Assembly (NCBI GenBank): GCA_963740155.1
Contig: CAVUDE010000004.1
Span: 33,454 to 97,453 of the forward strand
Direction of reading: 5' to 3'
Source of the DNA: an uncultured Flavobacteriaceae bacterium
GTDB lineage: Bacteria; Bacteroidota; Bacteroidia; Flavobacteriales; Flavobacteriaceae
Length of the DNA: 64,000 bases
How positions within the stretch are numbered: the stretch's first letter is position 1; the number at the start of each line of letters is the position of its first letter. Of the stretch, positions 1-64,000 are shown piece by piece. The translations under genes and the position numbers were made by a program. The notes under the pieces were generated by a model. The model was not told the DNA's origin and ran no database searches. It was given only the letters and a program-made list of their open reading frames with translations.

Positions 1-363
1 AAACTGATGAGCAATGCCAGCTCGGCTTCCCTCGCAGAACTCAACGAAAAATACGGCAGGTTACTCGCTGAAAATGAGGACATCAAACTGGGATTTAAGC
101 TTATCAGGGACACATTTTTATTCACAGATAAACGCATTATTCTGATAGAAGTACAAGGCTTGACCGGCAGTAAAGCCGAATATCAATCATTGCCTTATAA
201 GAGTATCTCGCGGTTCTCGCTTGAATCAGCAGGCACATTTGACCTAGATGCCGAGTTAAAGATCTGGATTTCCAGCGCCGTCCAGCCCAGCATCAGCAAG
301 AAATTCAACAAGAGCGTTGACGTCTATGAGGTACAGGCTTTTCTGGCAAGTAAGGTTTGTTGA
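1..363 (+). CDS. Bacterial PH-domain protein (YvbH/bPH_1-like), probably 5'-truncated by the window edge
   Basis: IRDTFLFTDKRIILIEVQGLTGSKAEYQSLPYKSISRFSLESAGTFDLDAELKIWIS is typical of the family. The frame is open from base 1 (K-L-M-S-N-A-S). Confidence 0.85.
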   Translation, partial: KLMSNASSASLAELNEKYGRLLAENEDIKLGFKLIRDTFLFTDKRIILIEVQGLTGSKAEYQSLPYKSISRFSLESAGTFDLDAELKIWISSAVQPSISKKFNKSVDVYEVQAFLASKVC

Positions 364-410
364 CTTTTTTCTAAATAAAGAACCCTATTCAGTTTTTTTA
401 GTTTGAAGCA

Positions 411-563
411 TCACATATTGAGTCGCTTGAGCTCTTCCAGCATAGCTTTTTGATATCGTATCACCTCATTAATTCTAAGCATCCAAGCACCTAGAAGTCT
501 CATAATTAATACGAAAACTGCAATGAAAAATAAACTGACAACAAGTAATAGATAAGAATCCAT
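411..563 (-). CDS. Small 50-aa single-pass membrane protein (below the ORF-track cutoff)
   Basis: Hand translation: MDSYLLLVVSLFFIAVFVLIMRLLGAWMLRINEVIRYQKAMLEELKRLNM*. Hydrophobic helix followed by an amphipathic helix; fills the intergenic gap. Confidence 0.65.
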   Translation of the reverse strand: MDSYLLLVVSLFFIAVFVLIMRLLGAWMLRINEVIRYQKAMLEELKRLNM

Positions 564-720
564 AAGTAGTTTTTTATATAAAACAAACATACCTTATACC
601 AAAGAACATTTTTTATGGAAAACCGTAATCAAGTTAAATAACGTACTAATTAGTATTAGCTTGTTCTTACGTTTACTATTATTTCTTTAATTTTAAGAAA
701 TCATTCAAAAAACAAACGCC

Positions 721-1082
721 ATGAACACAGAAGAAATTGCAAACAAGCTAGTCACCTACTGCCGCAACAAACAGGAAGACAAGGCGTAATAAGAGTTATA
801 CAGTCCTGAAATCACTAGCATTGAAATGGCTGAACCCATGAAAGAAGTCCACGTATGGATGGCATCCAGAAGAAAGGACAATGGTGGGAAGAGAACTTTG
901 AAGTCCACGAAACCAAAGTTTCTGATCCACTGGTCGCAGACAACCACTTTACCGTCAGGTTCTGGATAGATACGACGCACAAACCCAGCGGACAGCGCAG
1001 CCAGATGAATGAACTGGGAGTTTATCAAGTGAAAGATGGCAAAATCTGGAAAGAACAATTTTTCTATGACACGGAAAAATAG
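721..1082 (+). pseudogene. SnoaL/NTF2-like protein disrupted by in-frame stops and a -1 frameshift
   Basis: ATG at 721 gives MNTEEIANKLVTYCRNKQEDKA, then TAA TAA (787-792). The frame continues ELYSPEITSIEMAEPMKEVH, and a base is missing at ~853 before MDGIQKKGQWWEENFEVH...EQFFY. Confidence 0.75.
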
Positions 1083-1089
1083 GACTAAA

Positions 1090-1605
1090 TTGAGATACAT
1101 TACACTTAAGCAGGTCAGCTTACTGATAATTGTTTTTGCGCTTTTGCAGTCTTGCCAGAACAAATCTGATCTAACTACCGGTGAAGAAATTTCAACTAAC
1201 GACATGCCAGAATCAGCTGAAAATTTTGACTGGTTGATAGGTGATTGGAAAAGAATCAATGAATCTGCTGGCAAGGAAACTTACGAAAACTGGGAGAAAA
1301 ACAGCCGTGATCTATACACCGGAAAAGGTTATACTCTCGAGGCAGGCGATACTGTAAAAATGGAAAACATGCGTTTAAAAAGAACCAGCAACCGCTGGAT
1401 GCTGAGCGTAGGAACTCTAGATGAAGATAAGCCCACATTTTTCAAAATGACCGATTCTGCAGAAAACAGTTTTACCTGTGTGAATGACAGCATCGTTTTT
1501 CCCAAAAAGATTATCTACCTCACAGATGGAGATAAACTATACGCTCAGATCGAGGGCGATGACCTAAAAATTGATTTTGCTTTTCGAAAGATGGAAAGCG
1601 AGTAA
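1090..1605 (+). CDS. DUF6265-like lipoprotein
   Basis: TTG start at 1090, lipobox LLQSC, motifs FDWLIGDW, YENW, FTCVNDSIVFPKKIIY. Confidence 0.7.
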   Translation: MRYITLKQVSLLIIVFALLQSCQNKSDLTTGEEISTNDMPESAENFDWLIGDWKRINESAGKETYENWEKNSRDLYTGKGYTLEAGDTVKMENMRLKRTSNRWMLSVGTLDEDKPTFFKMTDSAENSFTCVNDSIVFPKKIIYLTDGDKLYAQIEGDDLKIDFAFRKMESE

Positions 1606-1661
1606 ATCTGCGAGAACTTAAAATCTGTAAAGACTTTTGGGTTGCAATGTATAGATTCAAC

Positions 1662-1696
1662 AAAAAAAAATCCCAGCGCAAAGCGCCGGGATATTT
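1662..1696. terminator. Bidirectional intrinsic terminator between convergent genes
   Basis: A9, then stem ATCCC(A)GCGC-AAA-GCGC(C)GGGAT, then ATTT. Confidence 0.65.
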
Positions 1697-1704
1697 AATT
1701 TAAT

Positions 1705-1785
1705 TAACTGACTAACTGATAACTGATTATCCGGTAACCTCATTAACTGATCATTTGATCACCTAATCACTGATAAATCAGTAAC
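1705..1785. repeat. Degenerate 7-bp tandem repeat tract (TAACTGA-like)
   Basis: TAACTGA at 1705, 1713 and 1720, with further degenerate units up to the VOC gene stop. Confidence 0.6.
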
Positions 1786-2184
1786 CTATTTAGCGTTCAC
1801 CATCCACTGGATACCAAACTTGTCTGAACAACGGCCGTAATGTGCGTCCCATGACATTTTCTGCCAGTTGGTATGTACGCGGCCGCCTTTCGCTAGCTGG
1901 TCAAACATATCGTTACCTTCTTGGGCATCTTTACAATCGATGCTCATACATACTGAATTCCCCTCGTTGAGGACAGTATCCGGCGCGACATCGTAAGCCA
2001 TAAAATGGAAACCGTCGCCTTTCAATTCTGCGTGCTGCCATTTATTCTTGTAGTCACCAGGAACATTTTCATCTTGCTCACCCCAGCTGATGCGATTGAT
2101 GATATCACCACCCAAAATGTCTTGATAGTGGTTGAGTGCTTCTTGACAATTACCTCTGAAAGATAGATATGCTTGTATTTTCAT
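1786..2184 (-). CDS. VOC/PhnB-like protein (glyoxalase superfamily)
   Basis: YLSFRGNCQEALNHY, HAEL, and the C-terminal WDAHYGRCSDKFGIQWMVN signature. Confidence 0.85.
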   Translation of the reverse strand: MKIQAYLSFRGNCQEALNHYQDILGGDIINRISWGEQDENVPGDYKNKWQHAELKGDGFHFMAYDVAPDTVLNEGNSVCMSIDCKDAQEGNDMFDQLAKGGRVHTNWQKMSWDAHYGRCSDKFGIQWMVNAK

Positions 2185-2273
2185 AATATGATTTAGTTTA
2201 TTTCAATCTACAGCTACAATTACCACCACGCTCTTAATAAAACGTGTATTCATAGAAATTTAACGAGGTAGGT

Positions 2274-2322
2274 GAGTTTTGAGCCATGAGCCATGAACTG
2301 TTAGCTGTTAGCTGTTAGCATA
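2274..2322. repeat. 7-bp tandem repeats (GAGCCAT x2, TAGCTGT x2 and variants)
   Basis: gagtttt gagccat gagccat gaactgt tagctgt tagctgt tagcat. Further TTGAACC/TGAAAC units at ~2530-2595. Confidence 0.65.
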
Positions 2323-2659
2323 AAATATAAAATTCAAAACTCATTCTCCACGAATCAATATTTTGTTATTCAATTCGCTCGGCCATCAATCATTAGTTAT
2401 CAAACGTTAATCGTCAGTCGTAATTCAACAGACGTCTTTGATCGGCCGTCTAAGCCGTCAAGATTCATGTCAATATTTACAAGGATTCAATCTTTGAAGC
2501 AGCCAGCTATTAACAGCAGTCAGCGAAAACTTTGAACCTTGAACCTACAACATTCCCATGCAAGAGTAAAAACCTGAAACGTGAAACTTGAAACAAAAAA
2601 CTTATATAAGCCACCTAATTCGTCAGTCACATTTAAGTCATTCAACTTCGCTAATTTAC

Positions 2660-4042
2660 CTACGCATTCAACAAATTGATCGCTTTGATATTGACAAATT
2701 CCTTGATACCAAAACCACCGTGCTCACGACCATAGCCAGAATCTTTTACACCACCGAATGGCATGTCCACCTGCGCAACACCAAAACTGTTGATAAACAC
2801 CATTCCAGTATCAAAATATTTGCTCGCTAACTCGATCGCCTTGTCCTCATCCTTACTGAAAATCCCTCCACCTAGACCAAAACGACTATCATTTGCAACT
2901 TCCATTGCTTCTTGAGTGTTCTTGACTCTTATAACCGATGCAACCGGTCCAAATAGTTCATCATCATACGCGGGTTGGCCTTTCTTTACATTGGTCAGCA
3001 CTGTGGATGGGTAGAAAAAACCGTCGCCATCTGGCATCTCCCCACCTATCTCTGCCGTGGCTCCTTTTGATATACTTTCTCTCACTTGTTGATGCAATTT
3101 CTCGCGCAAATCCTCACGAGCCATCGGCCCAAGGCGAGTATCGCTGTTTGTGGGATCACCCATGGTGGCAGATTTCATTCTATCAATAAATCCACTGACG
3201 AAATGATCATAAACTGCATCTGTGACGATAAATCGTTTTGCCGCCACACAGGTCTCACCGTTGTTGTAAAGCCGTCCTTTTGTACACGCCTTGATGGCAA
3301 GGGTGACATCTGCATCATCCAGGACAATGTAGGCATCATTGCTACCCAGTTCGAGCACAGACTTTTTTAACGCCTTACCAGCTTGCTCACCTATGATTTT
3401 CCCCGTTGCCGGGCTACCGGTGAATGTCACTCCTCTGGTCAGGTCGTGCTGCACAATTTTCTCGCTTACGTCTGGTTCAACAATAAGAACGGTAAATAGG
3501 TCTTTGGGTAATCCAGACTCCTCATAAATCTCTTTTAATCGCAAGCCGCTGCCAGTTGTGTTCTGTGCGTGCTTCAATAGCACACCATTTCCAGCCATTA
3601 GATTAACGATGCTGTATCGCATCACCTGATACAGCGGAAAATTCCAGGGCTGAATCCCATAAATTACTCCCTGTGGCGAGTAGGTAATGATTCCTTTCCC
3701 ACCGTTGACCAACTTACGCTTTTCATCCTTGAGCACCTCTTGACCGGTTTTTGCCGTGTAGTCACAAATCCCTTTGCATAAGGTCACCTCTTCCCTAGCG
3801 TCTTTAAGAAGCTTACCCATCTCACGGGTCATGAGTTGCGCTAGCCCCTCTTTATTTTCTTCCAGCACCTCACCTATTTTCTTGATAACGACAGCACGCT
3901 CTTTGAGCGTCCAGGTTTTCCATTTGGTAAATGCATCATGACATTTCTGAACCGCCTCTACGGCAGATTCTTCGGTCATGTAGTTATAAGACTTGATTTC
4001 TTTTCCTGTTGTAGGATTGATGGTAGAAAAACTTTTGCTCAT
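2660..4042 (-). CDS. gabD: NAD(P)-dependent succinate-semialdehyde dehydrogenase-like aldehyde dehydrogenase
   Basis: ALDH motifs IQPWNFP, FTGS, LELGSND, catalytic NNGETCVA, ELFGPV, PFGGVKDSGYGRE. Confidence 0.85.
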   Translation of the reverse strand: MSKSFSTINPTTGKEIKSYNYMTEESAVEAVQKCHDAFTKWKTWTLKERAVVIKKIGEVLEENKEGLAQLMTREMGKLLKDAREEVTLCKGICDYTAKTGQEVLKDEKRKLVNGGKGIITYSPQGVIYGIQPWNFPLYQVMRYSIVNLMAGNGVLLKHAQNTTGSGLRLKEIYEESGLPKDLFTVLIVEPDVSEKIVQHDLTRGVTFTGSPATGKIIGEQAGKALKKSVLELGSNDAYIVLDDADVTLAIKACTKGRLYNNGETCVAAKRFIVTDAVYDHFVSGFIDRMKSATMGDPTNSDTRLGPMAREDLREKLHQQVRESISKGATAEIGGEMPDGDGFFYPSTVLTNVKKGQPAYDDELFGPVASVIRVKNTQEAMEVANDSRFGLGGGIFSKDEDKAIELASKYFDTGMVFINSFGVAQVDMPFGGVKDSGYGREHGGFGIKEFVNIKAINLLNA

Positions 4043-4201
4043 GGTTTTTCTTTTAAAGGTACTTTGAACTCACCGCGCAACAGGTTAATTTTATAGTAAC
4101 GGTATCTATGTAAAAGGTTAATGATTTTTGGGATTCCGCTTTCACCTCGACTGCGCTCGGCGACCGCGCGAAAGCGTTAAAACAATAGCCAGATAACTTC
4201 T

Positions 4202-4801
4202 CTACTGCATGGTGTAGAGATTGCCGCGGTATCTAAAATTACTGCTGAGCGCATTGATCTCCTCAAGCTTTGCAGACATATCAGCAGTCTTGCGCCATTT
4301 GATCGAATGAACCAACACCCTGTTTTTGGTTATCAGACTCTTTAGAATTGAATCATGTTCTTGCCATGTGATCTGATGTTTCTCTACACCCACATTCAAT
4401 AATTCTGGCAACTGCTGGAGATGCGCCATGTTAGAATCGACACTCTGCACCTCGTTGAGTAAAAAATCAAGTTCTTCAGCATTAAGTTCATAGATTTTAT
4501 CCTCTGCAAATACATAGAAAATAGCCGATTGAAACAAGTTTGAATAGAAGAAAGAATTCTCATGCTGGCTTTTGAGGTCTATAATAATCTGCACTTGGGC
4601 ATTGGGATCATCTTGGACTTCACTCAATCGCTGACGAAAATCTAATCCATCTGGGATTGATCCGTCTCCTTTGTCTTCCATATCTATGCCATTGCCTATC
4701 TCGCGCACGCCTATGTTCTGGATGATTTTATCAGGCTCATCTTGACAGGATAAAAACAGCAATACACAAAACAGCAAAGAAAAGACCCTCATAATAGACA
4801 T
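4202..4801 (-). CDS. Hypothetical lipoprotein
   Basis: 199-aa ORF with lipobox LFLSC. The start may be at 4792. Confidence 0.6.
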   Translation of the reverse strand: MSIMRVFSLLFCVLLFLSCQDEPDKIIQNIGVREIGNGIDMEDKGDGSIPDGLDFRQRLSEVQDDPNAQVQIIIDLKSQHENSFFYSNLFQSAIFYVFAEDKIYELNAEELDFLLNEVQSVDSNMAHLQQLPELLNVGVEKHQITWQEHDSILKSLITKNRVLVHSIKWRKTADMSAKLEEINALSSNFRYRGNLYTMQ

Positions 4802-5080
4802 TTTAGTTTATTGATAGTCAATACTGTAAATTACTCAAATAAATTGAGATAGTAAAATCTCGCATAATTGAGATACAACTACAGCATCAAATAGAATGGG
4901 TATTTGCAACTTAAAAACGCAGGAATACCCTTTCTCAGTTTATCACTAAGATGAGACTTATCCCGTAATAATCGAATAGTGATTCAAACCAATAAACGGT
5001 AATTAAAAATCGGGGTGGCTAATCTTGTACCAGAGAAATTGAGTACCAAGGACATGAAAAGTAAAAGAAGCATTCCCATT

Positions 5081-5115
5081 AAAAAACCCTCTACTCTTAC
5101 GAGTAAAGGGTTCTT
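5081..5115 (-). terminator. Intrinsic terminator after rplT
   Basis: Stem AACCCT(C)TACTC-TTAC-GAGTA(A)AGGGTT with an A6 tract on + (U tract on the - strand). Confidence 0.7.
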
Positions 5116-5136
5116 ATAAATTGCGAGAAAAATGAT

Positions 5137-5481
5137 TTACTTCACCTGGTTCACCACTGCTTTAAAAGCGTCTGGGTGGTTCATGGCAAGATCTGCCAAT
5201 ACCTTGCGGTTAAGTTCTATGTTGTTCTTTTTCACAGCTCCCATAAATTGTGAGTAGCTCATACCGTACTGGCGAGCGCCAGCGTTGATACGGGTAATCC
5301 ATAACCTGCGGAAAGTGCGTTTCTTGTTTCTTCTATCGCGGTAAGAATAAAGCATTGCTTTATCCACTGCGTTTTTGGCTACTGTCCAAACGTTCTTTCT
5401 ACGACCGAAATAACCTTTTGCCTGCTTGAGGACTTTTTTTCTGCGAGCTCTGCGAGCTACGGCGTTTACTGATCTAGGCAT
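5137..5481 (-). CDS. rplT: 50S ribosomal protein L20
   Basis: [29 protein letters not shown]...LWITRINA...[10 protein letters not shown]. Confidence 0.99.
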
Positions 5482-5574
5482 AATTTTAATTTTTTGGTGA
5501 CAGGCGGTCTGTGTGACACTTGATGCGCTGCTACCGGGTTAATGATGAATTAATAAACCATCAAGTCCTACGAC

Positions 5575-5772
5575 TTACTTAAGATTAAGTTGTAGCTTGA
5601 TATTAGGCTCGTCTGCTTTATCGACGAGGGTAGTGTGCGTAAGCGCTAGCTTACGTTTCTTGCTCTTTTTTGTCAGGATGTGACTTTTAAAAGCGTGCTT
5701 TCTTTTAATCTTTCCAGTTCCAGTAAGCTTGAAACGCTTTTTGGCGCTGGATTTTGTCTTTTGTTTAGGCAT
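5575..5772 (-). CDS. rpmI: 50S ribosomal protein L35
   Basis: [36 protein letters not shown], 65 aa from the ATG at 5772. Confidence 0.98.
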
Positions 5773-5831
5773 AATTCCTAGTTTTATAGTTCTCGCATTA
5801 CCATTCACCACAGCTATGGTTTATGGAGGTG

Positions 5832-5839
5832 CAAAAGTA
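5832..5839 (-). promoter_or_regulatory. Bacteroidota -7 promoter element for rpmI-rplT
   Basis: TACTTTTG on the - strand matches TAnnTTTG, 59 bp upstream of the rpmI ATG. Confidence 0.55.
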
Positions 5840-5940
5840 AGTTTTTTATTTGGGTTTGCGGGCGATAAACACACTTAAAATATGAATCTACCTTACTGAT
5901 CTTTGTACTCGTAATTCTAGCTTATCGAGAGACAAATGCT

Positions 5941-5962
5941 AGTTCGAGCGAGAGTCGAGAAC
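5941..5962 (-). repeat. REP-like short repeat (GTTCTCGACT-nn-CGCTCGAACT type)
   Basis: The reverse complement GTTCTCGACTCTCGCTCGAACT matches 27768-27789 at 19/22 positions. Confidence 0.6.
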
Positions 5963-6036
5963 GGGATTAATTATTCTACCGCTCCATCCTCGCAGCCTGC
6001 GCTTTGCTAACTAACGACCTGTGAGCACTATTTTTA

Positions 6037-6165
6037 GTCAAGCTGAATTTATTTCAACTTCTCACTGCTAGGAGCAAATACCTAGATAATCGCACCATAC
6101 CATCCATGAGATATATACTCGGTTTCCTTGCGTCCTGGGCGATACCGAAATAAATTCGGTATGAC
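6037..6165. repeat. Inverted pair of GTCA-tagged REP-like hairpins
   Basis: GTCAAGCTGAATTTATTTCAACTTCTC (6037-6063, +) and GTCATACCGAATTTATTTCGGTATC (6141-6165, -). Confidence 0.6.
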
Positions 6166-6274
6166 AGATACTTAGAGTTGTTGCCGGTTCGAGTGATTTT
6201 GTAAGTAGGCGAACAAAATCGTATCGAAAACCAAAGGTGCTTTCCGATAAATTATCCAAATCACAATTTTATAC

Positions 6275-6715
6275 TTAGAATCCTAATCTCTTTTCGGACT
6301 TTAATTCCTTGAGAAACAAACTGAAAATGTATGGGTCATTCATAAAATCACAGAAGCGAATGATGGTACATGAATCACCTAGCTTTACGGCTTCAAAATC
6401 CCAACCAGGGAGAATCTTTGAAGAGCATGTGGTAGCTCGTGGATCGTCAGCTATATATTCAGTTTTATTTGATTCAATTGCAGGTGGGATGGCATTACCC
6501 ACTGCCAATAAAAATCTACCTTCCTCATTGGGTTCTTTTGATACATAGATTTGCACCTGTATTTTGCCATGTTCTTTAAAACCCTCAGGCCATTGACTTA
6601 AGTCAACATGAATCCCTGGAGGGTACTTCAAATTTTCTGATGAAGAATTTTCCATCTCTTGAGAAAAACCGAACATAGACAAACTAAAAAATATAAGAAC
6701 TAGTTTACTGGACAT
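6275..6715 (-). CDS. Hypothetical secreted protein
   Basis: 146-aa ORF with a Sec signal (…SMFGFSQ); no family recognised. Confidence 0.6.
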   Translation of the reverse strand: MSSKLVLIFFSLSMFGFSQEMENSSSENLKYPPGIHVDLSQWPEGFKEHGKIQVQIYVSKEPNEEGRFLLAVGNAIPPAIESNKTEYIADDPRATTCSSKILPGWDFEAVKLGDSCTIIRFCDFMNDPYIFSLFLKELKSEKRLGF

Positions 6716-6740
6716 AAAAGGAATTTTCCCCTAAAATACA

Positions 6741-6764
6741 AAAAGCCACCTCACGGTGGCTTTT
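6741..6764. terminator. Terminator downstream of the infC duplicate
   Basis: AAAAGCCACC-TCAC-GGTGGCTTTT perfect hairpin; paralogous to 7324-7345. Confidence 0.75.
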
Positions 6765-6784
6765 AAAATATCAAAGTAATTTAT

Positions 6785-7009
6785 TTACTTCTTCTTAGGA
6801 GCGATAAACATATTCATACGTTTACCCTCCATTTTAGGCATCTGCTCAACTTTTCCTAGCTCTTCCAGATCTTTTGCGAGATTCAATAATAGAATCTCAC
6901 CCTGATTTTTATAGATAATAGATCGTCCCTTGAAGAAAAAGTAAACTTTTGGTATAGCACCTTCTTAAAGAAATTTTGCGGCGTGTATCTTTTGGAACTT
7001 AAAATCGTG
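6785..7009 (-). pseudogene. infC: Partial duplicate of the last 75 codons of infC
   Basis: Colinear with 7401-7625 at a constant 616-bp offset. Encodes …FFKGRSIIYKNQGEILLLNLAKDLEELGKVEQMPKMEGKRMNMFIAPKKK*. In-frame TAA at 6965-6967; no 5' part of the gene. Confidence 0.9.
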
Positions 7010-7045
7010 TTTACGCAATTTGTTCTCTATACAATGGATTTTGCA

Positions 7046-7312
7046 TTACCATAATAGAAAATAATACATCACTATCAAAAAAAATAGTTGTATAAGATTC
7101 AACCAAATTCGATTTTTAAGGAGTTTATAGGCAGCGTAGTGTAATAAAAGCATAAACAAAGCAAGGCCGAGAAATAAAAGCGATAATCCCGCACTCAATC
7201 CGTATGGATCGTCCAGTCGCCATTCCTTTAGTTGCCAGTACAAGATCCAGCCAATAATACAAGCCACCGTTACCGACCAAACAGTGATTCGTTTTTTTAA
7301 GAACTGCCACAT
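7046..7312 (-). CDS. Small hypothetical membrane protein (about 3 TM helices)
   Basis: 88-aa ORF with three hydrophobic segments, lying between infC and its duplicate. Confidence 0.65.
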   Translation of the reverse strand: MWQFLKKRITVWSVTVACIIGWILYWQLKEWRLDDPYGLSAGLSLLFLGLALFMLLLHYAAYKLLKNRIWLNLIQLFFLIVMYYFLLW

Positions 7313-7323
7313 AATAGTTCATC

Positions 7324-7345
7324 AAAAAGCCACCCTAAGGTGGCT
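7324..7345 (-). terminator. Terminator after infC
   Basis: AAAAAGCCACC-CTAA-GGTGGCT hairpin. Confidence 0.7.
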
Positions 7346-7400
7346 CATAATTTTAAAAAAATAGTCCATCAATCATTAAAAAGATCGACCAATATAAATA

Positions 7401-7958
7401 TTACTTCTTCTTAGGCGCGATAAACATATTCATACGCTTGCCCTCCATCTTAGGCATCTGCTCCACTTTTCCTAATTCTTCCAGATCTTTTGCGAGGTTC
7501 AATAATAGAATCTCGCCCTGGTCTTTATAGATGATGGAACGTCCTTTAAAGAAAACGTAGGCTTTCAGCTTAGCTCCCTCTTTAAGGAACTTTTCAGCGT
7601 GTTTTTTCTTGAACTCGTAATCGTGCTCATCCGTATTAGGGCCAAAACGTATTTCCTTGATCACCACCTTACTGGCCTTAGCCTTCATGGCTTTTTCACG
7701 CTTGTTTTGCTCGTAAACGTATTTCTTGTAATCCAGAAGTTTTGCTACCGGTGGATCAGCATTGGGAGAAATCTCGACAAGGTCTAGTTCCTTTTCCTGT
7801 GCGATCTTCATCGCATCACGGGTATCCATGACTTTGGGCTCTCCCTCACCGGGTTGAACCAGGCGTACCTGTCTTGCACGAATCTTCTCGTTGATCTTGT
7901 GCTTGTCTTCTTTAATAATCCGGGCGGGGCCGCGGCTTCTGCGTCTTCGTATTGCTAT
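7401..7958 (-). CDS. infC: Translation initiation factor IF-3 with a non-canonical ATA start
   Basis: The frame extends upstream of the tracked Met: ATA GCA ATA CGA…=(M)AIRRRRSRGPARIIKEDKHKINEKIRARQVRLV. Contains KEIRFGPNTDEHDYEFK and AYVFFKGR. An alternative ATA lies at 7964. Confidence 0.93.
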   Translation of the reverse strand: MAIRRRRSRGPARIIKEDKHKINEKIRARQVRLVQPGEGEPKVMDTRDAMKIAQEKELDLVEISPNADPPVAKLLDYKKYVYEQNKREKAMKAKASKVVIKEIRFGPNTDEHDYEFKKKHAEKFLKEGAKLKAYVFFKGRSIIYKDQGEILLLNLAKDLEELGKVEQMPKMEGKRMNMFIAPKKK

Positions 7959-7973
7959 GGCTATAAATTTTAA

Positions 7974-9920
7974 TTAAACTTCAAATGTCTTTATGGTTTC
8001 GGCTACTTCTGCTTGTACCGCTTTCGCGAAAGCGTCCACACTCATAGCACCCAGGTCCTCACCACCATGTTTTCTTACAGAAACCGTACCATCGTTCTCC
8101 TCCTGCTCGCCCACGATAAGCATGTACGGCAGCTTGTTCATCTCTGCCTCGCGTATCTTCTTGCCCATGGTCTCTGCGCGATTGTCAATAGTACAGCGAA
8201 TTTCGTTATTTTCCAGAGCGTCAGCTACTTTTTTTGCATAATCTTCAAACTTTTCACTTAAAGATAGCACCGTACACTGCTCTGGCATCAACCACAGCGG
8301 GAAATTACCGCCTGTATGTTCCAGTAAAATTGCGATAAAGCGCTCCATGGAACCGAATGGCGCGCGGTGGATCATTACCGGCCTGTGTGACTCATTGTCA
8401 CTACCTTTATAGGAAAGCTCAAAACGCTCTGGCAGGTTATAATCCACCTGAATCGTTCCCAGCTGCCAGCTACGGCCCAGCGCATCTTTTACCATAAAGT
8501 CCAGTTTAGGACCATAAAAAGCCGCTTCTCCTTCCTCAATCACAAAGTTCAATCCCTTGTCCCGCGAGGCGCTGATGATTGCATTTTCTGCGATCTCCCA
8601 GTTTTCTGTATCCCCTATATATTTCTCTGGTTTCTCTGGATCGCGCACACTTACCTGTGCGGTAAAGTTCTCAAAACCCAGTGAGCCAAAAACATACATG
8701 ACCAGATCAATCACTTTCTTAAATTCCTCGTCCAGCTGTTCTGGCATACAGAAAATATGCGCATCATCCTGCGTAAATCCACGTACACGCGTCAGTCCAT
8801 GCAACTCCCCACTCTGCTCATACCGGTACACGGTACCGAATTCTGCAAAGCGTTTAGGCAAGTCTTTATAAGACCATTGAGCGCTTTTATAGATCTCGCA
8901 GTGGTGCGGGCAATTCATGGGCTTGAGCATGAACTCCTCGCCCTCGTTAGGTGTTTTGATGACCTGGAAAGAATCCTCACCGTATTTGGCAAAGTGTCCA
9001 GAGGTCACATATAATTCCTTGTTCCCTATATGAGGTGTCACCACCATCTCGTAGCCCGCCTTTTTCTGGGCAGCTTTCATGAAGTTCTCCAGTCGCTCGC
9101 GCAACGCGGCACCTTTAGGCAGCCACAATGGCAGCCCCTGCCCTACTTTCTGAGAAAAAGTAAATAATTGTAATTCCTTACCCAGCTTGCGATGATCGCG
9201 CTTTTTTGCCTCTTCCAGCAATTCTAGGTATTCCTTTAAGTCTTTTTGTTTGGGAAAAGAGATACCGTACACCCTAGTCAACTGCGGGTTGTTCTCGTCA
9301 CCGCGCCAGTAGGCACCGGCTATGCTCATGATCTTGACTGCTTTTACGATCCCAGTATTGGGAATGTGGCCACCACGGCATAGATCAGTAAAGGTATCGT
9401 GATCGCAAAAGGTGATATCACCATCGGTCAGGTTCTCGATGAGCTCGACCTTGAATTTGTTTTCTTCATTTTTATAGAAGTCCAGTGCATCTGCTTTAGA
9501 AACACTGCGCATTTTAAACTCGTGCTTGCCACGAGCAATTTCCAGCATGCGTTTCTCGATGGCAGGAATATCAGCCTCGGTGATGGATTTATCCTGAAAA
9601 TCTATGTCATAATAGAATCCGTTTTCTATGGATGGGCCTATGGTAAGCTTTGCCTGTGGGAACAAATCCTGGATGGCCTGCGCCATAATGTGGGACGTAC
9701 TGTGCCAGAAAGCCTGTTTTCCCTCATCGTCATTAAAAGTATAAAGGACAAGTTTGCCGTCTTCCTGCAAAGGTGTGGAAGTCTCTACTTTTTTGCCGAT
9801 ATAAGATGCACTTATTACATTGCGCGCCAGCCCGTGCGATATAGTCATCGCCACGTCCATGGGTGTGGAACCTTGTTCCATTTCTTTGATACTGCCATCT
9901 GGCAGGGTAATCTTTATCAT
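7974..9920 (-). CDS. thrS: Threonine--tRNA ligase
   Basis: TGS domain, HSTSHIMAQA, DLCRGGH, LKPMNCPHHC, GLTRVRGFTQDDAH, AFYGPKLD, IHRAPFGSMERF. Confidence 0.99.
   Translation of the reverse strand: MIKITLPDGSIKEMEQGSTPMDVAMTISHGLARNVISASYIGKKVETSTPLQEDGKLVLYTFNDDEGKQAFWHSTSHIMAQAIQDLFPQAKLTIGPSIENGFYYDIDFQDKSITEADIPAIEKRMLEIARGKHEFKMRSVSKADALDFYKNEENKFKVELIENLTDGDITFCDHDTFTDLCRGGHIPNTGIVKAVKIMSIAGAYWRGDENNPQLTRVYGISFPKQKDLKEYLELLEEAKKRDHRKLGKELQLFTFSQKVGQGLPLWLPKGAALRERLENFMKAAQKKAGYEMVVTPHIGNKELYVTSGHFAKYGEDSFQVIKTPNEGEEFMLKPMNCPHHCEIYKSAQWSYKDLPKRFAEFGTVYRYEQSGELHGLTRVRGFTQDDAHIFCMPEQLDEEFKKVIDLVMYVFGSLGFENFTAQVSVRDPEKPEKYIGDTENWEIAENAIISASRDKGLNFVIEEGEAAFYGPKLDFMVKDALGRSWQLGTIQVDYNLPERFELSYKGSDNESHRPVMIHRAPFGSMERFIAILLEHTGGNFPLWLMPEQCTVLSLSEKFEDYAKKVADALENNEIRCTIDNRAETMGKKIREAEMNKLPYMLIVGEQEENDGTVSVRKHGGEDLGAMSVDAFAKAVQAEVAETIKTFEV
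8018..8035. repeat. Iterated palindrome copy inside thrS (AFAKA frame)
   Basis: CCGCTTTCGCGAAAGCGT. Confidence 0.9.
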
Positions 9921-9942
9921 AACTACAACTTATGTTAGCCCG

Positions 9943-9950
9943 CAAAGGTA
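9943..9950 (-). promoter_or_regulatory. -7 promoter element for thrS
   Basis: TACCTTTG on the - strand, 22 bp upstream of the ATG. Confidence 0.6.
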
Positions 9951-10026
9951 CACGTTCCGCTATACCTGTTAAAGGCTGAATTTTATCAATTTTAATGTAG
10001 AAATTGTACTGATGATGGTGAGTATT

Positions 10027-10041
10027 ACGCTTTCGCGAAAG
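10027..10041. repeat. Iterated palindrome, imperfect intergenic copy
   Basis: ACGCTTTCGCGAAAG, followed by TGA instead of CGT. Confidence 0.75.
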
Positions 10042-10132
10042 TGAAATATGCACCGCAATCGCCTAAGCGCGAAACATTATAATCAGCGCTTTAAAAAACT
10101 TACCACATTATGTTGTCGCTCTGTAATTACTC

Positions 10133-10864
10133 TTACGACTGGACTCGCGCTGACCCAGTACTTTCCAGAAATCCCAATATAGAATCCTTGCGCGCACTCG
10201 CCACGGGAATCACTTCTTTGTGGATGGTAATTGATTTCCCGTCATAGGATTGCACCCGCTGCATATTCACGATATAGCGCCTGTGTACGTCTATGAAGAA
10301 ACTAGGCAGACTATAGACTTCTACTAGCTCTGTGAGCTTGTGACGTAAACGGTATTTATTTTCAACAGTAACAAGCCATACATAATTCTTATCTGACTGA
10401 AAATATAGAATGTCTGCCGGGTCTAGTTTTACAAGTTCCTTGCTGGTCTTGAACACGATTTTTTCCTCAGGCAGTGTATCCTGTACAACACGCTTACGGT
10501 TATTGAGCACCAGCTGGATATTTGTTATAAGCGTGGGTGCGTTGTAGGGTTTCATCAGGTAGGCGTCTGGTTGTATTTGCTGGACTTTTTCTAGAACCCT
10601 GGGACTTCCCAAAGCCGTGAGTATAAGAATCCCGGCGTCTGTTTCTTCCTTCAGTTTTTTGGCGAGCCACAATCCGTCTTTATTTCCCTTGAGGTTGATA
10701 TCCACGATCACCATGTCTGGTCTGGATGCTAGGATTGCGTCATAGGCCTCTTCTGCCCTGACGGCCGTACCGGCGAGCGCATAGCCCGCGTCTGAAATAT
10801 TCTTTATGATTGCCGCACGGGTAATGGCAAAATCCTCGACGATAAAAACAGATGCTTTACTCAT
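10133..10864 (-). CDS. LytTR-family response regulator
   Basis: REC domain (FIVED, VIVDINL, ILILTA, YLMKP) plus LytTR domain (ILYFQSDKNYV, FIDVHRRYIVN). True start is MSKAS at 10864. Confidence 0.93.
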   Translation of the reverse strand: MSKASVFIVEDFAITRAAIIKNISDAGYALAGTAVRAEEAYDAILASRPDMVIVDINLKGNKDGLWLAKKLKEETDAGILILTALGSPRVLEKVQQIQPDAYLMKPYNAPTLITNIQLVLNNRKRVVQDTLPEEKIVFKTSKELVKLDPADILYFQSDKNYVWLVTVENKYRLRHKLTELVEVYSLPSFFIDVHRRYIVNMQRVQSYDGKSITIHKEVIPVASARKDSILGFLESTGSARVQS

Positions 10865-12778
10865 GATGGTTGCGGTTAAAGGTAATCTGAATGGTGAAAT
10901 TTTCGGCATCCACAGGTAGTAAGGATCCTTCCAGCTCTTCAACCAGCAACCGGATGATCTGCAATCCCTTCCCTGTGTGACCTGTTGAGAAAACCTGGCC
11001 TGCATTGCTGGTTCCAGAATCGGCATAGGTGAAATAAATTATTCCCATATGGTCGTCTAGACTAATCCTCAGTCTATTGTCGCGCGGTGAGTCAATATGT
11101 TTGATGGAATTAGTCACCAGTTCTGTCACGATCAGTCCCAGGGTGACCGCGGTCTGGGTTTCAATAATGATCCCCGCGGCATCTACGGTGCCTTTCCACG
11201 TGGTGGTAGCATAGCGACCCAGTAAATGATCTACGAGCGTGGTGAGGTACGTGTCCAGATTTATCTGCTGGAAATCCTCTTGTTCATACAGCAATTCCTG
11301 CACGATGGCCATGCTTAGTATATAATTCTGCGTTTCAGAAAAAACCTCTACTTGAGCACCATTGATTAATTTTTCTTTTTGGAGTTCCAGCAATCCATTT
11401 ACGAGCTGTAGATTATTCTTGATCCTGTGATGGGTCTCATCCAGCATCACCGCTTTTTCCTTAAGGGCACGTTCAAGTTGATTTCTTTGAGAATATATTT
11501 TTTTGTTCCGCTTTCGCGAAAGCGTATACTGAAAACCCACCACAACAACTAGGATGACAACGGTTATAAGACCTACCACACTCCAGATAAGTTGCCTGCT
11601 TTTCTGCTCCAGGCGGTCTTTGCTGTCCTGTAACTGATCGCGGGTAGCATCTACGTCAAACTTTACGGCAGCCTCCTCTACCACCCTATTCTGAAGTGCC
11701 AGTTGCAGGCTATCGTTCAGGCGTTGATACGCACGATAGCAGGTAACCGCGGTTCTGTAGAGTCCAGCGATGAATAGATCATCGCCGCCAGTCGCTTCGC
11801 TGCCTGCGGTTCTCAGCACTGGGGAATCGCTCCTCGTAGATCCTTGCGGTATCGAGGTATTTTTTGGCCAAAACGACTTTCCCTCTATCAGGTAAAGTTC
11901 CGTGAGATTGAGATATGCCTGCCGGGTGATACGCGGCTGCCTAAAGACCTGGCTAGAAGAAAGTTCTTTGAGATAAATCTGTTCTGCGCCGCTCGTGTTG
12001 CCTTCCAGAATATTTAGACTTGCCAGATTAGACTCAACCACATTCAAAAAATTAATTTTTCTGATTTCCGGTAGCTCGTCATCCTGATCGATGGATTTTG
12101 TGAGTAGGTTTTTGGCAATTAGGTAGTTCCTGCGTGCCTCTTTAAGGTCGCCCTCTTTCTCATGCGTCAGCGCAATATTGTTGTACATGCTCGCCTGCAT
12201 AAAACTGTTTCCAGCCTCTTGATAATCTGCGGCCTGAATGTCAAATTGCTCCCTTGCTTGTGAATAGTTGGCAAGGTTATAATAGATCATACCCAGTTCA
12301 AGCCGGTAGTTTTTACCGCGGTCGTTTTTCACTTTTGGATAGCGATCATAATAATCTGTGAGCATGGGTGGCGTCCAGCTGGCGCTGGTAAAAACCCAAT
12401 CGATTGTAGGCAGAATAAAGCGACTCCACGGTGATGGCGGCACTCTCAGTTTCTAGAAAATCATTGTCTGACAACAGCTGGGTAGCGAGAGCAACGGTCT
12501 CCCGATCCCGCAGCCGGTTGTCATAAAACTCGAGTGGATCAATGTCGCTCGAGACCTTGTGCCTCACTACAATCACGCTCGCACTCCTTGATCACATTTT
12601 GAAAATAATTTGCATATCCCTCTGGCCATACCTCGCCACCATCGTCGTTCTTGATAGACTCATAAAACTCTGTTGCGGCTGTATAGGAAGTTGAATCAGG
12701 AACTGCCTGCTGGTAAAGATTGCCATAAGTTGCATGCCCAGTAAACAAAAAAAAGAAGATTAGCTGGATCAACCGCAT
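10857..12778 (-). CDS. TPR-sensor HisKA_2 histidine kinase, frameshifted (split over ORFs 12539-12778, 12346-12576 and 10857-12443)
   Basis: Signal peptide, TPR-like helices, TM segment, H-box LDETHHRIKNNLQ, N-box GLIVTELVTNSIKH, GKGLQII. Frame changes at ~12560 and ~12365. Confidence 0.8.
11508..11525. repeat. Iterated palindrome copy inside the histidine kinase (TLSRKR frame)
   Basis: CCGCTTTCGCGAAAGCGT. Confidence 0.9.
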
Positions 12779-13064
12779 TCTACAAATGTATTTGAAACTA
12801 AGAGATAAGGGTATATTTTTTTGTTGCTGAAGAAAGCTTATTGAATCCCATGAATTGAGAAATCATCTGAATAATAATGATGAGAATATTTTGTTAACGG
12901 TTGTGTTCATTGTCTTGTAAGAGAATTACCATACAGAGACAAAAACCAGATAACTTTCAAACAAATAGCTGCACCGACAAACTTGAAACAACGGCAAAAG
13001 AATTGTAGCTACAACGTTATAGACTAAATATTTTGGGAATAACTTATTTAGGCTGAATAGCCTG

Positions 13065-13072
13065 TAAATTTG
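13065..13072 (+). promoter_or_regulatory. -7 promoter element for the adhesin gene
   Basis: TAAATTTG, 34 bp upstream of the ATG at 13107. Confidence 0.5.
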
Positions 13073-13106
13073 TCAATATCTTAAAGTTATCATAACCTCT
13101 CTTAGG

Positions 13107-16100
13107 ATGAACCATTCCATCTTGCCCTATTCAAAAAGCGCATCTTCTAAAACTGGGATGCCTGCTGGGTTAGGGTATATGATGGTGTTAATATTTTATT
13201 TTCTGAGCTGGCAAATGCAAGCTCAGGTAGGTCTGGTGTTAGTGATCGCACAAGTCAATTAGAAAGATTCATAAATCCAATTATCTGCGGTGTAAACTCA
13301 GTAACATTAACCTGTCCTTCAGACATTGTCATTGTTGATGATGGTAGTTCAACGAACTACACCATAACAACAAGCGGTGGCGGCATCTTTGATCATCAAC
13401 CAGGCTGGGTGCCAACTGGTTTTACAAAGCTGGATGAACAATCCAATCGAACATTTTTTCTAAGTAATACTGAATTTACAGCTGAAGATGCATTTGACGA
13501 TGCCATTCTACAAGGAGGGTTCGTAGCTACAGTGCCAGACGCTGCTACAAATGCTTTCTTAAGACAACAAGTTGACAATATACTAACTCCTGGTACGCGA
13601 GTGTATATCGGTTTTACAGATGATCTTTTTGAAGGTAGTTTTGGATGGCACAGTAGATTTCCCGTTTCATTTCTTGCTACTAACAACCCTTGGCCCACAC
13701 CCATGAATAGACCTTGGGGAAACTTTCAACCTGATAATTTTGGAGGTAATGAGAACTATGTAACACTTGGTGAAGACTTGCCAGGTGACCCTTCTAAATG
13801 GAATGACGTGCCAGGAACAACAGCTCGCAGGTATATTTTAGAGTTGGAGGGAACATTTAAACAAACTATAGGATTTCCATCGGGTTCAACTTTTCCAGTA
13901 GGTACAACCACAAATACTTTCGTAGCGACTGATGTAAATGGTGTCACATCGACCTGTAGTTTTGATGTCACCGTGATTGAATCCATTGCGATTACCGAAT
14001 GGTTGTCGGAACCATCTGGTAATTTAGACAGCACCCTGGAATGGGTAGAACTTTTCAATTACGGAACCGTTCCAGTTGATATTCAAAATTGGAGAATTCA
14101 AGATCAAGGTACAGCTTCTAGTCGAGACGATGATGTCATCACAACTGTGTCAACAATCATCCAGCCTGGGGATTATGCAATTATTGCTAAAAACAAAAAT
14201 GCTTTTGAAAGTAATTGGTTGGGAGGTTGTTCAAGCAGCAAAATCATTGAAGTTCCCGAATTGACACTTGCAAATCGAGCTGATGAAATCCTTATAGTAG
14301 ATAACAACGGTAATCTAGTTTGGCAAGTAGCTCACATAGATGATAATACTGAAGGTAATGCGACATGGTATACCGAATCCAATTTTAATAATAGGATATG
14401 GGGCGACATTACTAATACAGGAGTAGATAGATCAGGAATAGACCCTTCTAATGGTGTGCTGGGCTATGAAAAAAACAATATCACCCCAGACTCATTTGCT
14501 TATACTGCCATTAATGGTGATCTAGGTAGTCCTCTTCAAGGTACGGGTGAAGACACTACAGCTCCAGACCCAACAGGTGGATCCACTGCCAAATGTGACC
14601 AGGCAATGTGAAATTGACAGCCTTGCCCAACCAACAGCAACAGATAATTGTGGCAGTACCGTAGTAATAACTAACGACGCCACCTTTCCTATCACATCAG
14701 ATGTTACGGTAGTCTGGACATATACAGATATTGCTGGAAATTCAACTTGCCAAGACCAAAATATATTCATAGCCGACACAACCGCTCCGAACACAGATTC
14801 TATCATGTTGACAGAGGTTACAGGACAATGCGAAGTCACTTCGATCGCGCCGCCCACCGCCACCGATAATTGTGATGGGGCAATCACCGGGACGACAACC
14901 GCTACTTTCCCAATTACTGCCAGCACCACAATAACCTGGACTTTATCGATTCTGCTGGAAACGCAAATACCCAAGACCAAAATGTGGTCATAGCCGACAT
15001 AACAGATCCGGTTACTGATTCCGCCACACTTACCGACCTTACTGAGCAGTGTGAAGTCCTGATGCCTACTGCACCTACCGCTACCGACAACTGTGATGGG
15101 CTGATTACTGGAACAACCACGTCCACCTTTCCAATAACAGCAAGCACCACCATCACCTGGATCTACACCGATGCGACTGGGAACTCGTCTACCCAAAGTC
15201 AGAATATTATCATCAGTGATACAGCACCGCCGATGGCAGATTCCGCCATGTTAACAGATGTAACCGAACAATGTGAGGTCATTTCAGTTTCACCGCCCAC
15301 CGCCACCGATAATTGCGATGGTGCGATCACTGGAACAACAACTGCCACTTTCCCGATCACCTCCAGCGCCACAATAACCTGGACTTATATCGATTCTGCT
15401 GGAAACTCAACTACCCAAGACCAAAATATTGTCATCGGCGATACAACCGCGCCAATTGCGGATTCCGCAGCGCTAACTGATGCAACTGGACAGTGTGAGG
15501 TCACTTCGGGTGCACCGCCCACCGCCACCGATAATTGCGATGGTGCAATCACTGGAACAACAAATGCCACTTTCCCAATTACGGCCAGTACAACCATCAC
15601 CTGGACGTACACTGATTCTGCTGGAAATTCAACTACCCAAGACCAAAATGTGTTCATCGGTGATACAACCGCGCCGGCAGAAGACGTTGCTGTTTTAGGA
15701 AACGTTACAGGACAATGCGAGGTCACTTCGATCGCGCCGCCCACCGCTACCGATAACTGCGATGGTGCAATAACTGGAATAACAACCGCTACTTTCCCAA
15801 TTACTTCAAATACAACGATCATCTGGACGTACTCTGATTTCGCTGGGAATTCAACTACCCAAGACCAAAATGTGGCCATTGGTGATACAACCGCGCCAAT
15901 TGCGGATTCCGCAGCGCTAACTGATGCAACTGGACAATGCGAGGTCACTTCGATCGCGCCGCCCACCGCTACCGATAACTGCGATGGTGCAATAACTGGA
16001 ACAACAACCGCAACCTTCCCGATCACCTCCAGCACCACAATAACCTGGACTTATATCGATTCTGCTGGAAACGCAAATACCCAAGACCAAAATCTTGTCA

Positions 16101-19100
16101 TCGGTGATACAACCGCGCCAATTGCGGATTCCGCAACGCTAGCTGATGTAAATGGACAGTGTGAGGTCACTTCGGTTGCACCGCCCACTGCTGCTGACAA
16201 TTGCGATGGGGCAATCACCGGGACAACCACAGCAACCTTGCCGATCACTGCCAGCACAACCATCACTTGGATGTACACCGATTCCGCTGGAAACTCAACT
16301 ACCCAAGACCAAAATATTGTCATCGGCGATACAACCGCGCCAATTGCGGATCTCCGCAGCGCTAACTGATGCAACTGGACAATGCGAGGTCACTTCGGTT
16401 GCACCGCCCACCGCTACCGATAATTGCGATGGGTTAATTACCGGAACAACAATCGCTACTTTCCCGATTACCTCAAACACAACCATCACCTGGACGTACT
16501 CTGATTCCGCTGGGAATTCAACTACCCAAGACCAAAATGTGGTCATTGGTGATACCACGGCGCCAGCAGAAGACGTTGCTGTTTTAGGAAACGTTACAGG
16601 ACAATGCGAGGTCACTTCGGTTGCACCGCCCACCGCTACCGATAATTGCGATGGGTTAATCACCGGGACAACAACTGCCACTTTCCCGATCACCTCCAGC
16701 GCCACAATAACCTGGACTTATATCGATTCTGCTGGAAACTCAACTACCCAAGACCAAAATATTGTCATCGGCGATACAACCGCGCCAGCAGAAGACGTTG
16801 CTGTTTTAGGAGACGTTACAGGACAATGCGAGGTCACTTCGATCGCGCCGCCCACCGCTACCGATAATTGCGATGGTGCAATCACCGGGACAACAACCAC
16901 TACTTTCCCAATTACTGCCATCACCACAATAACCTGGACCTATATCGATTCCGCCGGGAACTTAACTACTCAGGATCAGAATATTGTCATCGGTGATACA
17001 ACCGCGCCAATGGCGGATTCCGCAACGCTAGCTGATGTAAATGGACAGTGTGAGGTCACTTCGGTTGCACCGCCCACCGCTACTGACAATTGCGATGGGG
17101 CAATTACTGGAACAACAATCGCTACTTTCCCGATTACATCAAACGCAACCATCACCTGGACGTATACTGATTCTGCTGGGAATTCAACTACCCAAGACCA
17201 AAATGTGGCCATTGGTGATACCACGGCGCCAGCAGAAGACGTTGCTGTTTTAGGAAACGTTACAGGACAATGCGAGGTCACTTCGATCGCGCCGCCCACC
17301 GCTACCGATAATTGCGATGGGGCAATCACCGGGACAACAATCGCTACTTTCCCAATTACTGCCAGTACAACCATCACCTGGACGTACACTGATTCTGCTG
17401 GAAATTCAACGACTCAAGACCAAAATGTGGCCATTGGTGATACCACGGCGCCAGCAGAAGACGTTGCTGTTTTAGGGGACGTTACAGGACAATGCGAGGT
17501 AACTTCGATCGCGCCGCCCACCGCTACCGATAACTGCGATGGTGCAATCACCGGGACAACGACCGCAACCTTCCCGATCACCTCCAGCACCACAATAATT
17601 TGGACTTATATCGATTCTGCTGGAAACGCAAATACCCAAGACCAAAATGTGGTCATTGGTGATACCACGGCGCCAGCAGAAGACGTTGCTGTTTTAGGAA
17701 ACGTTACAGGACAATGCGAGGTCACTTCGGTTGCACCGCCCACCGCTACCGATAATTGCGATGGGTTAATCACCGGGACAACAACTGCCACTTTCCCGAT
17801 CACCTCCAGCACCACAATAATTTGGACCTATATCGATTCTGCTGGAAACTCAACTACCCAAGACCAAAATGTGGTCATCGGTGATACAACCGCGCCAATG
17901 GCGGATTCCGCAACGCTAGCTGATGTAACTGGACAATGTGAGGTCACTTCGGTTGCACCGCCCACTGCTGCTGACAATTGCGATGGGACAATCACCGGTA
18001 CAACCACAGCAACCTTGCCGATCACCGCCAACACCACAATAACCTGGACCTATATCGATTCCGCCGGGAACTCAACTACTCAGGATCAGAATATTGTCAT
18101 CGGTGATACAACCACACCGGCAGCAGATGTTGCCATGCTAGCAGACGTTGCTGGACAATGTGAGGTCACTTCGGTTGCACCGCCCACCGCCACCGATAAT
18201 TGCGATGGGACAATCACCGGAACAACCACAGCAACTTTGCCGATCACCGCCAGCACGACCATCACTTGGATGTACACCGATTCTGCTGGGAATTCAACTA
18301 CCCAAGACCAAAATGTGGCCATTGGTGATACCACGGCGCCAGCAGAAGACGTTGCTGTTTTAGGAAACGTTACAGGACAATGCGAGGTAACTTCGATCGC
18401 GCCGCCCACCGCTACCGATAATTGCGATGGGGCAATCACCGGGACAACAATCGCTACTTTCCCAATTACTGCCAGTACAACCATCACCTGGACGTACACT
18501 GATTCTGCTGGAAACTCAACTACCCAAGACCAAAATATTGTCATCGGCGATACAACCGCGCCAATTGCGGATTCCGCAGCGCTAACTGATGCAACTGGAC
18601 AATGCGAGGTCACTTCGGTTGCACCGCCCACCGCTACTGACAATTGCGATGGTGCAATCACCGGGACAACAACCGCTACTTTCCCAATTACTGCCATCAC
18701 CACAATAACCTGGACCTATATCGATTCTGCCGGGAACTCAACTACTCAGGATCAGAATATTGTCATCGGTGATACAACCGCGCCAGTGGCGGATTCCGCA
18801 GCGCTAACTGATGCAACTGGACAATGCGAGGTCACTTCGGTTGCACCGCCCACCGCTACTGACAATTGCGATGGTGCAATCACTGGAACAACAACTGCCA
18901 CTTTCCCGATCACCTCCAGCGCCACAATAACCTGGACTTATATCGATTCTGCTGGAAACTCAACTACCCAAGACCAAAATATTGTCATCGGCGATACAAC
19001 CGCGCCAATTGCGGATTCCGCAGCGCTAACTGATGCAACTGGACAATGCGAGGTCACTTCGGTTGCACCGCCCACCGCTACTGACAATTGCGATGGTGCA

Positions 19101-22100
19101 ATCACCGGGACAACAACCGCTACTTTCCCAATTACTGCCATCACCACAATAACCTGGACCTATATCGATTCTGCCGGGAACTCAACTACTCAGGATCAGA
19201 ATATTGTCATCGGTGATACAACCGCGCCAATGGCGGATTCCGCAACGCTAGCTGATGTAAATGGACAGTGTGAGGTCACTTCGGTTGCACCGCCCACCGC
19301 TACTGACAATTGCGATGGGGCAATTACTGGAACAACAATCGCTACTTTCCCGATTACATCAAACGCAACCATCACCTGGACGTATACTGATTCCGCTGGG
19401 AATTCAACTACTCAGGATCAAAAAATTATTGTGGGAAATCCTCCTCGTATTGACCCAATAGCTGACGTGAACCAGTGCGCGCCATTTGACTTACCAGCTA
19501 TTACGGGTAGCGACCTAAGTGGCAACGAGTTATATTATGATCAACCCAATGGTTCAGCCAGTGGAGGTAATTCCTATATGGCAGGAATCTCATTTGCCTT
19601 CGCGGATTTTTCAAGCTACCCAGTTACGCTTTACGCATACGATGAGAGTGGATCATGTTCCTCAGAAGTCAGTTTTGAATTTACGCTGCAGGACTGTAAC
19701 CTTTCCGTTGCGGCGACTGCGAACCAGAACTCTATTTGTTCTGCAGACAACACGACCGTCACGCTTACCGCTACGCCAGATCCGGCAGCACCGGTCGGTA
19801 CCTACTCCTACTCGTGGAACGAGCTGGGGAACACAACCGTGCTGAGTACCAACCAGACGCTGGATGTTACGCCTACAACCACTAATGACTATGAAGTGAT
19901 GATAATCGACAGCGGACTGAGCGCGCCGAATAACATGGCAAGTTCTACAGTTACGATTACAGTGATCGCTTCGCCCATTGCTGATGTTCTAGCAAATGTT
20001 CAGGAATGTGACTCATTCACCCTACCGGCCCTGACGTCAGGATCTTATTTTGATGCACCGAACGGAGGTGGTACGATGCTCAATGCGGGTGATGCAATCT
20101 CCTCTACTCAAACTATCTATGTTTTTGCAGAGAGTGGAACAACGCCCAACTGTACGGATGAGAGTCAGTTTACGGTCACGATTATTGACTCGCCCACGGT
20201 TGATGATCCTGCAGATCTGGTGGCTTGTAATAGCTACACCTTGCCTGCCTTGACCAACGGTAATTATTTTACTGGTTCTGGTGGAACTGGAAGACCATAC
20301 GTGGGTGGCGAGGTACTCACAAATACGACTTCCATGTTTGTGTACGCAGAAACTGGAACGACTCCTAATTGTGCGGCAGAGAACAACTTCTTGATCTCCA
20401 TTATCCCAGGTTCACAAATAGATGCGATATCTGATGTGGATCAGTGCGCACCTTTTGCACTGCCTGCCATAACTGGAACTGATTTGAGTGGCAATCAAAC
20501 CTATTACGATCTGCCCAGTGGCCCAGCTGGCGGTGGAAATACCTATGCCGTGGGAACTTCGCTAACATTTGCTGACTTTGCCAATTATCCAGTCACGCTT
20601 TATGCCTATGATGAGGATGGATCATGTAGTTCGGAGATTCCTTTTGAACTCACACTACAGGATTGTAACTTGTCGGTAACGGCTATGGCAAGTCAGTCAG
20701 CGATCTGTTCTGCAGACAACACTACTGTGACACTGACAGCGACACCTGATCCGGCTGCTGCCATCGGCATCTATTCTTTCTCATGGAATGAATTGGGGAA
20801 TGCAACTGTGCTGGGAACGAATTCAACGCTGGATGTGACGCCATCTGTGACAACAGATTACGAAGTTACCATAGTTGATAGCGGCCTGAGCGCACCAAAT
20901 GATACGGCTAGCTCTACGATTGCGGTTACGATAATTGCATCGCCTGTTGCAGATGTTCTGGCTGATCTGACCCAATGTGATAGCTACATTTTGCCGGTAC
21001 TGACCTCTGGAAATTATTTTGATGCGCCCAATGGTGGTGGTACGATGCTCAATGCTGGCAATACGGTCAGCTCTTCCCAGACGATCTATGTTTTTGCCGA
21101 AAGTGGTTCCACGCCAAACTGTACGGATGAGAGTCAATTTACGGTCACGATTATTGACTCGCCCACGGCAGACGTCTTAGCAAATGTTGATGTATGTGAC
21201 AGTTTTACGCTTCCCGCGCTTTCTAACGGGCAATACTTTACCCAAAGCAACGGTGCCGGTACTCAGCTAAATGCTGGTGATGTGATTACTTCAGATCAAA
21301 CAGTTTACGTTTTCGCGCAAAGCGGAACAACACCAAATTGTACTGATGAGTCCAGCTTTACTATCTCAATTACTGACAGCCCACAAATGGACCCGATTGC
21401 TGATGTCACGGAGTGTGCACCTTATGTTTTGCCAGTCATTACAGGTAGTAACCTAAGCGGAAATGAGACTTATTATGATTTGCCAGGCGGATCATCAGGC
21501 GGCGGAACTGCCTTTCCTGCAGGAAGTTCCCTTGCATTTGCGGACTTTACCAGCTACCCTGTGACTCTGTATGCTTTTGACCAAAATGCCAGCTGTCCAG
21601 TTGAGGTGAGTTTTAATCTGACACTTCTAGATTGTACTTTATCAGTGACGGGTACGGCATCCATGGAAAATTTATGTGATAACGATCTGATGATGGTCAC
21701 ACTGACTGCCACGCCTGATCCGATGACCGCTGTAGGCAACTATTCGTACGTATGGGTGGAACAAGGAACAACAGCAGTGCTGGGAACAAACCCGAACCTG
21801 GATGTAGATCCAACAGTCACTTCCATCTATGAAGTAACGGTAACGGATAGTGGACTATCTGCCGGAAACAATAGTTCTACAACAACTGTAACGATAACTG
21901 TCAACGCTGCTCCCACGGCAGATGCCCCTGCAGATGTGACTGCTTGTGACAGTTACATACTGCCTGTACTGAATTCAGGTAACTACTTTACCAGCCCCGA
22001 CGGCGGCGGAACACCACTCACCGCAGGTGATGCAGTAAGCGTGTCACAAACCGTTTATGTTTTTGCAGAGAATATCACGACCCCTATTTGTACTGACGAA

Positions 22101-25100
22101 AGCAGTTTTACGGTCACCATCATTGACTCGCCCATGGCTGATGATCCTGCCGATGTGACGGCTTGTGATAACTATACCTTGCCAGTGCTGACCGTAGGAG
22201 AATATTTTACCCAAAGCAACGGCGCCGGTATACAGCTAAATGCTGGTGATGTAATTACGATGAGTCAAACGGTTTACGTTTTCGCGCAAAGCGGAACAAC
22301 ACCTAATTGTACTGATGAGAATGCTTTTGCGATAACAATTTCTGCCAGCCCGCAACTGGATCCTATTGCCGATTTGACGGTATGCAGTCCGTTTTTCCTA
22401 CCCGTAATTAATGGTATTGGACTTTCTGGTGGACAGCGTTATTATACGAATTCAGGTGGGTCAGGAACTTCATTTGCTGGTGGAGATCAAGTCCTAATCA
22501 GTGACTTTGCATCTTATCCAGTAACGCTCTACGCCTATGATGTGAATGGTATCTGCCCTGCCGAATCTAGTTTTGATTTGACCTTGCTGGATTGCAGCTT
22601 GAGCGTGGACGCGACTGCTAATTCAGATAGTTTGTGCGATAACGCCCTATCAACGGTCACGCTTACTGCAACACCTAATCCAGCAGCTGCGCAGGGTAGC
22701 TATAGCTATAGTTGGAACGAGTTGGGAAATACGGCCGTGCTGGGAACAAACCAAACTCTGGACGTGAATCCCAATGTAACGACCACTTATGAAGTAAGTA
22801 TAATCGATAGCGGGCTGCCATCCAGCAGCAATACTGCCAGCGATACGGTGACCGTGACGATAATCAATGCACCTGTGGCAGATGTGCTGGCTGATGTTGT
22901 AGAATGTGATTCTACCACTCTACCTGCGATAAGTTCAGGAAATTACTTTACGGCTAGCGGTGGAACGGGAACGGCACTAGCTGCCGGTGATGCAATAACC
23001 AGCAGTCAAGTGATTTTTATATACGCTGAGACTGGGACAACGCCCAACTGTAGTGATGAATCCAGCTTTAACATTCTGATCGATACAACTCCTGTGGCAG
23101 ATGCGCCCGCTGATGTCACCTCGTGCGATAATTATACCCTACCAGCTCTCACAACGGGTGATTACTTCACGCAATCTGGCGGTAGCGGAACCCAGCTCAA
23201 TGCTGGAGATGTGATCAACATCTCACAGACCTTGTTTGTCTATGCCGTCAATGCTGGCAATAATTCTTGTAGCAGTGAGAACAGCTTCAGTATTACAATC
23301 ACGTCCTCGCCACAAGTTGATGTTTTGGCAGATATGGCTGATTGTGACATGTTTGTCCTACCTAACTTGATGGTGGGTGATTATTTTACGCAAACCGGTG
23401 GAACGGGAACGCCACTTACAGCCGGTGATGTGATCACGGTAACCCAAACCATATTTATTTACGCCAGCAACGGTGGCGGTATCGTGAGCTGCGAGGACGA
23501 AAGCAGTTTTACCGTGACCATTTTTAATACGCCACAACTTGACACCCCGGCAGATGTAGATGCATGTGATAGTTTTGTACTGCCTGCCATTACCGGTTCA
23601 AACCTTTCCGGAAACGAGGCATATTTCACGCAGCCCAATGGGACAGGAAGTGCTTACAACGCAGGTGACGCCATCAACTTTGCAGACTTTGCCAGCTATC
23701 CAGTTACGCTATTTGTTTACGATGAGACGGCTACAACACCCAACTGTTCCGATGAATCCAGCTTTGCATTTACGATTACACAATCTCCAGATATTGATCC
23801 GCAGGCTGATCTGGGAGGTTGTGACACGGTGACGTTGCCAGTCATCACGGGAATTAATCTAACGGGCGGGCAGATGTATTATACGGCGCCTGGTGGTGGT
23901 GGTGTCGCTTTCGCGGAAGCGGACACAATACAATTTACAGATTTCACTACCTACCCCGTGACCTTTTATATCTATGATTCCAGTAGCACCACAACTGTAT
24001 GTGAAGATGAAGTCAGTTTCCAACTCACGATCGAGCCGACGCCAGTGCTGGATGCCGTGGCGGACGTGGAGGAATGTGAGTTTTTTATTCTGCCAGCCAT
24101 TTCGGGAAATAATCTCACCGGGAACCAAGCCTACTTTAGGGGCACAGGTGGAAATGGACGCCAATTTAATCCGGGAGATACCGTTACGGTGAGCGACTTT
24201 GCAACTTATCCAGTCACGCTATATGCTTTTGATAGTACGGGTAATCCTTTCAATTGTGCCGATGAGGTAAGTTTTGAATTGATCCTAAACCCAAATCCAG
24301 CTGCCATCGATATAGGCCTGCAGGAATACTGCGATGATGATGAAGATGGTCGTGAGCTTATCGATTTGAGTTTGCTGGACGGCATGATCGCTGATTTTGC
24401 TCCAGATGTCGTGGTAACCTATTACGATTTACTGACCGATGCAGAGAACAGCATCAATCCACTGAGTAGCGAAATCAATGTTCCATTAGGGAACAGAGAT
24501 CTAGTGGCGAGGGTCGATGACATAAATACGGGTTGTTTCTCAATCGTGGATCTTGCCTTGCGTGTCAATGAGATTCCCGTGGCGATGCTGGAAGAAATGT
24601 ACTTGCTTTGCCAGGATCAGGAGGGTAATATCACCGGTGCGCCTATTCTAGATACCGGACTTACGAGCCCAGATTTCGTATTTGAATGGTTTCTGGATCA
24701 GGGCAATGGTGACGTACTGCTTGCCAGTGAAACTGGTGGTAGCCTTGAGGCAATGCAGGCAGGTGTTTACACAGTAGTTGTTACCGATCCAATAACCGAG
24801 TGCTCCAATGTTTTGGTCAGCACCGTAGAGGCGAGGATTGATCCATTTGCATTTGGTGCCGAGAATTCTGGCAACAACATGCTCAACCAGCACGAAATCA
24901 GTGTCTTTGTAGCCAGCAATAACACCAGTACGAGATACGAGGTGAGGCTGGATGATGGGTTCTGGATAGAGCTGATCAACTCAAACCGCCGCTATAATTT
25001 TACTTTCAAGAATGTTCTAACAGGGAACGGTATCCATACCGTTCAATTCAGAAGTACTGACGGATGCTGGGAAGCAGAGAAAAAAGTAAGAACCGTGGGC

Positions 25101-25382
25101 GTACCGCTCTACTTCACCCCTAACGGCGATGGGTTCAACGATCGCTGGAATGTAGAGGGAATCCTTGAGATAGACCCCAATGCCAAGGTAGAAATCTACG
25201 ATAGGTATGGTAAATTGATAGGTCAGATTTCTGTTTCTGGTGCTGGATGGGATGGAATGATACGCGGCAACTTTATCAATGAAACCGATTACTGGTACCG
25301 CATGATCTATATGGACAAGGATGAGAATGGAAATCTGCTGGGTGAGCAAGAGTTAAAAGGACACTTTGCTTTGAAGAGGTAG
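13107..25382 (+). CDS. Giant (~4,090 aa) T9SS type-B-CTD surface adhesin: signal peptide, C-type lectin, HYR, lamin-tail domain, 22 HYR-like repeats, Ig-like modules and a gliding-motility-type CTD. Four single-base frameshifts in this sequence.
   Basis: ATG 13107 gives …LIFYFLSWQMQAQ. Frame breaks at ~13235, ~14570, ~14943 and ~16347. The C-terminus PLYFTPNGDGFNDRW…IYDRYGKLI…GWDG…DYWY…KGHFALKR is the type B CTD. Confidence 0.88.
14551..19436 (+). repeat. 22 tandem 222-bp (74-aa) intragenic repeats
   Basis: The DTTAP…QCEVTSxAPPTATDNCDG…TITWTYxDSAGNSTTQDQN unit starts at 14551, 14775, 14996, then every 222 bp to 16328, then 16551 and every 222 bp to 19215. Confidence 0.95.
19437..24287 (+). 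repeat. Higher-order Ig-like module array, XYZZ-XYZZ-XYZZ-XYZZZ-XXX
   Basis: X = ...C.PF.LPAITG.DLSGN..YY…YPVTLYAYD. Y = DC.LSV.ATA…VTLTATPDP…YSYSW. Z = P.ADV.A.V..CDS.TLP.L..G.YF…QT.YVFA. Confidence 0.8.
23906..23921. repeat. Iterated palindrome, one-mismatch copy in the adhesin (AFAEA)
   Basis: CGCTTTCGCGGAAGCG. Confidence 0.6.
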
Positions 25383-25387
25383 GTTCC

Positions 25388-25553
25388 GATCCCCAGCCCA
25401 TACCTTCCTCTCACTCATACTTCGCTCGTCGGAGGTAAGCAGGGAAGGGAATTTACTAGCTCGTGCAAAATTCCTTGTTCATATAGATGACTTCTGTCGT
25501 ATTTATCTACCATTGTTAAAAGTCCTTCCCTTAGGGAAGGATTTAAGATGGGA
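25388..25553. repeat. REP-like CCCAGCCC…GGGAAGGGA elements
   Basis: CCGATCCCCAGCCC…AGGGAAGGGAA (25388-25450) and CCTTCCCTTAGGGAAGG (25525-25541). A related copy CCCATCCCCAGCCCTTCACTAGGGGAAGGGAG lies at ~44664-44696. Confidence 0.5.
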
Positions 25554-25664
25554 ATTTAAAAAAACCCGCCTCTCTCATTTTAGAAAAAGATGCAATCCCA
25601 AAATACGCGATCATCATCAAAAACCTTATCAATTCAGCAGGGAATTGAACCTACTTTATAAGAC

Positions 25665-25672
25665 TACCTTTG
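25665..25672 (+). promoter_or_regulatory. -7 promoter element for the DEAD-box helicase
   Basis: TACCTTTG, 16 bp upstream of the ATG. Confidence 0.6.
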
Positions 25673-25688
25673 CAGCTTATAATTTTAC

Positions 25689-26948
25689 ATGACATTTAAA
25701 GAACTAGGGCTCGTAGATCCCATACTTAAAGCCTTGATGGATCAGGGTTATGAAAAACCTACACCCATACAGGCGCAGTCCATTCCGGTTTTGTTGAAAG
25801 GCAAGGATTTACTGGGCGTTGCGCAAACTGGAACTGGTAAAACCGCTGCGTTTTCCATTCCCATTATTCAGGATTTACTTCAACAAGAATCAACTGGCGG
25901 TAAACGCAAGATAAAAACACTTGTAGTCACCCCCACCCGTGAACTTGCCATCCAGATAGGCGAAAATTTTACAAATTATACGAAGTACACAAAACTCAAA
26001 AACACTGTCATTTTTGGTGGTGTTAAGCAAAACGCGCAGGTGTATGCGTTGCACGGTGGCATAGACGTACTCGTGGCTACACCCGGTAGATTGCTGGATC
26101 TAATCGGTCAGGGATATATTTCTCTAAAGGATCTCAGCCACTTTGTACTGGATGAGGCAGATCAGATGCTGGACATGGGCTTTATCCATGATATCAAAAA
26201 ATTATTGAAGCTCTTGCCTAAGGAGCGACAGTCGTTATTTTTTAGTGCCACGATGCCGTCTGCTATAGTAAAGCTTTCCAGGGAAATCCTGGGGGATTTT
26301 GAACGTGTAACCATTGAACCTGAAAAAACAACAGCTGAAAAGGTTGAGCAACGTATCTATCACGTTAACAAAAAGTACAAGACCAAACTGCTGATCGACC
26401 TGCTGGAAACGCAGTTGAAATCACCTGTTTTGGTTTTTTCTCGTACAAAGCACGGTGCCAACAAAATCGTGAAAGACCTGGAGAAAGCCGGAATAAAATC
26501 TGCAGCGATCCATGGTAACAAAAGCCAAGGGGCGAGAGTACGCGCGCTGGAATCGTTTAAGGATGGTGAACTCAAGGCACTGATTGCTACAGATATTGCA
26601 GCACGTGGGATCGATATTGATGAATTGCAATACGTCGTGAATTACGATCTGCCCAATGTTCCTGAAAGCTACGTACACCGCATAGGTCGTACCGGGCGCG
26701 CTGGCGCGAGTGGTCTGGCCATTAGTTTTTGTATGCTGGAAGAACGCCCATTTTTGAAAGACATCGAGAAATTGATCCGCACAAGTATTCCAGTCGTTGG
26801 AGATCACGCCTTTCCATTCAGTATGGACGATGCGGCAGAGCCCAGCTTGAAAAAGCAGGGTCAGCGCGGCCGTTCCAATCATAGGTCAGGTGGTAGGAAC
26901 AGTAATTCTGGCAACAACTCACGCAGCGGTCGCGGCAATAGACACTAG
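25689..26948 (+). CDS. DEAD-box RNA helicase (RhlE-like)
   Basis: Q motif, AQTGTGKT, PTRELA, DEAD, SAT, ARGID, YVHRIGRTGRAG, and an RG-rich tail. Confidence 0.95.
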   Translation: MTFKELGLVDPILKALMDQGYEKPTPIQAQSIPVLLKGKDLLGVAQTGTGKTAAFSIPIIQDLLQQESTGGKRKIKTLVVTPTRELAIQIGENFTNYTKYTKLKNTVIFGGVKQNAQVYALHGGIDVLVATPGRLLDLIGQGYISLKDLSHFVLDEADQMLDMGFIHDIKKLLKLLPKERQSLFFSATMPSAIVKLSREILGDFERVTIEPEKTTAEKVEQRIYHVNKKYKTKLLIDLLETQLKSPVLVFSRTKHGANKIVKDLEKAGIKSAAIHGNKSQGARVRALESFKDGELKALIATDIAARGIDIDELQYVVNYDLPNVPESYVHRIGRTGRAGASGLAISFCMLEERPFLKDIEKLIRTSIPVVGDHAFPFSMDDAAEPSLKKQGQRGRSNHRSGGRNSNSGNNSRSGRGNRH

Positions 26949-27143
26949 ACAGTTGTGGTTGTAATGTTTTTTGGAAATTCCGCTTTTGCGAAACCTGCCT
27001 GTCGTTTCCTTGGCAGGCAGGGCGGGATAATCCACCATTCATTTTATACAAGGAGAAAACGAAACTGTAAATTGGGATCTGGTTTTGTGACCAAATAATT
27101 CTTTGATACATTCGTTTTCTTTACGATAATCAACTTATTTTAC

Positions 27144-27662
27144 ATGGAAATTTCACCACTCTATCTTTTTGTCACATTTTTTCCCGCACTATTGGTGGGT
27201 CTTATTTCCTGGTATTTTTTCTCCTCTTTTATGAAAAATGAGGAGAAGAGACGGCGATTTATCACCGTACGGGAATCACAGGGTAAAACGCTACCCACCC
27301 GTATGCAAGCCTACGAGCGCATGACTCTATTTCTTGAGCGTATCAAGCCTGCAAATCTCGTGGTGCGTACCAAGCCTGGCGATATGTCCAAGGCAGATTA
27401 CGAGCAGACGCTGGTCAACGCCATTGAGGTGGAATTTGAACATAATATCGCCCAGCAGATCTATATAAGTGAGGAAGCCTGGAATGTAATACGAGGTGCA
27501 AAAAACACAACCATTCAGAAAATCAGGCATGTATCACTTACTGATAAAATATCAACGGCAGACGGCCTGCGCCACGGCATTCTAAACGAGTTGATGGACA
27601 CGCAATCGCCCAGCTCAACCGCTTTGAGCTATTTGAGAAGAGAGGTCTCCGACCTATTTTAA
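27144..27662 (+). CDS. Conserved Bacteroidota membrane-anchored hypothetical protein
   Basis: N-terminal TM helix, then MQAYERMTLFLERI…EFEHNIAQQIY…AWNVI. Confidence 0.75.
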   Translation: MEISPLYLFVTFFPALLVGLISWYFFSSFMKNEEKRRRFITVRESQGKTLPTRMQAYERMTLFLERIKPANLVVRTKPGDMSKADYEQTLVNAIEVEFEHNIAQQIYISEEAWNVIRGAKNTTIQKIRHVSLTDKISTADGLRHGILNELMDTQSPSSTALSYLRREVSDLF

Positions 27663-27809
27663 CGTGAGTTGAACCTAAGAATTCAAATAGGATGTTGACT
27701 TTCAAAACTTATCAACCTTTCTAGTCAAATTCAGTCAAGACAGGTAACAAATTCTTGATCTTAAATCGTTCTCGACTATCACTGGAACTGGCATTTGAAT
27801 TATCTTTTC

Positions 27810-27920
27810 CCTTATACTATTTATCGACCAATATTTCGTATAAATCACGCTTTTTTAGCTCTCACGTTATGCGATCCTCTCGCTGAGCTCGTAGGTCGCA
27901 AGTAAAAAATTATTCCGTAG
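27810..27920. repeat. ~105-bp dispersed repeat, copy 1 (MITE-like)
   Basis: CCTTATACTA…AATATTTCG…TAAATCACGCTTTTTTAG…CTCTCGCTG.GCTCGT…TCGCA…CCGTAG, shared with 31688-31794. Confidence 0.7.
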
Positions 27921-28125
27921 CTCTTGCAGCCTACGTACCGCAATAGCGATAAGAGGACTGCATATGAAATTACCACCGCACCCACTCGCCCGCTGCTATC
28001 GCAGCGTCGTGCCTCGATTGAGAACTCAAAAAACAAAATTTATACACGAAATGTCAGTCAACAAATAGTATTATTCTTTGAATATCAGTGTAAAACTTTT
28101 TTTATTAGATCGAACTCACGTTATT

Positions 28126-30211
28126 TTAATTTTCTTTTTCTAAAATTCCCTGAAGTTTGGTTTTCTCTGATTCTGGAAAGGTATCTAGGAGAGTCGTGAT
28201 CTGATCACGGTATTGCTGATCCTTATAAAGGGCTTTAAGTGTATCCCGTGCGGTGCTATAAAATCTCCGCACATGATGGACACTCGCTTGCATAAGGTGC
28301 TGTAGGTTATGTGCGTCCATCGCGCGCAGGTTGAACAAATAATCAAATGCCGCGGTACGAGTGCGTGTATCGTATGATGGGTTTGTGTATCTGCGCAAAC
28401 GCTTGAGAAAAACCCGCTGATCGTCCCCTTTATAATCGGGAGAGTTGAGCGCCATCGTGTTCCACGCCATATCCAGACTGGGATCTATCTCATCCCACAG
28501 TTGTCGCGCATCCTGTAGAACCTGCTTTTTATCGATCGCTGAATCCCATAATGCATATAAAGCGCTCTCACGAGTTAGATATGATTTTTCGCTTAGCAAT
28601 TCTCGTAACAGGTCACGATTCATCTCGTTTACCTGGGTGGTCGTGAGAGCGATAAGCTGGTTGATTTGTGGATTCTCCAGTTGAAGCAGCATCTTTCAGT
28701 AAATCATATTTTCTGGGATCCTCGCGTGATTGCAGCTGGGAAATCATTTCCTTGACTAGCTCTACCTCTACTGGTTCTTCAAGCATGCTTTTATAATCAG
28801 GCAGAGCCATCTCAAAATTCTGCTCTCTCAAAGATATAAGATTGAAATAGGCTCGCATAAATCCATTCTTACGTAGGATGGCGATCGCATCCATGGTTGG
28901 GAATTCGGTTTTTGATAGCCAGTTATTTTTAAAGGTTTCAAGATTCTTGCCGCTTACTTTTTCAACAATAGCAAGAAACTCATCTGTTGTTGCGGTGACG
29001 TACTTGTACTGTTGTAGGTAGGTTTTTACGCTTTCGCGAAAGCGTGATTCCCCAACAAAATCTTTCAACGCATGCAACGCCCACGCGCCGTGCTGATAAA
29101 AAGTCAGTGAGCTGGCTGTTGGGTCAAGCAAGGACTTAGCGTCACCATTCAGGTTCTGGCGGTTCAGTGATTCTGCATGCTCGTACAGTTTTACCTGGAA
29201 ATAGGCATCGCCGTGTAAATCACGTTCTGCCAGCAATGCATAATAGGTAGCAAATCCCTCCTGCAGCCAGTGGTGTTTACCAGACTGGGCAGTGACCAGA
29301 TCGCCAAACCACTGGTGTGCCATCTCATGCGCGTTTACAGTCACGTAGTTGCGATCGTTTACAGCAAGACTGTCCACCATAAATTGATCATTAAAAATCG
29401 TGGCGGTCGTATTCTCCATCCCCGAATACAAAAAATCCTTGACCGGAATCTGCTTGTACTTGATCCATGGATATTCCACGCCTATCTCCTTTTCCAAAAA
29501 ATCAAAAATCTGCTGGGTATGTTTATAGGTGGTGGCAATCTTATCAGCATCTTCTGGATAATAAAAATGAGTAATTTCCTTATCAGAATCTGACTGCATC
29601 GTCACTGATTTATAGTCACCTGCTACAATAGCTACCAGATAGCTGGACATGGGATTTTGCATGGTGTAAGAATAGATATTGTCATTTTTACTCACCAGTT
29701 TTCCATTTGCAATCCCTGTCATTCCCACTGGAGCCTCTACGGTAATATTCCAAATGATCTTATCATTTACATCGTCCAGACTGGGCAGCCAGTTGCTGGT
29801 GTATTTACCCTGTCCCTGCGTCCAGGCTTGTTCCCATTTGCCATCTGAGTCTGCATCGATGAAGTAAAAAGCTTTGGTAGGTCTGGAAATAAACTGAATG
29901 GTCGTTTTATGAGTTGTACCCGCTTTGAGTGGTTTACGTAAAGTTATGTGCTTGCCGTTGTAGGGATCTGTCATCGCCTGCCCATCCAGCAGTATTTTGT
30001 AATTGACAAGGTTTTTTGCATTCAAGAGGACTGAATCCACGTCCCGAATCACGTCAAATCTATAAGTCACGGTGCCCGTAACTTCCATGATTTGATCAGA
30101 CAAAGTAATCTGAACCTCAGCCGATTTGAAATTAACGAGATCGATCTGATCGACAGGATTCTGAGCGTGAACAGTAGAATAAAAAAATACAAAACAGAAA
30201 AAATACTTCAT
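28126..30211 (-). CDS. M1-family aminopeptidase, frameshifted at ~28690
   Basis: YSGMEN exopeptidase motif, HEMAH…WLQEGFATY zinc motif, FYQHGAWALH. The C-terminal helical domain continues in ORF 28126-28692. Confidence 0.88.
29028..29045. repeat. Iterated palindrome, exact copy in the aminopeptidase (RFRES frame)
   Basis: ACGCTTTCGCGAAAGCGT. Confidence 0.95.
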
Positions 30212-30308
30212 GGGTGGGAAAATACAATTTACGTGCCTAGCGATGGGTCAAACGGCCATTGGTATCCAATTTTTGTAATACGTAATTTAGCCCTCTAAAT
30301 AAATCGGA

Positions 30309-30842
30309 TTGTACGAGAGGACCTATCCTGACAAACGCTTCAAAATAACGATGGACTTTGTAAAAAAGTACATCGATAAAAAAGATCGTATCCTAGATCT
30401 GGGCGTTGAGAATCCGCTGGGGAAATTGATGAAAGATCAAGGTTTTGAAGTAGTTAATACCACTGGTGAGGATCTGGATGATGATTTAACTTTTGTGGAA
30501 AATTTTGATGGTGAGGTAGTGACTGCCTTTGAGATTATGGAGCACATGGTAGCGCCTTACAATGTTTTAAAAGTGATTCCCTCTAATAAGCTTTTTGTGA
30601 GCGTGCCGTTGAAGCTTTGGTTTGCTGGTGCATATCGAAATCATGATGATAAACGCGATCAGCATTACCACGAGTTTGAATCCTGGCAGCTGGATTACGT
30701 TCTTGAAAAGGCTGGTTGGAAAATCATAGACAGTAAAAAGTTCACGCATCCTGCAAAAAAATTAGGCATCAGGCCGTTATTGCGATTGATCACACCGCGG
30801 TATTACCTAGTTTATTGTGAAAGACCGAATTCCAATTCTTAA
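30309..30842 (+). CDS. Class I SAM-dependent methyltransferase-like protein
   Basis: TTG start, ILDLGV motif I, VTAFEIMEHM. Confidence 0.75.
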   Translation: MYERTYPDKRFKITMDFVKKYIDKKDRILDLGVENPLGKLMKDQGFEVVNTTGEDLDDDLTFVENFDGEVVTAFEIMEHMVAPYNVLKVIPSNKLFVSVPLKLWFAGAYRNHDDKRDQHYHEFESWQLDYVLEKAGWKIIDSKKFTHPAKKLGIRPLLRLITPRYYLVYCERPNSNS

Positions 30843-30844
30843 GC

Positions 30845-31705
30845 ATGAACATAGGAATTGTCATACCTGCACATAATGAAGAAAAGCATATCGCGTCCAC
30901 ACTGGATAGCTTATTAAATCAGACTTACCAGGCTGGTAAGATCATCGTAGTCAATGACAATTCAACTGATAGTACTGAAGATATTGTAAAGTCTTATTCT
31001 AAAGATAGGATAGAACTGATTACCAAAACCTCATGCGATCAAAACGTCCCTGGCAGTAAGGTGGTAGAGGCATTTAATACCGGCTTACGCAGGCTAGATC
31101 TCAATGAAATTGATATTATTTGCAAATATGATGCAGACCTAATCTTCCCTGCTCATTATCTTCAATCCATTGTGAATCGCTTTGAGAATAATAAAAAGCT
31201 AGGAATGGTTGCAGGTCATTGTACCGTTCTAAAAGATGAGACCTGGTTAATAGAAAATCTCAATAATCCAGACCACATAAGAGGAGCTTTAAAAGCATAC
31301 CGTACGGATTGTTTTAAAGAAATAGGTGGCTTGCGCAGTTCCATGGGATGGGACACGATTGATGAAATGCTAGCTAGGTATTACGATTGGGAGGTGGAAA
31401 CTATTCCTGATCTTCTTGTCAAACATTTAAAGCCTACGGGCAGCGCCTATGAAAATCAATCCTACGAAAAACAGGGCGAGGTCACCTACAAGATGCGATT
31501 AGGACTGGTACTGACACTGTTTACAGCCGTAAAAATGGCCATGAAAAAGAATCGACCCAGCATCTTGAGGGAGTTCTTGAACGGCTACCGCAAATCAAAA
31601 CAAAACAATGTAGAGCAACTGGTAACAGAATCCCAAGGGAAATTTATCAGGAATTACCGCTGGAAAGGCATCAGAAAAAAAACTGGGCCTTATACTACTT
31701 ACTGA
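30845..31705 (+). CDS. GT2 glycosyltransferase
   Basis: IVIPAHNEE, VVNDNSTD, KYDAD (DxD), GWDTIDE. Confidence 0.9.
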   Translation: MNIGIVIPAHNEEKHIASTLDSLLNQTYQAGKIIVVNDNSTDSTEDIVKSYSKDRIELITKTSCDQNVPGSKVVEAFNTGLRRLDLNEIDIICKYDADLIFPAHYLQSIVNRFENNKKLGMVAGHCTVLKDETWLIENLNNPDHIRGALKAYRTDCFKEIGGLRSSMGWDTIDEMLARYYDWEVETIPDLLVKHLKPTGSAYENQSYEKQGEVTYKMRLGLVLTLFTAVKMAMKKNRPSILREFLNGYRKSKQNNVEQLVTESQGKFIRNYRWKGIRKKTGPYTTY

Positions 31706-31794
31706 CTAATATTTCGCATTAAATCACGCTTTTTTAGCCCTCACGTAATGCGATACTCTCGCTGCGCTCGTCGTTCGCAGAAAAAAAACCGTAG
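31688..31794. repeat. ~105-bp dispersed repeat, copy 2
   Basis: Colinear with 27810-27920 with scattered substitutions; overlaps the GT2 3' end. Confidence 0.7.
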
Positions 31795-31885
31795 TTACTA
31801 CTATGCAATGATTTTTTGCCTAGACAAACTTCAAAATAATTCAATTTATTCATAGGATATTCCAAAACTAAGTTGATATGAAGAA

Positions 31886-33562
31886 CTATTCTAATACTTC
31901 AATTATCGGATTCCCAGTGGCGCTGCTGGGCATGGCTATTCTCAACAAGCTTGAAATAGTCTGGGCGATATCTGTTGCTTCCGTACGTTTAAATGTGTAA
32001 CCGGGATTAATTCCTTTTCCGTAAAACAATAGCGGTACGTGTGTATCGTAGGTATTTGAACTACCATGGGTAGTTCCCTTGCGGCCATAGCTGATCACTG
32101 CCGGCTCGAGCACGTACACCAGATCGCCGCTACGTTTCTGATGAAATCCATTTGCAATTAAACTTCCCGTTGCGTCTGAAACAGATCCACTCACGAGATC
32201 ATCTCGCTTATACACCTTATCCACGTAATCTAACTCAAGCATTTTTCCAGCGAGAAACTGCTGGACTTCTGAGGATGTAATTTCATTGATGGCCAGCTTG
32301 CGTTTATCCAGAAAAACCTGCTGGTTAGAAATATCTTCTACCATACTGCTGTCCCGATATTTGGAAGCTAGCATACTGTTGAGCGTATCTTTTAAATCAC
32401 GAGAATTGAAATAACCCGCATTAATCCTACGGCTAGTGAGATAGGCAGGATTCTCTACCGCACCGTGATCTGCCGTTAGAAAAACGGTGTAGTTTCCGTC
32501 CCCTACTTGATCATCTAGCTTTTTAAGCAATCTCGCGATTTCACGGTCTAGGCGCAGGTAGGTATCCTCAATCTCAACACTATTCACACCGTACTGATGC
32601 CCCACATAATCCGTACTGGAAAAACTTACAGTGAGAAAATCTGTGGTTTGGTCTTTTCCCAGTTCTTCATTCTCGATAGCTTGTAGAGCAAAATCCGTAA
32701 GAATGCTGTTGCCGTAGGGTGTTGATTTCAGTAGGCTGTAATTCCTATTTTCCTGAGCCAGTTCTTTTAAGTCATAGGGAAAACTCGCGCTGTCCCTACC
32801 TTTAAGGATATACTCAAAATCATTTACGTCGCTGCCACTTTCCAAGTAAGAACCAATAGGATACAATGTGTTCCATTCTTTTAAATAGGATTGAACAGTC
32901 TCACCCTGATTGAAATCAACCACCCATTGCGGTAGCTCTTCCATGTAGAACGTGCTGGTAATGAAAACGCCCTCATCGTCGCCCTTGAACCAGTAGGCAG
33001 CATCTGCTGCATGACCAGCGGGAAGAATGGCGCCACGGTCTTTCAGGCTTAAACCTATGACCTTAGACCTGCCCTGCGTGTGCAGTTCCAACTCATCGGT
33101 CACCGTAGTGGACAACACATTTCTAGGCGACATTCTACCATCGTCTGAAGTCGTACCCACAGGTTGTGCCAGCGTATCACTGGCATTGTAAATGCTTTTT
33201 CCAGCAAATTTATCGTACCAGTCGTTACCTATTATACCGTGATTCATTGGTGTGGTTCCCGTATAGATTGAGGCATGACCGGGTGCCGTATAGGTAGGCA
33301 CAAAATTAAAATGATGGTTACGTGCCTCAAACCCGTCGCGCATCAATCGTTTAAATCCATCAGATCCATATCGATCGTAGAATCTCGTGAGATAATCGTA
33401 ACGCATCTGATCCACCACTATTCCCACGACCAGCCTAGGCCTGTCCAGCTTTTCAGGAAAATTTGTGTATTCTCTTGTGTTGTTGTCACGCTTTCGCGAA
33501 AGCGTACCCTCACAACCAGCTATAATAACTACTAGAATCAATAGAAAGACACCTCTCCTCAT
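31886..33562 (-). CDS. pafA: Alkaline phosphatase PafA-family lipoprotein
   Basis: VGIVVDQMRYDY, nucleophile region PTYTAPGHA, SLKDRGAILPAGH, SFSSTDYVGH, TADHG, GTTHGS. Confidence 0.92.
   Translation of the reverse strand: MRRGVFLLILVVIIAGCEGTLSRKRDNNTREYTNFPEKLDRPRLVVGIVVDQMRYDYLTRFYDRYGSDGFKRLMRDGFEARNHHFNFVPTYTAPGHASIYTGTTPMNHGIIGNDWYDKFAGKSIYNASDTLAQPVGTTSDDGRMSPRNVLSTTVTDELELHTQGRSKVIGLSLKDRGAILPAGHAADAAYWFKGDDEGVFITSTFYMEELPQWVVDFNQGETVQSYLKEWNTLYPIGSYLESGSDVNDFEYILKGRDSASFPYDLKELAQENRNYSLLKSTPYGNSILTDFALQAIENEELGKDQTTDFLTVSFSSTDYVGHQYGVNSVEIEDTYLRLDREIARLLKKLDDQVGDGNYTVFLTADHGAVENPAYLTSRRINAGYFNSRDLKDTLNSMLASKYRDSSMVEDISNQQVFLDKRKLAINEITSSEVQQFLAGKMLELDYVDKVYKRDDLVSGSVSDATGSLIANGFHQKRSGDLVYVLEPAVISYGRKGTTHGSSNTYDTHVPLLFYGKGINPGYTFKRTEATDIAQTISSLLRIAMPSSATGNPIIEVLE
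33488..33505. repeat. Iterated palindrome, exact copy in pafA (TLSRKR)
   Basis: ACGCTTTCGCGAAAGCGT. Confidence 0.95.
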
Positions 33563-33659
33563 GGGGCTGGAATTTGCGCTAAGGTAGCAATAGTGGGCGT
33601 TGACAAGTTTAAGATACCATTAAATCGGCAGGTATTATTTTTACATACATTTACCCCAC

Positions 33660-34397
33660 ATGCAGTTTGTCACTTATTTCGGTCAGTATTTTATTATGTT
33701 GGCTGACATTTTCAGGAGGCCTACAAAAGCGATCGTTCTCAAAGAGCTGATCCTTAAGGAAATTGATGATCTCATCATAGGCTCACTGGGAATCACTGGC
33801 TTTATATCTCTTTTTATGGGTGCGGTGGTTGCACTGCAAACCTCGCTGAATTTAGACAATCCCCTTATTCCAAAATCACTCATAGGGTTTGCAACCCGCC
33901 AGTCCATTATCCTTGAATTTGCCCCTACGTTTATTTCTGTGATTATGGCAGGAAAAGTGGGCTCCTACATTACCTCGAGCATAGGAACCATGCGGGTGAC
34001 TGAGCAGATTGATGCACTGGAAGTGATGGGAATCAATCCCATTAACTATCTGGTTTTTCCTAAGGTAATTGCGTTGTTGTTCTATCCATTCCTGATCGCG
34101 ATCTGTATGTTTGTGGGAATACTGGGCGGCTATCTTGCTAGTGTTTATGGTGGTCTGGTAGGATCTGACGATTTTATTAGGGGACTGCAGGATGCATTCA
34201 TTCCCTATCACATTGCTTACGCCTTTATAAAAACGATGGTCTTTGGGTTGCTGCTGGCAACGATACCCTGCTATCATGGTTACTACATGAAAGGTGGTGC
34301 ACTGGAAGTAGGTAAGGCGAGTACCACCAGTTTTGTGTGGACCTGTTTTGCCATTATCATAGCAAATTATATTCTCACCCAGTTACTTTTAAGTTAA
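33660..34397 (+). CDS. mlaE: MlaE-family ABC permease
   Basis: LEFAPTFISVIMAGKVGSYITSSIGTMRVTEQIDALEVMGINP. Confidence 0.92.
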   Translation: MQFVTYFGQYFIMLADIFRRPTKAIVLKELILKEIDDLIIGSLGITGFISLFMGAVVALQTSLNLDNPLIPKSLIGFATRQSIILEFAPTFISVIMAGKVGSYITSSIGTMRVTEQIDALEVMGINPINYLVFPKVIALLFYPFLIAICMFVGILGGYLASVYGGLVGSDDFIRGLQDAFIPYHIAYAFIKTMVFGLLLATIPCYHGYYMKGGALEVGKASTTSFVWTCFAIIIANYILTQLLLS

Positions 34398-35161
34398 TGA
34401 TTGAAGTAAAAAATCTTAGAAAGGGATTCAACGGTGAGGAAGTGCTGAAAGGTATTTCTACCACCTTTGATCGCGGTAAGACTAATATGATCATAGGTGC
34501 CAGTGGATCTGGCAAGTCAGTATTTCTAAAGAATATGCTGGGGCTTTTTCAGCCAGATGATGGTACTATTTTCTACGACGGGGAAAAGCTAAGCGACATG
34601 GATGATGATCGCAAGGGTGACTTGCGCAAGGAAATGGGCATGCTTTTCCAGCACAGCGCGTTGTTTGACTCAATGACGGTAGAAGAAAATGTTATGTTCC
34701 CGCTGCGCATGTTCAACAGGATGCGTAGAAAAGAACGTCGCGAAAAAGCAAACGTTATGCTGGAACGCGTCAACCTGGTGAACCTTAATAAAAAAATGCC
34801 CAGTGAAATTTCTGGTGGGCAGCAAAAAAGGGTTGCACTTGCCAGAGCGGTTGTCAACTATCCCAAATACCTTTTCTGTGATGAACCCAATTCAGGCCTG
34901 GATCCTCGTACGGCAACCGTGATCGACAACTTGATCCAAGAAATCACCAAAGAGCGAGATATAACAACCGTCATTATTTCCCACGATATGAATAGTGTGA
35001 TGGAAATAGGCGAGACGATTGTTTTTCTTAAAGATGGCCATCTGGTCTGGAAAGGAACTAACAAGGAAATATTCAAGACAGACAATCAGGCGGTCACAGA
35101 ATTTGTCTATAGTTCCAACTTATTCAAGAAAGTACGCATCGCGCAGAATGAGGGTTATTAG
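34397..35161 (+). CDS. mlaF: MlaF-family ABC ATP-binding protein
   Basis: Start overlaps the mlaE stop (TAATG). GASGSGKS, ISGGQQKRV, CDEPNSGLDP, ISHD. Confidence 0.9.
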   Translation: MIEVKNLRKGFNGEEVLKGISTTFDRGKTNMIIGASGSGKSVFLKNMLGLFQPDDGTIFYDGEKLSDMDDDRKGDLRKEMGMLFQHSALFDSMTVEENVMFPLRMFNRMRRKERREKANVMLERVNLVNLNKKMPSEISGGQQKRVALARAVVNYPKYLFCDEPNSGLDPRTATVIDNLIQEITKERDITTVIISHDMNSVMEIGETIVFLKDGHLVWKGTNKEIFKTDNQAVTEFVYSSNLFKKVRIAQNEGY

Positions 35162-35300
35162 TAGCTAATCACTGCTTTAAAATTCGTACAGCCTGTTGAT
35201 TCAGAACAAGTTATCTGACTTACCCCAATTGGATTGCTAATTTTTTGAAATCGATTCTACCAATTCAAATTAAGTAGAAAAACCCGACTTACAATCTCCA

Positions 35301-36014
35301 TTAATTCTCCCGCAGGATTCCGGGAACCTCAAATTCATCGAAATCCCCGACAATTCTATAAGGCTGGAATCTGCTGAACATTTCTTCAGAATACCATTGC
35401 AACGCCTGGGTTTGCTGTATAGCACCGCGGTGTTCCTTACCTCTGTAAGCAAATTTTTTTAACGCGTTGCTGTTTTTCCAAAGACTTAGGGTTGCCATGT
35501 GCGTCACCGGCCATTCCCCTACCCCTATCTTGTATAATAGATCTGGATTCTCATCCAGGCCTTGCTGGGATTTAGGTACGTAATCCCAGAATCTTTTCAG
35601 GAAAAGAAGTTTTATACGAGCCCTTGTGAGTACAAAGATGAAATCGTTTTGGTCATCTAGCTGGGTGCTTTCCTTAAAAGGATTTTTGCCGGCCCACTGT
35701 CCTCTTGCTTTTAAATTTTTTAAAAATACCTGCTGGAATTTTACAGCTCTACGTTTCAACTTTGCGTGAAAAGGATGGTTCTGGAAATAATCTACCGCAA
35801 ATTTCTCATTCTCCCATACCTGCACATGCATATATTTTGACCAGTCAGGCCTGGGATCGAACCCAGGTTTGCCTACCCCCATCACCTTGTGAAAGGTTTG
35901 TCCCTTGATTCTGGGCAGTGTTAACCAGCCCTCTGCAACGGCGATAAAGCCTTTTGCGTGGCCAGCAAGATCATCGCTGGTAAATATTGATATGGTGGTT
36001 ATTTGCTGGGACAT
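35301..36014 (-). CDS. CrtA-like (spheroidene monooxygenase/DUF3291) protein
   Basis: FHKVMGVG…PDWSKY, LTRARI, IGVGEWP…ATLSLW…FAY…H..AI…WYSEEMFSRF pattern of CrtA-type proteins. Confidence 0.75.
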   Translation of the reverse strand: MSQQITTISIFTSDDLAGHAKGFIAVAEGWLTLPRIKGQTFHKVMGVGKPGFDPRPDWSKYMHVQVWENEKFAVDYFQNHPFHAKLKRRAVKFQQVFLKNLKARGQWAGKNPFKESTQLDDQNDFIFVLTRARIKLLFLKRFWDYVPKSQQGLDENPDLLYKIGVGEWPVTHMATLSLWKNSNALKKFAYRGKEHRGAIQQTQALQWYSEEMFSRFQPYRIVGDFDEFEVPGILREN

Positions 36015-36048
36015 AAAAAACGCCTTTTGTTAGGTTCACAAAAGGCGT
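36015..36048 (-). terminator. Terminator after aconitase
   Basis: ACGCCTTTTGT-TAGGTTC-ACAAAAGGCGT with an A6 tract; it abuts the crtA-like ATG. Confidence 0.7.
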
Positions 36049-36072
36049 CTAAAATTACAGTTAAGTGGTCAA

Positions 36073-38340
36073 TTAAGACGCATTATCTTCTTTGATCTTG
36101 TTAAGAGCACTTCCTTTATCATACCACTCAATCTGGGCAGCGTTATAGGTATGGTTCAACTTGATCTTATCCTTAGAACCATCCTTGTGAACGATTTCCA
36201 GCGTCAGTTGCTTGTCTGGTGCAAATTGATCCAGATCTATGAAATTAAAGCTATCATCCTCTTGAATCAGATCGTAATCAGATTCGTTTGCAAATGTTAG
36301 ACCCAGCATTCCCTGCTTTTTAAGGTTAGTCTCGTGGATACGCGCAAATGATTTCACGATCACAGCTACAACACCTAAAAATCTAGGCTCCATAGCCGCA
36401 TGCTCACGGGATGATCCCTCACCGTAGTTATGATCTCCCACTACGATGGTAGGAACTCCTTTTGCCTTGTAGGCGCGTTGCGTCTTTGGAACAGCGTCGT
36501 ACTCCCCGTCCAGCTGACTCTTGACCCAGTTGGTCTTTTTGTTATATGCATTTACTGCGCCTATCAAACAGTTGTTTGAAATGTTATCCAGATGCCCTCT
36601 GTAACGCAACCACGGTCCTGCCATGGAAATATGGTCTGTCGTACACTTTCCGAAAGCCTTGATCAGCAGCTTTGCATCTTTTATGTCACGACCTATGGGC
36701 TCAAATGGAGTAAGCAATTCCAGTCTTTCTGAATCTTCATCCACTACTACCTCGACGCTACTACCATCATCTTTGGGCGCTAGATAGCCATCATCTTTTA
36801 CTTCAAAACCTTTAGGTGGGAGTTCCCATCCAGTAGGTTCATCCAGCATTACCTCATCGCCGTCCTCATTGATCAACTTATCCGTTATCGGGTTGAAATC
36901 TAGGCGTCCAGCAATAGCAATCGCAGCTGTCATTTCTGGCGAAGCTACAAAGGCGTGCGTATTGGGATTCCCATCTGCGCGTTTTGCAAAGTTTCTATTG
37001 AACGAGTGAACAATGCTGTTTTTTGGGGCGTTTTTTGGATCTTCATAACGTGCCCATTGTCCTATACAAGGACCACAAGCGTTAGTAAAAATCTTTGCGT
37101 CCAGTTTCTCAAAAATTCCAAGAATACCATCGCGCTCTGTGGTATAGCGCACTTTTTCAGAACCAGGGTTGATACCAAATTCTGCTTTTGTCTTCAATCC
37201 TTTATCGATAGCCTGTTGTGCAATCGAGCTTGCACGGGATAAATCTTCATAAGAAGAATTTGTACAAGAACCTATTAGCCCCCATTCTACTTTGATAGGC
37301 CAGCCGTGCTTTTCGGCTTTTGGTTTCATGGTTCCTACCTCTGTAGCGAGATCTGGAGTAAATGGCCCGTTCAGGTGTGGCATCAATGTATTGAGATCAA
37401 TATCAATTACCTGATCAAAATACTTTTCTGGATTCTCGTAAACCTCAGCATCACCAGTAAGATGTTCTCTAACCTTGTTTGCCTCATTTGCGATATCTTC
37501 TCTATCGGTAGCTCTTAGGTAGCGTTCCATGGCATCATCATAGCCAAAAGTAGAAGTAGTCGCACCTATTTCTGCACCCATGTTACAGATGGTTCCTTTG
37601 CCAGTACAAGAGAGGTTCAATGCACCATCGCCAAAGTATTCTACAATCGCACCCGTACCACCTTTTACGGTCAGGATTTCAGCAACTTTAAGGATTACGT
37701 CTTTAGGTGCTGTCCAGCCAGATAATTTACCTGTCAGCCTTACACCTATCAATTTTGGGAATTTAAGTTCCCATGCCATACCAGCCATAACGTCCACGGC
37801 ATCTGCACCGCCCACGCCTATGGCCACCATTCCCAGACCACCGGCATTCACCGTATGGGAATCTGTACCTATCATCATCCCACCTGGAAATGCATAATTT
37901 TCAAGAACAACCTGGTGGATGATTCCCGCACCTGGTTTCCAGAATCCGATTCCGTATTTATTAGAAACCGATTCCAGAAAGTTAAACACCTCATTACTGG
38001 TATTCATGGCGTGTTGCAAATCCTTATCAGCGCCGTCCTTTGCCTGAATCAGGTGATCACAGTGCACTGTTGTGGGAACGGCGACTTTATCTTTTCCAGC
38101 CTGCATAAATTGTAAAAGCGCCATTTGTGCAGTAGCATCCTGACATGCGATACGATCTGGGGCAAAATCCACATAATCCTTACCACGCGTAAATTCCTTG
38201 CTGGGCTTTCCTTCCCAGAGGTGGGAGTACAATATCTTCTCAGAAAGTGTAAGTGGTTTACCGGTAAGTTCTCTGGCGCGTGCGATGCGGTCAGGCATCT
38301 GCTCGTACACCTTTTTAATCATATCTATATCAAAAGCCAT
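36073..38340 (-). CDS. acn: Aconitate hydratase (mitochondrial-type)
   Basis: [57 protein letters not shown]. Confidence 0.97.
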
Positions 38341-38773
38341 AAAAGTGTTTTTATTAAGGTACGCGAATTTACAAAATCAAGAGCGTAATTGCAAGATTTG
38401 CAGCAGTATCCAGAAAAAGCTGCACTATTCTTATCAATTGACATAATCTCACCATTTAAAATAGAGAATTAACCATTTTAAGTGGTAATTTTATAACACA
38501 TTAGCAATGTAAAACTATTCTAAATAGCTTTGTCAGGATGCTCTGGTAAATGAGAGTCTATTGTAAACAAGCTCAGTTTCAGACAACAATGATTTATGAG
38601 TTCAAACAGCGATGGTGTAAAACAAAGGTTCTGAAGTAAAAATCGATTAGACCGAGTAATCGACAGCCCGGTAATGGAAATTGCACCCCGTAGCATTATC
38701 ATCTTCAAATTATGATTGCCGCAGCGTTTTCAAACACCTGAATCAATGGGGACAAACGGAGATTTTAGAGAAT

Positions 38774-38791
38774 ACGCTTTCGCGAAAGCGT
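38774..38791. repeat. Iterated palindrome, exact intergenic copy 5 bp after the moxR stop
   Basis: ACGCTTTCGCGAAAGCGT. Confidence 0.95.
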
Positions 38792-38796
38792 AAAAC

Positions 38797-39746
38797 CTAC
38801 AGAAGCTCAGAAATGATACTTGCCTCTGTGTAACCCTCTGCCTCTGCCTTGTAATTTTTGATGATCCTGTGTCTCAAAACGGCAGTAGAAACGGCTTGTA
38901 CATCCTCAATATCAGGGCTGTACTTACCTTTGATAGCTGCGTGGGTCTTTGCTGCTAGGATCAGATTCTGGGAGGCACGTCCGCACCCCAGTCTAGATAG
39001 TTCTTCACGATATCTGGAGCAGCATCTGTTTTAGGACGAGTTTTGCCTACCAGTCGCACCGCATATTCAATAACGTTATCTGCCACTGGAATACGGCGTA
39101 TGAGTTGTTGTAATTCCAATATTTCCTGTGCGTCAAACAATGCACTGATCTGTCCAGAAGTACTTCCCGTGGTTGTTTTTACCACATCTACCTCTTCCTG
39201 AAAGCTGGGATAATCCAGCATGATGGAAATCATAAACCTGTCCAGCTGCGCCTCTGGCAACGGATAAGTTCCTTCTTGCTCGATGGGATTCTGGGTGGCG
39301 AGTACAAAATAGGGTTGCCCCAGCGGGTAATTCTGTCCAGCAACGGTCACCTTCTTCTCCTGCATGGCCTCAAGTAGTGCTGCCTGGGTTTTGGGCGGTG
39401 TACGGTTGATCTCATCTGCCAAGACAATGTTTGAAAAGATAGGGCCTTTGATAAACTTGAACTGTCTCTTCTCGTCTAGAATCTCACTTCCCAAAATATC
39501 GCTGGGCATAAGATCTGGCGTAAACTGTATGCGTTTAAAATCCAGTCCCAGCGCACGCGATATGGATTGCACCATAAGGGTTTTAGCAAGGCCGGGAACT
39601 CCTACCAGCAACACGTGGCCCCCAGAAAAAATAGAAATCAGAATCTGTTCTATGACGTGATCCTGACCTATGATGACATTGGCAATTTCTTTCTTGAGTT
39701 CCTCTACCCGCTGGACCAGGCGGTCCATCGCTGCTACATCTGACAT
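38797..39746 (-). CDS. MoxR-family AAA+ ATPase, frameshifted at ~38980
   Basis: GVPGLAKT, RIQFTPDLMPSD, LADEINR, ATQNPIEQEGTYPLPEAQLDRF. After DWGA the other frame gives RASQNLILAAK…LRHRII…SELL* (stop at 38797). Confidence 0.9.
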
Positions 39747-39752
39747 ATAAGT

Positions 39753-41150
39753 TTATTTGGTCCAGTTAGTTTCAAAATCACAGTCATCAAATTGACCGTC
39801 CACCTTAACGTAAGTGTCCTTCAATTTTTTTACCTGCCATTTCTCGACTGTTTCAATCTGTTTGTTGCGTGTTGCAAGATCCTTGATCTTCAGAAAATCG
39901 CGCTGATAATCTGCCTTGTGGTCTTCAACCTTGTCGTTCAAATAAATCAATTTGAAATAAATCTTGTCTGGATCCCGCTCATCACGTTCTTGCAATATAC
40001 CGCTCACATCGCCCTTTTCCATAAACTGAACCTGTGAGGCTAATTGTGTAGGCAACTTTACTACTTCAAAGAACTTACCACCGGTCGATGGATTAGTAAG
40101 CTGGCCGCCGTTAGGTGCAGTTTCTTCCTCGGTGCTTATTTGTTTTGCCGCTTCTTCAAAGGTGATTTCCTTCAATACGATCTTATCGCGCATCTTATCC
40201 AGTTCTTCCCGTGCATCGTTAAGCTGGGAAGTAGAAATAAATGGCTTTAGCAAAATATGGCGCACATCTCTTATCTGTCCACGTACATCATCCACCAGCA
40301 GTATATGCCATCCAAAACTGGTCTCAAACGGCTCGCTGATCTCACCTTCCTGAAGACTGAATGCCTGATCCTTGAACTCCTTTACAAAAGGATCACCACG
40401 TCTCAGAGAGATAATACCCCCCTGACGCTCAGTAACTATATCATCAGAATACAGTGTGGCTTTTGCAGCAAAGTTCCCACCGTTTTCCAGAACATCTGTT
40501 CTAAAGCCATTAAGCTTATCGATCGTATCTTGAATTGCATCTTCCGTAGGTTTTGGCTCAACAACGATCTGTGAAATATTCACTTCTGTACCAAAAATGG
40601 GACGTTCTTCCTCTGGAATATTATAGAAGAACTGGCGTACCTCTTCTGGAGTGATTTCTACGGCATCAGTCAGTCGTTGCTGCATGCGTTCTGCCAGCAG
40701 CTGTTCTCTATCCAGGATCATCAAATCCTGACGCAATTCTTCTATGCTGCTGCGATTATAGTAATCTGCAACTGCCTTGTCATTCCCTATTTTACTCTTG
40801 AAATAGTTGATCTTGCGCTCTGTAAAACTGGCAACTTCCTCGTCACTCACGTTGATACTATCCTGAATGGCATGGTGTGCAAACATCTTGTTTTGCAACA
40901 TACCTTCCACAAGTTCACACCGCGTGAGATCTAGTCCACCCTCGCGACCCATGTTCTGCACCTCGCGCACAATGTCGCTATCCAGAATCACATAATCCCC
41001 TATCACGCCTGCCACACCGTCGATGGGCACTCTTTCTTTGTTAATGTTGCGTGTTGAATCTATCCCGACTATCGTGGATGAGTAGGTTTGTGCTGTTCCC
41101 GCTTTCGCGAAAGCTAACACAACAACCATCACCATTAATCTATTTATCAT
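39753..41150 (-). CDS. SurA-like peptidyl-prolyl isomerase/chaperone
   Basis: SurA N-domain (IDGVAGVIG…ILDSD) and two parvulin domains (FAAKATLYSDD…GG; FETSFGWHI). Confidence 0.88.
   Translation of the reverse strand: MINRLMVMVVVLAFAKAGTAQTYSSTIVGIDSTRNINKERVPIDGVAGVIGDYVILDSDIVREVQNMGREGGLDLTRCELVEGMLQNKMFAHHAIQDSINVSDEEVASFTERKINYFKSKIGNDKAVADYYNRSSIEELRQDLMILDREQLLAERMQQRLTDAVEITPEEVRQFFYNIPEEERPIFGTEVNISQIVVEPKPTEDAIQDTIDKLNGFRTDVLENGGNFAAKATLYSDDIVTERQGGIISLRRGDPFVKEFKDQAFSLQEGEISEPFETSFGWHILLVDDVRGQIRDVRHILLKPFISTSQLNDAREELDKMRDKIVLKEITFEEAAKQISTEEETAPNGGQLTNPSTGGKFFEVVKLPTQLASQVQFMEKGDVSGILQERDERDPDKIYFKLIYLNDKVEDHKADYQRDFLKIKDLATRNKQIETVEKWQVKKLKDTYVKVDGQFDDCDFETNWTK
41100..41114. 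repeat. Iterated palindrome core in the SurA-like signal peptide (AFAKA)
   Basis: CGCTTTCGCGAAAGC. Confidence 0.85.
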
Positions 41151-42003
41151 ATCGTATCACTTCATTACTGCTCCTGGCATCGTTGAGCAAATCTGTCTTA
41201 AGCTTGTTAACGTACTGCAGCTTCTTTTTACTAAGCAAAATCTGGCGTATGGTGGGCGTCACGTAACTGAGCGGCGCCTGATCGCCACGTTCCAGCCTGT
41301 CCAGAGTCCTCAAATAATACACTCCCGTACTATCCACGATTTCCTGCACCTTACCGGTCGCAAGATAACGCTGCTGATTACTTAAATTAACGGGTGGGAT
41401 ATCTTCAAAAATGGTGCTCTTTTTTAACCAGATACTGTCATTAAGGTTAAAGCCTTTAAAGCCCAGGCGAGCTTCTTTTAATTTTGAGATAGAAATACTG
41501 TCGTTCTTCTTGAACAATTTCTCCAGCTCATCCCTGTCAGGATTGCGCTCATCCAGATGGATATATTGCATGCGTATCAACTCCTCGTTGAGTTTAAAAT
41601 TCTCACTGCGACCTTCATAATACTTCTCGATAGCAGTGGGTGTCACCACGGTATCCATCTTTTGTTGCACCATAAGTCTGGTGTACTGCTGTGTGTAAAG
41701 TTCCTGGCGGTATTTTGCGACAAGATCCTCAATATTTTCTTGAGCATTCTGATCTATATTTTGCTGCGCATTTTCTAGAAGAGCAGCCTCCAGCAGCCAT
41801 TTATCCAGGTAGGTATCAAGCCATGCCAGGCTATCCTGAGCGCTCAAGCCATCTGGCATCGCACGTGCTACATTTTGCTTTGTGAGCTTTTGTGATTTAT
41901 AAGAGGCCACGACACCCTCATTTTCCTGAGGTGCAAACAAGTCGCAAGACCAGACACAGCTACAAGCAACAAATAGTAGTAAGATCTTTAGATTACTCTT
42001 CAA
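41140..42003 (-). CDS. PPIase-associated lipoprotein (peptidyl-prolyl isomerase-like)
   Basis: Probable TTG start at 42003, lipobox VWSC, and APLSYVTPTIRQILL motif; sits in the operon between two PPIases. Confidence 0.7.
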   Translation of the reverse strand: MKSNLKILLLFVACSCVWSCDLFAPQENEGVVASYKSQKLTKQNVARAMPDGLSAQDSLAWLDTYLDKWLLEAALLENAQQNIDQNAQENIEDLVAKYRQELYTQQYTRLMVQQKMDTVVTPTAIEKYYEGRSENFKLNEELIRMQYIHLDERNPDRDELEKLFKKNDSISISKLKEARLGFKGFNLNDSIWLKKSTIFEDIPPVNLSNQQRYLATGKVQEIVDSTGVYYLRTLDRLERGDQAPLSYVTPTIRQILLSKKKLQYVNKLKTDLLNDARSSNEVIRYDK

Positions 42004-43948
42004 ATCGCGCTTTGATCTTTTTGAGTACTTTTTTGTCGACCTTGATCTGGTGACCATCGCGTAGGGATTTCTCCCACTTCTCTTCCAGTTGCTGCTGGTA
42101 ATCATTGATTACCGCGCCTCTAGCCTCGTCCAGAGTCTTTTGCGCAGGCTCCATGATTTCATCCACCTTGATGATTTTGTAGAAACTGTCTGTAGGACTG
42201 TGGAAGACAGGTGACACACCTAATTTGAGTTCAAATTCTTTAGGCAGGCGGGCAAAGTTCTCCTCCACCACACCACTGGAAACTATGACGCGGGTACGAC
42301 CATCTTCATTGAATCTGGTTTTAACCGTATCAACATCTACACCGTCTATCAATAGCTTGCGTACCGCAGTCGCTACAGAATCAGAAGTATTCTGTAGAAT
42401 GGTGAGATCTGCACGACGTGTCCAGCGGTATTTTACTTTGTTTTTTTCAAAGTAGTCGCGCTGGCCTATGCTATCTGTTTTTGCCTGGTTCCAGATCTTG
42501 TCCTGTAACAAGTCAAATAACAGAATACCTTCCTTGAATTCCGTATAAAGAAAATCAAAGTCCTTATTGTCGCGCTCGAGATTATCACGGTAGTATGAAA
42601 TCAATTCCTGTTGCTGGAAATCCTTAAAAAGTTGATTTAAACGCGCTTCTTTTGTTTTGGCGGGGTGACCACTGCGCTGGTTTTTAAAAACATACTGCAG
42701 GAAAGCGGCATCAGTAATTTTTTTATCTGCAATGTTCAGCAACATATTCTGGTCTTTGTCCTTGCTTATTTTATAATTCCAGACGCCTTTCACTAGAGAA
42801 TCAGAGACTTTCATCATTACGCGATCAGGCAGGTTCTCCGCAAATTTGTAGTCATACTTTGCTGCAAGTTTCTGGGTAAAAGCCTCCGTAATCTGGCGCG
42901 ATCGTGGTGACTTCTTGATCTTGTCCTCCATACGGTTGCGCACTAATGCTGGATTCTCTTCTGGATGAATGGTAAGTAGTTTAATGATATGCCACCCAAA
43001 TTTTGATTCAAACGGCTTAGTGTAATCGCCTTCCTCCTCAATCTCAAAAGCGTTGTTTTCAAATATGGGACTGTTGAAACCGCCGGTGGTAAACTTCATG
43101 AGCTTACCGCCATTTTGTGCGCTATTCAGATCATCAGAAAACTCGCGGGCTAATTCAGCAAATGGCTTCCCCTCTTCCAGTTGAGCGTAAATATCCATGA
43201 TCCGCTTTTCTGCTGTTTTGATACTGTCCTGGGGCTTGTCAAAGGTCATGATATGGGCTACGGTGCGATACCCCCGCGCCGGTCGCTTCTCATTTACCTT
43301 AAGAATATGATAACCGAAACTTGTCCTGAAAACATCAGAATACTCACCCACGGGTGTTTGGTAAGCCTCGTTTTCAAATTCATAGATCATCTTGAAAGGA
43401 CCGAACCATCCTAGCTCACCCCCGGTTTTTGAACTGGGTCCCTCACTTTTGATACGTGCTGTGGTAGCAAAGTTTGCACCGGCATCCAGCTCATTTTTAA
43501 TTGCGTGAATCTTGTTCCACGCGGTAAGTGTATCCTGTGGGCTGGCAGTCTCTTCCACCATGACCAGTATATGACTGGCGTTAACCTCCTGTTTATCGCG
43601 GGCTATGGCTTCTTCTATCAGCTCTGTAGAAACCTTGTTATCTGTTAGAAAACCTTCTGCGAGGCTGGAACGGTATTTCTCGATTTCTTTTTTATAACTG
43701 GTGGTGGTATCCAGTTTGCTCTCGTATGCTTCCTTGAGCTTAAGTCTATAATCTATGTAAAGCTCCAGATAATTATCAATATCCTTTTGTGACTCATCCT
43801 GCACGATGTCCAGATTCTTTTCATAGACTTTGATAAAAGTACCTGCGTCATATTTCCTGCCATCGATGGTGAGCAATGTTTTGTCCTCCAGTTGCTGCGC
43901 CATCATCAACGATGGCAGAAAACAAAAAATCAATAAGTATTTCTTCAT
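41993..43948 (-). CDS. Multi-domain parvulin-type peptidyl-prolyl isomerase
   Basis: NASHILV, SEGPS..TGGELG.F, RTSFGYHI, FESKFGWHI; signal peptide from MKKYLL. Confidence 0.9.
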   Translation of the reverse strand: MKKYLLIFCFLPSLMMAQQLEDKTLLTIDGRKYDAGTFIKVYEKNLDIVQDESQKDIDNYLELYIDYRLKLKEAYESKLDTTTSYKKEIEKYRSSLAEGFLTDNKVSTELIEEAIARDKQEVNASHILVMVEETASPQDTLTAWNKIHAIKNELDAGANFATTARIKSEGPSSKTGGELGWFGPFKMIYEFENEAYQTPVGEYSDVFRTSFGYHILKVNEKRPARGYRTVAHIMTFDKPQDSIKTAEKRIMDIYAQLEEGKPFAELAREFSDDLNSAQNGGKLMKFTTGGFNSPIFENNAFEIEEEGDYTKPFESKFGWHIIKLLTIHPEENPALVRNRMEDKIKKSPRSRQITEAFTQKLAAKYDYKFAENLPDRVMMKVSDSLVKGVWNYKISKDKDQNMLLNIADKKITDAAFLQYVFKNQRSGHPAKTKEARLNQLFKDFQQQELISYYRDNLERDNKDFDFLYTEFKEGILLFDLLQDKIWNQAKTDSIGQRDYFEKNKVKYRWTRRADLTILQNTSDSVATAVRKLLIDGVDVDTVKTRFNEDGRTRVIVSSGVVEENFARLPKEFELKLGVSPVFHSPTDSFYKIIKVDEIMEPAQKTLDEARGAVINDYQQQLEEKWEKSLRDGHQIKVDKKVLKKIKARFEE

Positions 43949-43972
43949 GAAAATAGTCCTAATTCTAATTTG

Positions 43973-43980
43973 CAAAAATA
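43973..43980 (-). promoter_or_regulatory. -7 promoter element for the PPIase operon
   Basis: TATTTTTG on the - strand, 24 bp upstream of the ATG. Confidence 0.5.
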
Positions 43981-44069
43981 TACCTTTAAATTGCCCTTTT
44001 CAAACGCGGGACAAAAGCAATTGTTATGTTAAACCAGCAAGTTAACCGATTAATGACGACTGCCTTTCT

Positions 44070-44537
44070 ATGATCAGTACAAAGCAATCAGTAATTATCA
44101 ATCTGCCACGCCACCAGGTCGTGCGCTTACTGCAAAACCAAGACCATTTTAAAGACTGGCAGGATGGACTGGTCAGTTTTAAGAACACGACCCAGTCCAT
44201 AGGTGAGAAAAACAGCAAGCGACTCATGAAAGTCAAGATCGCTGGCACCACAATTTCCATGCAAGAGGAAATTCTTGATCTGGACATACCAAGGTATTGG
44301 AAAGCAGAATATAAATCCAATGGCGTACGCAACGTTCAGGAAAACCACTTCCATGAACTGACGGATGACGGTGAGACAAAAACTAAATGGGAAAGTACCA
44401 GTACGTTTAGATTTACCGGGATGATGCGCCTAGTTGCCAAAGCACAGCCTCAAGTCTTCAAGCGACAAACCAGCAGATTTATGGAAAACTTCAAACAATT
44501 TGCCGAAAGTACTTTTGAACCAGAGCCTGAATCCTAG
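44070..44537 (+). CDS. SRPBCC (START-like) family protein
   Basis: VIINLPRHQVV…NQDHFKDWQDGL…NVQENHF…FKRQTSRFMENFKQFAE. Confidence 0.8.
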   Translation: MISTKQSVIINLPRHQVVRLLQNQDHFKDWQDGLVSFKNTTQSIGEKNSKRLMKVKIAGTTISMQEEILDLDIPRYWKAEYKSNGVRNVQENHFHELTDDGETKTKWESTSTFRFTGMMRLVAKAQPQVFKRQTSRFMENFKQFAESTFEPEPES

Positions 44538-44818
44538 CTAATAAATTCCATTGACTAGATGATAATCTGGATTCATTGGACAAAGAGATCTTTCCATACG
44601 TGTAGCCCATGAGCAATAGCGAGAGGACGACATAGATTTAGGATGGGAAGCAGCGGTCATCATCCCATCCCCAGCCCTTCACTAGGGGAAGGGAGCTTCT
44701 CCCAACCAATTGAAAGATAGTATGCAGGACATGATTTTGTTTAATCTTTATGCATCTAAGTCAATAAATTGATTCATAAGCCATATTGCGGCAATACGCT
44801 GATTACTTTTGCGGAATT

Positions 44819-45067
44819 ATGCGTGAATTAAAGCTTATCTGGGATTTTAAAGGACCAGATGCACACCAAACGGCAGAACATCATTTAGTACATCTTAAAG
44901 AGTACCTAGATCAGAATCAGATTGAAGCGCTGGCAACTGGTGTAGAAAAATTATCACCCATCCATACCATTGCTTTTGCAGCCTGCAAAGAATCCATCAT
45001 GCCTAAACTACGCGATGACCTACGACCACATCGTGGTCAGCTATATCAACCACAAAGTCCAAAATGA
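44819..45067 (+). CDS. Small conserved hypothetical protein
   Basis: MRELKLIWDFKGPDAHQTAEHHLVHLKEY…LRPHRGQLY; overlaps the next gene (ATGA). Confidence 0.65.
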   Translation: MRELKLIWDFKGPDAHQTAEHHLVHLKEYLDQNQIEALATGVEKLSPIHTIAFAACKESIMPKLRDDLRPHRGQLYQPQSPK

Positions 45068-46455
45068 TGAATGATCAACAATTGATTGAGGCATTCAGCA
45101 GTTTTCTGAAAGAAAGCCAAATAATTCATGGCGACGGTTTAAAAAATAGGTACCACCATATCTGGCGCATGGATGAACCGCTCGCGGCGAGATGCCTGTT
45201 GATGCCAGAATACACAGAAGAAGTAAGTAAAATACTGGCTATTTGCCATCAGAATAGATTACCCGTTGTTACCCATGGCGGGCTAACGAATCTTGTAGGC
45301 AGTACAGAAACATCTGGCAAAGAAGTGGTCATTAGTCTAGTGCGCATGAATACCATTCTAGAGCTGGACCGCACATCCAGCACAATGACAGTTCACGCAG
45401 GTTGTATACTTGAAAATGTACAGAAGCAGGCAGAAGAAATGGGACTCAGTTTTCCCGTAAACTATGGTGCAAGAGGTAGTGCCCAGATAGGAGGTGCGAT
45501 AGCCACAAATGCAGGTGGGCTGCGGGTCATACGCCATGGGATGATGCGCAGGCAAGTGCTGGGACTCGAGGTGGTGCTGGCAGATGGCACGATTTTGAGT
45601 TCACTCAAGAAGATTGTAAAGGACAATTCCGGTTACGATCTCAAACATCTATTTATAGGGTGTGAGGGCACGCTGGGCATCATTACCACCGCCGTCCTAC
45701 AATTGATAGAACAGCCTACCAGTCGCAACGCGGCATACGTAAGTTTAGGATCTTTTGAGCAGGTCACCCAATTACTGAATAGTTGCAAATCCAGACTGGC
45801 AGGAAAGCTCACAGGTTTTGAGATTATCTGGGAAGAGACGTATAAAGCGATGACTGGTGCGGGCGATGCTATACGACCACCACTACCCTACGGGGATCAG
45901 TATTATGTGCTTATCGAGACAATGGGAGCTGATCAAAAAGACGACTTTACAGAACTTACCCAGCTGCTGGAAGAACATTTGATAGCTGGATCAATCCATG
46001 ACGCCGCGATTGCTCACTCGCCCAGCGATGTGGACTGGTTTTTCAGAATTCGCGAGGACGTTAGCAATCTGACAGATCCCATGGTGCATGACCAGCATTT
46101 TGACGTGAGTGTTCCTATTGCGGCCATAGGTAGTTATGTAAATCAGACGATTGGAAACTTAAATGAACTTACGGGGGTTGATCAGGTGTATGCTTTTGGT
46201 CATGTGGCTGATGGCAATATCCACTTTATGGTAGGGAAGCAAAATACCAGCAAGCAACTCAAAAAACAAATCGACTCTATTGTCTATGAACCTTTACAGG
46301 AATTGGGTGGCAGCGTAAGTGCAGAACATGGAATAGGCACCCATAAAAAGGATTACCTGAATATCAGCAAGTCAGCTGCAGAAATAACCGCCATGAAATC
46401 GATCAAGGCTGCACTGGATCCGCACAATATCCTCAATCCGGGAAAAATATTCTGA
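45064..46455 (+). CDS. FAD-linked oxidase (GlcD/D-2-hydroxyacid dehydrogenase family)
   Basis: HGGLTNLVG, GGAIATNAGG, DNSGYDL, GCEGTLG, FGHVADGNIH, SAEHGIG, LDPHNILNPGK. Confidence 0.88.
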   Translation: MMNDQQLIEAFSSFLKESQIIHGDGLKNRYHHIWRMDEPLAARCLLMPEYTEEVSKILAICHQNRLPVVTHGGLTNLVGSTETSGKEVVISLVRMNTILELDRTSSTMTVHAGCILENVQKQAEEMGLSFPVNYGARGSAQIGGAIATNAGGLRVIRHGMMRRQVLGLEVVLADGTILSSLKKIVKDNSGYDLKHLFIGCEGTLGIITTAVLQLIEQPTSRNAAYVSLGSFEQVTQLLNSCKSRLAGKLTGFEIIWEETYKAMTGAGDAIRPPLPYGDQYYVLIETMGADQKDDFTELTQLLEEHLIAGSIHDAAIAHSPSDVDWFFRIREDVSNLTDPMVHDQHFDVSVPIAAIGSYVNQTIGNLNELTGVDQVYAFGHVADGNIHFMVGKQNTSKQLKKQIDSIVYEPLQELGGSVSAEHGIGTHKKDYLNISKSAAEITAMKSIKAALDPHNILNPGKIF

Positions 46456-46477
46456 TCCGGGATGATGGTTGTTTATC

Positions 46478-46495
46478 ACGCTTTCGCGAAAGCGT
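46478..46495. repeat. Iterated palindrome, exact intergenic copy
   Basis: ACGCTTTCGCGAAAGCGT. Confidence 0.95.
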
Positions 46496-46677
46496 AATCA
46501 CTCAAAAACCCGAATAATTCAAAGCCGCTATAACAGAACAGTGGCGCTGATGACTATACCATTGAATTGATTTTCTAAAATGGATTGTTATAATACCTTT
46601 TGGATCCGTGCCGGGTTTGTGAGATATTCTCAATCTCTAGAAAAGACTCTTTTGATTATGGAGTGTGAGTAATTATT

Positions 46678-46695
46678 ACGCTTTCGCGAAAGCGT
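46678..46695. repeat. Iterated palindrome, exact intergenic copy 200 bp from the previous one
   Basis: ACGCTTTCGCGAAAGCGT. Confidence 0.95.
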
Positions 46696-46896
46696 AAAAC
46701 CTAAAAAATCTAAACAATAAGCAGCCGCCATAAAGAAATATGACGCCGAAGAGCATGAGGTAAAAATAGAATCTAGAGTGAAATGCGATAAGACCGGTAT
46801 AATTAGCGCATGATCTGTAATGTATTCTCTATCCAAAAAAAGGTTCTCTAGTCAGGGACAATGGTTGATCACAACGCATTGCCAATAGGGAAGTTT

Positions 46897-48123
46897 GGCT
46901 TAATAGACAAAATGGTTGGTAAAAACACTAGTAACACCTGCTATTACTAGCTTTGGTGTAAATCAAAGGCTTTGAATAAAAAAAATGCAGTTTTTGTGGC
47001 AGCCGCATCACTCACAAATATGGTGTCAGGTCAGGTAAGCAACGCTATAGATGCTGGGCCTGCAAAAGGGTATTTACCGGTGGTTTGCGGATCGAGGCGT
47101 CCCATCTTTGGGAAGAGTACACAAAGGGAAAACAAACCTACCTGCAACTTGCCCAATAGTATGGCCTGTCCATAAGAACCATCCAGCGTAGGATTGATAG
47201 CCATCAGGTCGAGGAACATATAGCGGTTCCCAGAAACGTAATCGTCCTCATGGATAGCACCTATTGGGGAAGAAGCTTCGGGCTGATGCTTTTCAAGGAT
47301 GCCTATACCGGAGAAAATATCAAGTGGTATTACCTAAGGTCGGAGACAAACCTGTTATATCGCAAGGGTATCGCCGAACTCAAATCAAGGGGCTTTACCA
47401 TTGATGCCATTGTCTGTGACGGAAGAAAGGGACTGGTCAATTCATTTGGACAGATACCGGTTCAGCTCTGTCAGTTCCATCAGGTTGCCACCATAAGGAG
47501 ATATATTACCAAGAACCCCAAGATGCCTGCTGCCATTGCCTTAAAGGAGCATGCCGCGCTGCTGAAACATACCGACAGGGAGTCTTTCCAGGGTGGTCTG
47601 GAACTCTGGCGGGAAAGGTGGGATGGTTTCCTGGATGAGCGTACGGTGGATCCAGAGACCGGAAAGAGCCACTACACCCACAAATGACTGAGAAGCGCCT
47701 ACAGAAGCCTGAACACGAACATGGAATGGCTCTTTACGTGGTATGACCATCCAGAACTGGATATACCCAATACCACGAACATGATAGATGGTCACTTTTC
47801 AGACCTGAAGAACAAGCTCAGAAACCATAACGGTTTGAGTATGAAAAGAAAAATAAAGTTCATCGATGAGTTTTTAAAGGCATGAGGCCTTTTGAAAACA
47901 ACAAAAAGGGAAGCCTGAAAAGGCTTCCCTGAATGACGTTTTCGTCAGGCATCCAATGTATCCCTGGCAAGTTGCTCTCCAGCAGGGCCTGCTTCCGTTT
48001 AATTGGACGGGACAAGATAGAATTGGATAGGATAACAAACAACTACTGTTGACAAACAGACCAACCATTTTGTCCACTTGAAAATAATTACTCGAAATCA
48101 CCAACCATTTTGTCCATTACACC
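46897..48123 (+). mobile_element. IS256-family (Zn-finger variant) insertion sequence, 1,227 bp, with 8-bp target site duplication
   Basis: Left IR GGCTTAATAGACAAAATGGTTGGT; right IR (reverse complement) GGTGTAATGGACAAAATGGTTGGT. Direct repeat GGAAGTTT at 46889-46896 and 48124-48131. Confidence 0.9.
46972..47885 (+). pseudogene. Transposase with an A8 frameshift and two nonsense codons
   Basis: TTG AAT A8 then CSFC…CWAC Zn finger; TAG at ~47158; LMDSTYW, AIVCDG, CQFHQ; TGA at 47685; then …PNTTNMIDGHFSDLK…EFLKA*. Confidence 0.85.
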
Positions 48124-48180
48124 GGAAGTTTATATTGAACCCTATGAAAAGCGAAAGCGTAAACCTGAAAGCATGGTAAT

Positions 48181-48210
48181 AAAAAAGCCGCCCCAATGGA
48201 AGAGCGGCTC
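48181..48210 (-). terminator. Terminator at the end of the PUL susC operon
   Basis: A6, then GCCGC(CC)C…G(A)GCGGC hairpin, 17 bp past the stop at 48228. Confidence 0.55.
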
Positions 48211-48227
48211 AGTAAAATCCTTAGCTA

Positions 48228-49214
48228 TTAAATACAGTTAGGATTAGGGTTTACGGGAACGTCAGATGTCAATACGTGATACCAGGCCAGAGCCGGGTCG
48301 TTTGCCTGTATACAGCGCAGTACCATGCGGCTATCTGTAATCTCTAGGATCTCATACTCGCTCGCACCTACATACCAGCTCATGAAATTATCGTTAGGTA
48401 ACGAGATCGATGTTTTTCTGGATATATCCTCTGGCACCACCTCATCGATCGTAGGCAAAAAGGTAATTGCCCCTGACGCTGGCGCCGTAAATGACAGGCA
48501 CTCATCAGAGTTGTTAGAGTTATCTGCAGATGGACCGCCGAACTGCGTCAAATAAGTATTATGAAAATAGGTTTCACCCATATTATCCAATTCGAAAATT
48601 ACGTCATTCCCGTCCATGGTAAAAATCATTCTATCGTCGTAAAAACATTCCGTAAGATCATCACAATAACGTCCAAAAGCAGGAACGCCAAAAAATGCAG
48701 GTGTATAGTACGCCGCATCAGACTGCCCGGGAATAAGCGCAGGAGATGCTGGACCTACTCCCCAGTGCGCGTTTTCTGCAACTGCCCAGTACCATGTTTT
48801 TGAAGTACCGCCAGTCAGGAACTGTTTAGCCTCTGCATCATCAAAAGTACTTAGAACATCAACTAGTATCGTCCTCGTAGTCGCAACCCCACCAGTTCCA
48901 GTAGCGGTGACGGTGACATTATATGTGATCACGCCTAGTTGCACAAAACGGTGTTCTATCTGACCAGTACGGCTGGTGCCTGTCCTACCATCACCAAAAT
49001 CAAAGGTATAATTAAGTGCATTTTTTGCACTGGCATCAAACATGACAATACCAGTACCATCCCCAGTAGGATTCATGGCATCCTCGCCCTCGCGATCAAA
49101 ATCTACGGTAAGATTTGAGGGGGTGACGATAGGGCCGAATTCCACATCATCTTCCTGACAAGAAATGGCTGCTACGACTAGAAAACAGGCTAAATATTTA
49201 AAATATGCTTTCAT
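48228..49214 (-). CDS. PKD-domain surface lipoprotein of the PUL (glycan-binding candidate)
   Basis: Lipobox AISC, PKD signature YTFDFGDG, and SKTWYW…HWGVGP. Confidence 0.8.
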   Translation of the reverse strand: MKAYFKYLACFLVVAAISCQEDDVEFGPIVTPSNLTVDFDREGEDAMNPTGDGTGIVMFDASAKNALNYTFDFGDGRTGTSRTGQIEHRFVQLGVITYNVTVTATGTGGVATTRTILVDVLSTFDDAEAKQFLTGGTSKTWYWAVAENAHWGVGPASPALIPGQSDAAYYTPAFFGVPAFGRYCDDLTECFYDDRMIFTMDGNDVIFELDNMGETYFHNTYLTQFGGPSADNSNNSDECLSFTAPASGAITFLPTIDEVVPEDISRKTSISLPNDNFMSWYVGASEYEILEITDSRMVLRCIQANDPALAWYHVLTSDVPVNPNPNCI

Positions 49215-49215
49215 C

Positions 49216-50780
49216 TTAGTTTGTTTGAATTAAATCATCGATATAAATAACCTCGCTAGCGGAAGTTGCATTGAGTGGATCAAAAAAGATCACCACATTT
49301 CTCAAGTCAAGGTCAGACGGTGAGCCTGTAAAATCGTATTCAATTTCCTCCCATTGATTTGCGACGGTTGTTGTTTTTCTGATTTCGCCAGCCGCAATAG
49401 AATTATCACCAACCCTTTCAAATTTGAGCCATACGGGTAAACCTACTCTTGGCGAATAAACCTTGAGCTTAAATATAGGATCTGAATCAAATTCAACAGC
49501 CTCATCCAGAACTATTGCCACCAGCGAGAAATTGTTAGGACCTGTAGCGGGTCTGTCAATCTCCATGACCGTAGCTGAACTGTTGATTCCGCCAGGGACT
49601 GGATTTGGAAGAATCGTAAAGCCTGCGTTGTTTGTACCTATATTATACTGTCTCCTGTCATCTTCAAAATCAAGTGGCAAAACGATAGGTGGGCCATCTG
49701 CTTGCTCTATATCGTCAAAATAATTGACGTCACCGGTAGGGGCATTACCTAGATCAAAAAAGATAACAAAGTTGCGCCATTGCTCGGACATATCAATGGC
49801 AGAAAAATCATAATACAGCGTCTCCCACTCATTGACTTTAGTTGTAAATGCATCCAACTCCAGTGCAGGACCACCGAAACCAACGATAGTTTCAAATTTA
49901 ATCGTCACTCTAGTACCTGCTGGCATAGGTGAAAGCACCTTCATTCTTATACCGGTCTGGCTGGAAAAATCAATGGGTGCGCTAGTGGTAATGTTTACAC
50001 CACCAAAAGTCAGAGTACCCGTTTTTTCAAGACTAACTACATTTGATGACGTGTTGCTTGCACCAGGATCAGGATTAGCCACAATAGCAGCGTTTGCCTC
50101 AAAATTCCCTAGAACAAAAGTTGATGGTAAAGATTCAAACGTGAGGGGTAGTTCAACTGGATCATCTTGAATAGTGACTGTTTCTGTGGCAGTTGCATTA
50201 GCCGTGCCACCACTCAATGCTATAACTGTGATATCATACGTACCGACAGCACTATATGTATTAACAAAAGTCTCACTCGCCATTAAGACCACCGGTGCGG
50301 CTGCTGGATCCTCGCCTAATGTAAACTCAAATTGTGTTGCAAAATCTGCAGTGGCAGAGACCTCAACAGCAAAATTACTGGATCCTGCGTTCTCTGTGAC
50401 ATTGATACAAGATTTTCTGGCGCCCTGAACGATACCATTAACTGCTGGGAAATCTGCGCAGTCTCGCCACTTAAAGATTTACCTATTAACGTAATGTCAT
50501 AAGTTCCTTCTGGGTAGTTGCGTTGTGCGTTTTCGCCTAGAGCTAACTCAACACTATCGCCGCTACCATCACCATAAAACACCTCAAATGCACTGACATT
50601 AGTACCAGAGGGGGAAATAGTGACTAGACCAGAATTGTCTTGGGTAATATTGAATTCAAGATCCAGCTCACTGGGAGTTCCCAGCTGGGGAATCAAATCC
50701 TCCCGGTCATCATCCTCACAACTTATGGAAAATAATGCCGCTACAATAAGGATCGCGTAGGTATATATATTCTTTCTCAT
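49216..50780 (-). CDS. Surface glycan-binding lipoprotein (two PKD plus two CBM-like domains), frameshifted at ~50405
   Basis: Lipobox SISC, FYGDG. After APENLV the other frame gives INVTENAGSSN…. Two tandem PL.FE…KV.SP…KFE…NEWE.L.YDF…VIFFD domains. Confidence 0.78.
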
Positions 50781-50792
50781 CTGTAACATATT

Positions 50793-52250
50793 TTAATATC
50801 CTTCATTTTGTTCCCATAGACCGCCAGATAATCTTATTTCCTGAAACGGAATGGGAAATAGACCTCTGGTAGCCGTGCGATAGCCATCGATTATTGCTTC
50901 TGCTCTATTTGTACGTACCAGATCAAAGTATCTATGGCCCTCGCCTACTAGCTCGACTCTTCTTTCTTGAAATATGGCATCACCCAGCGCACCCCCGGTA
51001 GAAGTCACGTCTGACAATCCAGCACGATTACGGACAATATTTAAATAAGTTCTGGCTTGCGTATCACCCAGTCCACCACTGTTGTAAGCTTCTGCAGCCA
51101 TCAAATAAACATCTGCCAGTCTAATTGCACGATAGTTATTAGGGTTAGTCAGGTTTGCATCACCTGTATTTCTATCACCATCACGAGCAATATACTTTCT
51201 GTTGTAATAACCCGTATGCTCATTACCTGTAGCAAATGTCGCACCCGTAGCGGCGGCAAAGGCATTTATATCAAGAATCGCGACATCTCGCCTTATATCA
51301 CCAGACTCAAACGCGTCGTATGTTTCCTGAGTGGGCACATTGAAACTAAATCCAGAATCAAAATCAGGACCATTATAATTCCTAATACCATTGAAACCTA
51401 CTGCAATATTACCTTCACTACAAGCAAAACAATCAAATCCAGCGCCCTGAATATCAGAATATTGAACTTCAAATACAGATTCCTCATTATTCTCGTTATC
51501 ATTTTCCCAGATAGTAGAATAATCTGTTACAAGACTATACTGACCAGAGTTTATAATGTCGTCCAGCACAGCGGCCGCCTCAGAAAATTTGCCTTGATAT
51601 AATAACACCTTACCTAACATGGCTTGTGCGCTACCTCTTGTCGCTCTACCTACATCTGGTGTTGAATATTCCAGATTATCAATCGCAAACTGTAAATCCT
51701 GTTCCATTAATGCATAGACCTCACTTGCTGGAGATCTGGGCAACGTTTTTTCCTCACCAGGGAAAATACGCTCATCAACCTTAAATGGAATATCACCAAA
51801 AAACTTCACTAGCTCAAAATTATAATAAGCTCTTAAAAATCTTGTCTCACCTAGAACTCTAGCTTTGTTAGGGAAGTCTAAGTTGTTCTGGAATTCCATG
51901 ATATAACTAGTGCGATAAACACCTGCGTACATCCAGTTCCAGTGATCCTGCAATTGCTGATTGACTGGATTTTGAATCATATCATCAATCTGCTGGATAC
52001 CAATCACGTCATTTGCGTTTTCCCCGCCAGCAAGAGTGTTATCACTGGCAATATCACCTAGCATAACGCTCAAATGGGTCATCGCTAATAAATCGTAGGC
52101 TGCTATAAGAGCATCCTCATAATCCTGAGGCGTATTAAAGAATTGCTCTGCAACCTCGTCAGGGCTCTCAACGTCTACGTAATCATCTGAACAGGCAAGT
52201 AGCGTGACTGCCATGACAAACAACAATAAGAGTGGTTTAATCTTTTTCAT
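50793..52250 (-). CDS. susD: SusD/RagB-family lipoprotein
   Basis: Lipobox LLAC, GETRFLRAYYNFELVKFFG, RAIRLADVYLMAAEA, QERRVELVGEGHRYFDLVR. Confidence 0.95.
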   Translation of the reverse strand: MKKIKPLLLLFVMAVTLLACSDDYVDVESPDEVAEQFFNTPQDYEDALIAAYDLLAMTHLSVMLGDIASDNTLAGGENANDVIGIQQIDDMIQNPVNQQLQDHWNWMYAGVYRTSYIMEFQNNLDFPNKARVLGETRFLRAYYNFELVKFFGDIPFKVDERIFPGEEKTLPRSPASEVYALMEQDLQFAIDNLEYSTPDVGRATRGSAQAMLGKVLLYQGKFSEAAAVLDDIINSGQYSLVTDYSTIWENDNENNEESVFEVQYSDIQGAGFDCFACSEGNIAVGFNGIRNYNGPDFDSGFSFNVPTQETYDAFESGDIRRDVAILDINAFAAATGATFATGNEHTGYYNRKYIARDGDRNTGDANLTNPNNYRAIRLADVYLMAAEAYNSGGLGDTQARTYLNIVRNRAGLSDVTSTGGALGDAIFQERRVELVGEGHRYFDLVRTNRAEAIIDGYRTATRGLFPIPFQEIRLSGGLWEQNEGY

Positions 52251-52255
52251 CGTAT

Positions 52256-55200
52256 TTAAAATTTTGCTTGAAATCCAAATCTAAAAGTTCTAGGTACAGG
52301 GTAGAAACCGCTATCAATTCCTGCCCCTAACGCTGCACCAGAGGTTGCGCTGGGATCAAAACCTCTATATTCTGTCAAGGTGAGAAAATTATCGACCGCT
52401 GCATAAAATCGTACTGAACTCAAATCTAAGTTATTAAGTAGATCGGTATTTAATGTATAGCCTATCTGCATATTATTAATTCGCATAAAAGATGCATCTT
52501 CCACAAAATAGTCAGAGAACAATTCGTTAGTCGTTGCGGCGGTGGTTACCCTAGGTACCGTATTGCTTGTTCCAGGACCTGTCCAGCGGTCTAAGATATT
52601 CACCGTAGTGTTTGCTAGTGGTACAACTCTTTCATAGTTGCGCACCATTTCATTGCCTATGGATGCATACAAATAGGTGTTCAAGTCCCAGTTTCCATAA
52701 TTAAATTGGAAATTTAGACCCATCGTAACATCAGGGATCGCATCCCCTAGATTAGTTCTATCATCAAGATTGATCACACCATCCCCATTTAAATCCCTGT
52801 AACGTATATCGCCTGGTTGTGCCGCTACGCCCAGCGGTGACTGATCTGCGTGTGCAGCTACTTCTTCTGCATTCTGAAAAATCCCGTCTGAAATTAATCC
52901 ATTAAAATAACCGATAGTTTGCCCTTTCTCAAAACGTGCTATAGGGGGTTGTCCTACACCAAATCCACCATCCTCAAAAAATCCTACAGGGTTATTTACA
53001 AAAGTCACCTCGTTGTCGATGGTAGTAATATTATAATTTACGGAAAAACTGGCCTTTTCACTCAAGTCATTTGAATACCCTATTGCAAATTCAATACCCT
53101 TATTCCTAATATCACCACCATTGATAACTGGTGGTAGAGAGCCAGGTGCGCCAATTCCGATAATACCACTGGCCGGTGGAATGAATAAAAGATCTATCGT
53201 ATCACGTTGATACAACTCTAAAACCGTCGTGAGCTTACCGTCTAAGAAATTAGCGTCCACACCTATATTTGTTGTAAATACTTCCTCCCATTTGATATCT
53301 GGATTACCAGGCTGACCGACTGCAGCAATAGTCCTCACTAGCTGATCATTCAAAATATATTCTGATTCGCCGGTAAGCGTGGAAACAAATCCAAAATTCC
53401 CAATCCTATCGCTACCAATTAATCCTGAAGAAACTCTCAGCTTTAAAAAGCTCAATTTATTGCTATCATTCAAGAACTCTTCATTACTTATAATCCACCC
53501 CGCACTAGCTGATGGGAAGTAACCGAACTTATTATTCGGTCCAAATTTTGAGCTCCCATCCCTACGCAATACACCAGAAAACAAATACTTGTCATCATAA
53601 TCATACTGAACCCTGACAAACTGAGAAAGCAAGCGAGCGTCAAAAGTTCCCGCACCAATGATATTGTCTTCCACTCTTTCTGCTGTGGTTAAATCAACTT
53701 CATTAAATCCATTAGGCTCGCTATTAATACCGGTAAAACCATTGAACTTACCTGTTTCCCTACTTGCGCTTGTACCAAGTGTTACACTAAGGTCGTGGAT
53801 TTCATTAAATGTCTTGTTATAATTGATGAAGTTATCAAAAATGTAATCCCTGAAATAGTTGCTATAAGTGTTGTAAATATTTTCATCCAGATTGAAAACC
53901 TTTCCAGGGCCATATTGAGCGCGAGGTCCGAAATTACGCCCGTATGTCTCTGCATAATTTGCCTGTATTCTAGACGTAACTTCTAGTCCATCGATGATTT
54001 CATAGGTCAAGCCAAAATTCCCACTTATCCTACCCACATAGTTGCGATTGAAAGTATTGGATAATTGAGCAACAGGATTAACGATCTCATTTCCTAGACC
54101 GATCTGATCCGCTAAGGAAAAGTCACCATTTTCATCACGTACTGGTATGGTAGGTGAAATATTTACAGCGTTAAATAAAATAGATCCCAACCCACCAGTA
54201 TTTATTCCTCGTGAGGCAGTCCATGAATATAAAGCTCCAGTTTTCATGGACAACTTATCCGTCCATTGATGATCAAAGTTTCCTCTAAAAGTAAAACGCT
54301 CGAATTTTGATTTGTCAGTACTTAGAATACCGTCTTGTTTCAGATAGGACATTCCTGCCGCATAAACGGACTTATCAGTTCCACCCTTAACGGAAATGTC
54401 GTGATTCATCTGAAATGCCTCGTCAAACAACACATCCTGATAATCTGTATCCGTCAGCTGGCTTAAATCAGAGAATGGTAAGGCCTGACCGTTATTTGCA
54501 TACGCCTCGTTTTTGATCAGAGCATATTGTTGTGCATTCAGCGTGGGCAATTTACGCGTGGTTTCTTGCCACCCCGCATAAGCATTATATTCTACTTTCA
54601 AAGGTTGCCCCTTGCGACCGCTTTTTGTGGTAATCAGAATCACACCATTTGCAGCCTGGACACCATAAATACCTGCGGTGGCATCTTTAAGAACAGAAAA
54701 GCTCTCTATATCACCCGGGTTAAGAACACTTAAATCTTCGATACGGATCCCGTCTACAAGTATAAGAGGTCTTGCATCCCCATTTGTACCTATACCACGT
54801 ATTCTAATATTAGGTGCAGCGCCAGGCGCTCCTGAGGAAGAGGTCACCGTCACCCCCGGTGCGGTTCCTTGTAACGCCTGCTCTACTCGTACGGGTTTTA
54901 AATCTTCAATCGTCTCACTATCTACAATGGAAACAGAACCTGTAATCTCACGCACTGCTTGTGTTCCATAACCTATTACAATAACCTCATTCAGTGCAGA
55001 AACGTCCTCAATAAGAAATAAGGAGAGATCATCCAGATTCTCTAGTACGAAGTCTTGTGTAGCATAACCTACGTAAGAAATGGTAAGTCGATCACCCACT
55101 TCTGCTTTAAGAGTGAACAATCCGTCAAAATCCGTGACGGCAGCTGTATTCTTAGTCCTGTTTTGGACAGTGGCACCCAGCAAAGGTTCCTTAGAGGTAG

Positions 55201-55288
55201 CATCGTAAATAGTACCTTTTAATACGTCTTGTTGTGCAAAGCTTAAAGCCGGGATAATACACAAAAAGAAAAAGAGAAGTCTTCTCAT
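52256..55288 (-). CDS. susC: SusC/RagA TonB-dependent transporter
   Basis: CarboxypepD_reg N-domain, LKDATAGIYGVQAANGVILITTK, LRRDGSSKFG, PDIKWEE, C-terminal YPVPRTFRFGFQAKF. Confidence 0.96.
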   Translation of the reverse strand: MRRLLFFFLCIIPALSFAQQDVLKGTIYDATSKEPLLGATVQNRTKNTAAVTDFDGLFTLKAEVGDRLTISYVGYATQDFVLENLDDLSLFLIEDVSALNEVIVIGYGTQAVREITGSVSIVDSETIEDLKPVRVEQALQGTAPGVTVTSSSGAPGAAPNIRIRGIGTNGDARPLILVDGIRIEDLSVLNPGDIESFSVLKDATAGIYGVQAANGVILITTKSGRKGQPLKVEYNAYAGWQETTRKLPTLNAQQYALIKNEAYANNGQALPFSDLSQLTDTDYQDVLFDEAFQMNHDISVKGGTDKSVYAAGMSYLKQDGILSTDKSKFERFTFRGNFDHQWTDKLSMKTGALYSWTASRGINTGGLGSILFNAVNISPTIPVRDENGDFSLADQIGLGNEIVNPVAQLSNTFNRNYVGRISGNFGLTYEIIDGLEVTSRIQANYAETYGRNFGPRAQYGPGKVFNLDENIYNTYSNYFRDYIFDNFINYNKTFNEIHDLSVTLGTSASRETGKFNGFTGINSEPNGFNEVDLTTAERVEDNIIGAGTFDARLLSQFVRVQYDYDDKYLFSGVLRRDGSSKFGPNNKFGYFPSASAGWIISNEEFLNDSNKLSFLKLRVSSGLIGSDRIGNFGFVSTLTGESEYILNDQLVRTIAAVGQPGNPDIKWEEVFTTNIGVDANFLDGKLTTVLELYQRDTIDLLFIPPASGIIGIGAPGSLPPVINGGDIRNKGIEFAIGYSNDLSEKASFSVNYNITTIDNEVTFVNNPVGFFEDGGFGVGQPPIARFEKGQTIGYFNGLISDGIFQNAEEVAAHADQSPLGVAAQPGDIRYRDLNGDGVINLDDRTNLGDAIPDVTMGLNFQFNYGNWDLNTYLYASIGNEMVRNYERVVPLANTTVNILDRWTGPGTSNTVPRVTTAATTNELFSDYFVEDASFMRINNMQIGYTLNTDLLNNLDLSSVRFYAAVDNFLTLTEYRGFDPSATSGAALGAGIDSGFYPVPRTFRFGFQAKF

Positions 55289-55677
55289 CAGACAATTGGT
55301 TTTGGTGGTTGTAAAAATATTTTAAGACAAGATTAGATTATATCGTTGTAGTAGTTACACAAACTCATCATGGTGTTAAATAACATGGCTGTATTTGCAC
55401 ATAATTGATTTTTCACTACTTAAACAACTGTATTTCAGAAAAATAATTAAAATATTTTGAGGCAATAATTATAGCGTGTACAGATACTTAAAAGCTTCTT
55501 GTTGTGGTGGTGTATAGTGGTTTTCGTGATTTGTAGTGCGCTATACGAAAAATTATCGTTGTGATTTTTCTCCTACTTGTAGTTATCTGATCGCAAAATT
55601 TTTAATTGAGTAGAAGAAAATGAGAGTTCACACGGGAATCATTTACATCAAATGATATTTTAAAGATGATTGTGTGA

Positions 55678-55701
55678 ATTACGCTTTCGCGAAAGCGTAA
55701 T
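55678..55701. repeat. Iterated palindrome extended to 24 bp, intergenic upstream of susC
   Basis: ATTACGCTTTCGCGAAAGCGTAAT. Confidence 0.95.
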
Positions 55702-55813
55702 AAAAATAGCTACCGTGCTCAATACTCGCATTAGATTTCATATCAGCTAATGATTAAGTTAAGAGAACCATCAATTCACCGATTTGTACTGAAACAAAAA
55801 TTGGCTTCAAAGT

Positions 55814-56725
55814 TTAAAACTTGAGCTGCTCATTCTTATCCCACAAACCCCAGTAGGCTCCTACATCACCCTCATCACCTGTTTTCCAGGATTCGTCAAA
55901 AGATGAGAAGTAAAAACAGGGGATACCTTCCCTTCTGGACCAAAGCTGTGTCTCAATAAAATAGCGCATCGCATTTTCATCAGACGCAATGGCTGCGTCT
56001 AGTCCACCACCGCGGTTAGGCCAGCCAGTTTCTGTAATGATGACTGGTTTGCCACTGGCAGCGGCTTTGGCCTGATGGTACATTTGATTCATGTGGTTCA
56101 AGGCATGCTCTGCGGGACAGCCTTCCCAGAATGGATAACAATTGGAAAGAATCACGTCACAAAGCTCTGCTAGATCCGGATGGGCGCTAAATTCATAATA
56201 GGCATCTACATAACCCACTGGAATGTGGGCTGGAATATTTGCACGCACATGGCGTATATGTTCCAGTAATTTTTCTTTGGGTAGGTCATCGCGGTACAAT
56301 ACCTCGTTACCTACTGCGGCAATATCTACAAAGCTTTTATTTGCGAGATCAATCAAGCCCTCCAGCTCTGCAGCGTTATCTTCTTCATCATCGCTCAACC
56401 AGGCACCCACCAGTGTTTTCAATCCGTGATCCTTTGCAACTTCTGGTACAAACTCGTTTCCCTCCACACACGAGAAAGAACGTATCCATTTTACATGGGG
56501 TTTCAGAATCTTGATTCTTCTATCTACCTGTTCTCTTGAAATATGATCGCCAGGTTGCTGGCCGTCCTCATACATACTGAAACAGATACCATGCATCCCG
56601 CTGGTCAACATCTCGTGCCACTGCTGCTTGAGTGCATTGATATCTAAACTGGCAACGTCGACTTTGAGATTAACTTCTTTACCTAAGTCTTCTTTTGAAA
56701 ATAAATGGTCTGGTCTGTAAGACAT
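55814..56725 (-). CDS. GH17 beta-1,3-glucanase/transglycosylase, no signal peptide
   Basis: HGICFSMY, AAVGNEVL (acid/base), IITETGWP (nucleophile), FSSFDESWK…WGLWD. Confidence 0.9.
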   Translation of the reverse strand: MSYRPDHLFSKEDLGKEVNLKVDVASLDINALKQQWHEMLTSGMHGICFSMYEDGQQPGDHISREQVDRRIKILKPHVKWIRSFSCVEGNEFVPEVAKDHGLKTLVGAWLSDDEEDNAAELEGLIDLANKSFVDIAAVGNEVLYRDDLPKEKLLEHIRHVRANIPAHIPVGYVDAYYEFSAHPDLAELCDVILSNCYPFWEGCPAEHALNHMNQMYHQAKAAASGKPVIITETGWPNRGGGLDAAIASDENAMRYFIETQLWSRREGIPCFYFSSFDESWKTGDEGDVGAYWGLWDKNEQLKF

Positions 56726-56741
56726 GATATGTTACTTGTTG

Positions 56742-59105
56742 TTATGAAAATTTGAGTTTCTGATTCTTATCCCAGATTCCCCAGTTAGCGCCTAGATCCC
56801 CTTCCAGTTTTGCTTTCCAGGATTCGTCAAAGGCAGAAAAATAATATACATCAATGTTGTTCTCCTGAGCCCATTTTTGGGTTTGGATAAAATATTTGAT
56901 TGCATTTACCGTATTGGGAACTGCCTTCTGAATCGTCTGCCCCTTGCTGGGCCATCCAGTTTCTGCAATCATGATGGGTTTGATGGGTGTCCTGCTTTTA
57001 ATTACCGCATGCATCTGTCTTAAATGCAACAATGAATCATCAATGTGATAACCTTCCCAGAACGGATAACAATTCACTAGAATCACGTCACAAGCGTCGA
57101 TCAGTCTAGGGCGTTTTATATATTCATAATATGTGTCGACATATCCCACGGGAATATCTAGCTCGCTCAATTCTGATTTTACGCGATGAATGTAATCTAT
57201 GATTTCCTCCTCTGTAAGCTCTCCCCTTAGCAAAGTCTCGTTACCTATGGCGGCGATGGAGACTTTTCCATCTCTAGCGAGGTCAATCAGGCAATTGATC
57301 TCCTGCTCGTTTCTTTCTCTATCTGCACTGATCCACGCCCCCACTAGGGTCTTGAGTCCCTGCTGGCGTGCGATACCCGGAATATGGTCATGCCCCATAG
57401 AAGTTGAAAAAGTCCTAATGTTAAGGGTATAGGGTGCGATGATTTCCAGCTGATTTTCAATCTGGCCCAAAGAAATCTTATCATCTGCTTTCTGGCCTTC
57501 CAAGTAAGGACTAAAGCATATTCCATGGATACGATCTTTAAGCATGGATGCTGCCATAGACTTCAGCACACTGATATCCTTGCTCTTGAGATCCAGTTTC
57601 TGGTAGTCTGGCATATCAATTCCTGCAGAAATAAATTGATCGAGATATCCCGCACCATAGGCAGTTCCTTTATTTGCTTTTAACTGTTTACGCCGTTTTA
57701 GTTCTGCACTTATCTCCTGGGCACGCTCTTCTGTAACGTCATAATCCTTCATGATCCACATGGCCACCGCAGTTCCCAGAATAGGCAAACCAGAGAAAAA
57801 CACACGCAATCCAAAGATGGCGCCCTCCTGCTCAGTTGCAGCTACTCCCTCTTGAAAACCTACAATACTCAATATAATTCCACTCAAAGCTCCTGCTATG
57901 GCAAAACCAAATTTCACCATCCACCAATAGATAGCGCCAAAAATTCCCTCACGGCGCTTGCCCGTATTCAACTCGTCCAGATCTATTACATCTGAGGTCA
58001 TGGACATCATCAGGGTAAATAAGCTACCTATTCCAAAACTAAAAAATGGTAAAGCGAGAATAAACAGCCACGGTGTGCCACGTACCAGCAAAAACCACAG
58101 CATAACGTAACCAATGATTGAAATCCCCTGTGACCAGATAAATGCATTCTTCTTTCCCAGCTTTCTTGACATACGCGTCACGATAGGAATAACGATAAAG
58201 GTGGTTGATAAGGCTCCCAGACAACCAAAAAGCGATGGCCAGTATCCAGCATTTGCCGCGGCCGCATCACCGTTGAAAATCTGATAAACGATAATGAAGA
58301 AAGTAAATGTCGCTACCGTATTAAAAGCATTGAATATCAAGAATGTTGCAATACACAACTTGCGGAATGGTTTAATGCTCAACGCCTCCTTAAAGCCTAG
58401 CTTAATATCTGTAAAGCTATTCTTGATATTGGATAGGGAAAGTTCTGCATAGTCTTCATCTAGAGTGGACTTGCTTTTTATGAAAAGTGCCGGCACTACG
58501 GCGACAACCATAAAAATCATCCCTACCCAGATGGCCAGTGTACGGGTGGCTTCCTCTGCGGTTTCAAACCAACCGTCATCACCGTTTAAATACATGATAA
58601 CCCAGAACCATGGGGCAATCACCCACGCCCATTGCCCTATCCACTGGGCGACTGCCATGATACTGGTGCGCTCATGGAAATCATCGCTCATCTCATAACC
58701 CATGGCTACGTAAGGAACACTAAAAATGGTCAATCCCAGATAGAAAAGAAACGACCAAAACATAAAATAAACAAAGTTGTAGTTGACTCCGTCATCTGCG
58801 TACAATTGCCACATCAGGGCAAAAGAAACACCCATGATGATGGCCCCAATCAACACGTACTGCCGGCGACGTCCCCATCTAGATTTTGTGTTATCAGAGA
58901 TAAAACCCATAACAGGATCCGTAAATGAATCAAATATGCGTGGGAAGAAATAAATGACGCCCCACATCCAGCCTGGAAAACCCAGATTCTGAACCAGAAC
59001 AACCATAAATATCCCCAGCGCAGCTGGAAACATCTGATTGGCAAGCATGCCTAAACCGAATGCTACTTTTTTACCAAATGGTACTTTTCCTGATTCGGTT
59101 GTCAT
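56742..59105 (-). CDS. MFS (GPH/MelB-type) transporter fused to a C-terminal GH17 domain
   Basis: PRIFDSFTDPVMG.ISD…RWGRRR and DLDEL.TGKRREG.F GPH motifs, then HGICFSPY, AIGNETL, IAETGWP, FSAFDESWK in one ORF. Confidence 0.92.
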   Translation of the reverse strand: MTTESGKVPFGKKVAFGLGMLANQMFPAALGIFMVVLVQNLGFPGWMWGVIYFFPRIFDSFTDPVMGFISDNTKSRWGRRRQYVLIGAIIMGVSFALMWQLYADDGVNYNFVYFMFWSFLFYLGLTIFSVPYVAMGYEMSDDFHERTSIMAVAQWIGQWAWVIAPWFWVIMYLNGDDGWFETAEEATRTLAIWVGMIFMVVAVVPALFIKSKSTLDEDYAELSLSNIKNSFTDIKLGFKEALSIKPFRKLCIATFLIFNAFNTVATFTFFIIVYQIFNGDAAAANAGYWPSLFGCLGALSTTFIVIPIVTRMSRKLGKKNAFIWSQGISIIGYVMLWFLLVRGTPWLFILALPFFSFGIGSLFTLMMSMTSDVIDLDELNTGKRREGIFGAIYWWMVKFGFAIAGALSGIILSIVGFQEGVAATEQEGAIFGLRVFFSGLPILGTAVAMWIMKDYDVTEERAQEISAELKRRKQLKANKGTAYGAGYLDQFISAGIDMPDYQKLDLKSKDISVLKSMAASMLKDRIHGICFSPYLEGQKADDKISLGQIENQLEIIAPYTLNIRTFSTSMGHDHIPGIARQQGLKTLVGAWISADRERNEQEINCLIDLARDGKVSIAAIGNETLLRGELTEEEIIDYIHRVKSELSELDIPVGYVDTYYEYIKRPRLIDACDVILVNCYPFWEGYHIDDSLLHLRQMHAVIKSRTPIKPIMIAETGWPSKGQTIQKAVPNTVNAIKYFIQTQKWAQENNIDVYYFSAFDESWKAKLEGDLGANWGIWDKNQKLKFS

Positions 59106-59108
59106 GTT

Positions 59109-60422
59109 TTATTGTTTAAATGTAGGTACGTAAATACTATCCTTAACCGGCGGTACCAGTACGGTTTCCATCATTGCTGCCTTGTTCCCGTGAAAGGTTT
59201 TTACCACTGGATTGCCGTAGCGGCCCAGTCCCTCAAAAATTCCTTTATCAACCGCGTCCCACAACACATACTTGGCTTTTCCTTCTACCGTGAACAAACC
59301 AAAATAATTTTCTGATCCATCTGGATTTGCAGCGTCTTTCCAGGGTTCATCAAAGGCTTCAAAATAGAAACAGCTCATTCCCTCGCTCTCTGTCCACTCT
59401 CTCATGTGGTCGTGGAATAAGGCCTCTTTATATTCATCATTTGCCTTGCTTCCCTCTGCACCATACATTCCCTTAGAATAACTTGCCCAGCCCGTCTCAC
59501 CTATGTGGATGGGTTTATCTGCGCCTTGTTTTGCCATGTAGGCTTTGACGCTGTTATACTGTGCCACGCAATATTCCTTGCTGCGCAGCATGGCAGCCTG
59601 TATCATTTTTTCTTTGGACAAGCCACGCTCCTCTGTCTTGACTCCCCAGAATTGTGGGTTGTAATGCGTATCGTGCATGGGATAGGTATGCATGGAAATA
59701 TAGTCCACGGCATGAATCAATTGATTCAAATCTTCCACATGGTACTGATCCTCGCCGCCGCCCCAGCTAGCAAAATTGTCAGAACTGGTTACCCATAGGT
59801 CAGGTGACAGTTCACCCTCTTTCTTTAATTCCTGTAAATGATTGACCCATTTAAGTATAACGCTAGGCTGCACATAATAGGCGGTTGCCCATTTTACCAT
59901 TGCCTCGTTGCCCACGGCAATGACTTTGACAATGTCCGGATATTTTTTTGCCAGCGCGACCGCTCTTGCGATTTCATTTGCATTGTCAGGACTCTCGACG
60001 TCATGGTTAGGCTCCATACCAGTCCATGCATTCAGGCAATCTATCCACGCGCCCAGCATCACATACATTTCAAAATTAGGATTCTCTTGTTTTATTTGGT
60101 GAATGGCCTCGAGCACGTTGCCAGCGTGAGCTAGTTGTACGTTATAGGTGCGCAACATGTGTATGCCCATCGCATCCAGCAATCGCATATCCATTTTAAG
60201 CTGGTCGATGGTGGGCTGGTCGTTTTGGTCGCGGCTCTTCAATCTGTAACCACCGTAGGAAATGGCTAGATACTCTGGATTTCCTAGTAATTCACTAGCT
60301 GTTTTGCTTTTCATCTCTTTGTTCTGGATCACTTCTTTATTGGGTTGTTCATTGGCCACCTTGCAGGAAAACATTAGAATCGCGATGAAAACAAAGGCAC
60401 TTTTTAGCTTCAGGAATCTCAT
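59109..60422 (-). CDS. GH17-type beta-1,3-glucanase lipoprotein
   Basis: Lipobox MFSC, AISYGGYR, IAVGNEAMV, HIGETGWAS, FEAFDEPWKD…SENYFGLF. Confidence 0.85.
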   Translation of the reverse strand: MRFLKLKSAFVFIAILMFSCKVANEQPNKEVIQNKEMKSKTASELLGNPEYLAISYGGYRLKSRDQNDQPTIDQLKMDMRLLDAMGIHMLRTYNVQLAHAGNVLEAIHQIKQENPNFEMYVMLGAWIDCLNAWTGMEPNHDVESPDNANEIARAVALAKKYPDIVKVIAVGNEAMVKWATAYYVQPSVILKWVNHLQELKKEGELSPDLWVTSSDNFASWGGGEDQYHVEDLNQLIHAVDYISMHTYPMHDTHYNPQFWGVKTEERGLSKEKMIQAAMLRSKEYCVAQYNSVKAYMAKQGADKPIHIGETGWASYSKGMYGAEGSKANDEYKEALFHDHMREWTESEGMSCFYFEAFDEPWKDAANPDGSENYFGLFTVEGKAKYVLWDAVDKGIFEGLGRYGNPVVKTFHGNKAAMMETVLVPPVKDSIYVPTFKQ

Positions 60423-62242
60423 CGTTTATCTTGTTTGTAGGTAAGTCCATATCCCATCGGATAAAGCGGTTCTATGCTATTGTCCCAGTAATTAGGCCCA
60501 AAAACACCCGAATAATCCTCAACACTTTCAGGCCAGCTATGTGGCAATTTTCCGGTGAAATTATATTTGCCAAAAAGTACTTCTGCAACTCCATCACCCT
60601 CTGAACCTGGCAGCCATGCACAAACAAATGCATCGCTCGTTTTGATATCTTCAGTAACGACCAGTGGGCGCCCAGAAATTATGACGGTCACAACTGGGAT
60701 GCCCTTATCTTGGTAAGATTGAATGTAATTTTTATGCTTTCGCGAAAGCGTAAACCCATATCTCTTCACCTCATGATCTATATCGCCAAAAAATTCTGCA
60801 TACGGTGTTTCTCCCACCACCACTATCGCAACGTCTGCATCATCAACTACTTGACTTGCGTCTGAATCATAGATTACCTCTGCATTGGAATGTGCCTTTA
60901 TCCCGTCCAGAATGCTGGTCGCGCCCTCGTAGGATTCTGTGACACCTTGCCAGCGTATCGTCCAGCCACCAGACTGTAATCCTGAGTTATCTGCATGTTC
61001 ACCCACGACGGCAATTTTTTTGACATCATTTTTAATCGGTAATGCCGACTCGTTTTTGAGCAACACAAGCGATTTCCTGACAGCCTCTCTCGCGACCGCA
61101 CGGTGTTTGTTACTTCCCACACTGGCCACAAGAGTCGAGTCTGCATACGGGTTTCCAAAAAGACCCATCTTGAATTTTTGCCGCAAAATGCGACGTACGG
61201 CATCGTCTATTCTAGCTGGTTGTATGGAATCAGTTTCCGCACCTCTTTTAACGCCCTCTTGAAAAACATCCATATCGCCATCTACCGCCATGACCATATC
61301 AACTCCGGCGTTAACGATTTCATTGCGGCCAAATCTCGTGTAGCCTTTCCAATCTGTCATCACGATGCCATCAAAGCCAAAACTGTTCTTCAACGTATCT
61401 GTAATGAACTCCTTGTAGGCGTGCATTTTATAACCGTTCAGCGTATTGAATGATGCCATTACCGCTCCCACATCTTCCCTGATGGCGGCCTTGTAGGGAG
61501 GAAATAAATACTTATTCAGAATCTCAGGGTTGAGATTTGCATCGCCGCCCTCGCGACCATAATCCGTTGCGCCGTCGCCTATAAAATGTTTTGCCGTTGC
61601 AACCACAGAAGTAGGATCTGACAGATCACCTTGCAATCCAGCCACGCTAGCGGCGGTCATCTGGGTGGTCAATTCCACATCCTCAGAAAATGCCTCGTAC
61701 ACCCTGCCCCAGCGCTCATTAAATGGCACGGCTGCGCACGGTGAGAACACCCAGGTGAATCCTGTGGCTCTAGATTCCATTGCCGTAATTTTTGCAGCTC
61801 TTTTTACCAGTTCCACATCACCAGTAGCTCCCATCCCGATGTTGTGCGGGAAGACCGTTGCCCCCTCAAACGTATTCTGACCATGAACAGCATCCACACC
61901 AAATAGCAGGGGAATGCCCAGTCTGGTTGACATTGCCTCGCGCTGTAGTGAGTCAAACCGCTTTTGCCAGTCTGCCGCGGTCTTTCCTGGATTGCCGCCA
62001 TTTGTGTGGATAACACTGCCTATCAATTTTGAGCGAATGATGGTATCACTGTCTATATCCCAGAAGTGCCGGATCTGCGTCATCTGGCCTATCTTCTCTT
62101 CTAGTGTCATTATATCTAGCAATGAATCCACTTTCTTCTCTATGATCGCATTTTCATCGACTATAGGAATAGCAGCGGGTTCCTTACAGCTGCTAGCTAT
62201 AAGAATACATAAACCGATGAATGGCAAAAAAAGATTTCTCAT
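60419..62242 (-). CDS. GH3 beta-glucosidase lipoprotein
   Basis: MTLEEKIGQMTQ, PLLFGVDAVHG, WGRVYE, AKHFIGDG, VMTDW nucleophile, SLVLLKN, WLPGSEG. Confidence 0.93.
   Translation of the reverse strand: MRNLFLPFIGLCILIASSCKEPAAIPIVDENAIIEKKVDSLLDIMTLEEKIGQMTQIRHFWDIDSDTIIRSKLIGSVIHTNGGNPGKTAADWQKRFDSLQREAMSTRLGIPLLFGVDAVHGQNTFEGATVFPHNIGMGATGDVELVKRAAKITAMESRATGFTWVFSPCAAVPFNERWGRVYEAFSEDVELTTQMTAASVAGLQGDLSDPTSVVATAKHFIGDGATDYGREGGDANLNPEILNKYLFPPYKAAIREDVGAVMASFNTLNGYKMHAYKEFITDTLKNSFGFDGIVMTDWKGYTRFGRNEIVNAGVDMVMAVDGDMDVFQEGVKRGAETDSIQPARIDDAVRRILRQKFKMGLFGNPYADSTLVASVGSNKHRAVAREAVRKSLVLLKNESALPIKNDVKKIAVVGEHADNSGLQSGGWTIRWQGVTESYEGATSILDGIKAHSNAEVIYDSDASQVVDDADVAIVVVGETPYAEFFGDIDHEVKRYGFTLSRKHKNYIQSYQDKGIPVVTVIISGRPLVVTEDIKTSDAFVCAWLPGSEGDGVAEVLFGKYNFTGKLPHSWPESVEDYSGVFGPNYWDNSIEPLYPMGYGLTYKQDKR
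60734..60751. repeat. Iterated palindrome copy in the GH3 gene (TLSRKH)
   Basis: ATGCTTTCGCGAAAGCGT. Confidence 0.9.
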
Positions 62243-64000
62243 CTAATAATGAACTTCAATTAATTGGATTTTCCCGCTTCTGTCAAAAATGGATGGACTG
62301 ATGCTTTTACCTAGATTCAATCCCATGACCGTTTCAACCGCGCCATTAGAGCGCTTCAGCACAATCTGGTTTTTGCCGTTGTGATGGTAGATGACTGGAA
62401 TCTGGCAATAGGTAAATGCTACAGATCCAGACGGAACCTCTAAGGATTGCGCTTGATCATCAATATCATAATATTCAAACACCGCGTCAGACTTGAGCAA
62501 CTCATCATCCCTGAGCAATTGCGGATTAAAGACAATGAAACCCTTGCGCACGTAAACTCCCAGTTCCATAAATCTGGATAGGATATCCTCTTTTACCTGC
62601 CCAGTCATTCCCGGTTGTTGCGCACCTTTATTGCCCGGCGTATGTGAGTATGGATCCGTAGGGAAAGCCCCGTAAAGTTCTGGCGACTTGTGGACGCCTA
62701 TTCCCTCATTCATCTCATAATAGTGTTCCAGTAGCTTGCCTATCAGCACCTCATCATCTGTGGAATTGATGGCTTTTACGCAGTTTTCCATGACGGCAAG
62801 TACAAGTTTTGACACCATGTGCCAGTAAATCGATCCCAGCCCCTCGTAACCGAAGAATGTCCCAGACCTACCCGTAAATGCCTTGTGATTGAATAAGGTT
62901 TCAAAATCTGCCAGCAGCTGGCTTTTCTCTTTCTTCACCAGACCCTTATATTTTTCTGGTAGGCTTTCTAATGCATGTTCTAGACTATCGGCATTATTAA
63001 ATTTACCATTGTAGTGGTAATTGCCATCTGCGTCTGTTTCAATCACCTGCTCATTTCCATGATCTACCAGTTTACCTAGCAGGGTAGATGATTCTACCAT
63101 GGATGGTGGAATGTTGTTCTTATCAACAAACCTCGCCAGATCCTTATCTGGATACAGCAAATAACTATATTGATCCTCACGGAAGAGCTTACTGGATTTA
63201 AGACCATTCATGACTTCCAGCGAGTCCTGTAGCGAGATCGCACCAGAACTTAAGACGGCGACCTGTCCCTCCAGCATTTCAGGCAGGTGGCTCACAACTG
63301 TCTCATCGTTCTTAATGGTAATCAGATTGTAGGAATGATAAAGGTTATCATCTCTTCTGTTTGCCTTGATGGTGTGTTTCAGGTGCTTTTTGACCGTCGC
63401 GATATATCCCTGCAATTGCTGCTTGCCTACAGTCTTCTGGTTTCCAGAAAATCCATGTGTGTACACCCGTGTGCGATAGCGATCCCCAGCTTTACCTAGG
63501 TGATCCATGATGGTTTTGCGGCTTTGGTTTGTACGCTTTCGCGAAAGCGTGCCCTCATCATCCCTCAACACTTCTGTAATGCTTTGTAACATTTCAAAAA
63601 GTTCTACGGATACCTCTACTTCTGGGAGTTGTTTATCTTGAATCAATTCATCAAAAAAGTGCATGAATCGGTAGAGGTAGTTGAGCGTTACCATGGAAAC
63701 ACCGTTGCCCACCAGTGCGTTGTTTGCGTCATTCCATTCTGGTCGCTGGGTGTTCATCCATATGCCGGCTTCTGGGATGAAGTTTGAAATTTTGGCGAGT
63801 GTGGTGACCAGGATTTTTTCGATAAAACTGACGCGGTAAATGTCATTTTGCACGGTCATAAGTGCACCATCTGCCCCGATTTGCTCGCGGCGATCCCGCA
63901 CTTGCTGATCCAGCTCATGGTCAAAGTCGATGGTATCCTGTGGATCGCTCACTATATCCTCATAGGACTTGATTTTATAAGGAACGTTTGCGTACACAAA
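62243..64000 (-). CDS. Probable GH149 beta-1,3-glucan phosphorylase, C-terminal part (5' end outside the window)
   Basis: RPEWNDANNALVG, LEGQVAVLSSG, YEGLGSIYWHMVSKL, YGAFPTDPYSHTP, QQPGMTGQVKEDI. I recognise these as GH149-like from memory and PUL context; not database-verified. Confidence 0.7.
   Translation of the reverse strand, partial: FVYANVPYKIKSYEDIVSDPQDTIDFDHELDQQVRDRREQIGADGALMTVQNDIYRVSFIEKILVTTLAKISNFIPEAGIWMNTQRPEWNDANNALVGNGVSMVTLNYLYRFMHFFDELIQDKQLPEVEVSVELFEMLQSITEVLRDDEGTLSRKRTNQSRKTIMDHLGKAGDRYRTRVYTHGFSGNQKTVGKQQLQGYIATVKKHLKHTIKANRRDDNLYHSYNLITIKNDETVVSHLPEMLEGQVAVLSSGAISLQDSLEVMNGLKSSKLFREDQYSYLLYPDKDLARFVDKNNIPPSMVESSTLLGKLVDHGNEQVIETDADGNYHYNGKFNNADSLEHALESLPEKYKGLVKKEKSQLLADFETLFNHKAFTGRSGTFFGYEGLGSIYWHMVSKLVLAVMENCVKAINSTDDEVLIGKLLEHYYEMNEGIGVHKSPELYGAFPTDPYSHTPGNKGAQQPGMTGQVKEDILSRFMELGVYVRKGFIVFNPQLLRDDELLKSDAVFEYYDIDDQAQSLEVPSGSVAFTYCQIPVIYHHNGKNQIVLKRSNGAVETVMGLNLGKSISPSIFDRSGKIQLIEVHY
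63533..63550. repeat. Iterated palindrome, exact copy in the GH149-like gene (TLSRKR)
   Basis: ACGCTTTCGCGAAAGCGT. Confidence 0.95.

Follow-up and report, generated by a model that had tools for sequence, protein, structure and literature searches.

A duplicated, mosaic infC 3' end around a small membrane protein gene in an uncultured Flavobacteriaceae bacterium

Organization of the infC locus

The genome analyzed here (G000; other G-numbers denote genomes of relatives) comprises 3.32 Mb in seven contigs, with 96% completeness and 1.5% contamination. The window, by which we mean the whole 64,000-nt stretch of DNA under study, carries the thrS-infC-rpmI-rplT block, a conserved gene order, and every gene of the infC locus lies on the minus strand. 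The threonyl-tRNA synthetase gene thrS (7974..9920) is a 648-aa open reading frame that adjoins infC on its upstream side and shares 86-94% amino acid identity with its counterparts in congeners. The functional infC gene, encoding IF3, occupies 7401..7964 and was recognized from its translation, its identity to relatives and its even GC3. It has no ATG, GTG or TTG start, and an ATA at 7964, 7958 or 7952 is likely used instead; its product is 96-98% identical to those of G309 and G312. Terminator 1 (7325..7345), which reads GCCACC-TTAG-GGTGGC followed by a T run, lies 56 nt past the infC stop codon and is an orthologue of the infC terminator of G309. Beginning 13 nt past this terminator is TM88 (7046..7312), a gene for a small membrane protein of 88 aa. 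A fragment of infC sits between TM88 and ORF146, and is composed of a decayed 5' part of 24 codons (6938..7009) and an intact-looking 3' part of 50 codons plus stop (6785..6937); terminator 2, AAAAGCCACC-GTGA-GGTGGCTTTT (6741..6764), follows 21 nt past the stop of the fragment. ORF146 (6275..6715), taken from the list of open reading frames, is a gene for a 146-aa signal-peptide protein. Three short REP-like blocks with no strand assigned (5933-5963, 6037-6073 and 6116-6148), each present in approximately 20-28 copies in the genome, separate it from rpmI (L35, 5575..5772) and rplT (L20, 5137..5481). Scans of the infC locus for tRNA genes and Rfam families returned nothing relevant.

A repeat search of the window places the infC fragment in a gapless direct repeat of 225 nt at 84% identity (6785-7009 and 7401-7625, spacing 616), the upstream copy of which consists, by codon comparison, of the last 74 codons and stop of the functional gene. 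The repeat is recovered by blastn within the window at E = 3e-65, and the infC 3' end is present in two copies only in the whole 3.32-Mb genome. The hairpins at 6741-6764 and 7325-7345, each with a 4-nt loop and a T run, are the only genome-wide matches to GCCACC-N3-6-GGTGGC and are therefore considered paralogous rather than two occurrences of a generic motif. Because the stop-to-terminator spacers differ in length (21 nt for the fragment, 56 nt for the real infC), the terminators stand 584 nt apart and not 616. The initial annotation, made from the sequence alone, had reported that the last 75 codons of infC recur without indels 616 bp downstream, that a paralogous GCCACC…GGTGGC terminator follows each copy and that an 88-aa membrane gene (the minus-strand reading frame at 7046-7312) lies between them, and this description proved correct in every detail checked. 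The arrangement displays the direct-repeat feature of an integrative-element scar, with the 3' end of the target gene at both borders of the insert, as well as a feature of Campbell integration, the infC end and its terminator both being duplicated in direct orientation around the insert.

A further segment of 38 nt at 5834-5871 on the minus strand, abutting the conserved rpmI promoter block, shows 74% identity to 6773-6810, a stretch that covers the last eight codons of infC, the stop and 'TTACTTT'. A local-alignment shuffle test, uncorrected for five tests, gave a score as high in 9 of 1000 shuffles. This weak match may represent a still older, very decayed remnant of an infC end.

Divergence and ancestry of the two infC ends

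The two parts of the fragment differ from infC in distinct ways. Its terminal 51 codons show 14 synonymous and one non-synonymous (D->N) codon differences, amounting to 16 nt. Counted over the 50 terminal sense codons, the differences are 15 synonymous and one non-synonymous, and dS is 0.89 and dN 0.008 by the Nei-Gojobori method, for a dN/dS of approximately 0.009. The first 24 codons hold 10 non-synonymous differences, including a TAA at codon 15, and six synonymous ones (21 of 72 nt), with a dN of 0.19 in addition to the stop. The two parts differ significantly in their synonymous to non-synonymous ratio (Fisher p = 0.002), and a model with two rates puts the breakpoint at nt 93-113 of the repeat (permutation p = 0.003), reproducing the codon counts and the sharp boundary reported in the initial annotation. 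All replacements fall on the side of the fragment, the real copy agreeing with a consensus drawn from 50 relatives. A single replacement in 121 non-synonymous sites limits the time that the 153-nt part has spent without selection to approximately 0.04 substitutions per site at most, compared with approximately 0.19 substitutions per site for the decayed 72-nt part. Compared with each infC gene of the genus, this decayed part reaches 60-75% identity and the real copy 74-86%. The reading frame of the fragment is open for 59 codons past the TAA, and the uniform divergence, blind to codon position, that is expected of neutral decay is not seen. Judged by these substitutions, the downstream copy is a true mosaic: its 5' part has long been dead, and its 3' part was until recently subject to selection at the protein level. 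The earlier description of it as a hybrid of a decayed arm and a recently functional gene end is thus borne out by the dN/dS of the 3' part.

Simple duplication in place followed by neutral decay is excluded because the last 50 codons differ almost only synonymously. Gene conversion from the real copy was also rejected: it would erase the 14 synonymous differences, and changes arising afterwards would be expected at approximately two non-synonymous to one synonymous, compared with the observed 1:15. What is required is in-register recombination of two infC 3' ends with different histories, which is the logic of a Campbell-type event; two infC ends, each once a working gene end, must have been joined in register to an older, dead piece of infC. 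The reading we prefer, and to which we give about an even chance of being correct, is that the locus carries a lineage-specific scar of homology-driven insertion behind infC, either Campbell-type or homology-facilitated. This would most likely be a one-off scar rather than evidence of a recurring cassette system. A 9-7-9 palindrome, GCGAGATTC-N7-GAATCTCGC, with a chance expectation of approximately 0.1-0.2, was examined as a possible recombinase core and set aside; it is not the crossover point because it lies 3' of the boundary (codons 24-26), and codons 25-39 still show six synonymous differences to one non-synonymous.

The relationship of the two ends to those of other species was assessed with their last 150 nt. 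The derived residues N and K (LLLNLAK, compared with LLLRLAQ elsewhere) are shared with G000 by only G309 and G312, and the fragment also carries them. A maximum-likelihood tree recovers a clade of G309, the fragment, G312 and the real copy (support 98/96), in which the fragment is not paired with the real copy but is placed, with weak support, outside a pair formed by the real copy and G312. Raw identity, in contrast, makes the fragment and the real copy the nearest pair (89.3%, compared with 87-88% to G309 and G311) in a comparison that uses one genome per species and segments near synonymous saturation against most relatives. On whether the two copies are each other's closest relatives, which the initial annotation named as a point against its model, the weakly supported tree placement and raw identity disagree.

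The sister species G309 provides a version of the site that contains neither TM88 nor an infC fragment. Directly behind its infC are a 57-nt spacer and a terminator of the same type, and 66 nt of this flank align with that of the real copy at 75% identity. At the position of ORF146, G309 possesses a 166-aa signal-peptide ORF that is 22% identical to it over 144 aa (pairwise E = 4e-6), and because of this fast-evolving positional homologue ORF146 is probably native to the infC-rpmI spacer. ORF146 has a native hexamer score of 0.23, matched only itself in a database search of 5.8e9 proteins and gave no match in an exact-protein look-up. Since G309 has the flank, the terminator and an ORF146 homologue but no TM88 or fragment, G000 can be viewed as a G309-like frame plus approximately 600 nt.

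The 21-nt spacer behind the fragment cannot be aligned with the real spacer, whereas that of G309 still aligns. Over its first 12-19 nt the spacer of the fragment is similar to the flanks of congeners outside the clade, and the sequence immediately behind the fragment, 'TAAATAAATTACTTT', is like the flank type common in the genus, as found in G014 and G301. GC3 is 0.42 in both the intact part of the fragment and TM88, compared with 0.52-0.55 throughout the real infC (0.55 at the 3' end and 0.52 in the rest). With thrS and rpoB as yardsticks of divergence (pS 0.66 for both), the real 153 nt, at pS 0.63, show no greater closeness to G309 than the genome baseline. The working infC end looks native because its spacer and terminator 1 are orthologous to the G309 flank and its GC3 matches the rest of infC, and the fragment looks like an allele from a congener. 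We regard it as fairly probable that the working end is native and the fragment imported; the two copies alone cannot fix the crossover point because an inserted unit can be cyclically permuted.

The initial annotation had favored the opposite polarity, in which an element "rebuilds IF3". The unit would be an integrase-less circle of 616 bp in which a new 153-nt infC end, with its spacer and terminator 1, is joined by TM88 and a decayed 72-nt arm, with crossover near codon 25, so that the IF3 C-terminus would be element-borne and the 153 nt of the fragment would be the displaced native end. Such a circle would account for the sharp boundary between arm and end and for the near-lack of replacements in the displaced end, it would be the exact analogue of icd/icdC at e14 (PMC13626634), and it would place a flank of the genus's common type, 'TAAATAAATTACTTT' (G014, G301), behind the native end. 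It also demands that the 56-nt spacer and terminator 1 be element DNA, yet these are orthologous to the corresponding DNA of element-free G309. The real end agrees in GC3 with the remainder of infC and is no closer to G309 in synonymous divergence than the genome baseline, and no second case was found in the 338 genomes surveyed below, where TM88 homologues also do not lie beside infC. We consider this account unlikely, and the orthology to insert-free G309 and the native GC3 argue for the reverse polarity at the fair probability given above.

TM88, the family survey and recombinase genes

TM88 has no match in Pfam, PHROGs or NCBIfam, and both an exact-protein look-up and a word-seeded homology search with it were empty. 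An exhaustive HMMER search identified three homologues of 90-95 aa (E 3e-7 to 8e-4) that align with TM88 end to end and have the motifs DPYGL and KNRxWLN in common with it, indicating that TM88 is a real though rare small membrane protein. Its native hexamer score of -0.22 reflects an atypical composition with a non-coding look. The homologues are located on short, low-GC metagenome contigs, and the available flanks of all three contain no piece of infC. Among 38 congeners TM88 is absent, with the exception of one weak match at an unrelated locus in G316. By these comparisons TM88 is a horizontally acquired gene, foreign to the genus and not habitually packaged with infC ends.

Relatives were surveyed in 301 genomes of the family, one per genus, together with the 38 congeners from a second sampling, 338 genomes overall. 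No second infC 3' piece was found in the approximately 300 other genera or in the 38 congeners; an apparent double infC match in G285 is one gene split over two contigs. A metagenome scan with the lineage-specific peptide LLLNLAKDLEE yielded two chance matches and no infC. The initial annotation had anticipated recurring cassettes, each ending in an infC fragment, and this prediction fails in the 38 congeners and approximately 300 genera, as it does for the TM88 homologues, which are not beside infC. A genome-wide search for other local two-copy repeats found 23. A few of these involve gene 3' ends (e.g., a TonB-receptor C-terminus and a hydroxylase-like gene), with indels and frameshifts, and no cassette structure common to them was apparent.

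The spacer between infC and rpmI measures 98-948 nt within the genus, and more than 4 kb in two species, compared with an apparent distance of 36-206 nt in a set of 29 further family members, among which one congener gave the value of 206 and the 28 other genera ranged from 36 to 156 nt. The extra DNA of congeners is always located between the infC stop and the conserved block TTACTTTTGCA upstream of rpmI, and is made up of terminators, short repeats of the REP-like kind and small ORFs with signal peptides; no infC fragment is present in the spacers of the 21 congeners examined. Comparison of the interval, proposed with the initial annotation, therefore revealed the expected variability within the genus but none of the expected infC fragments. 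On this evidence, the infC-rpmI spacer is a soft spot in the genus and not a site of cassettes bounded by infC fragments. As a separate observation, pS between rpmI and its G309 counterpart is 0.27, compared with 0.63-0.66 for thrS, infC and rpoB, which hints at further recombination tracts ending in the spacer; codon bias could contribute.

No recombinase ORF was found between or near the repeats. The genome encodes three tyrosine recombinases (PF00589), on contigs C1, C5 and C7, and the infC locus is on C4. No integrase-bearing element was detected behind infC in the 38 congeners and approximately 300 genera, and no infC-fragment attP in an IMG/VR scan or in the GenBank phage matches inspected. 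The two phage matches inspected proved to be full-length infC genes rather than attP fragments; in one, infC is part of a thrS-infC-rpmI-rplT block next to an integrase, apparently the host flank of a predicted prophage. The literature searched contained no report of infC as an attB.

These searches bear on the proposal that the locus is the remnant of a larger site-specific element (a prophage, ICE or IME) for which the infC 3' end served as attB and which has since lost its integrase and most of its genes, leaving a CIME-like relic. The architecture would fit, as the gene 3' end is duplicated around cargo, the copies differ mostly at synonymous positions and recombination genes are lacking, and CIMEs and gene-less microCIMEs are known at other gene 3' ends (PMC7563491). 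The possible older remnant by rpmI could likewise suggest serial use of the site. We nevertheless find the proposal decidedly unlikely, as it lacks an integrase-bearing element at infC in any congener or genus surveyed, an attP in IMG/VR or the inspected phage matches, and a literature precedent for infC as attB. It further shares the polarity problem of the 616-bp circle, and 72 nt of decayed homology upstream of the boundary would be unexpected for a fixed core site.

A recombinase-free micro-cassette would be a more far-reaching possibility. TM88 might travel among congeners with the last 51 codons of infC and the terminator as a homology arm, and integration by host RecA would place either the infC end of the host or that of the cassette into service. 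Selection would preserve only that portion of the arm which regularly enters service as the gene end, and the 5' remainder would decay, which would produce the sharp mosaic, and the third remnant by rpmI would be a record of serial accretion. We judge this very unlikely.

Origin of the insert and comparison with known systems

Among the remaining alternatives, a partial tandem duplication in situ could have left the last 50-57 codons of the fragment under purifying selection, either still translated (e.g., from an ATA or ATT start) or otherwise functional. The raw identity of the copies, which makes them the closest pair, their common derived N and K residues and the dN/dS of approximately 0.009 are consistent with this, as is the frame that stays open for 59 codons beyond the TAA. 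That frame, however, offers no canonical start before codon 42, whereas the synonymous-only pattern begins at codon 26, and half an IF3 C-domain is unlikely to fold. Under a single duplication date, dS/2 predicts a dN more than twice the 0.19 observed in the 72-nt part. The spacer of the fragment also fails to align with that of the real copy, although that of the more distant G309 aligns, and the maximum-likelihood tree leaves the copies unpaired, making this account highly improbable. An assembly artefact joining two strain variants of the infC end is scarcely credible even for a draft in seven contigs with 96% completeness and 1.5% contamination, as an assembler would not confuse copies at 84% identity, a decayed 72-nt stretch with a stop and 10 replacements cannot derive from a working infC allele, and the order, the gapless in-frame register and the two distinct terminators mark the structure as biological.

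The preferred reading, a scar of homology-driven insertion, starts from the observed duplication, its mosaic structure, its absence from relatives, the foreign cargo and the orthology of the native flanks. Approximately 0.6 kb of foreign DNA would have been inserted into the infC-rpmI spacer of this species. The incoming DNA would have carried TM88 with its own infC 3' end and terminator, would have come from another species of the same three-species clade (G000, G309 and G312), and would have entered via approximately 280 nt of similarity to the resident infC end and terminator. Its route may have been a single, Campbell-type crossover of a circularized fragment or homology-facilitated illegitimate recombination of linear DNA. 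The last 153 nt of the fragment would then have been a functional gene end in another genome until recently, and the first 72 nt, non-functional for far longer, would represent an infC-like piece already present on one of the partners. Because the 72-nt piece is much older than the 153-nt part, at least two recombination events at infC-end homology would be recorded here. The mechanism of the crossover and the order of events, like the polarity, which we hold to be fairly probable, are what we infer from the locus.

Some points weigh against the insertion scar. No donor genome combining the flank type of the fragment with the N/K signature was found, raw identity pairs the two copies (89.3%, compared with 87-88%), and the origin of the older 72-nt piece needs a second event. 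Nothing points to the unit being mobile today.

A gene-end duplicate with a synonymous-only pattern constitutes a clean, datable record of two independently functional alleles of an essential gene end that recombined into one genome. The locus also illustrates the entry of small foreign genes into the normally tight infC-rpmI-rplT operon without a dedicated recombinase, and marks the infC-rpmI spacer as unusually plastic in one genus. It would become important only with the discovery that relatives carry this unit as a self-targeting cassette independent of any recombinase.

Comparable duplications of housekeeping-gene ends have been described in other bacteria. For Escherichia coli K-12, PMC13626634, citing Hill et al. 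1989, describes the cryptic prophage e14 (and phage 21) as a mobile segment inside the 3' end of icd, with a second copy (icdC) at the far side, and the differences between icd and icdC as largely synonymous. The infC locus resembles e14/icdC in having a duplicated housekeeping-gene 3' end around an insert with mostly synonymous differences between the copies. However, e14 is 15 kb and has its own site-specific recombination system, whereas the unit described here spans approximately 0.6 kb and has a single small gene but no recombinase. At e14 the working gene end comes from the element, while the working infC end appears to be native, and the infC fragment, unlike icdC, has an additional, much older decayed stretch upstream of the boundary.

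The CIMEs and microCIMEs of streptococci are relics without an integrase, flanked by att sites and located at the 3' ends of rpmG, rpsI, fda and rplL (PMC7563491). They are bounded by housekeeping-gene 3'-end repeats, have neither recombination nor transfer genes and can form tandem arrays, and the gene-less microCIMEs measure 130-220 bp (PMC7563491). The unit at infC is similar in its 3'-end repeat boundaries and in having no recombination or transfer genes. The att sites of CIMEs, however, are recognized by the integrase of a related ICE or IME, CIMEs usually being located beside such elements, and no ICE or IME targeting infC was seen in the 338 Flavobacteriaceae genomes. The repeat at infC is in addition long (225 nt plus the terminator) and divergent, more a homology arm than a core site. 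As there is no integrase, no related integrase-bearing element at infC and no recurrence, the locus appears to be an isolated example of an already known type of scar rather than a new mechanism.

Campbell-type integration and homology-facilitated illegitimate recombination both use homology to a resident gene to anchor incoming DNA, with no dedicated recombinase, and they leave foreign cargo that has a duplicated or partial copy of the anchor next to it or on both sides. Alone, these processes leave the older decayed 72-nt piece at infC unexplained. As general processes rather than an element family, they predict a one-off scar, as the survey shows.

The infC-rpmI spacer and its neighbors

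The spacer between infC and rpmI ranges from 98 to 948 nt within the genus, versus 36-156 nt in 28 other genera. In two congeners, G304 (locus L055) and G326 (L056), no rpmI-rplT pair is present within 4 kb of infC, which is followed instead by a 201-aa signal-peptide ORF and more genes. In the window, the 146-aa signal-peptide ORF downstream of the infC 3' fragment (ORF146, 6275-6715) has a counterpart in the sister species G309 (L045), a 166-aa ORF located about 310-760 nt past the infC stop codon. The two are positional homologs sharing only 22% identity, with thrS at 94% between the same two species, and the pair reflects either very rapid evolution of a secreted protein or the replacement of an allele.

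A comparison of synonymous divergence from the sister species shows lower values for rpmI (5575-5772; 0.27) and rplT (5137-5481; 0.42) than for thrS, infC, and rpoB (0.63-0.66). Either a recombination tract with one end in the spacer or an effect of codon bias may underlie this difference. The spacer also holds three short repeat blocks (5933-5963, 6037-6073, and 6116-6148; for example, TTCGAGCGAGAGTCGAGAACGGG), each of which occurs in about 20-28 copies genome-wide, some of them arranged in tandem at intervals of about 190-200 nt. The infC-rpmI spacers of G309 and of the congeners G303 and G334 contain similar TCGAGCG..AGTCGAGAA blocks, and the three blocks in the window look like an uncharacterized REP/MITE-like family.

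Observations elsewhere in the genome and family

Two other partial duplications of a gene 3' end were identified outside the window, on contigs C7 (740403-740594 and 741499-741688) and C4 (228384-228559 and 230451-230636). The genes involved are a TonB-dependent receptor, duplicated at its C-terminus, and a hydroxylase-like gene; each intact gene is followed 1-2 kb downstream by its partial duplicate, and the duplicates carry indels and stops, with small ORFs between the copies. Also on contig C7, the open frame of rpoB surrounding the Rpb2_6 domain (966638-968179, outside the window) spans 828 aa versus 1273 aa in three congeners, suggesting a frameshift, a sequencing error, or an assembly break. 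In dozens of draft assemblies from the family, a contig ends or starts just upstream of thrS, at a distance of about 2.5-3 kb from the infC end. These edges suggest that a conserved repeat, such as an rRNA or tRNA cluster, adjoins thrS across the family.

A palindrome and the start codon of infC

The infC coding sequence contains a 9-7-9 palindrome, GCGAGATTC-TATTATT-GAATCTCGC, at 7492-7516 in the intact gene and at 6874-6898 in the downstream fragment, each copy having one mismatch at a different position. Its shape is like that of a recombinase core site, and its position does not match the boundary between the decayed and intact-looking parts of the fragment (codons 24-26). The palindrome is present only in this lineage because of an R-to-N codon change.

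At the other end of infC (about 7950-7964), there is no ATG, GTG, or TTG start. Only ATA codons precede the conserved N-terminus (AIRRRR...), which suggests that translation begins at a non-canonical AUA codon. Such a start would fit the autoregulation of IF3 known in other bacteria.

Follow-up and report, generated by a model that had tools for sequence, protein, structure and literature searches.

HIP1 (GCGATCGC), found in cyanobacteria, is a perfect palindrome that is hyper-abundant throughout its clade, in genes as well as spacers, and it is conserved at orthologous sites and distributed non-randomly along the chromosome. The function of this conserved, quasi-periodic word was a puzzle for a long time, but it has since been connected with transformation (PMC5861425, PMC13756078, bioRxiv 10.1101/2024.09.10.611283); the paper describing its periodicity argued for nucleoid structure (PMC5861425). 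The uptake sequences of Neisseriaceae (DUS) and Pasteurellaceae (USS) exist as hundreds to thousands of exact copies arising by substitution, with even spacing and a low-information flank preference in coding and non-coding copies, and they are absent from recently acquired DNA. A large fraction of uptake sequences lies in coding sequences, in tolerated frames and peptides (PMC2817400). Chi, a mark of self DNA, occurs about once per 4.5–5 kb, mostly in genes. NTS/SRM repeats are hairpin-forming and number in the hundreds; they are ~98% intergenic, clustered and oriented by an asymmetric flank, and 2% of NTS hairpins are found in coding sequences as against 34% of DUS (PMC11893778).

Here we analyse a palindrome with the 14-bp core GCTTTCGCGAAAGC from an uncultured marine Flavobacteriaceae bacterium of the genus Nonlabens. 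The window to which all positions refer is the whole stretch of 64,000 nucleotides that was analysed. The motif resembles HIP1 in form, HIP1, DUS/USS and Chi in the distribution just described, and NTS/SRM in forming hairpins and in its hundreds of copies. We found no description of this 14–16-base palindrome in the literature.

Results

The window contains 11 exact copies of the core, where 0 are expected; dinucleotide-preserving shuffles of the window gave 0.00 copies of the 18-mer ACGCTTTCGCGAAAGCGT and 0.02 cores. Seven copies match the 18-mer exactly and three differ from it by one mismatch (Table 1), in agreement with the counts in an earlier note made from the same sequence. The near-match which that note placed at 10027 also stands, with its one-mismatch core at 10029, whereas the one placed at 23906 does not: the one-mismatch core there starts at 23907. 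Pfam confirmed the gene identities, and the peptides were as claimed: the histidine kinase, the PafA-like enzyme and the large protein at 62243- contain TLSRKR, GH3 has TLSRKH, ThrRS and the SurA-like PPIase share AFAKA, and the M1 aminopeptidase contains RFRES. Three other Nonlabens species also have a copy in the neighbouring gene, at the position corresponding to 63533.

Table 1. Palindrome copies, near-copies and split forms located in the window.
Feature	Position	Strand	Context and details
Split palindrome, type B	4136..4177	+	CCGCTTTC + 24-nt GC-rich hairpin insert + GCGAAAGCGT
thrS copy; exact 16-mer, one-mismatch 18-mer	8018..8035		Encodes D-AFAKA-V, residues 630-634 of 648, near C-terminus
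Near-copy GCTTTCGCGAAAGT	10027..10044		Spacer upstream of thrS
Histidine-kinase copy; one-mismatch 18-mer	11508..11525		Gene 10857-12443, minus strand; TLSRKR directly after hydrophobic segment
One-mismatch core GCTTTCGCGGAAGC	23907..23920		In gene for 3076-aa adhesin
One-mismatch palindrome	26980..27025	+	Split after GAAA by 28-nt hairpin; CCTGCCTG...CAGGCAGG
Exact 18-mer	29028..29045		Within Peptidase_M1 domain (M1 aminopeptidase); encodes RFRES
Exact 18-mer	33488..33505		PafA-like phosphodiesterase gene; TLSRKR just past lipobox cysteine
Exact 18-mer	38774..38791		Intergenic
Exact 14-mer core only	41101..41114		Signal peptide of SurA-like PPIase; encodes AFAKA
Exact 18-mer	46478..46495		Intergenic; rare close pair with copy at 46678
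Exact 18-mer	46678..46695		Intergenic
Degenerate expanded palindrome, type A	48116..48162	+	Right half CGAAAGCGTAA retained; insert GGAAGTTTATATTGAACCCTATGAAAAG recognisable
Exact 18-mer	55681..55698		Intergenic
GH3 copy; one-mismatch 18-mer	60734..60751		C-terminal domain of GH3; encodes TLSRKH
Exact 18-mer	63533..63550		Large gene 62243-; encodes TLSRKR

The 3.32-Mb genome holds 677 cores, 549 16-mers and 151 18-mers, and every contig is represented. Markov models of orders 1–5, trained with the motif masked, predicted at most 0.014 cores, so that the observed number exceeds expectation by more than 4×10^4-fold. The genome-wide signal suspected in the earlier note is thus borne out and is not confined to the region of the window. 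Like HIP1, this hyper-abundant perfect palindrome extends across a clade: all 25 Nonlabens genomes carry it, at 312–858 copies each, and two related genera are also motif-rich, with Dokdonia among the rich. Together these are 3 of the 302 genera of Flavobacteriaceae, and the count was 0 in each of 16 further families of the order. The hosts, confined to one family of Bacteroidota, are unlike those of the cyanobacterial HIP1.

The mismatch spectrum in the genome is all-or-none, with 677 exact copies, 59 with one mismatch (49 of them transitions) and 29 with two. Beyond the core, the genus consensus reads TT[A/C]CGCTTTCGCGAAAGCG[T/G]AA, and on either side a preference continues through ~30 nt of flank. 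Within called ORFs we found 375 of the 677 copies, 227 of these far from gene ends, and the remaining 302 are intergenic; the genic share is ~45–55%. Unlike REP/RAYT repeats, whose location is typically extragenic, the motif also sits in real Pfam domains, with the frame preserved.

Copies follow one another at a mean interval of ~4.7 kb, and the spacing is very regular. The gap CV was 0.555 and 0.584, against 0.99 ± 0.06 for random placement, and only 17 gaps were shorter than 1 kb where 126 were expected. Each 100-kb bin of every large contig holds 15–24 copies (Fano factor 0.26). The motif obeys a short-range spacing rule (mode 3–5 kb), in contrast to the 10–90 kb periodicity of HIP1, which is 8 bp long rather than 14–16 bp and reaches one copy per gene. 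Spacing this uniform on all contigs would be expected of a chromosome-architecture site, at which regularly spaced palindromes serve as anchors or barriers, either through a nucleoid-associated or topology-related protein or through cruciform extrusion itself, and their spacing is under selection. The 14–16-bp palindrome also resembles parS, Noc and SlmA sites, its flanks alternate A-rich and C-rich stretches, and nucleoid structure is what was argued from HIP1 periodicity (PMC5861425). However, the known nucleoid-site families comprise tens of sites with ori or ter bias, whereas the 677 copies are spread evenly across the large contigs. Architectural proteins usually bind degenerate sites but this motif is letter-perfect, a crude motif scan revealed only one ParB-like gene, and the motif is also present in a phage module. 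An architectural role therefore appears unlikely.

A 25.8-kb low-GC stretch (37.6% versus 43–44%) lacks the motif and so behaves as foreign DNA would. The phage structural module bears it at a spacing like the host's; this is not predicted by a pure uptake drive unless the phage is temperate, and it counts against reading the motif as a self-DNA tag.

In-gene sites were compared with orthologues within and outside the genus, outgroups included. At 3 of 3 sites (ThrRS, GH3 and M1 peptidase) the motif is a substitution, with no indel. The thrS motif codons are homologous to E[AS]FA[EQN]I of other genera, and Dokdonia ponticola thrS has the motif at the same site as the window. In the M1 peptidase, the motif stands in place of the outgroup (D)(F/Y)(K/R)xx without a gap. 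The GH3 site is identical in four Nonlabens species (64–74% amino-acid identity), different in two others and free of indels relative to the outgroup; the motif is letter-perfect while flanking synonymous sites diverge among the species. Conservation at orthologous sites beyond neutral neighbours, a property of HIP1, was thus observed at GH3 and thrS, among the few sites examined. As with DUS/USS, exact copies arising by substitution are found in coding and non-coding DNA.

Because homologous codons are replaced without a gap at three sites and the GH3 site is conserved, an RPE/MITE-type insertion, for which extra codons relative to orthologues would be expected, is ruled out. The same data therefore support a HIP1/DUS-type signal maintained in place, as the earlier note had proposed in preference to a six-codon insertion, and the restriction of the motif to one clade agrees with this. 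High copy number, palindromic form, a consensus reaching into the flanks and the existence of expanded variants with inserts might all suggest a short palindromic element that is, or once was, mobile (REP/RAYT, MITE or RPE-like) and spreads by insertion, but this explanation is already largely refuted. In addition to the unchanged length at all three in-gene sites, no target-site duplication was detected at motif copies, flank complementarity ends at +4 and gives way to anti-correlation at +5 (z = −5), decayed copies are very few, and copies are regularly spaced, not clustered. The Y1/RAYT transposase (PF01797) is among the genes that the earlier note wanted surveyed for co-variation with the motif. 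Of five motif-rich genomes, the present one among them, four lack it and one has a marginal match (22.9 bits), and these five hold 478–776 motif copies. Because the transposase is patchy and missing from some motif-rich genomes, a RAYT/REP origin is unlikely; spread by insertion as a whole is barely credible.

The motif could also be a by-product of biased repair or methylation, along the lines of the HIP1/very-short-patch idea, if a methyltransferase and a mismatch endonuclease acting at TCGCGA or CGCG turned near-matches into the motif. This would fit the CpG-rich palindromes in the motif centre, the predominance of transitions among one-off variants and the presence of two C5 methyltransferase genes in the genome. 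However, a single multiplexed query with the six DNA methyltransferases found in this genome showed none of the six to be conserved across the genus; 7 of 24 congeners lack homologues of all six, and these 7 still hold 445–752 motif copies. Methyl-directed repair, which had been put forward as a candidate process, is therefore unlikely. HIP1 is accompanied by conserved orphan methyltransferases (DmtA/DmtC), whereas this genome's six include no conserved orphan enzyme for sub-sites of the motif. TCGCGA outside the motif occurs near the number estimated from base composition (536 versus ~600), and the regular spacing would be left unexplained. We know of no repair system with 14-bp specificity, which also counts against a by-product of repair, and we consider this origin very improbable.

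The competence channel ComEC (PF03772) is intact in all 25 genus genomes, in keeping with a tag used in uptake. However, 11 of 16 motif-free families have it just as well; its presence does not co-vary with the motif, a point against a tag reading.

The flanks of the palindrome show a symmetric, non-complementary bias: on each strand, the 5' side is G/T-rich and the 3' side A/C-rich, with A high at +3/4, +10–13 and +22–31 and C high at +15–18. The profile is the same for the 227 mid-genic and the 302 intergenic copies, and the left and right flanks vary independently, which is what a pair of equivalent half-sites would give. RecA prefers a G/T-rich composition, as is found on the strand 5' of the motif. 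As single-stranded DNA, the 22-mer is predicted to form a hairpin with a stem of 9 bp and the loop CGCG (−7.3 kcal/mol). Some 65 copies carry a hairpin module (CTGAGC-N3-4-YCGAAG) nested precisely in their centre; this nesting and the symmetric flank bias are new observations. Type B split copies number 10 in the genome, and copies split by a 24–35-nt insert keep their lattice positions. The SDR elements of Nostocaceae, from the work of Elhai et al. 2008, are reportedly very short hairpin units inserted precisely in the centres of other palindromic repeats. Our type A, B and C copies resemble them, a likeness that covers the nested inserts only and not the plain palindrome, and the GIY-YIG link of the inserts described below sets these apart from SDR.

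The nested module is also found beside small GIY-YIG (Ssn-like) nuclease genes. Three intact single-domain genes of this type are present in the genome, encoding PF01541-only proteins of 88–106 aa. Gene #2 has 11 module copies within 500 nt, gene #1 is followed by an inverted module pair, and gene #3 lies between two palindromes that are 768 nt apart. The module-flanked arrangement recurs at orthologous loci, including those of two other families. As in Ssn/NTS-SRM, then, a small GIY-YIG gene has its own hairpin repeat on either side, but that repeat is the module, which meets the palindrome only by central nesting. The possibility arises that the palindrome itself is a relative of NTS/SRM and is read folded on single-stranded DNA during transformation, conjugation or replication, for example by an Ssn-type GIY-YIG ssDNase. 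The motif and the NTS consensus have the 10-mer CGCGAAAGCG in common (PMC11893778, Chenal et al. 2025); the predicted fold, the three intact genes, the palindromes bracketing gene #3 and the lattice positions of split copies are consistent with such a target, and the nested module shows that the palindrome centre behaves as a hairpin tip. In contrast to the oriented, clustered and almost always intergenic NTS/SRM, however, the plain palindrome has a symmetric form and even spacing, and about half of its copies are genic. Moreover, the surroundings of GIY-YIG genes overall show no excess of palindromes (17 observed versus ~18 expected in ~86 kb), and GIY-YIG homologues with the module also occur in two palindrome-free families. 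A target of this kind is distinctly unlikely.

Discussion

We conclude, with a probability of roughly 85%, that the motif is no insert but a tag that both arises and is maintained in situ. It would serve as a clade-specific recognition tag on chromosomal DNA. Copies would arise in place by base substitution wherever an AFAKA, RFRES or TLSRK[R/H] peptide and the flank composition are tolerated, and some sequence-specific force, be it selection or biased transmission, would then keep them letter-perfect. The same force would favour about one copy per 3–6 kb, with a second copy nearby bringing no benefit. We infer that a dedicated protein reads the motif, as the earlier note had also supposed, and that the process concerned is uptake or recombination; that the motif functions as a clade-specific self-DNA tag in one of these is the likeliest of the readings considered but has, in our judgement, not quite an even chance. 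The best precedent is a self-DNA tag in recombination-linked DNA transactions. Such a tag may cause conspecific DNA to be taken up or integrated preferentially, as with DUS/USS and as is now proposed for HIP1, or it may be a Chi-like signal that is active in either orientation since it is palindromic. To our knowledge, natural transformation of Nonlabens or Dokdonia has not been documented.

The form of the motif sits awkwardly with a tag of either kind: it is a perfect 14–16-bp palindrome without orientation, whereas uptake sequences are asymmetric and 9–12 nt long, and Chi is asymmetric, 5–8 nt long and co-oriented with replication. The uptake role and pilin receptors of DUS/USS have been shown experimentally, which sets those sequences apart from this motif. 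Split copies that stay on the lattice are also hard to square with a compact dimer reading the duplex across the centre, and they hint at a folded, hairpin form.

It is conceivable, though unlikely, that the tag is recognised in folded hairpin form, on single-stranded DNA or on extruded DNA and not as a duplex, and acts as an orientation-free, ruler-spaced signal for recombination or uptake. The conserved stem base (TTACGC.../...GCGTAA) would be recognised and the tip would be free to vary, and therefore copies with a nested hairpin of 24–35 nt would still count in the lattice. RecA/DprA would load preferentially on the G/T-rich strand 5' of each copy. If true, this hairpin reading would define a new class of self-DNA signal and would connect the hyper-abundant words (HIP1, DUS and Chi) with the world of hairpin repeats and GIY-YIG (Ssn) nucleases.

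Abundance and form of the palindrome

The window (C4:33454-97453 of a 3.32 Mb assembly in 7 contigs) holds 11 exact copies of the 14-bp palindromic core GCTTTCGCGAAAGC, one-mismatch cores at 10029 and 23907, and seven exact and three one-mismatch copies of the extended 18-mer. The expectation from dinucleotide-preserving shuffles was 0.00 18-mers and 0.02 cores. The earlier note, written from the sequence alone, had put forward this palindrome as a candidate genome-wide signal written into genes; on re-count of the window its coordinates were all correct, and the peptides and gene identities were as it stated. TLSRKR or TLSRKH is encoded in a histidine kinase, a PafA-like enzyme, a GH3 enzyme and the large protein at 62243-, AFAKA in ThrRS and a SurA-like PPIase, and RFRES within a Peptidase_M1 domain.

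The motif is not confined to the window. Every contig carries it, and the assembly totals 677 exact 14-mers, 549 16-mers and 151 18-mers, whereas Markov models of order 1-5 with the motif masked predict at most 0.014 copies. Among the 719 TTCGCGAA octamers in the genome, 677 are part of the motif. The spectrum of variants is nearly all-or-none, with 677 exact copies, 59 that are one base off (49 of these by a transition) and 29 that are two bases off; the remoter mismatch classes show a slight excess over an order-3 simulation (144 vs ~74 at distance three, 898 vs ~785 at distance four).

The logo over all copies reads TT[A/C]CGCTTTCGCGAAAGCG[T/G]AA. Outside it, for about 30 nt per side, the sequence is not conserved but its composition is strongly biased: on the top strand, the left flank is T/G-rich and C-poor and the right flank is A/C-rich and G-poor (2-10% G), with position-specific peaks of A at +10 and of C at +15 to +18. 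Because this profile is identical between 227 mid-genic and 302 intergenic copies, it is part of the signal and not of the genomic context. An extended hairpin with a long stem was rejected: mirror positions past +4 are not extra-complementary, and the MFE is not below that of controls. The complementarity between the two flanks of one copy does not exceed that of chimeric controls and falls below it at +5 (z = -5), indicating two independent half-site flanks. Inside genes, the flank bias encodes a hydrophobic stretch before TLSRKR and a polar one after it, which explains why copies are found where signal peptides and transmembrane segments end.

Placement in genes and spacing

According to a crude home-made gene caller, which over-extends starts and yields approximate genic fractions, 55% of copies lie in ORFs vs 83% of random points, and 78 copies are no more than 90 nt from the longest possible start. 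Genic copies are read as AFAKA, RFRES and TLSRK in the proportions 184:96:95. Intergenic copies favour divergent spacers, with convergent ones disfavoured, and frequently lie 10-30 nt beyond a stop codon.

Spacing is far more even than random, with a coefficient of variation of 0.555 on one large contig and 0.584 on the other, vs 0.99 +/- 0.06. The mode of gap length is 3-5 kb; short gaps are depleted (17 vs 126 expected below 1 kb, 53 vs 102 at 1-2 kb), as are those above 16 kb (8 vs 24). Each 100-kb bin contains 15-24 copies (Fano factor 0.26), and no ori/ter gradient in copy density is visible at this bin size. Among the readings on which this spacing bears, that of a chromosome-architecture site seems to us unlikely. 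One of the two largest gaps, a motif-free 25.8 kb of the source genome (G000:C1:276587-302353), has 37.6% GC vs 43-44% and is probably a recently acquired foreign island.

Taxonomic range

All 25 genomes surveyed from the genus of the source genome, which we take to be Nonlabens (genus names are assigned from one named relative), contain 312-858 cores each; in 16 further families of the order there are none. When 401 genomes from 302 genera of Flavobacteriaceae were surveyed with the 16-mer, only three genera proved rich: that of the window (498-592 copies), g284 (549) and g264 (154). The remaining genera had 12 copies or fewer. "Flavobacteria bacterium BBFL7" has 552 copies, Dokdonia sp. Asnod2-E02 899 and Dokdonia ponticola 841; the Mangrovimonas, Salegentibacter, Tenacibaculum and Muriicola genomes examined have 0.

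The g264 genome (G298) as a whole has 154 exact 16-mers vs 542 copies with up to two mismatches. Among the copies listed, these mismatches fall almost all at the outermost positions, with C/G at -1 and +1 relaxed. Thus, the invariant, recognised unit is the 14-mer, and the edge preference drifts between genera. A fossil, decaying state of the motif in g264 was rejected, as the 14-mer is still maintained there and only the edge is relaxed.

Other genera with 3-16 copies often hold them in clusters of 10-100 kb. We observed groups of 4-6 copies with host-like spacing in 11-90 kb of genera otherwise lacking the motif (see table), and such clusters resemble DNA acquired from motif-rich donors. About 30 IMG/VR contigs also contain the 16-mer. 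One of them (L142, IMGVR_UViG_3300039191_000376) is a phage structural module with portal, protease, major head, adaptor and tape measure genes; its three copies, at 4579, 9059 and 14113, lie 4.5-5 kb apart and extend to the inside of the protease gene. Isolated phages in INPHARED gave chance matches only, in a search that sees matches of at least ~17 nt.

Origin at orthologous sites

Orthologous conservation was examined at few sites, and none of the three in-gene sites compared with orthologues (ThrRS, GH3 and M1 peptidase) has a gap at the motif. In ThrRS, the counterpart of DAFAKA in about 15 other genera is E[AS]FA[EQN]I; at this site Dokdonia ponticola has an exact copy of the motif and another Dokdonia half a copy, and BBFL7 has none. 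In GH3, the outgroup has FLSDKD where the window encodes TLSRKH, and two congeners have TLSKTH and TLTDVH. The DNA at this site, CGCTTTCGCGAAAGCAT, is identical in four species at only 64-74% amino-acid identity, and adjoining synonymous sites differ among them. In four outgroups, the residues opposite RFRESV of the M1 peptidase are (D)(F/Y)(K/R)xx(I/V). The earlier note had held that in-frame insertion would recast the motif as a mobile element; with no gap, all three sites represent substitution. An insertion origin was therefore rejected.

The GH3 orthologues of two congeners, L003 (genome G012) and L004 (G020), contain one in-frame TAA each in the genome search and may be pseudogenes or sequencing errors. 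The M1 aminopeptidase ORF of the window (28126-30211, minus strand) encodes 532 aa, and the open frame is ~700-736 aa in 23 of the 24 congeners examined. A 188-aa ORF at 28126-28692 overlaps it and may be the detached C-terminal part of the enzyme (frameshift, split gene or assembly error).

Y1/RAYT transposases are patchy, missing from four motif-rich congeners and marginal in the source genome, and a RAYT origin was rejected on this patchiness among motif-rich genomes. We regard a mobile element of any kind as the most improbable of the readings considered.

Candidate machinery

The six DNA methyltransferases of the source genome (two C5, one N4/N6, two Dam-class and one Eco57I-type) were concatenated as a query against the genus. 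None of the six is conserved, and 7 of 24 congeners have no match at all. This search led us to reject a conserved methyltransferase as partner, and methyl-directed repair, which the earlier note had listed among processes that might maintain the motif, loses ground on the same result. That the palindrome is a by-product of methylation or repair appears very improbable. Intact ComEC is present in 25/25 genomes of the genus and also in 11 of the 16 motif-free families; its presence permits an uptake reading but lends no support to it.

Split copies and a nested hairpin module

Examination of orphan half-sites revealed ~65 copies that keep both halves and the usual flanks but carry a structured insert of 24-35 nt at the centre. 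Type A, with ~47 copies, has the form TTACGCTTTC-CCGATAGGGAAGTTTATGCTGAGCCTGCCGAAGTA-CGAAAGCGTAA; types B and C have 10 and 8 copies. A three-helix model of type A is modestly supported: predicted pairing is 91%, and five pairs change on both sides (25 copies), helix values reached by 6-7 of 500 shuffles. A known RNA family was rejected because neither the window nor any of six loci that hold expanded copies had an Rfam match. A cis-regulatory RNA reading of type A was also rejected, its orientation to neighbouring genes being only weakly biased.

The distance from type A to the nearest plain copy has a median of 2.7 kb vs 1.3 kb for random points, and plain-to-plain intervals are roughly double the normal length where they hold a type A copy (8.2 kb vs 4.1 kb). 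Type A copies thus sit on the spacing lattice as palindromes whose centre has been invaded, and it follows that in vivo this centre acts as the tip of a hairpin. Possibly, the signal tolerates a tip insert, and the folded form would then be what is read.

What is conserved in the insert is a hairpin module with a variable 2-5-bp stem and the loop CTGAGC-N3-4-YCGAAG, present in 104 copies in the genome. Module arrays flank small single-domain GIY-YIG genes on both sides, and 11 module copies lie within 500 nt of the gene at C1:122818-123081. The module also adjoins orthologous GIY-YIG genes in other Nonlabens and in two palindrome-free families of the order. Further GIY-YIG copies, at C7:477164-477424 and C1:344907-345182, have in-frame stops.

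The architecture described for Ssn ssDNases with their SRM/NTS repeats is that of these module-flanked genes (PMC11893778), and by this likeness GIY-YIG gene and module would form an Ssn/SRM-like system. As far as we found, such a system is undescribed for Flavobacteriales. CGCGAAAGCG is common to the NTS consensus and the palindrome. Unlike SRM, however, the plain palindrome has a symmetric form, lies within genes in about half of its copies and is spaced evenly. Palindromes are not enriched near GIY-YIG genes in general, so a general association was rejected. A third GIY-YIG paralogue (C1:402125-402409) is bracketed by two palindromes 768 nt apart, a rare close pair, and has a different repeat (…TGCGATACTGACCTGCGTCAGCATGACAGTG…) on both sides inside that pair; the bracketing may be a matter of synteny. 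That the palindrome is itself the folded-hairpin target of an Ssn-like enzyme we hold to be quite unlikely.

Coordinates of split palindromes, GIY-YIG-associated modules and clustered copies (G, genome, G000 being the source genome; C, contig; L, locus)
Feature	Coordinates	Remarks
Split palindrome copy	4136-4177	in window; type B
Split palindrome copy	26980-27025	in window
Split palindrome copy	48116-48162	in window
Three tandem split copies	G000:C5:870596/870798/870997	200 nt apart
Module array around GIY-YIG gene	G000:C1:122287-123564	outside window
Inverted module pair	C5:714852-714925	directly after GIY-YIG gene C5:714511-714828; outside window
Locus of third GIY-YIG paralogue	G000:C1:401825-402606	outside window
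Module-flanked GIY-YIG loci	L160, L162-L164, L167	
Clustered copies in other genera	G141:C1:2826985-2837735	
Clustered copies in other genera	G155:C1:2540754-2562673	
Clustered copies in other genera	G380:C1:119473-147445	
Clustered copies in other genera	G056:C18:82640-174392	

Function and significance

We conclude with high confidence that the palindrome is a recognition tag specific to a clade, and that it arises and is kept in place without insertion. As to function, a self-DNA tag in uptake or recombination appears the most likely, with a probability of roughly 0.45. This reading draws on analogy with DUS/USS, HIP1 and Chi, which have in common with the motif its density, its life inside genes and its flank preference, as well as even spacing and absence from foreign DNA. 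None of the papers searched contains the 14- or 16-mer; keyword searches yielded nothing on flavobacteria, and the Nonlabens dokdonensis genome paper does not mention the palindrome.

Its spacing rule, under which copies come every 3-6 kb and hardly ever lie less than 1 kb apart, is sharp enough for testing, and cultivable Dokdonia and Nonlabens strains exist for experiments. The contrast between three motif-rich genera and some 300 relatives that lack the motif makes it feasible to seek a reader protein by phylogenetic profiling. The palindrome is also where tiny GIY-YIG-associated hairpin modules come to rest, homing to its tips. The motif could serve to trace horizontal transfer, marking DNA that has moved from motif-rich genera into others. 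Hyper-abundant words are rare, and USS, DUS, Chi and HIP1 each opened a view on the recognition of self versus foreign DNA; the palindrome is the longest and most letter-perfect among such words, and would be the first of its kind in Bacteroidota.
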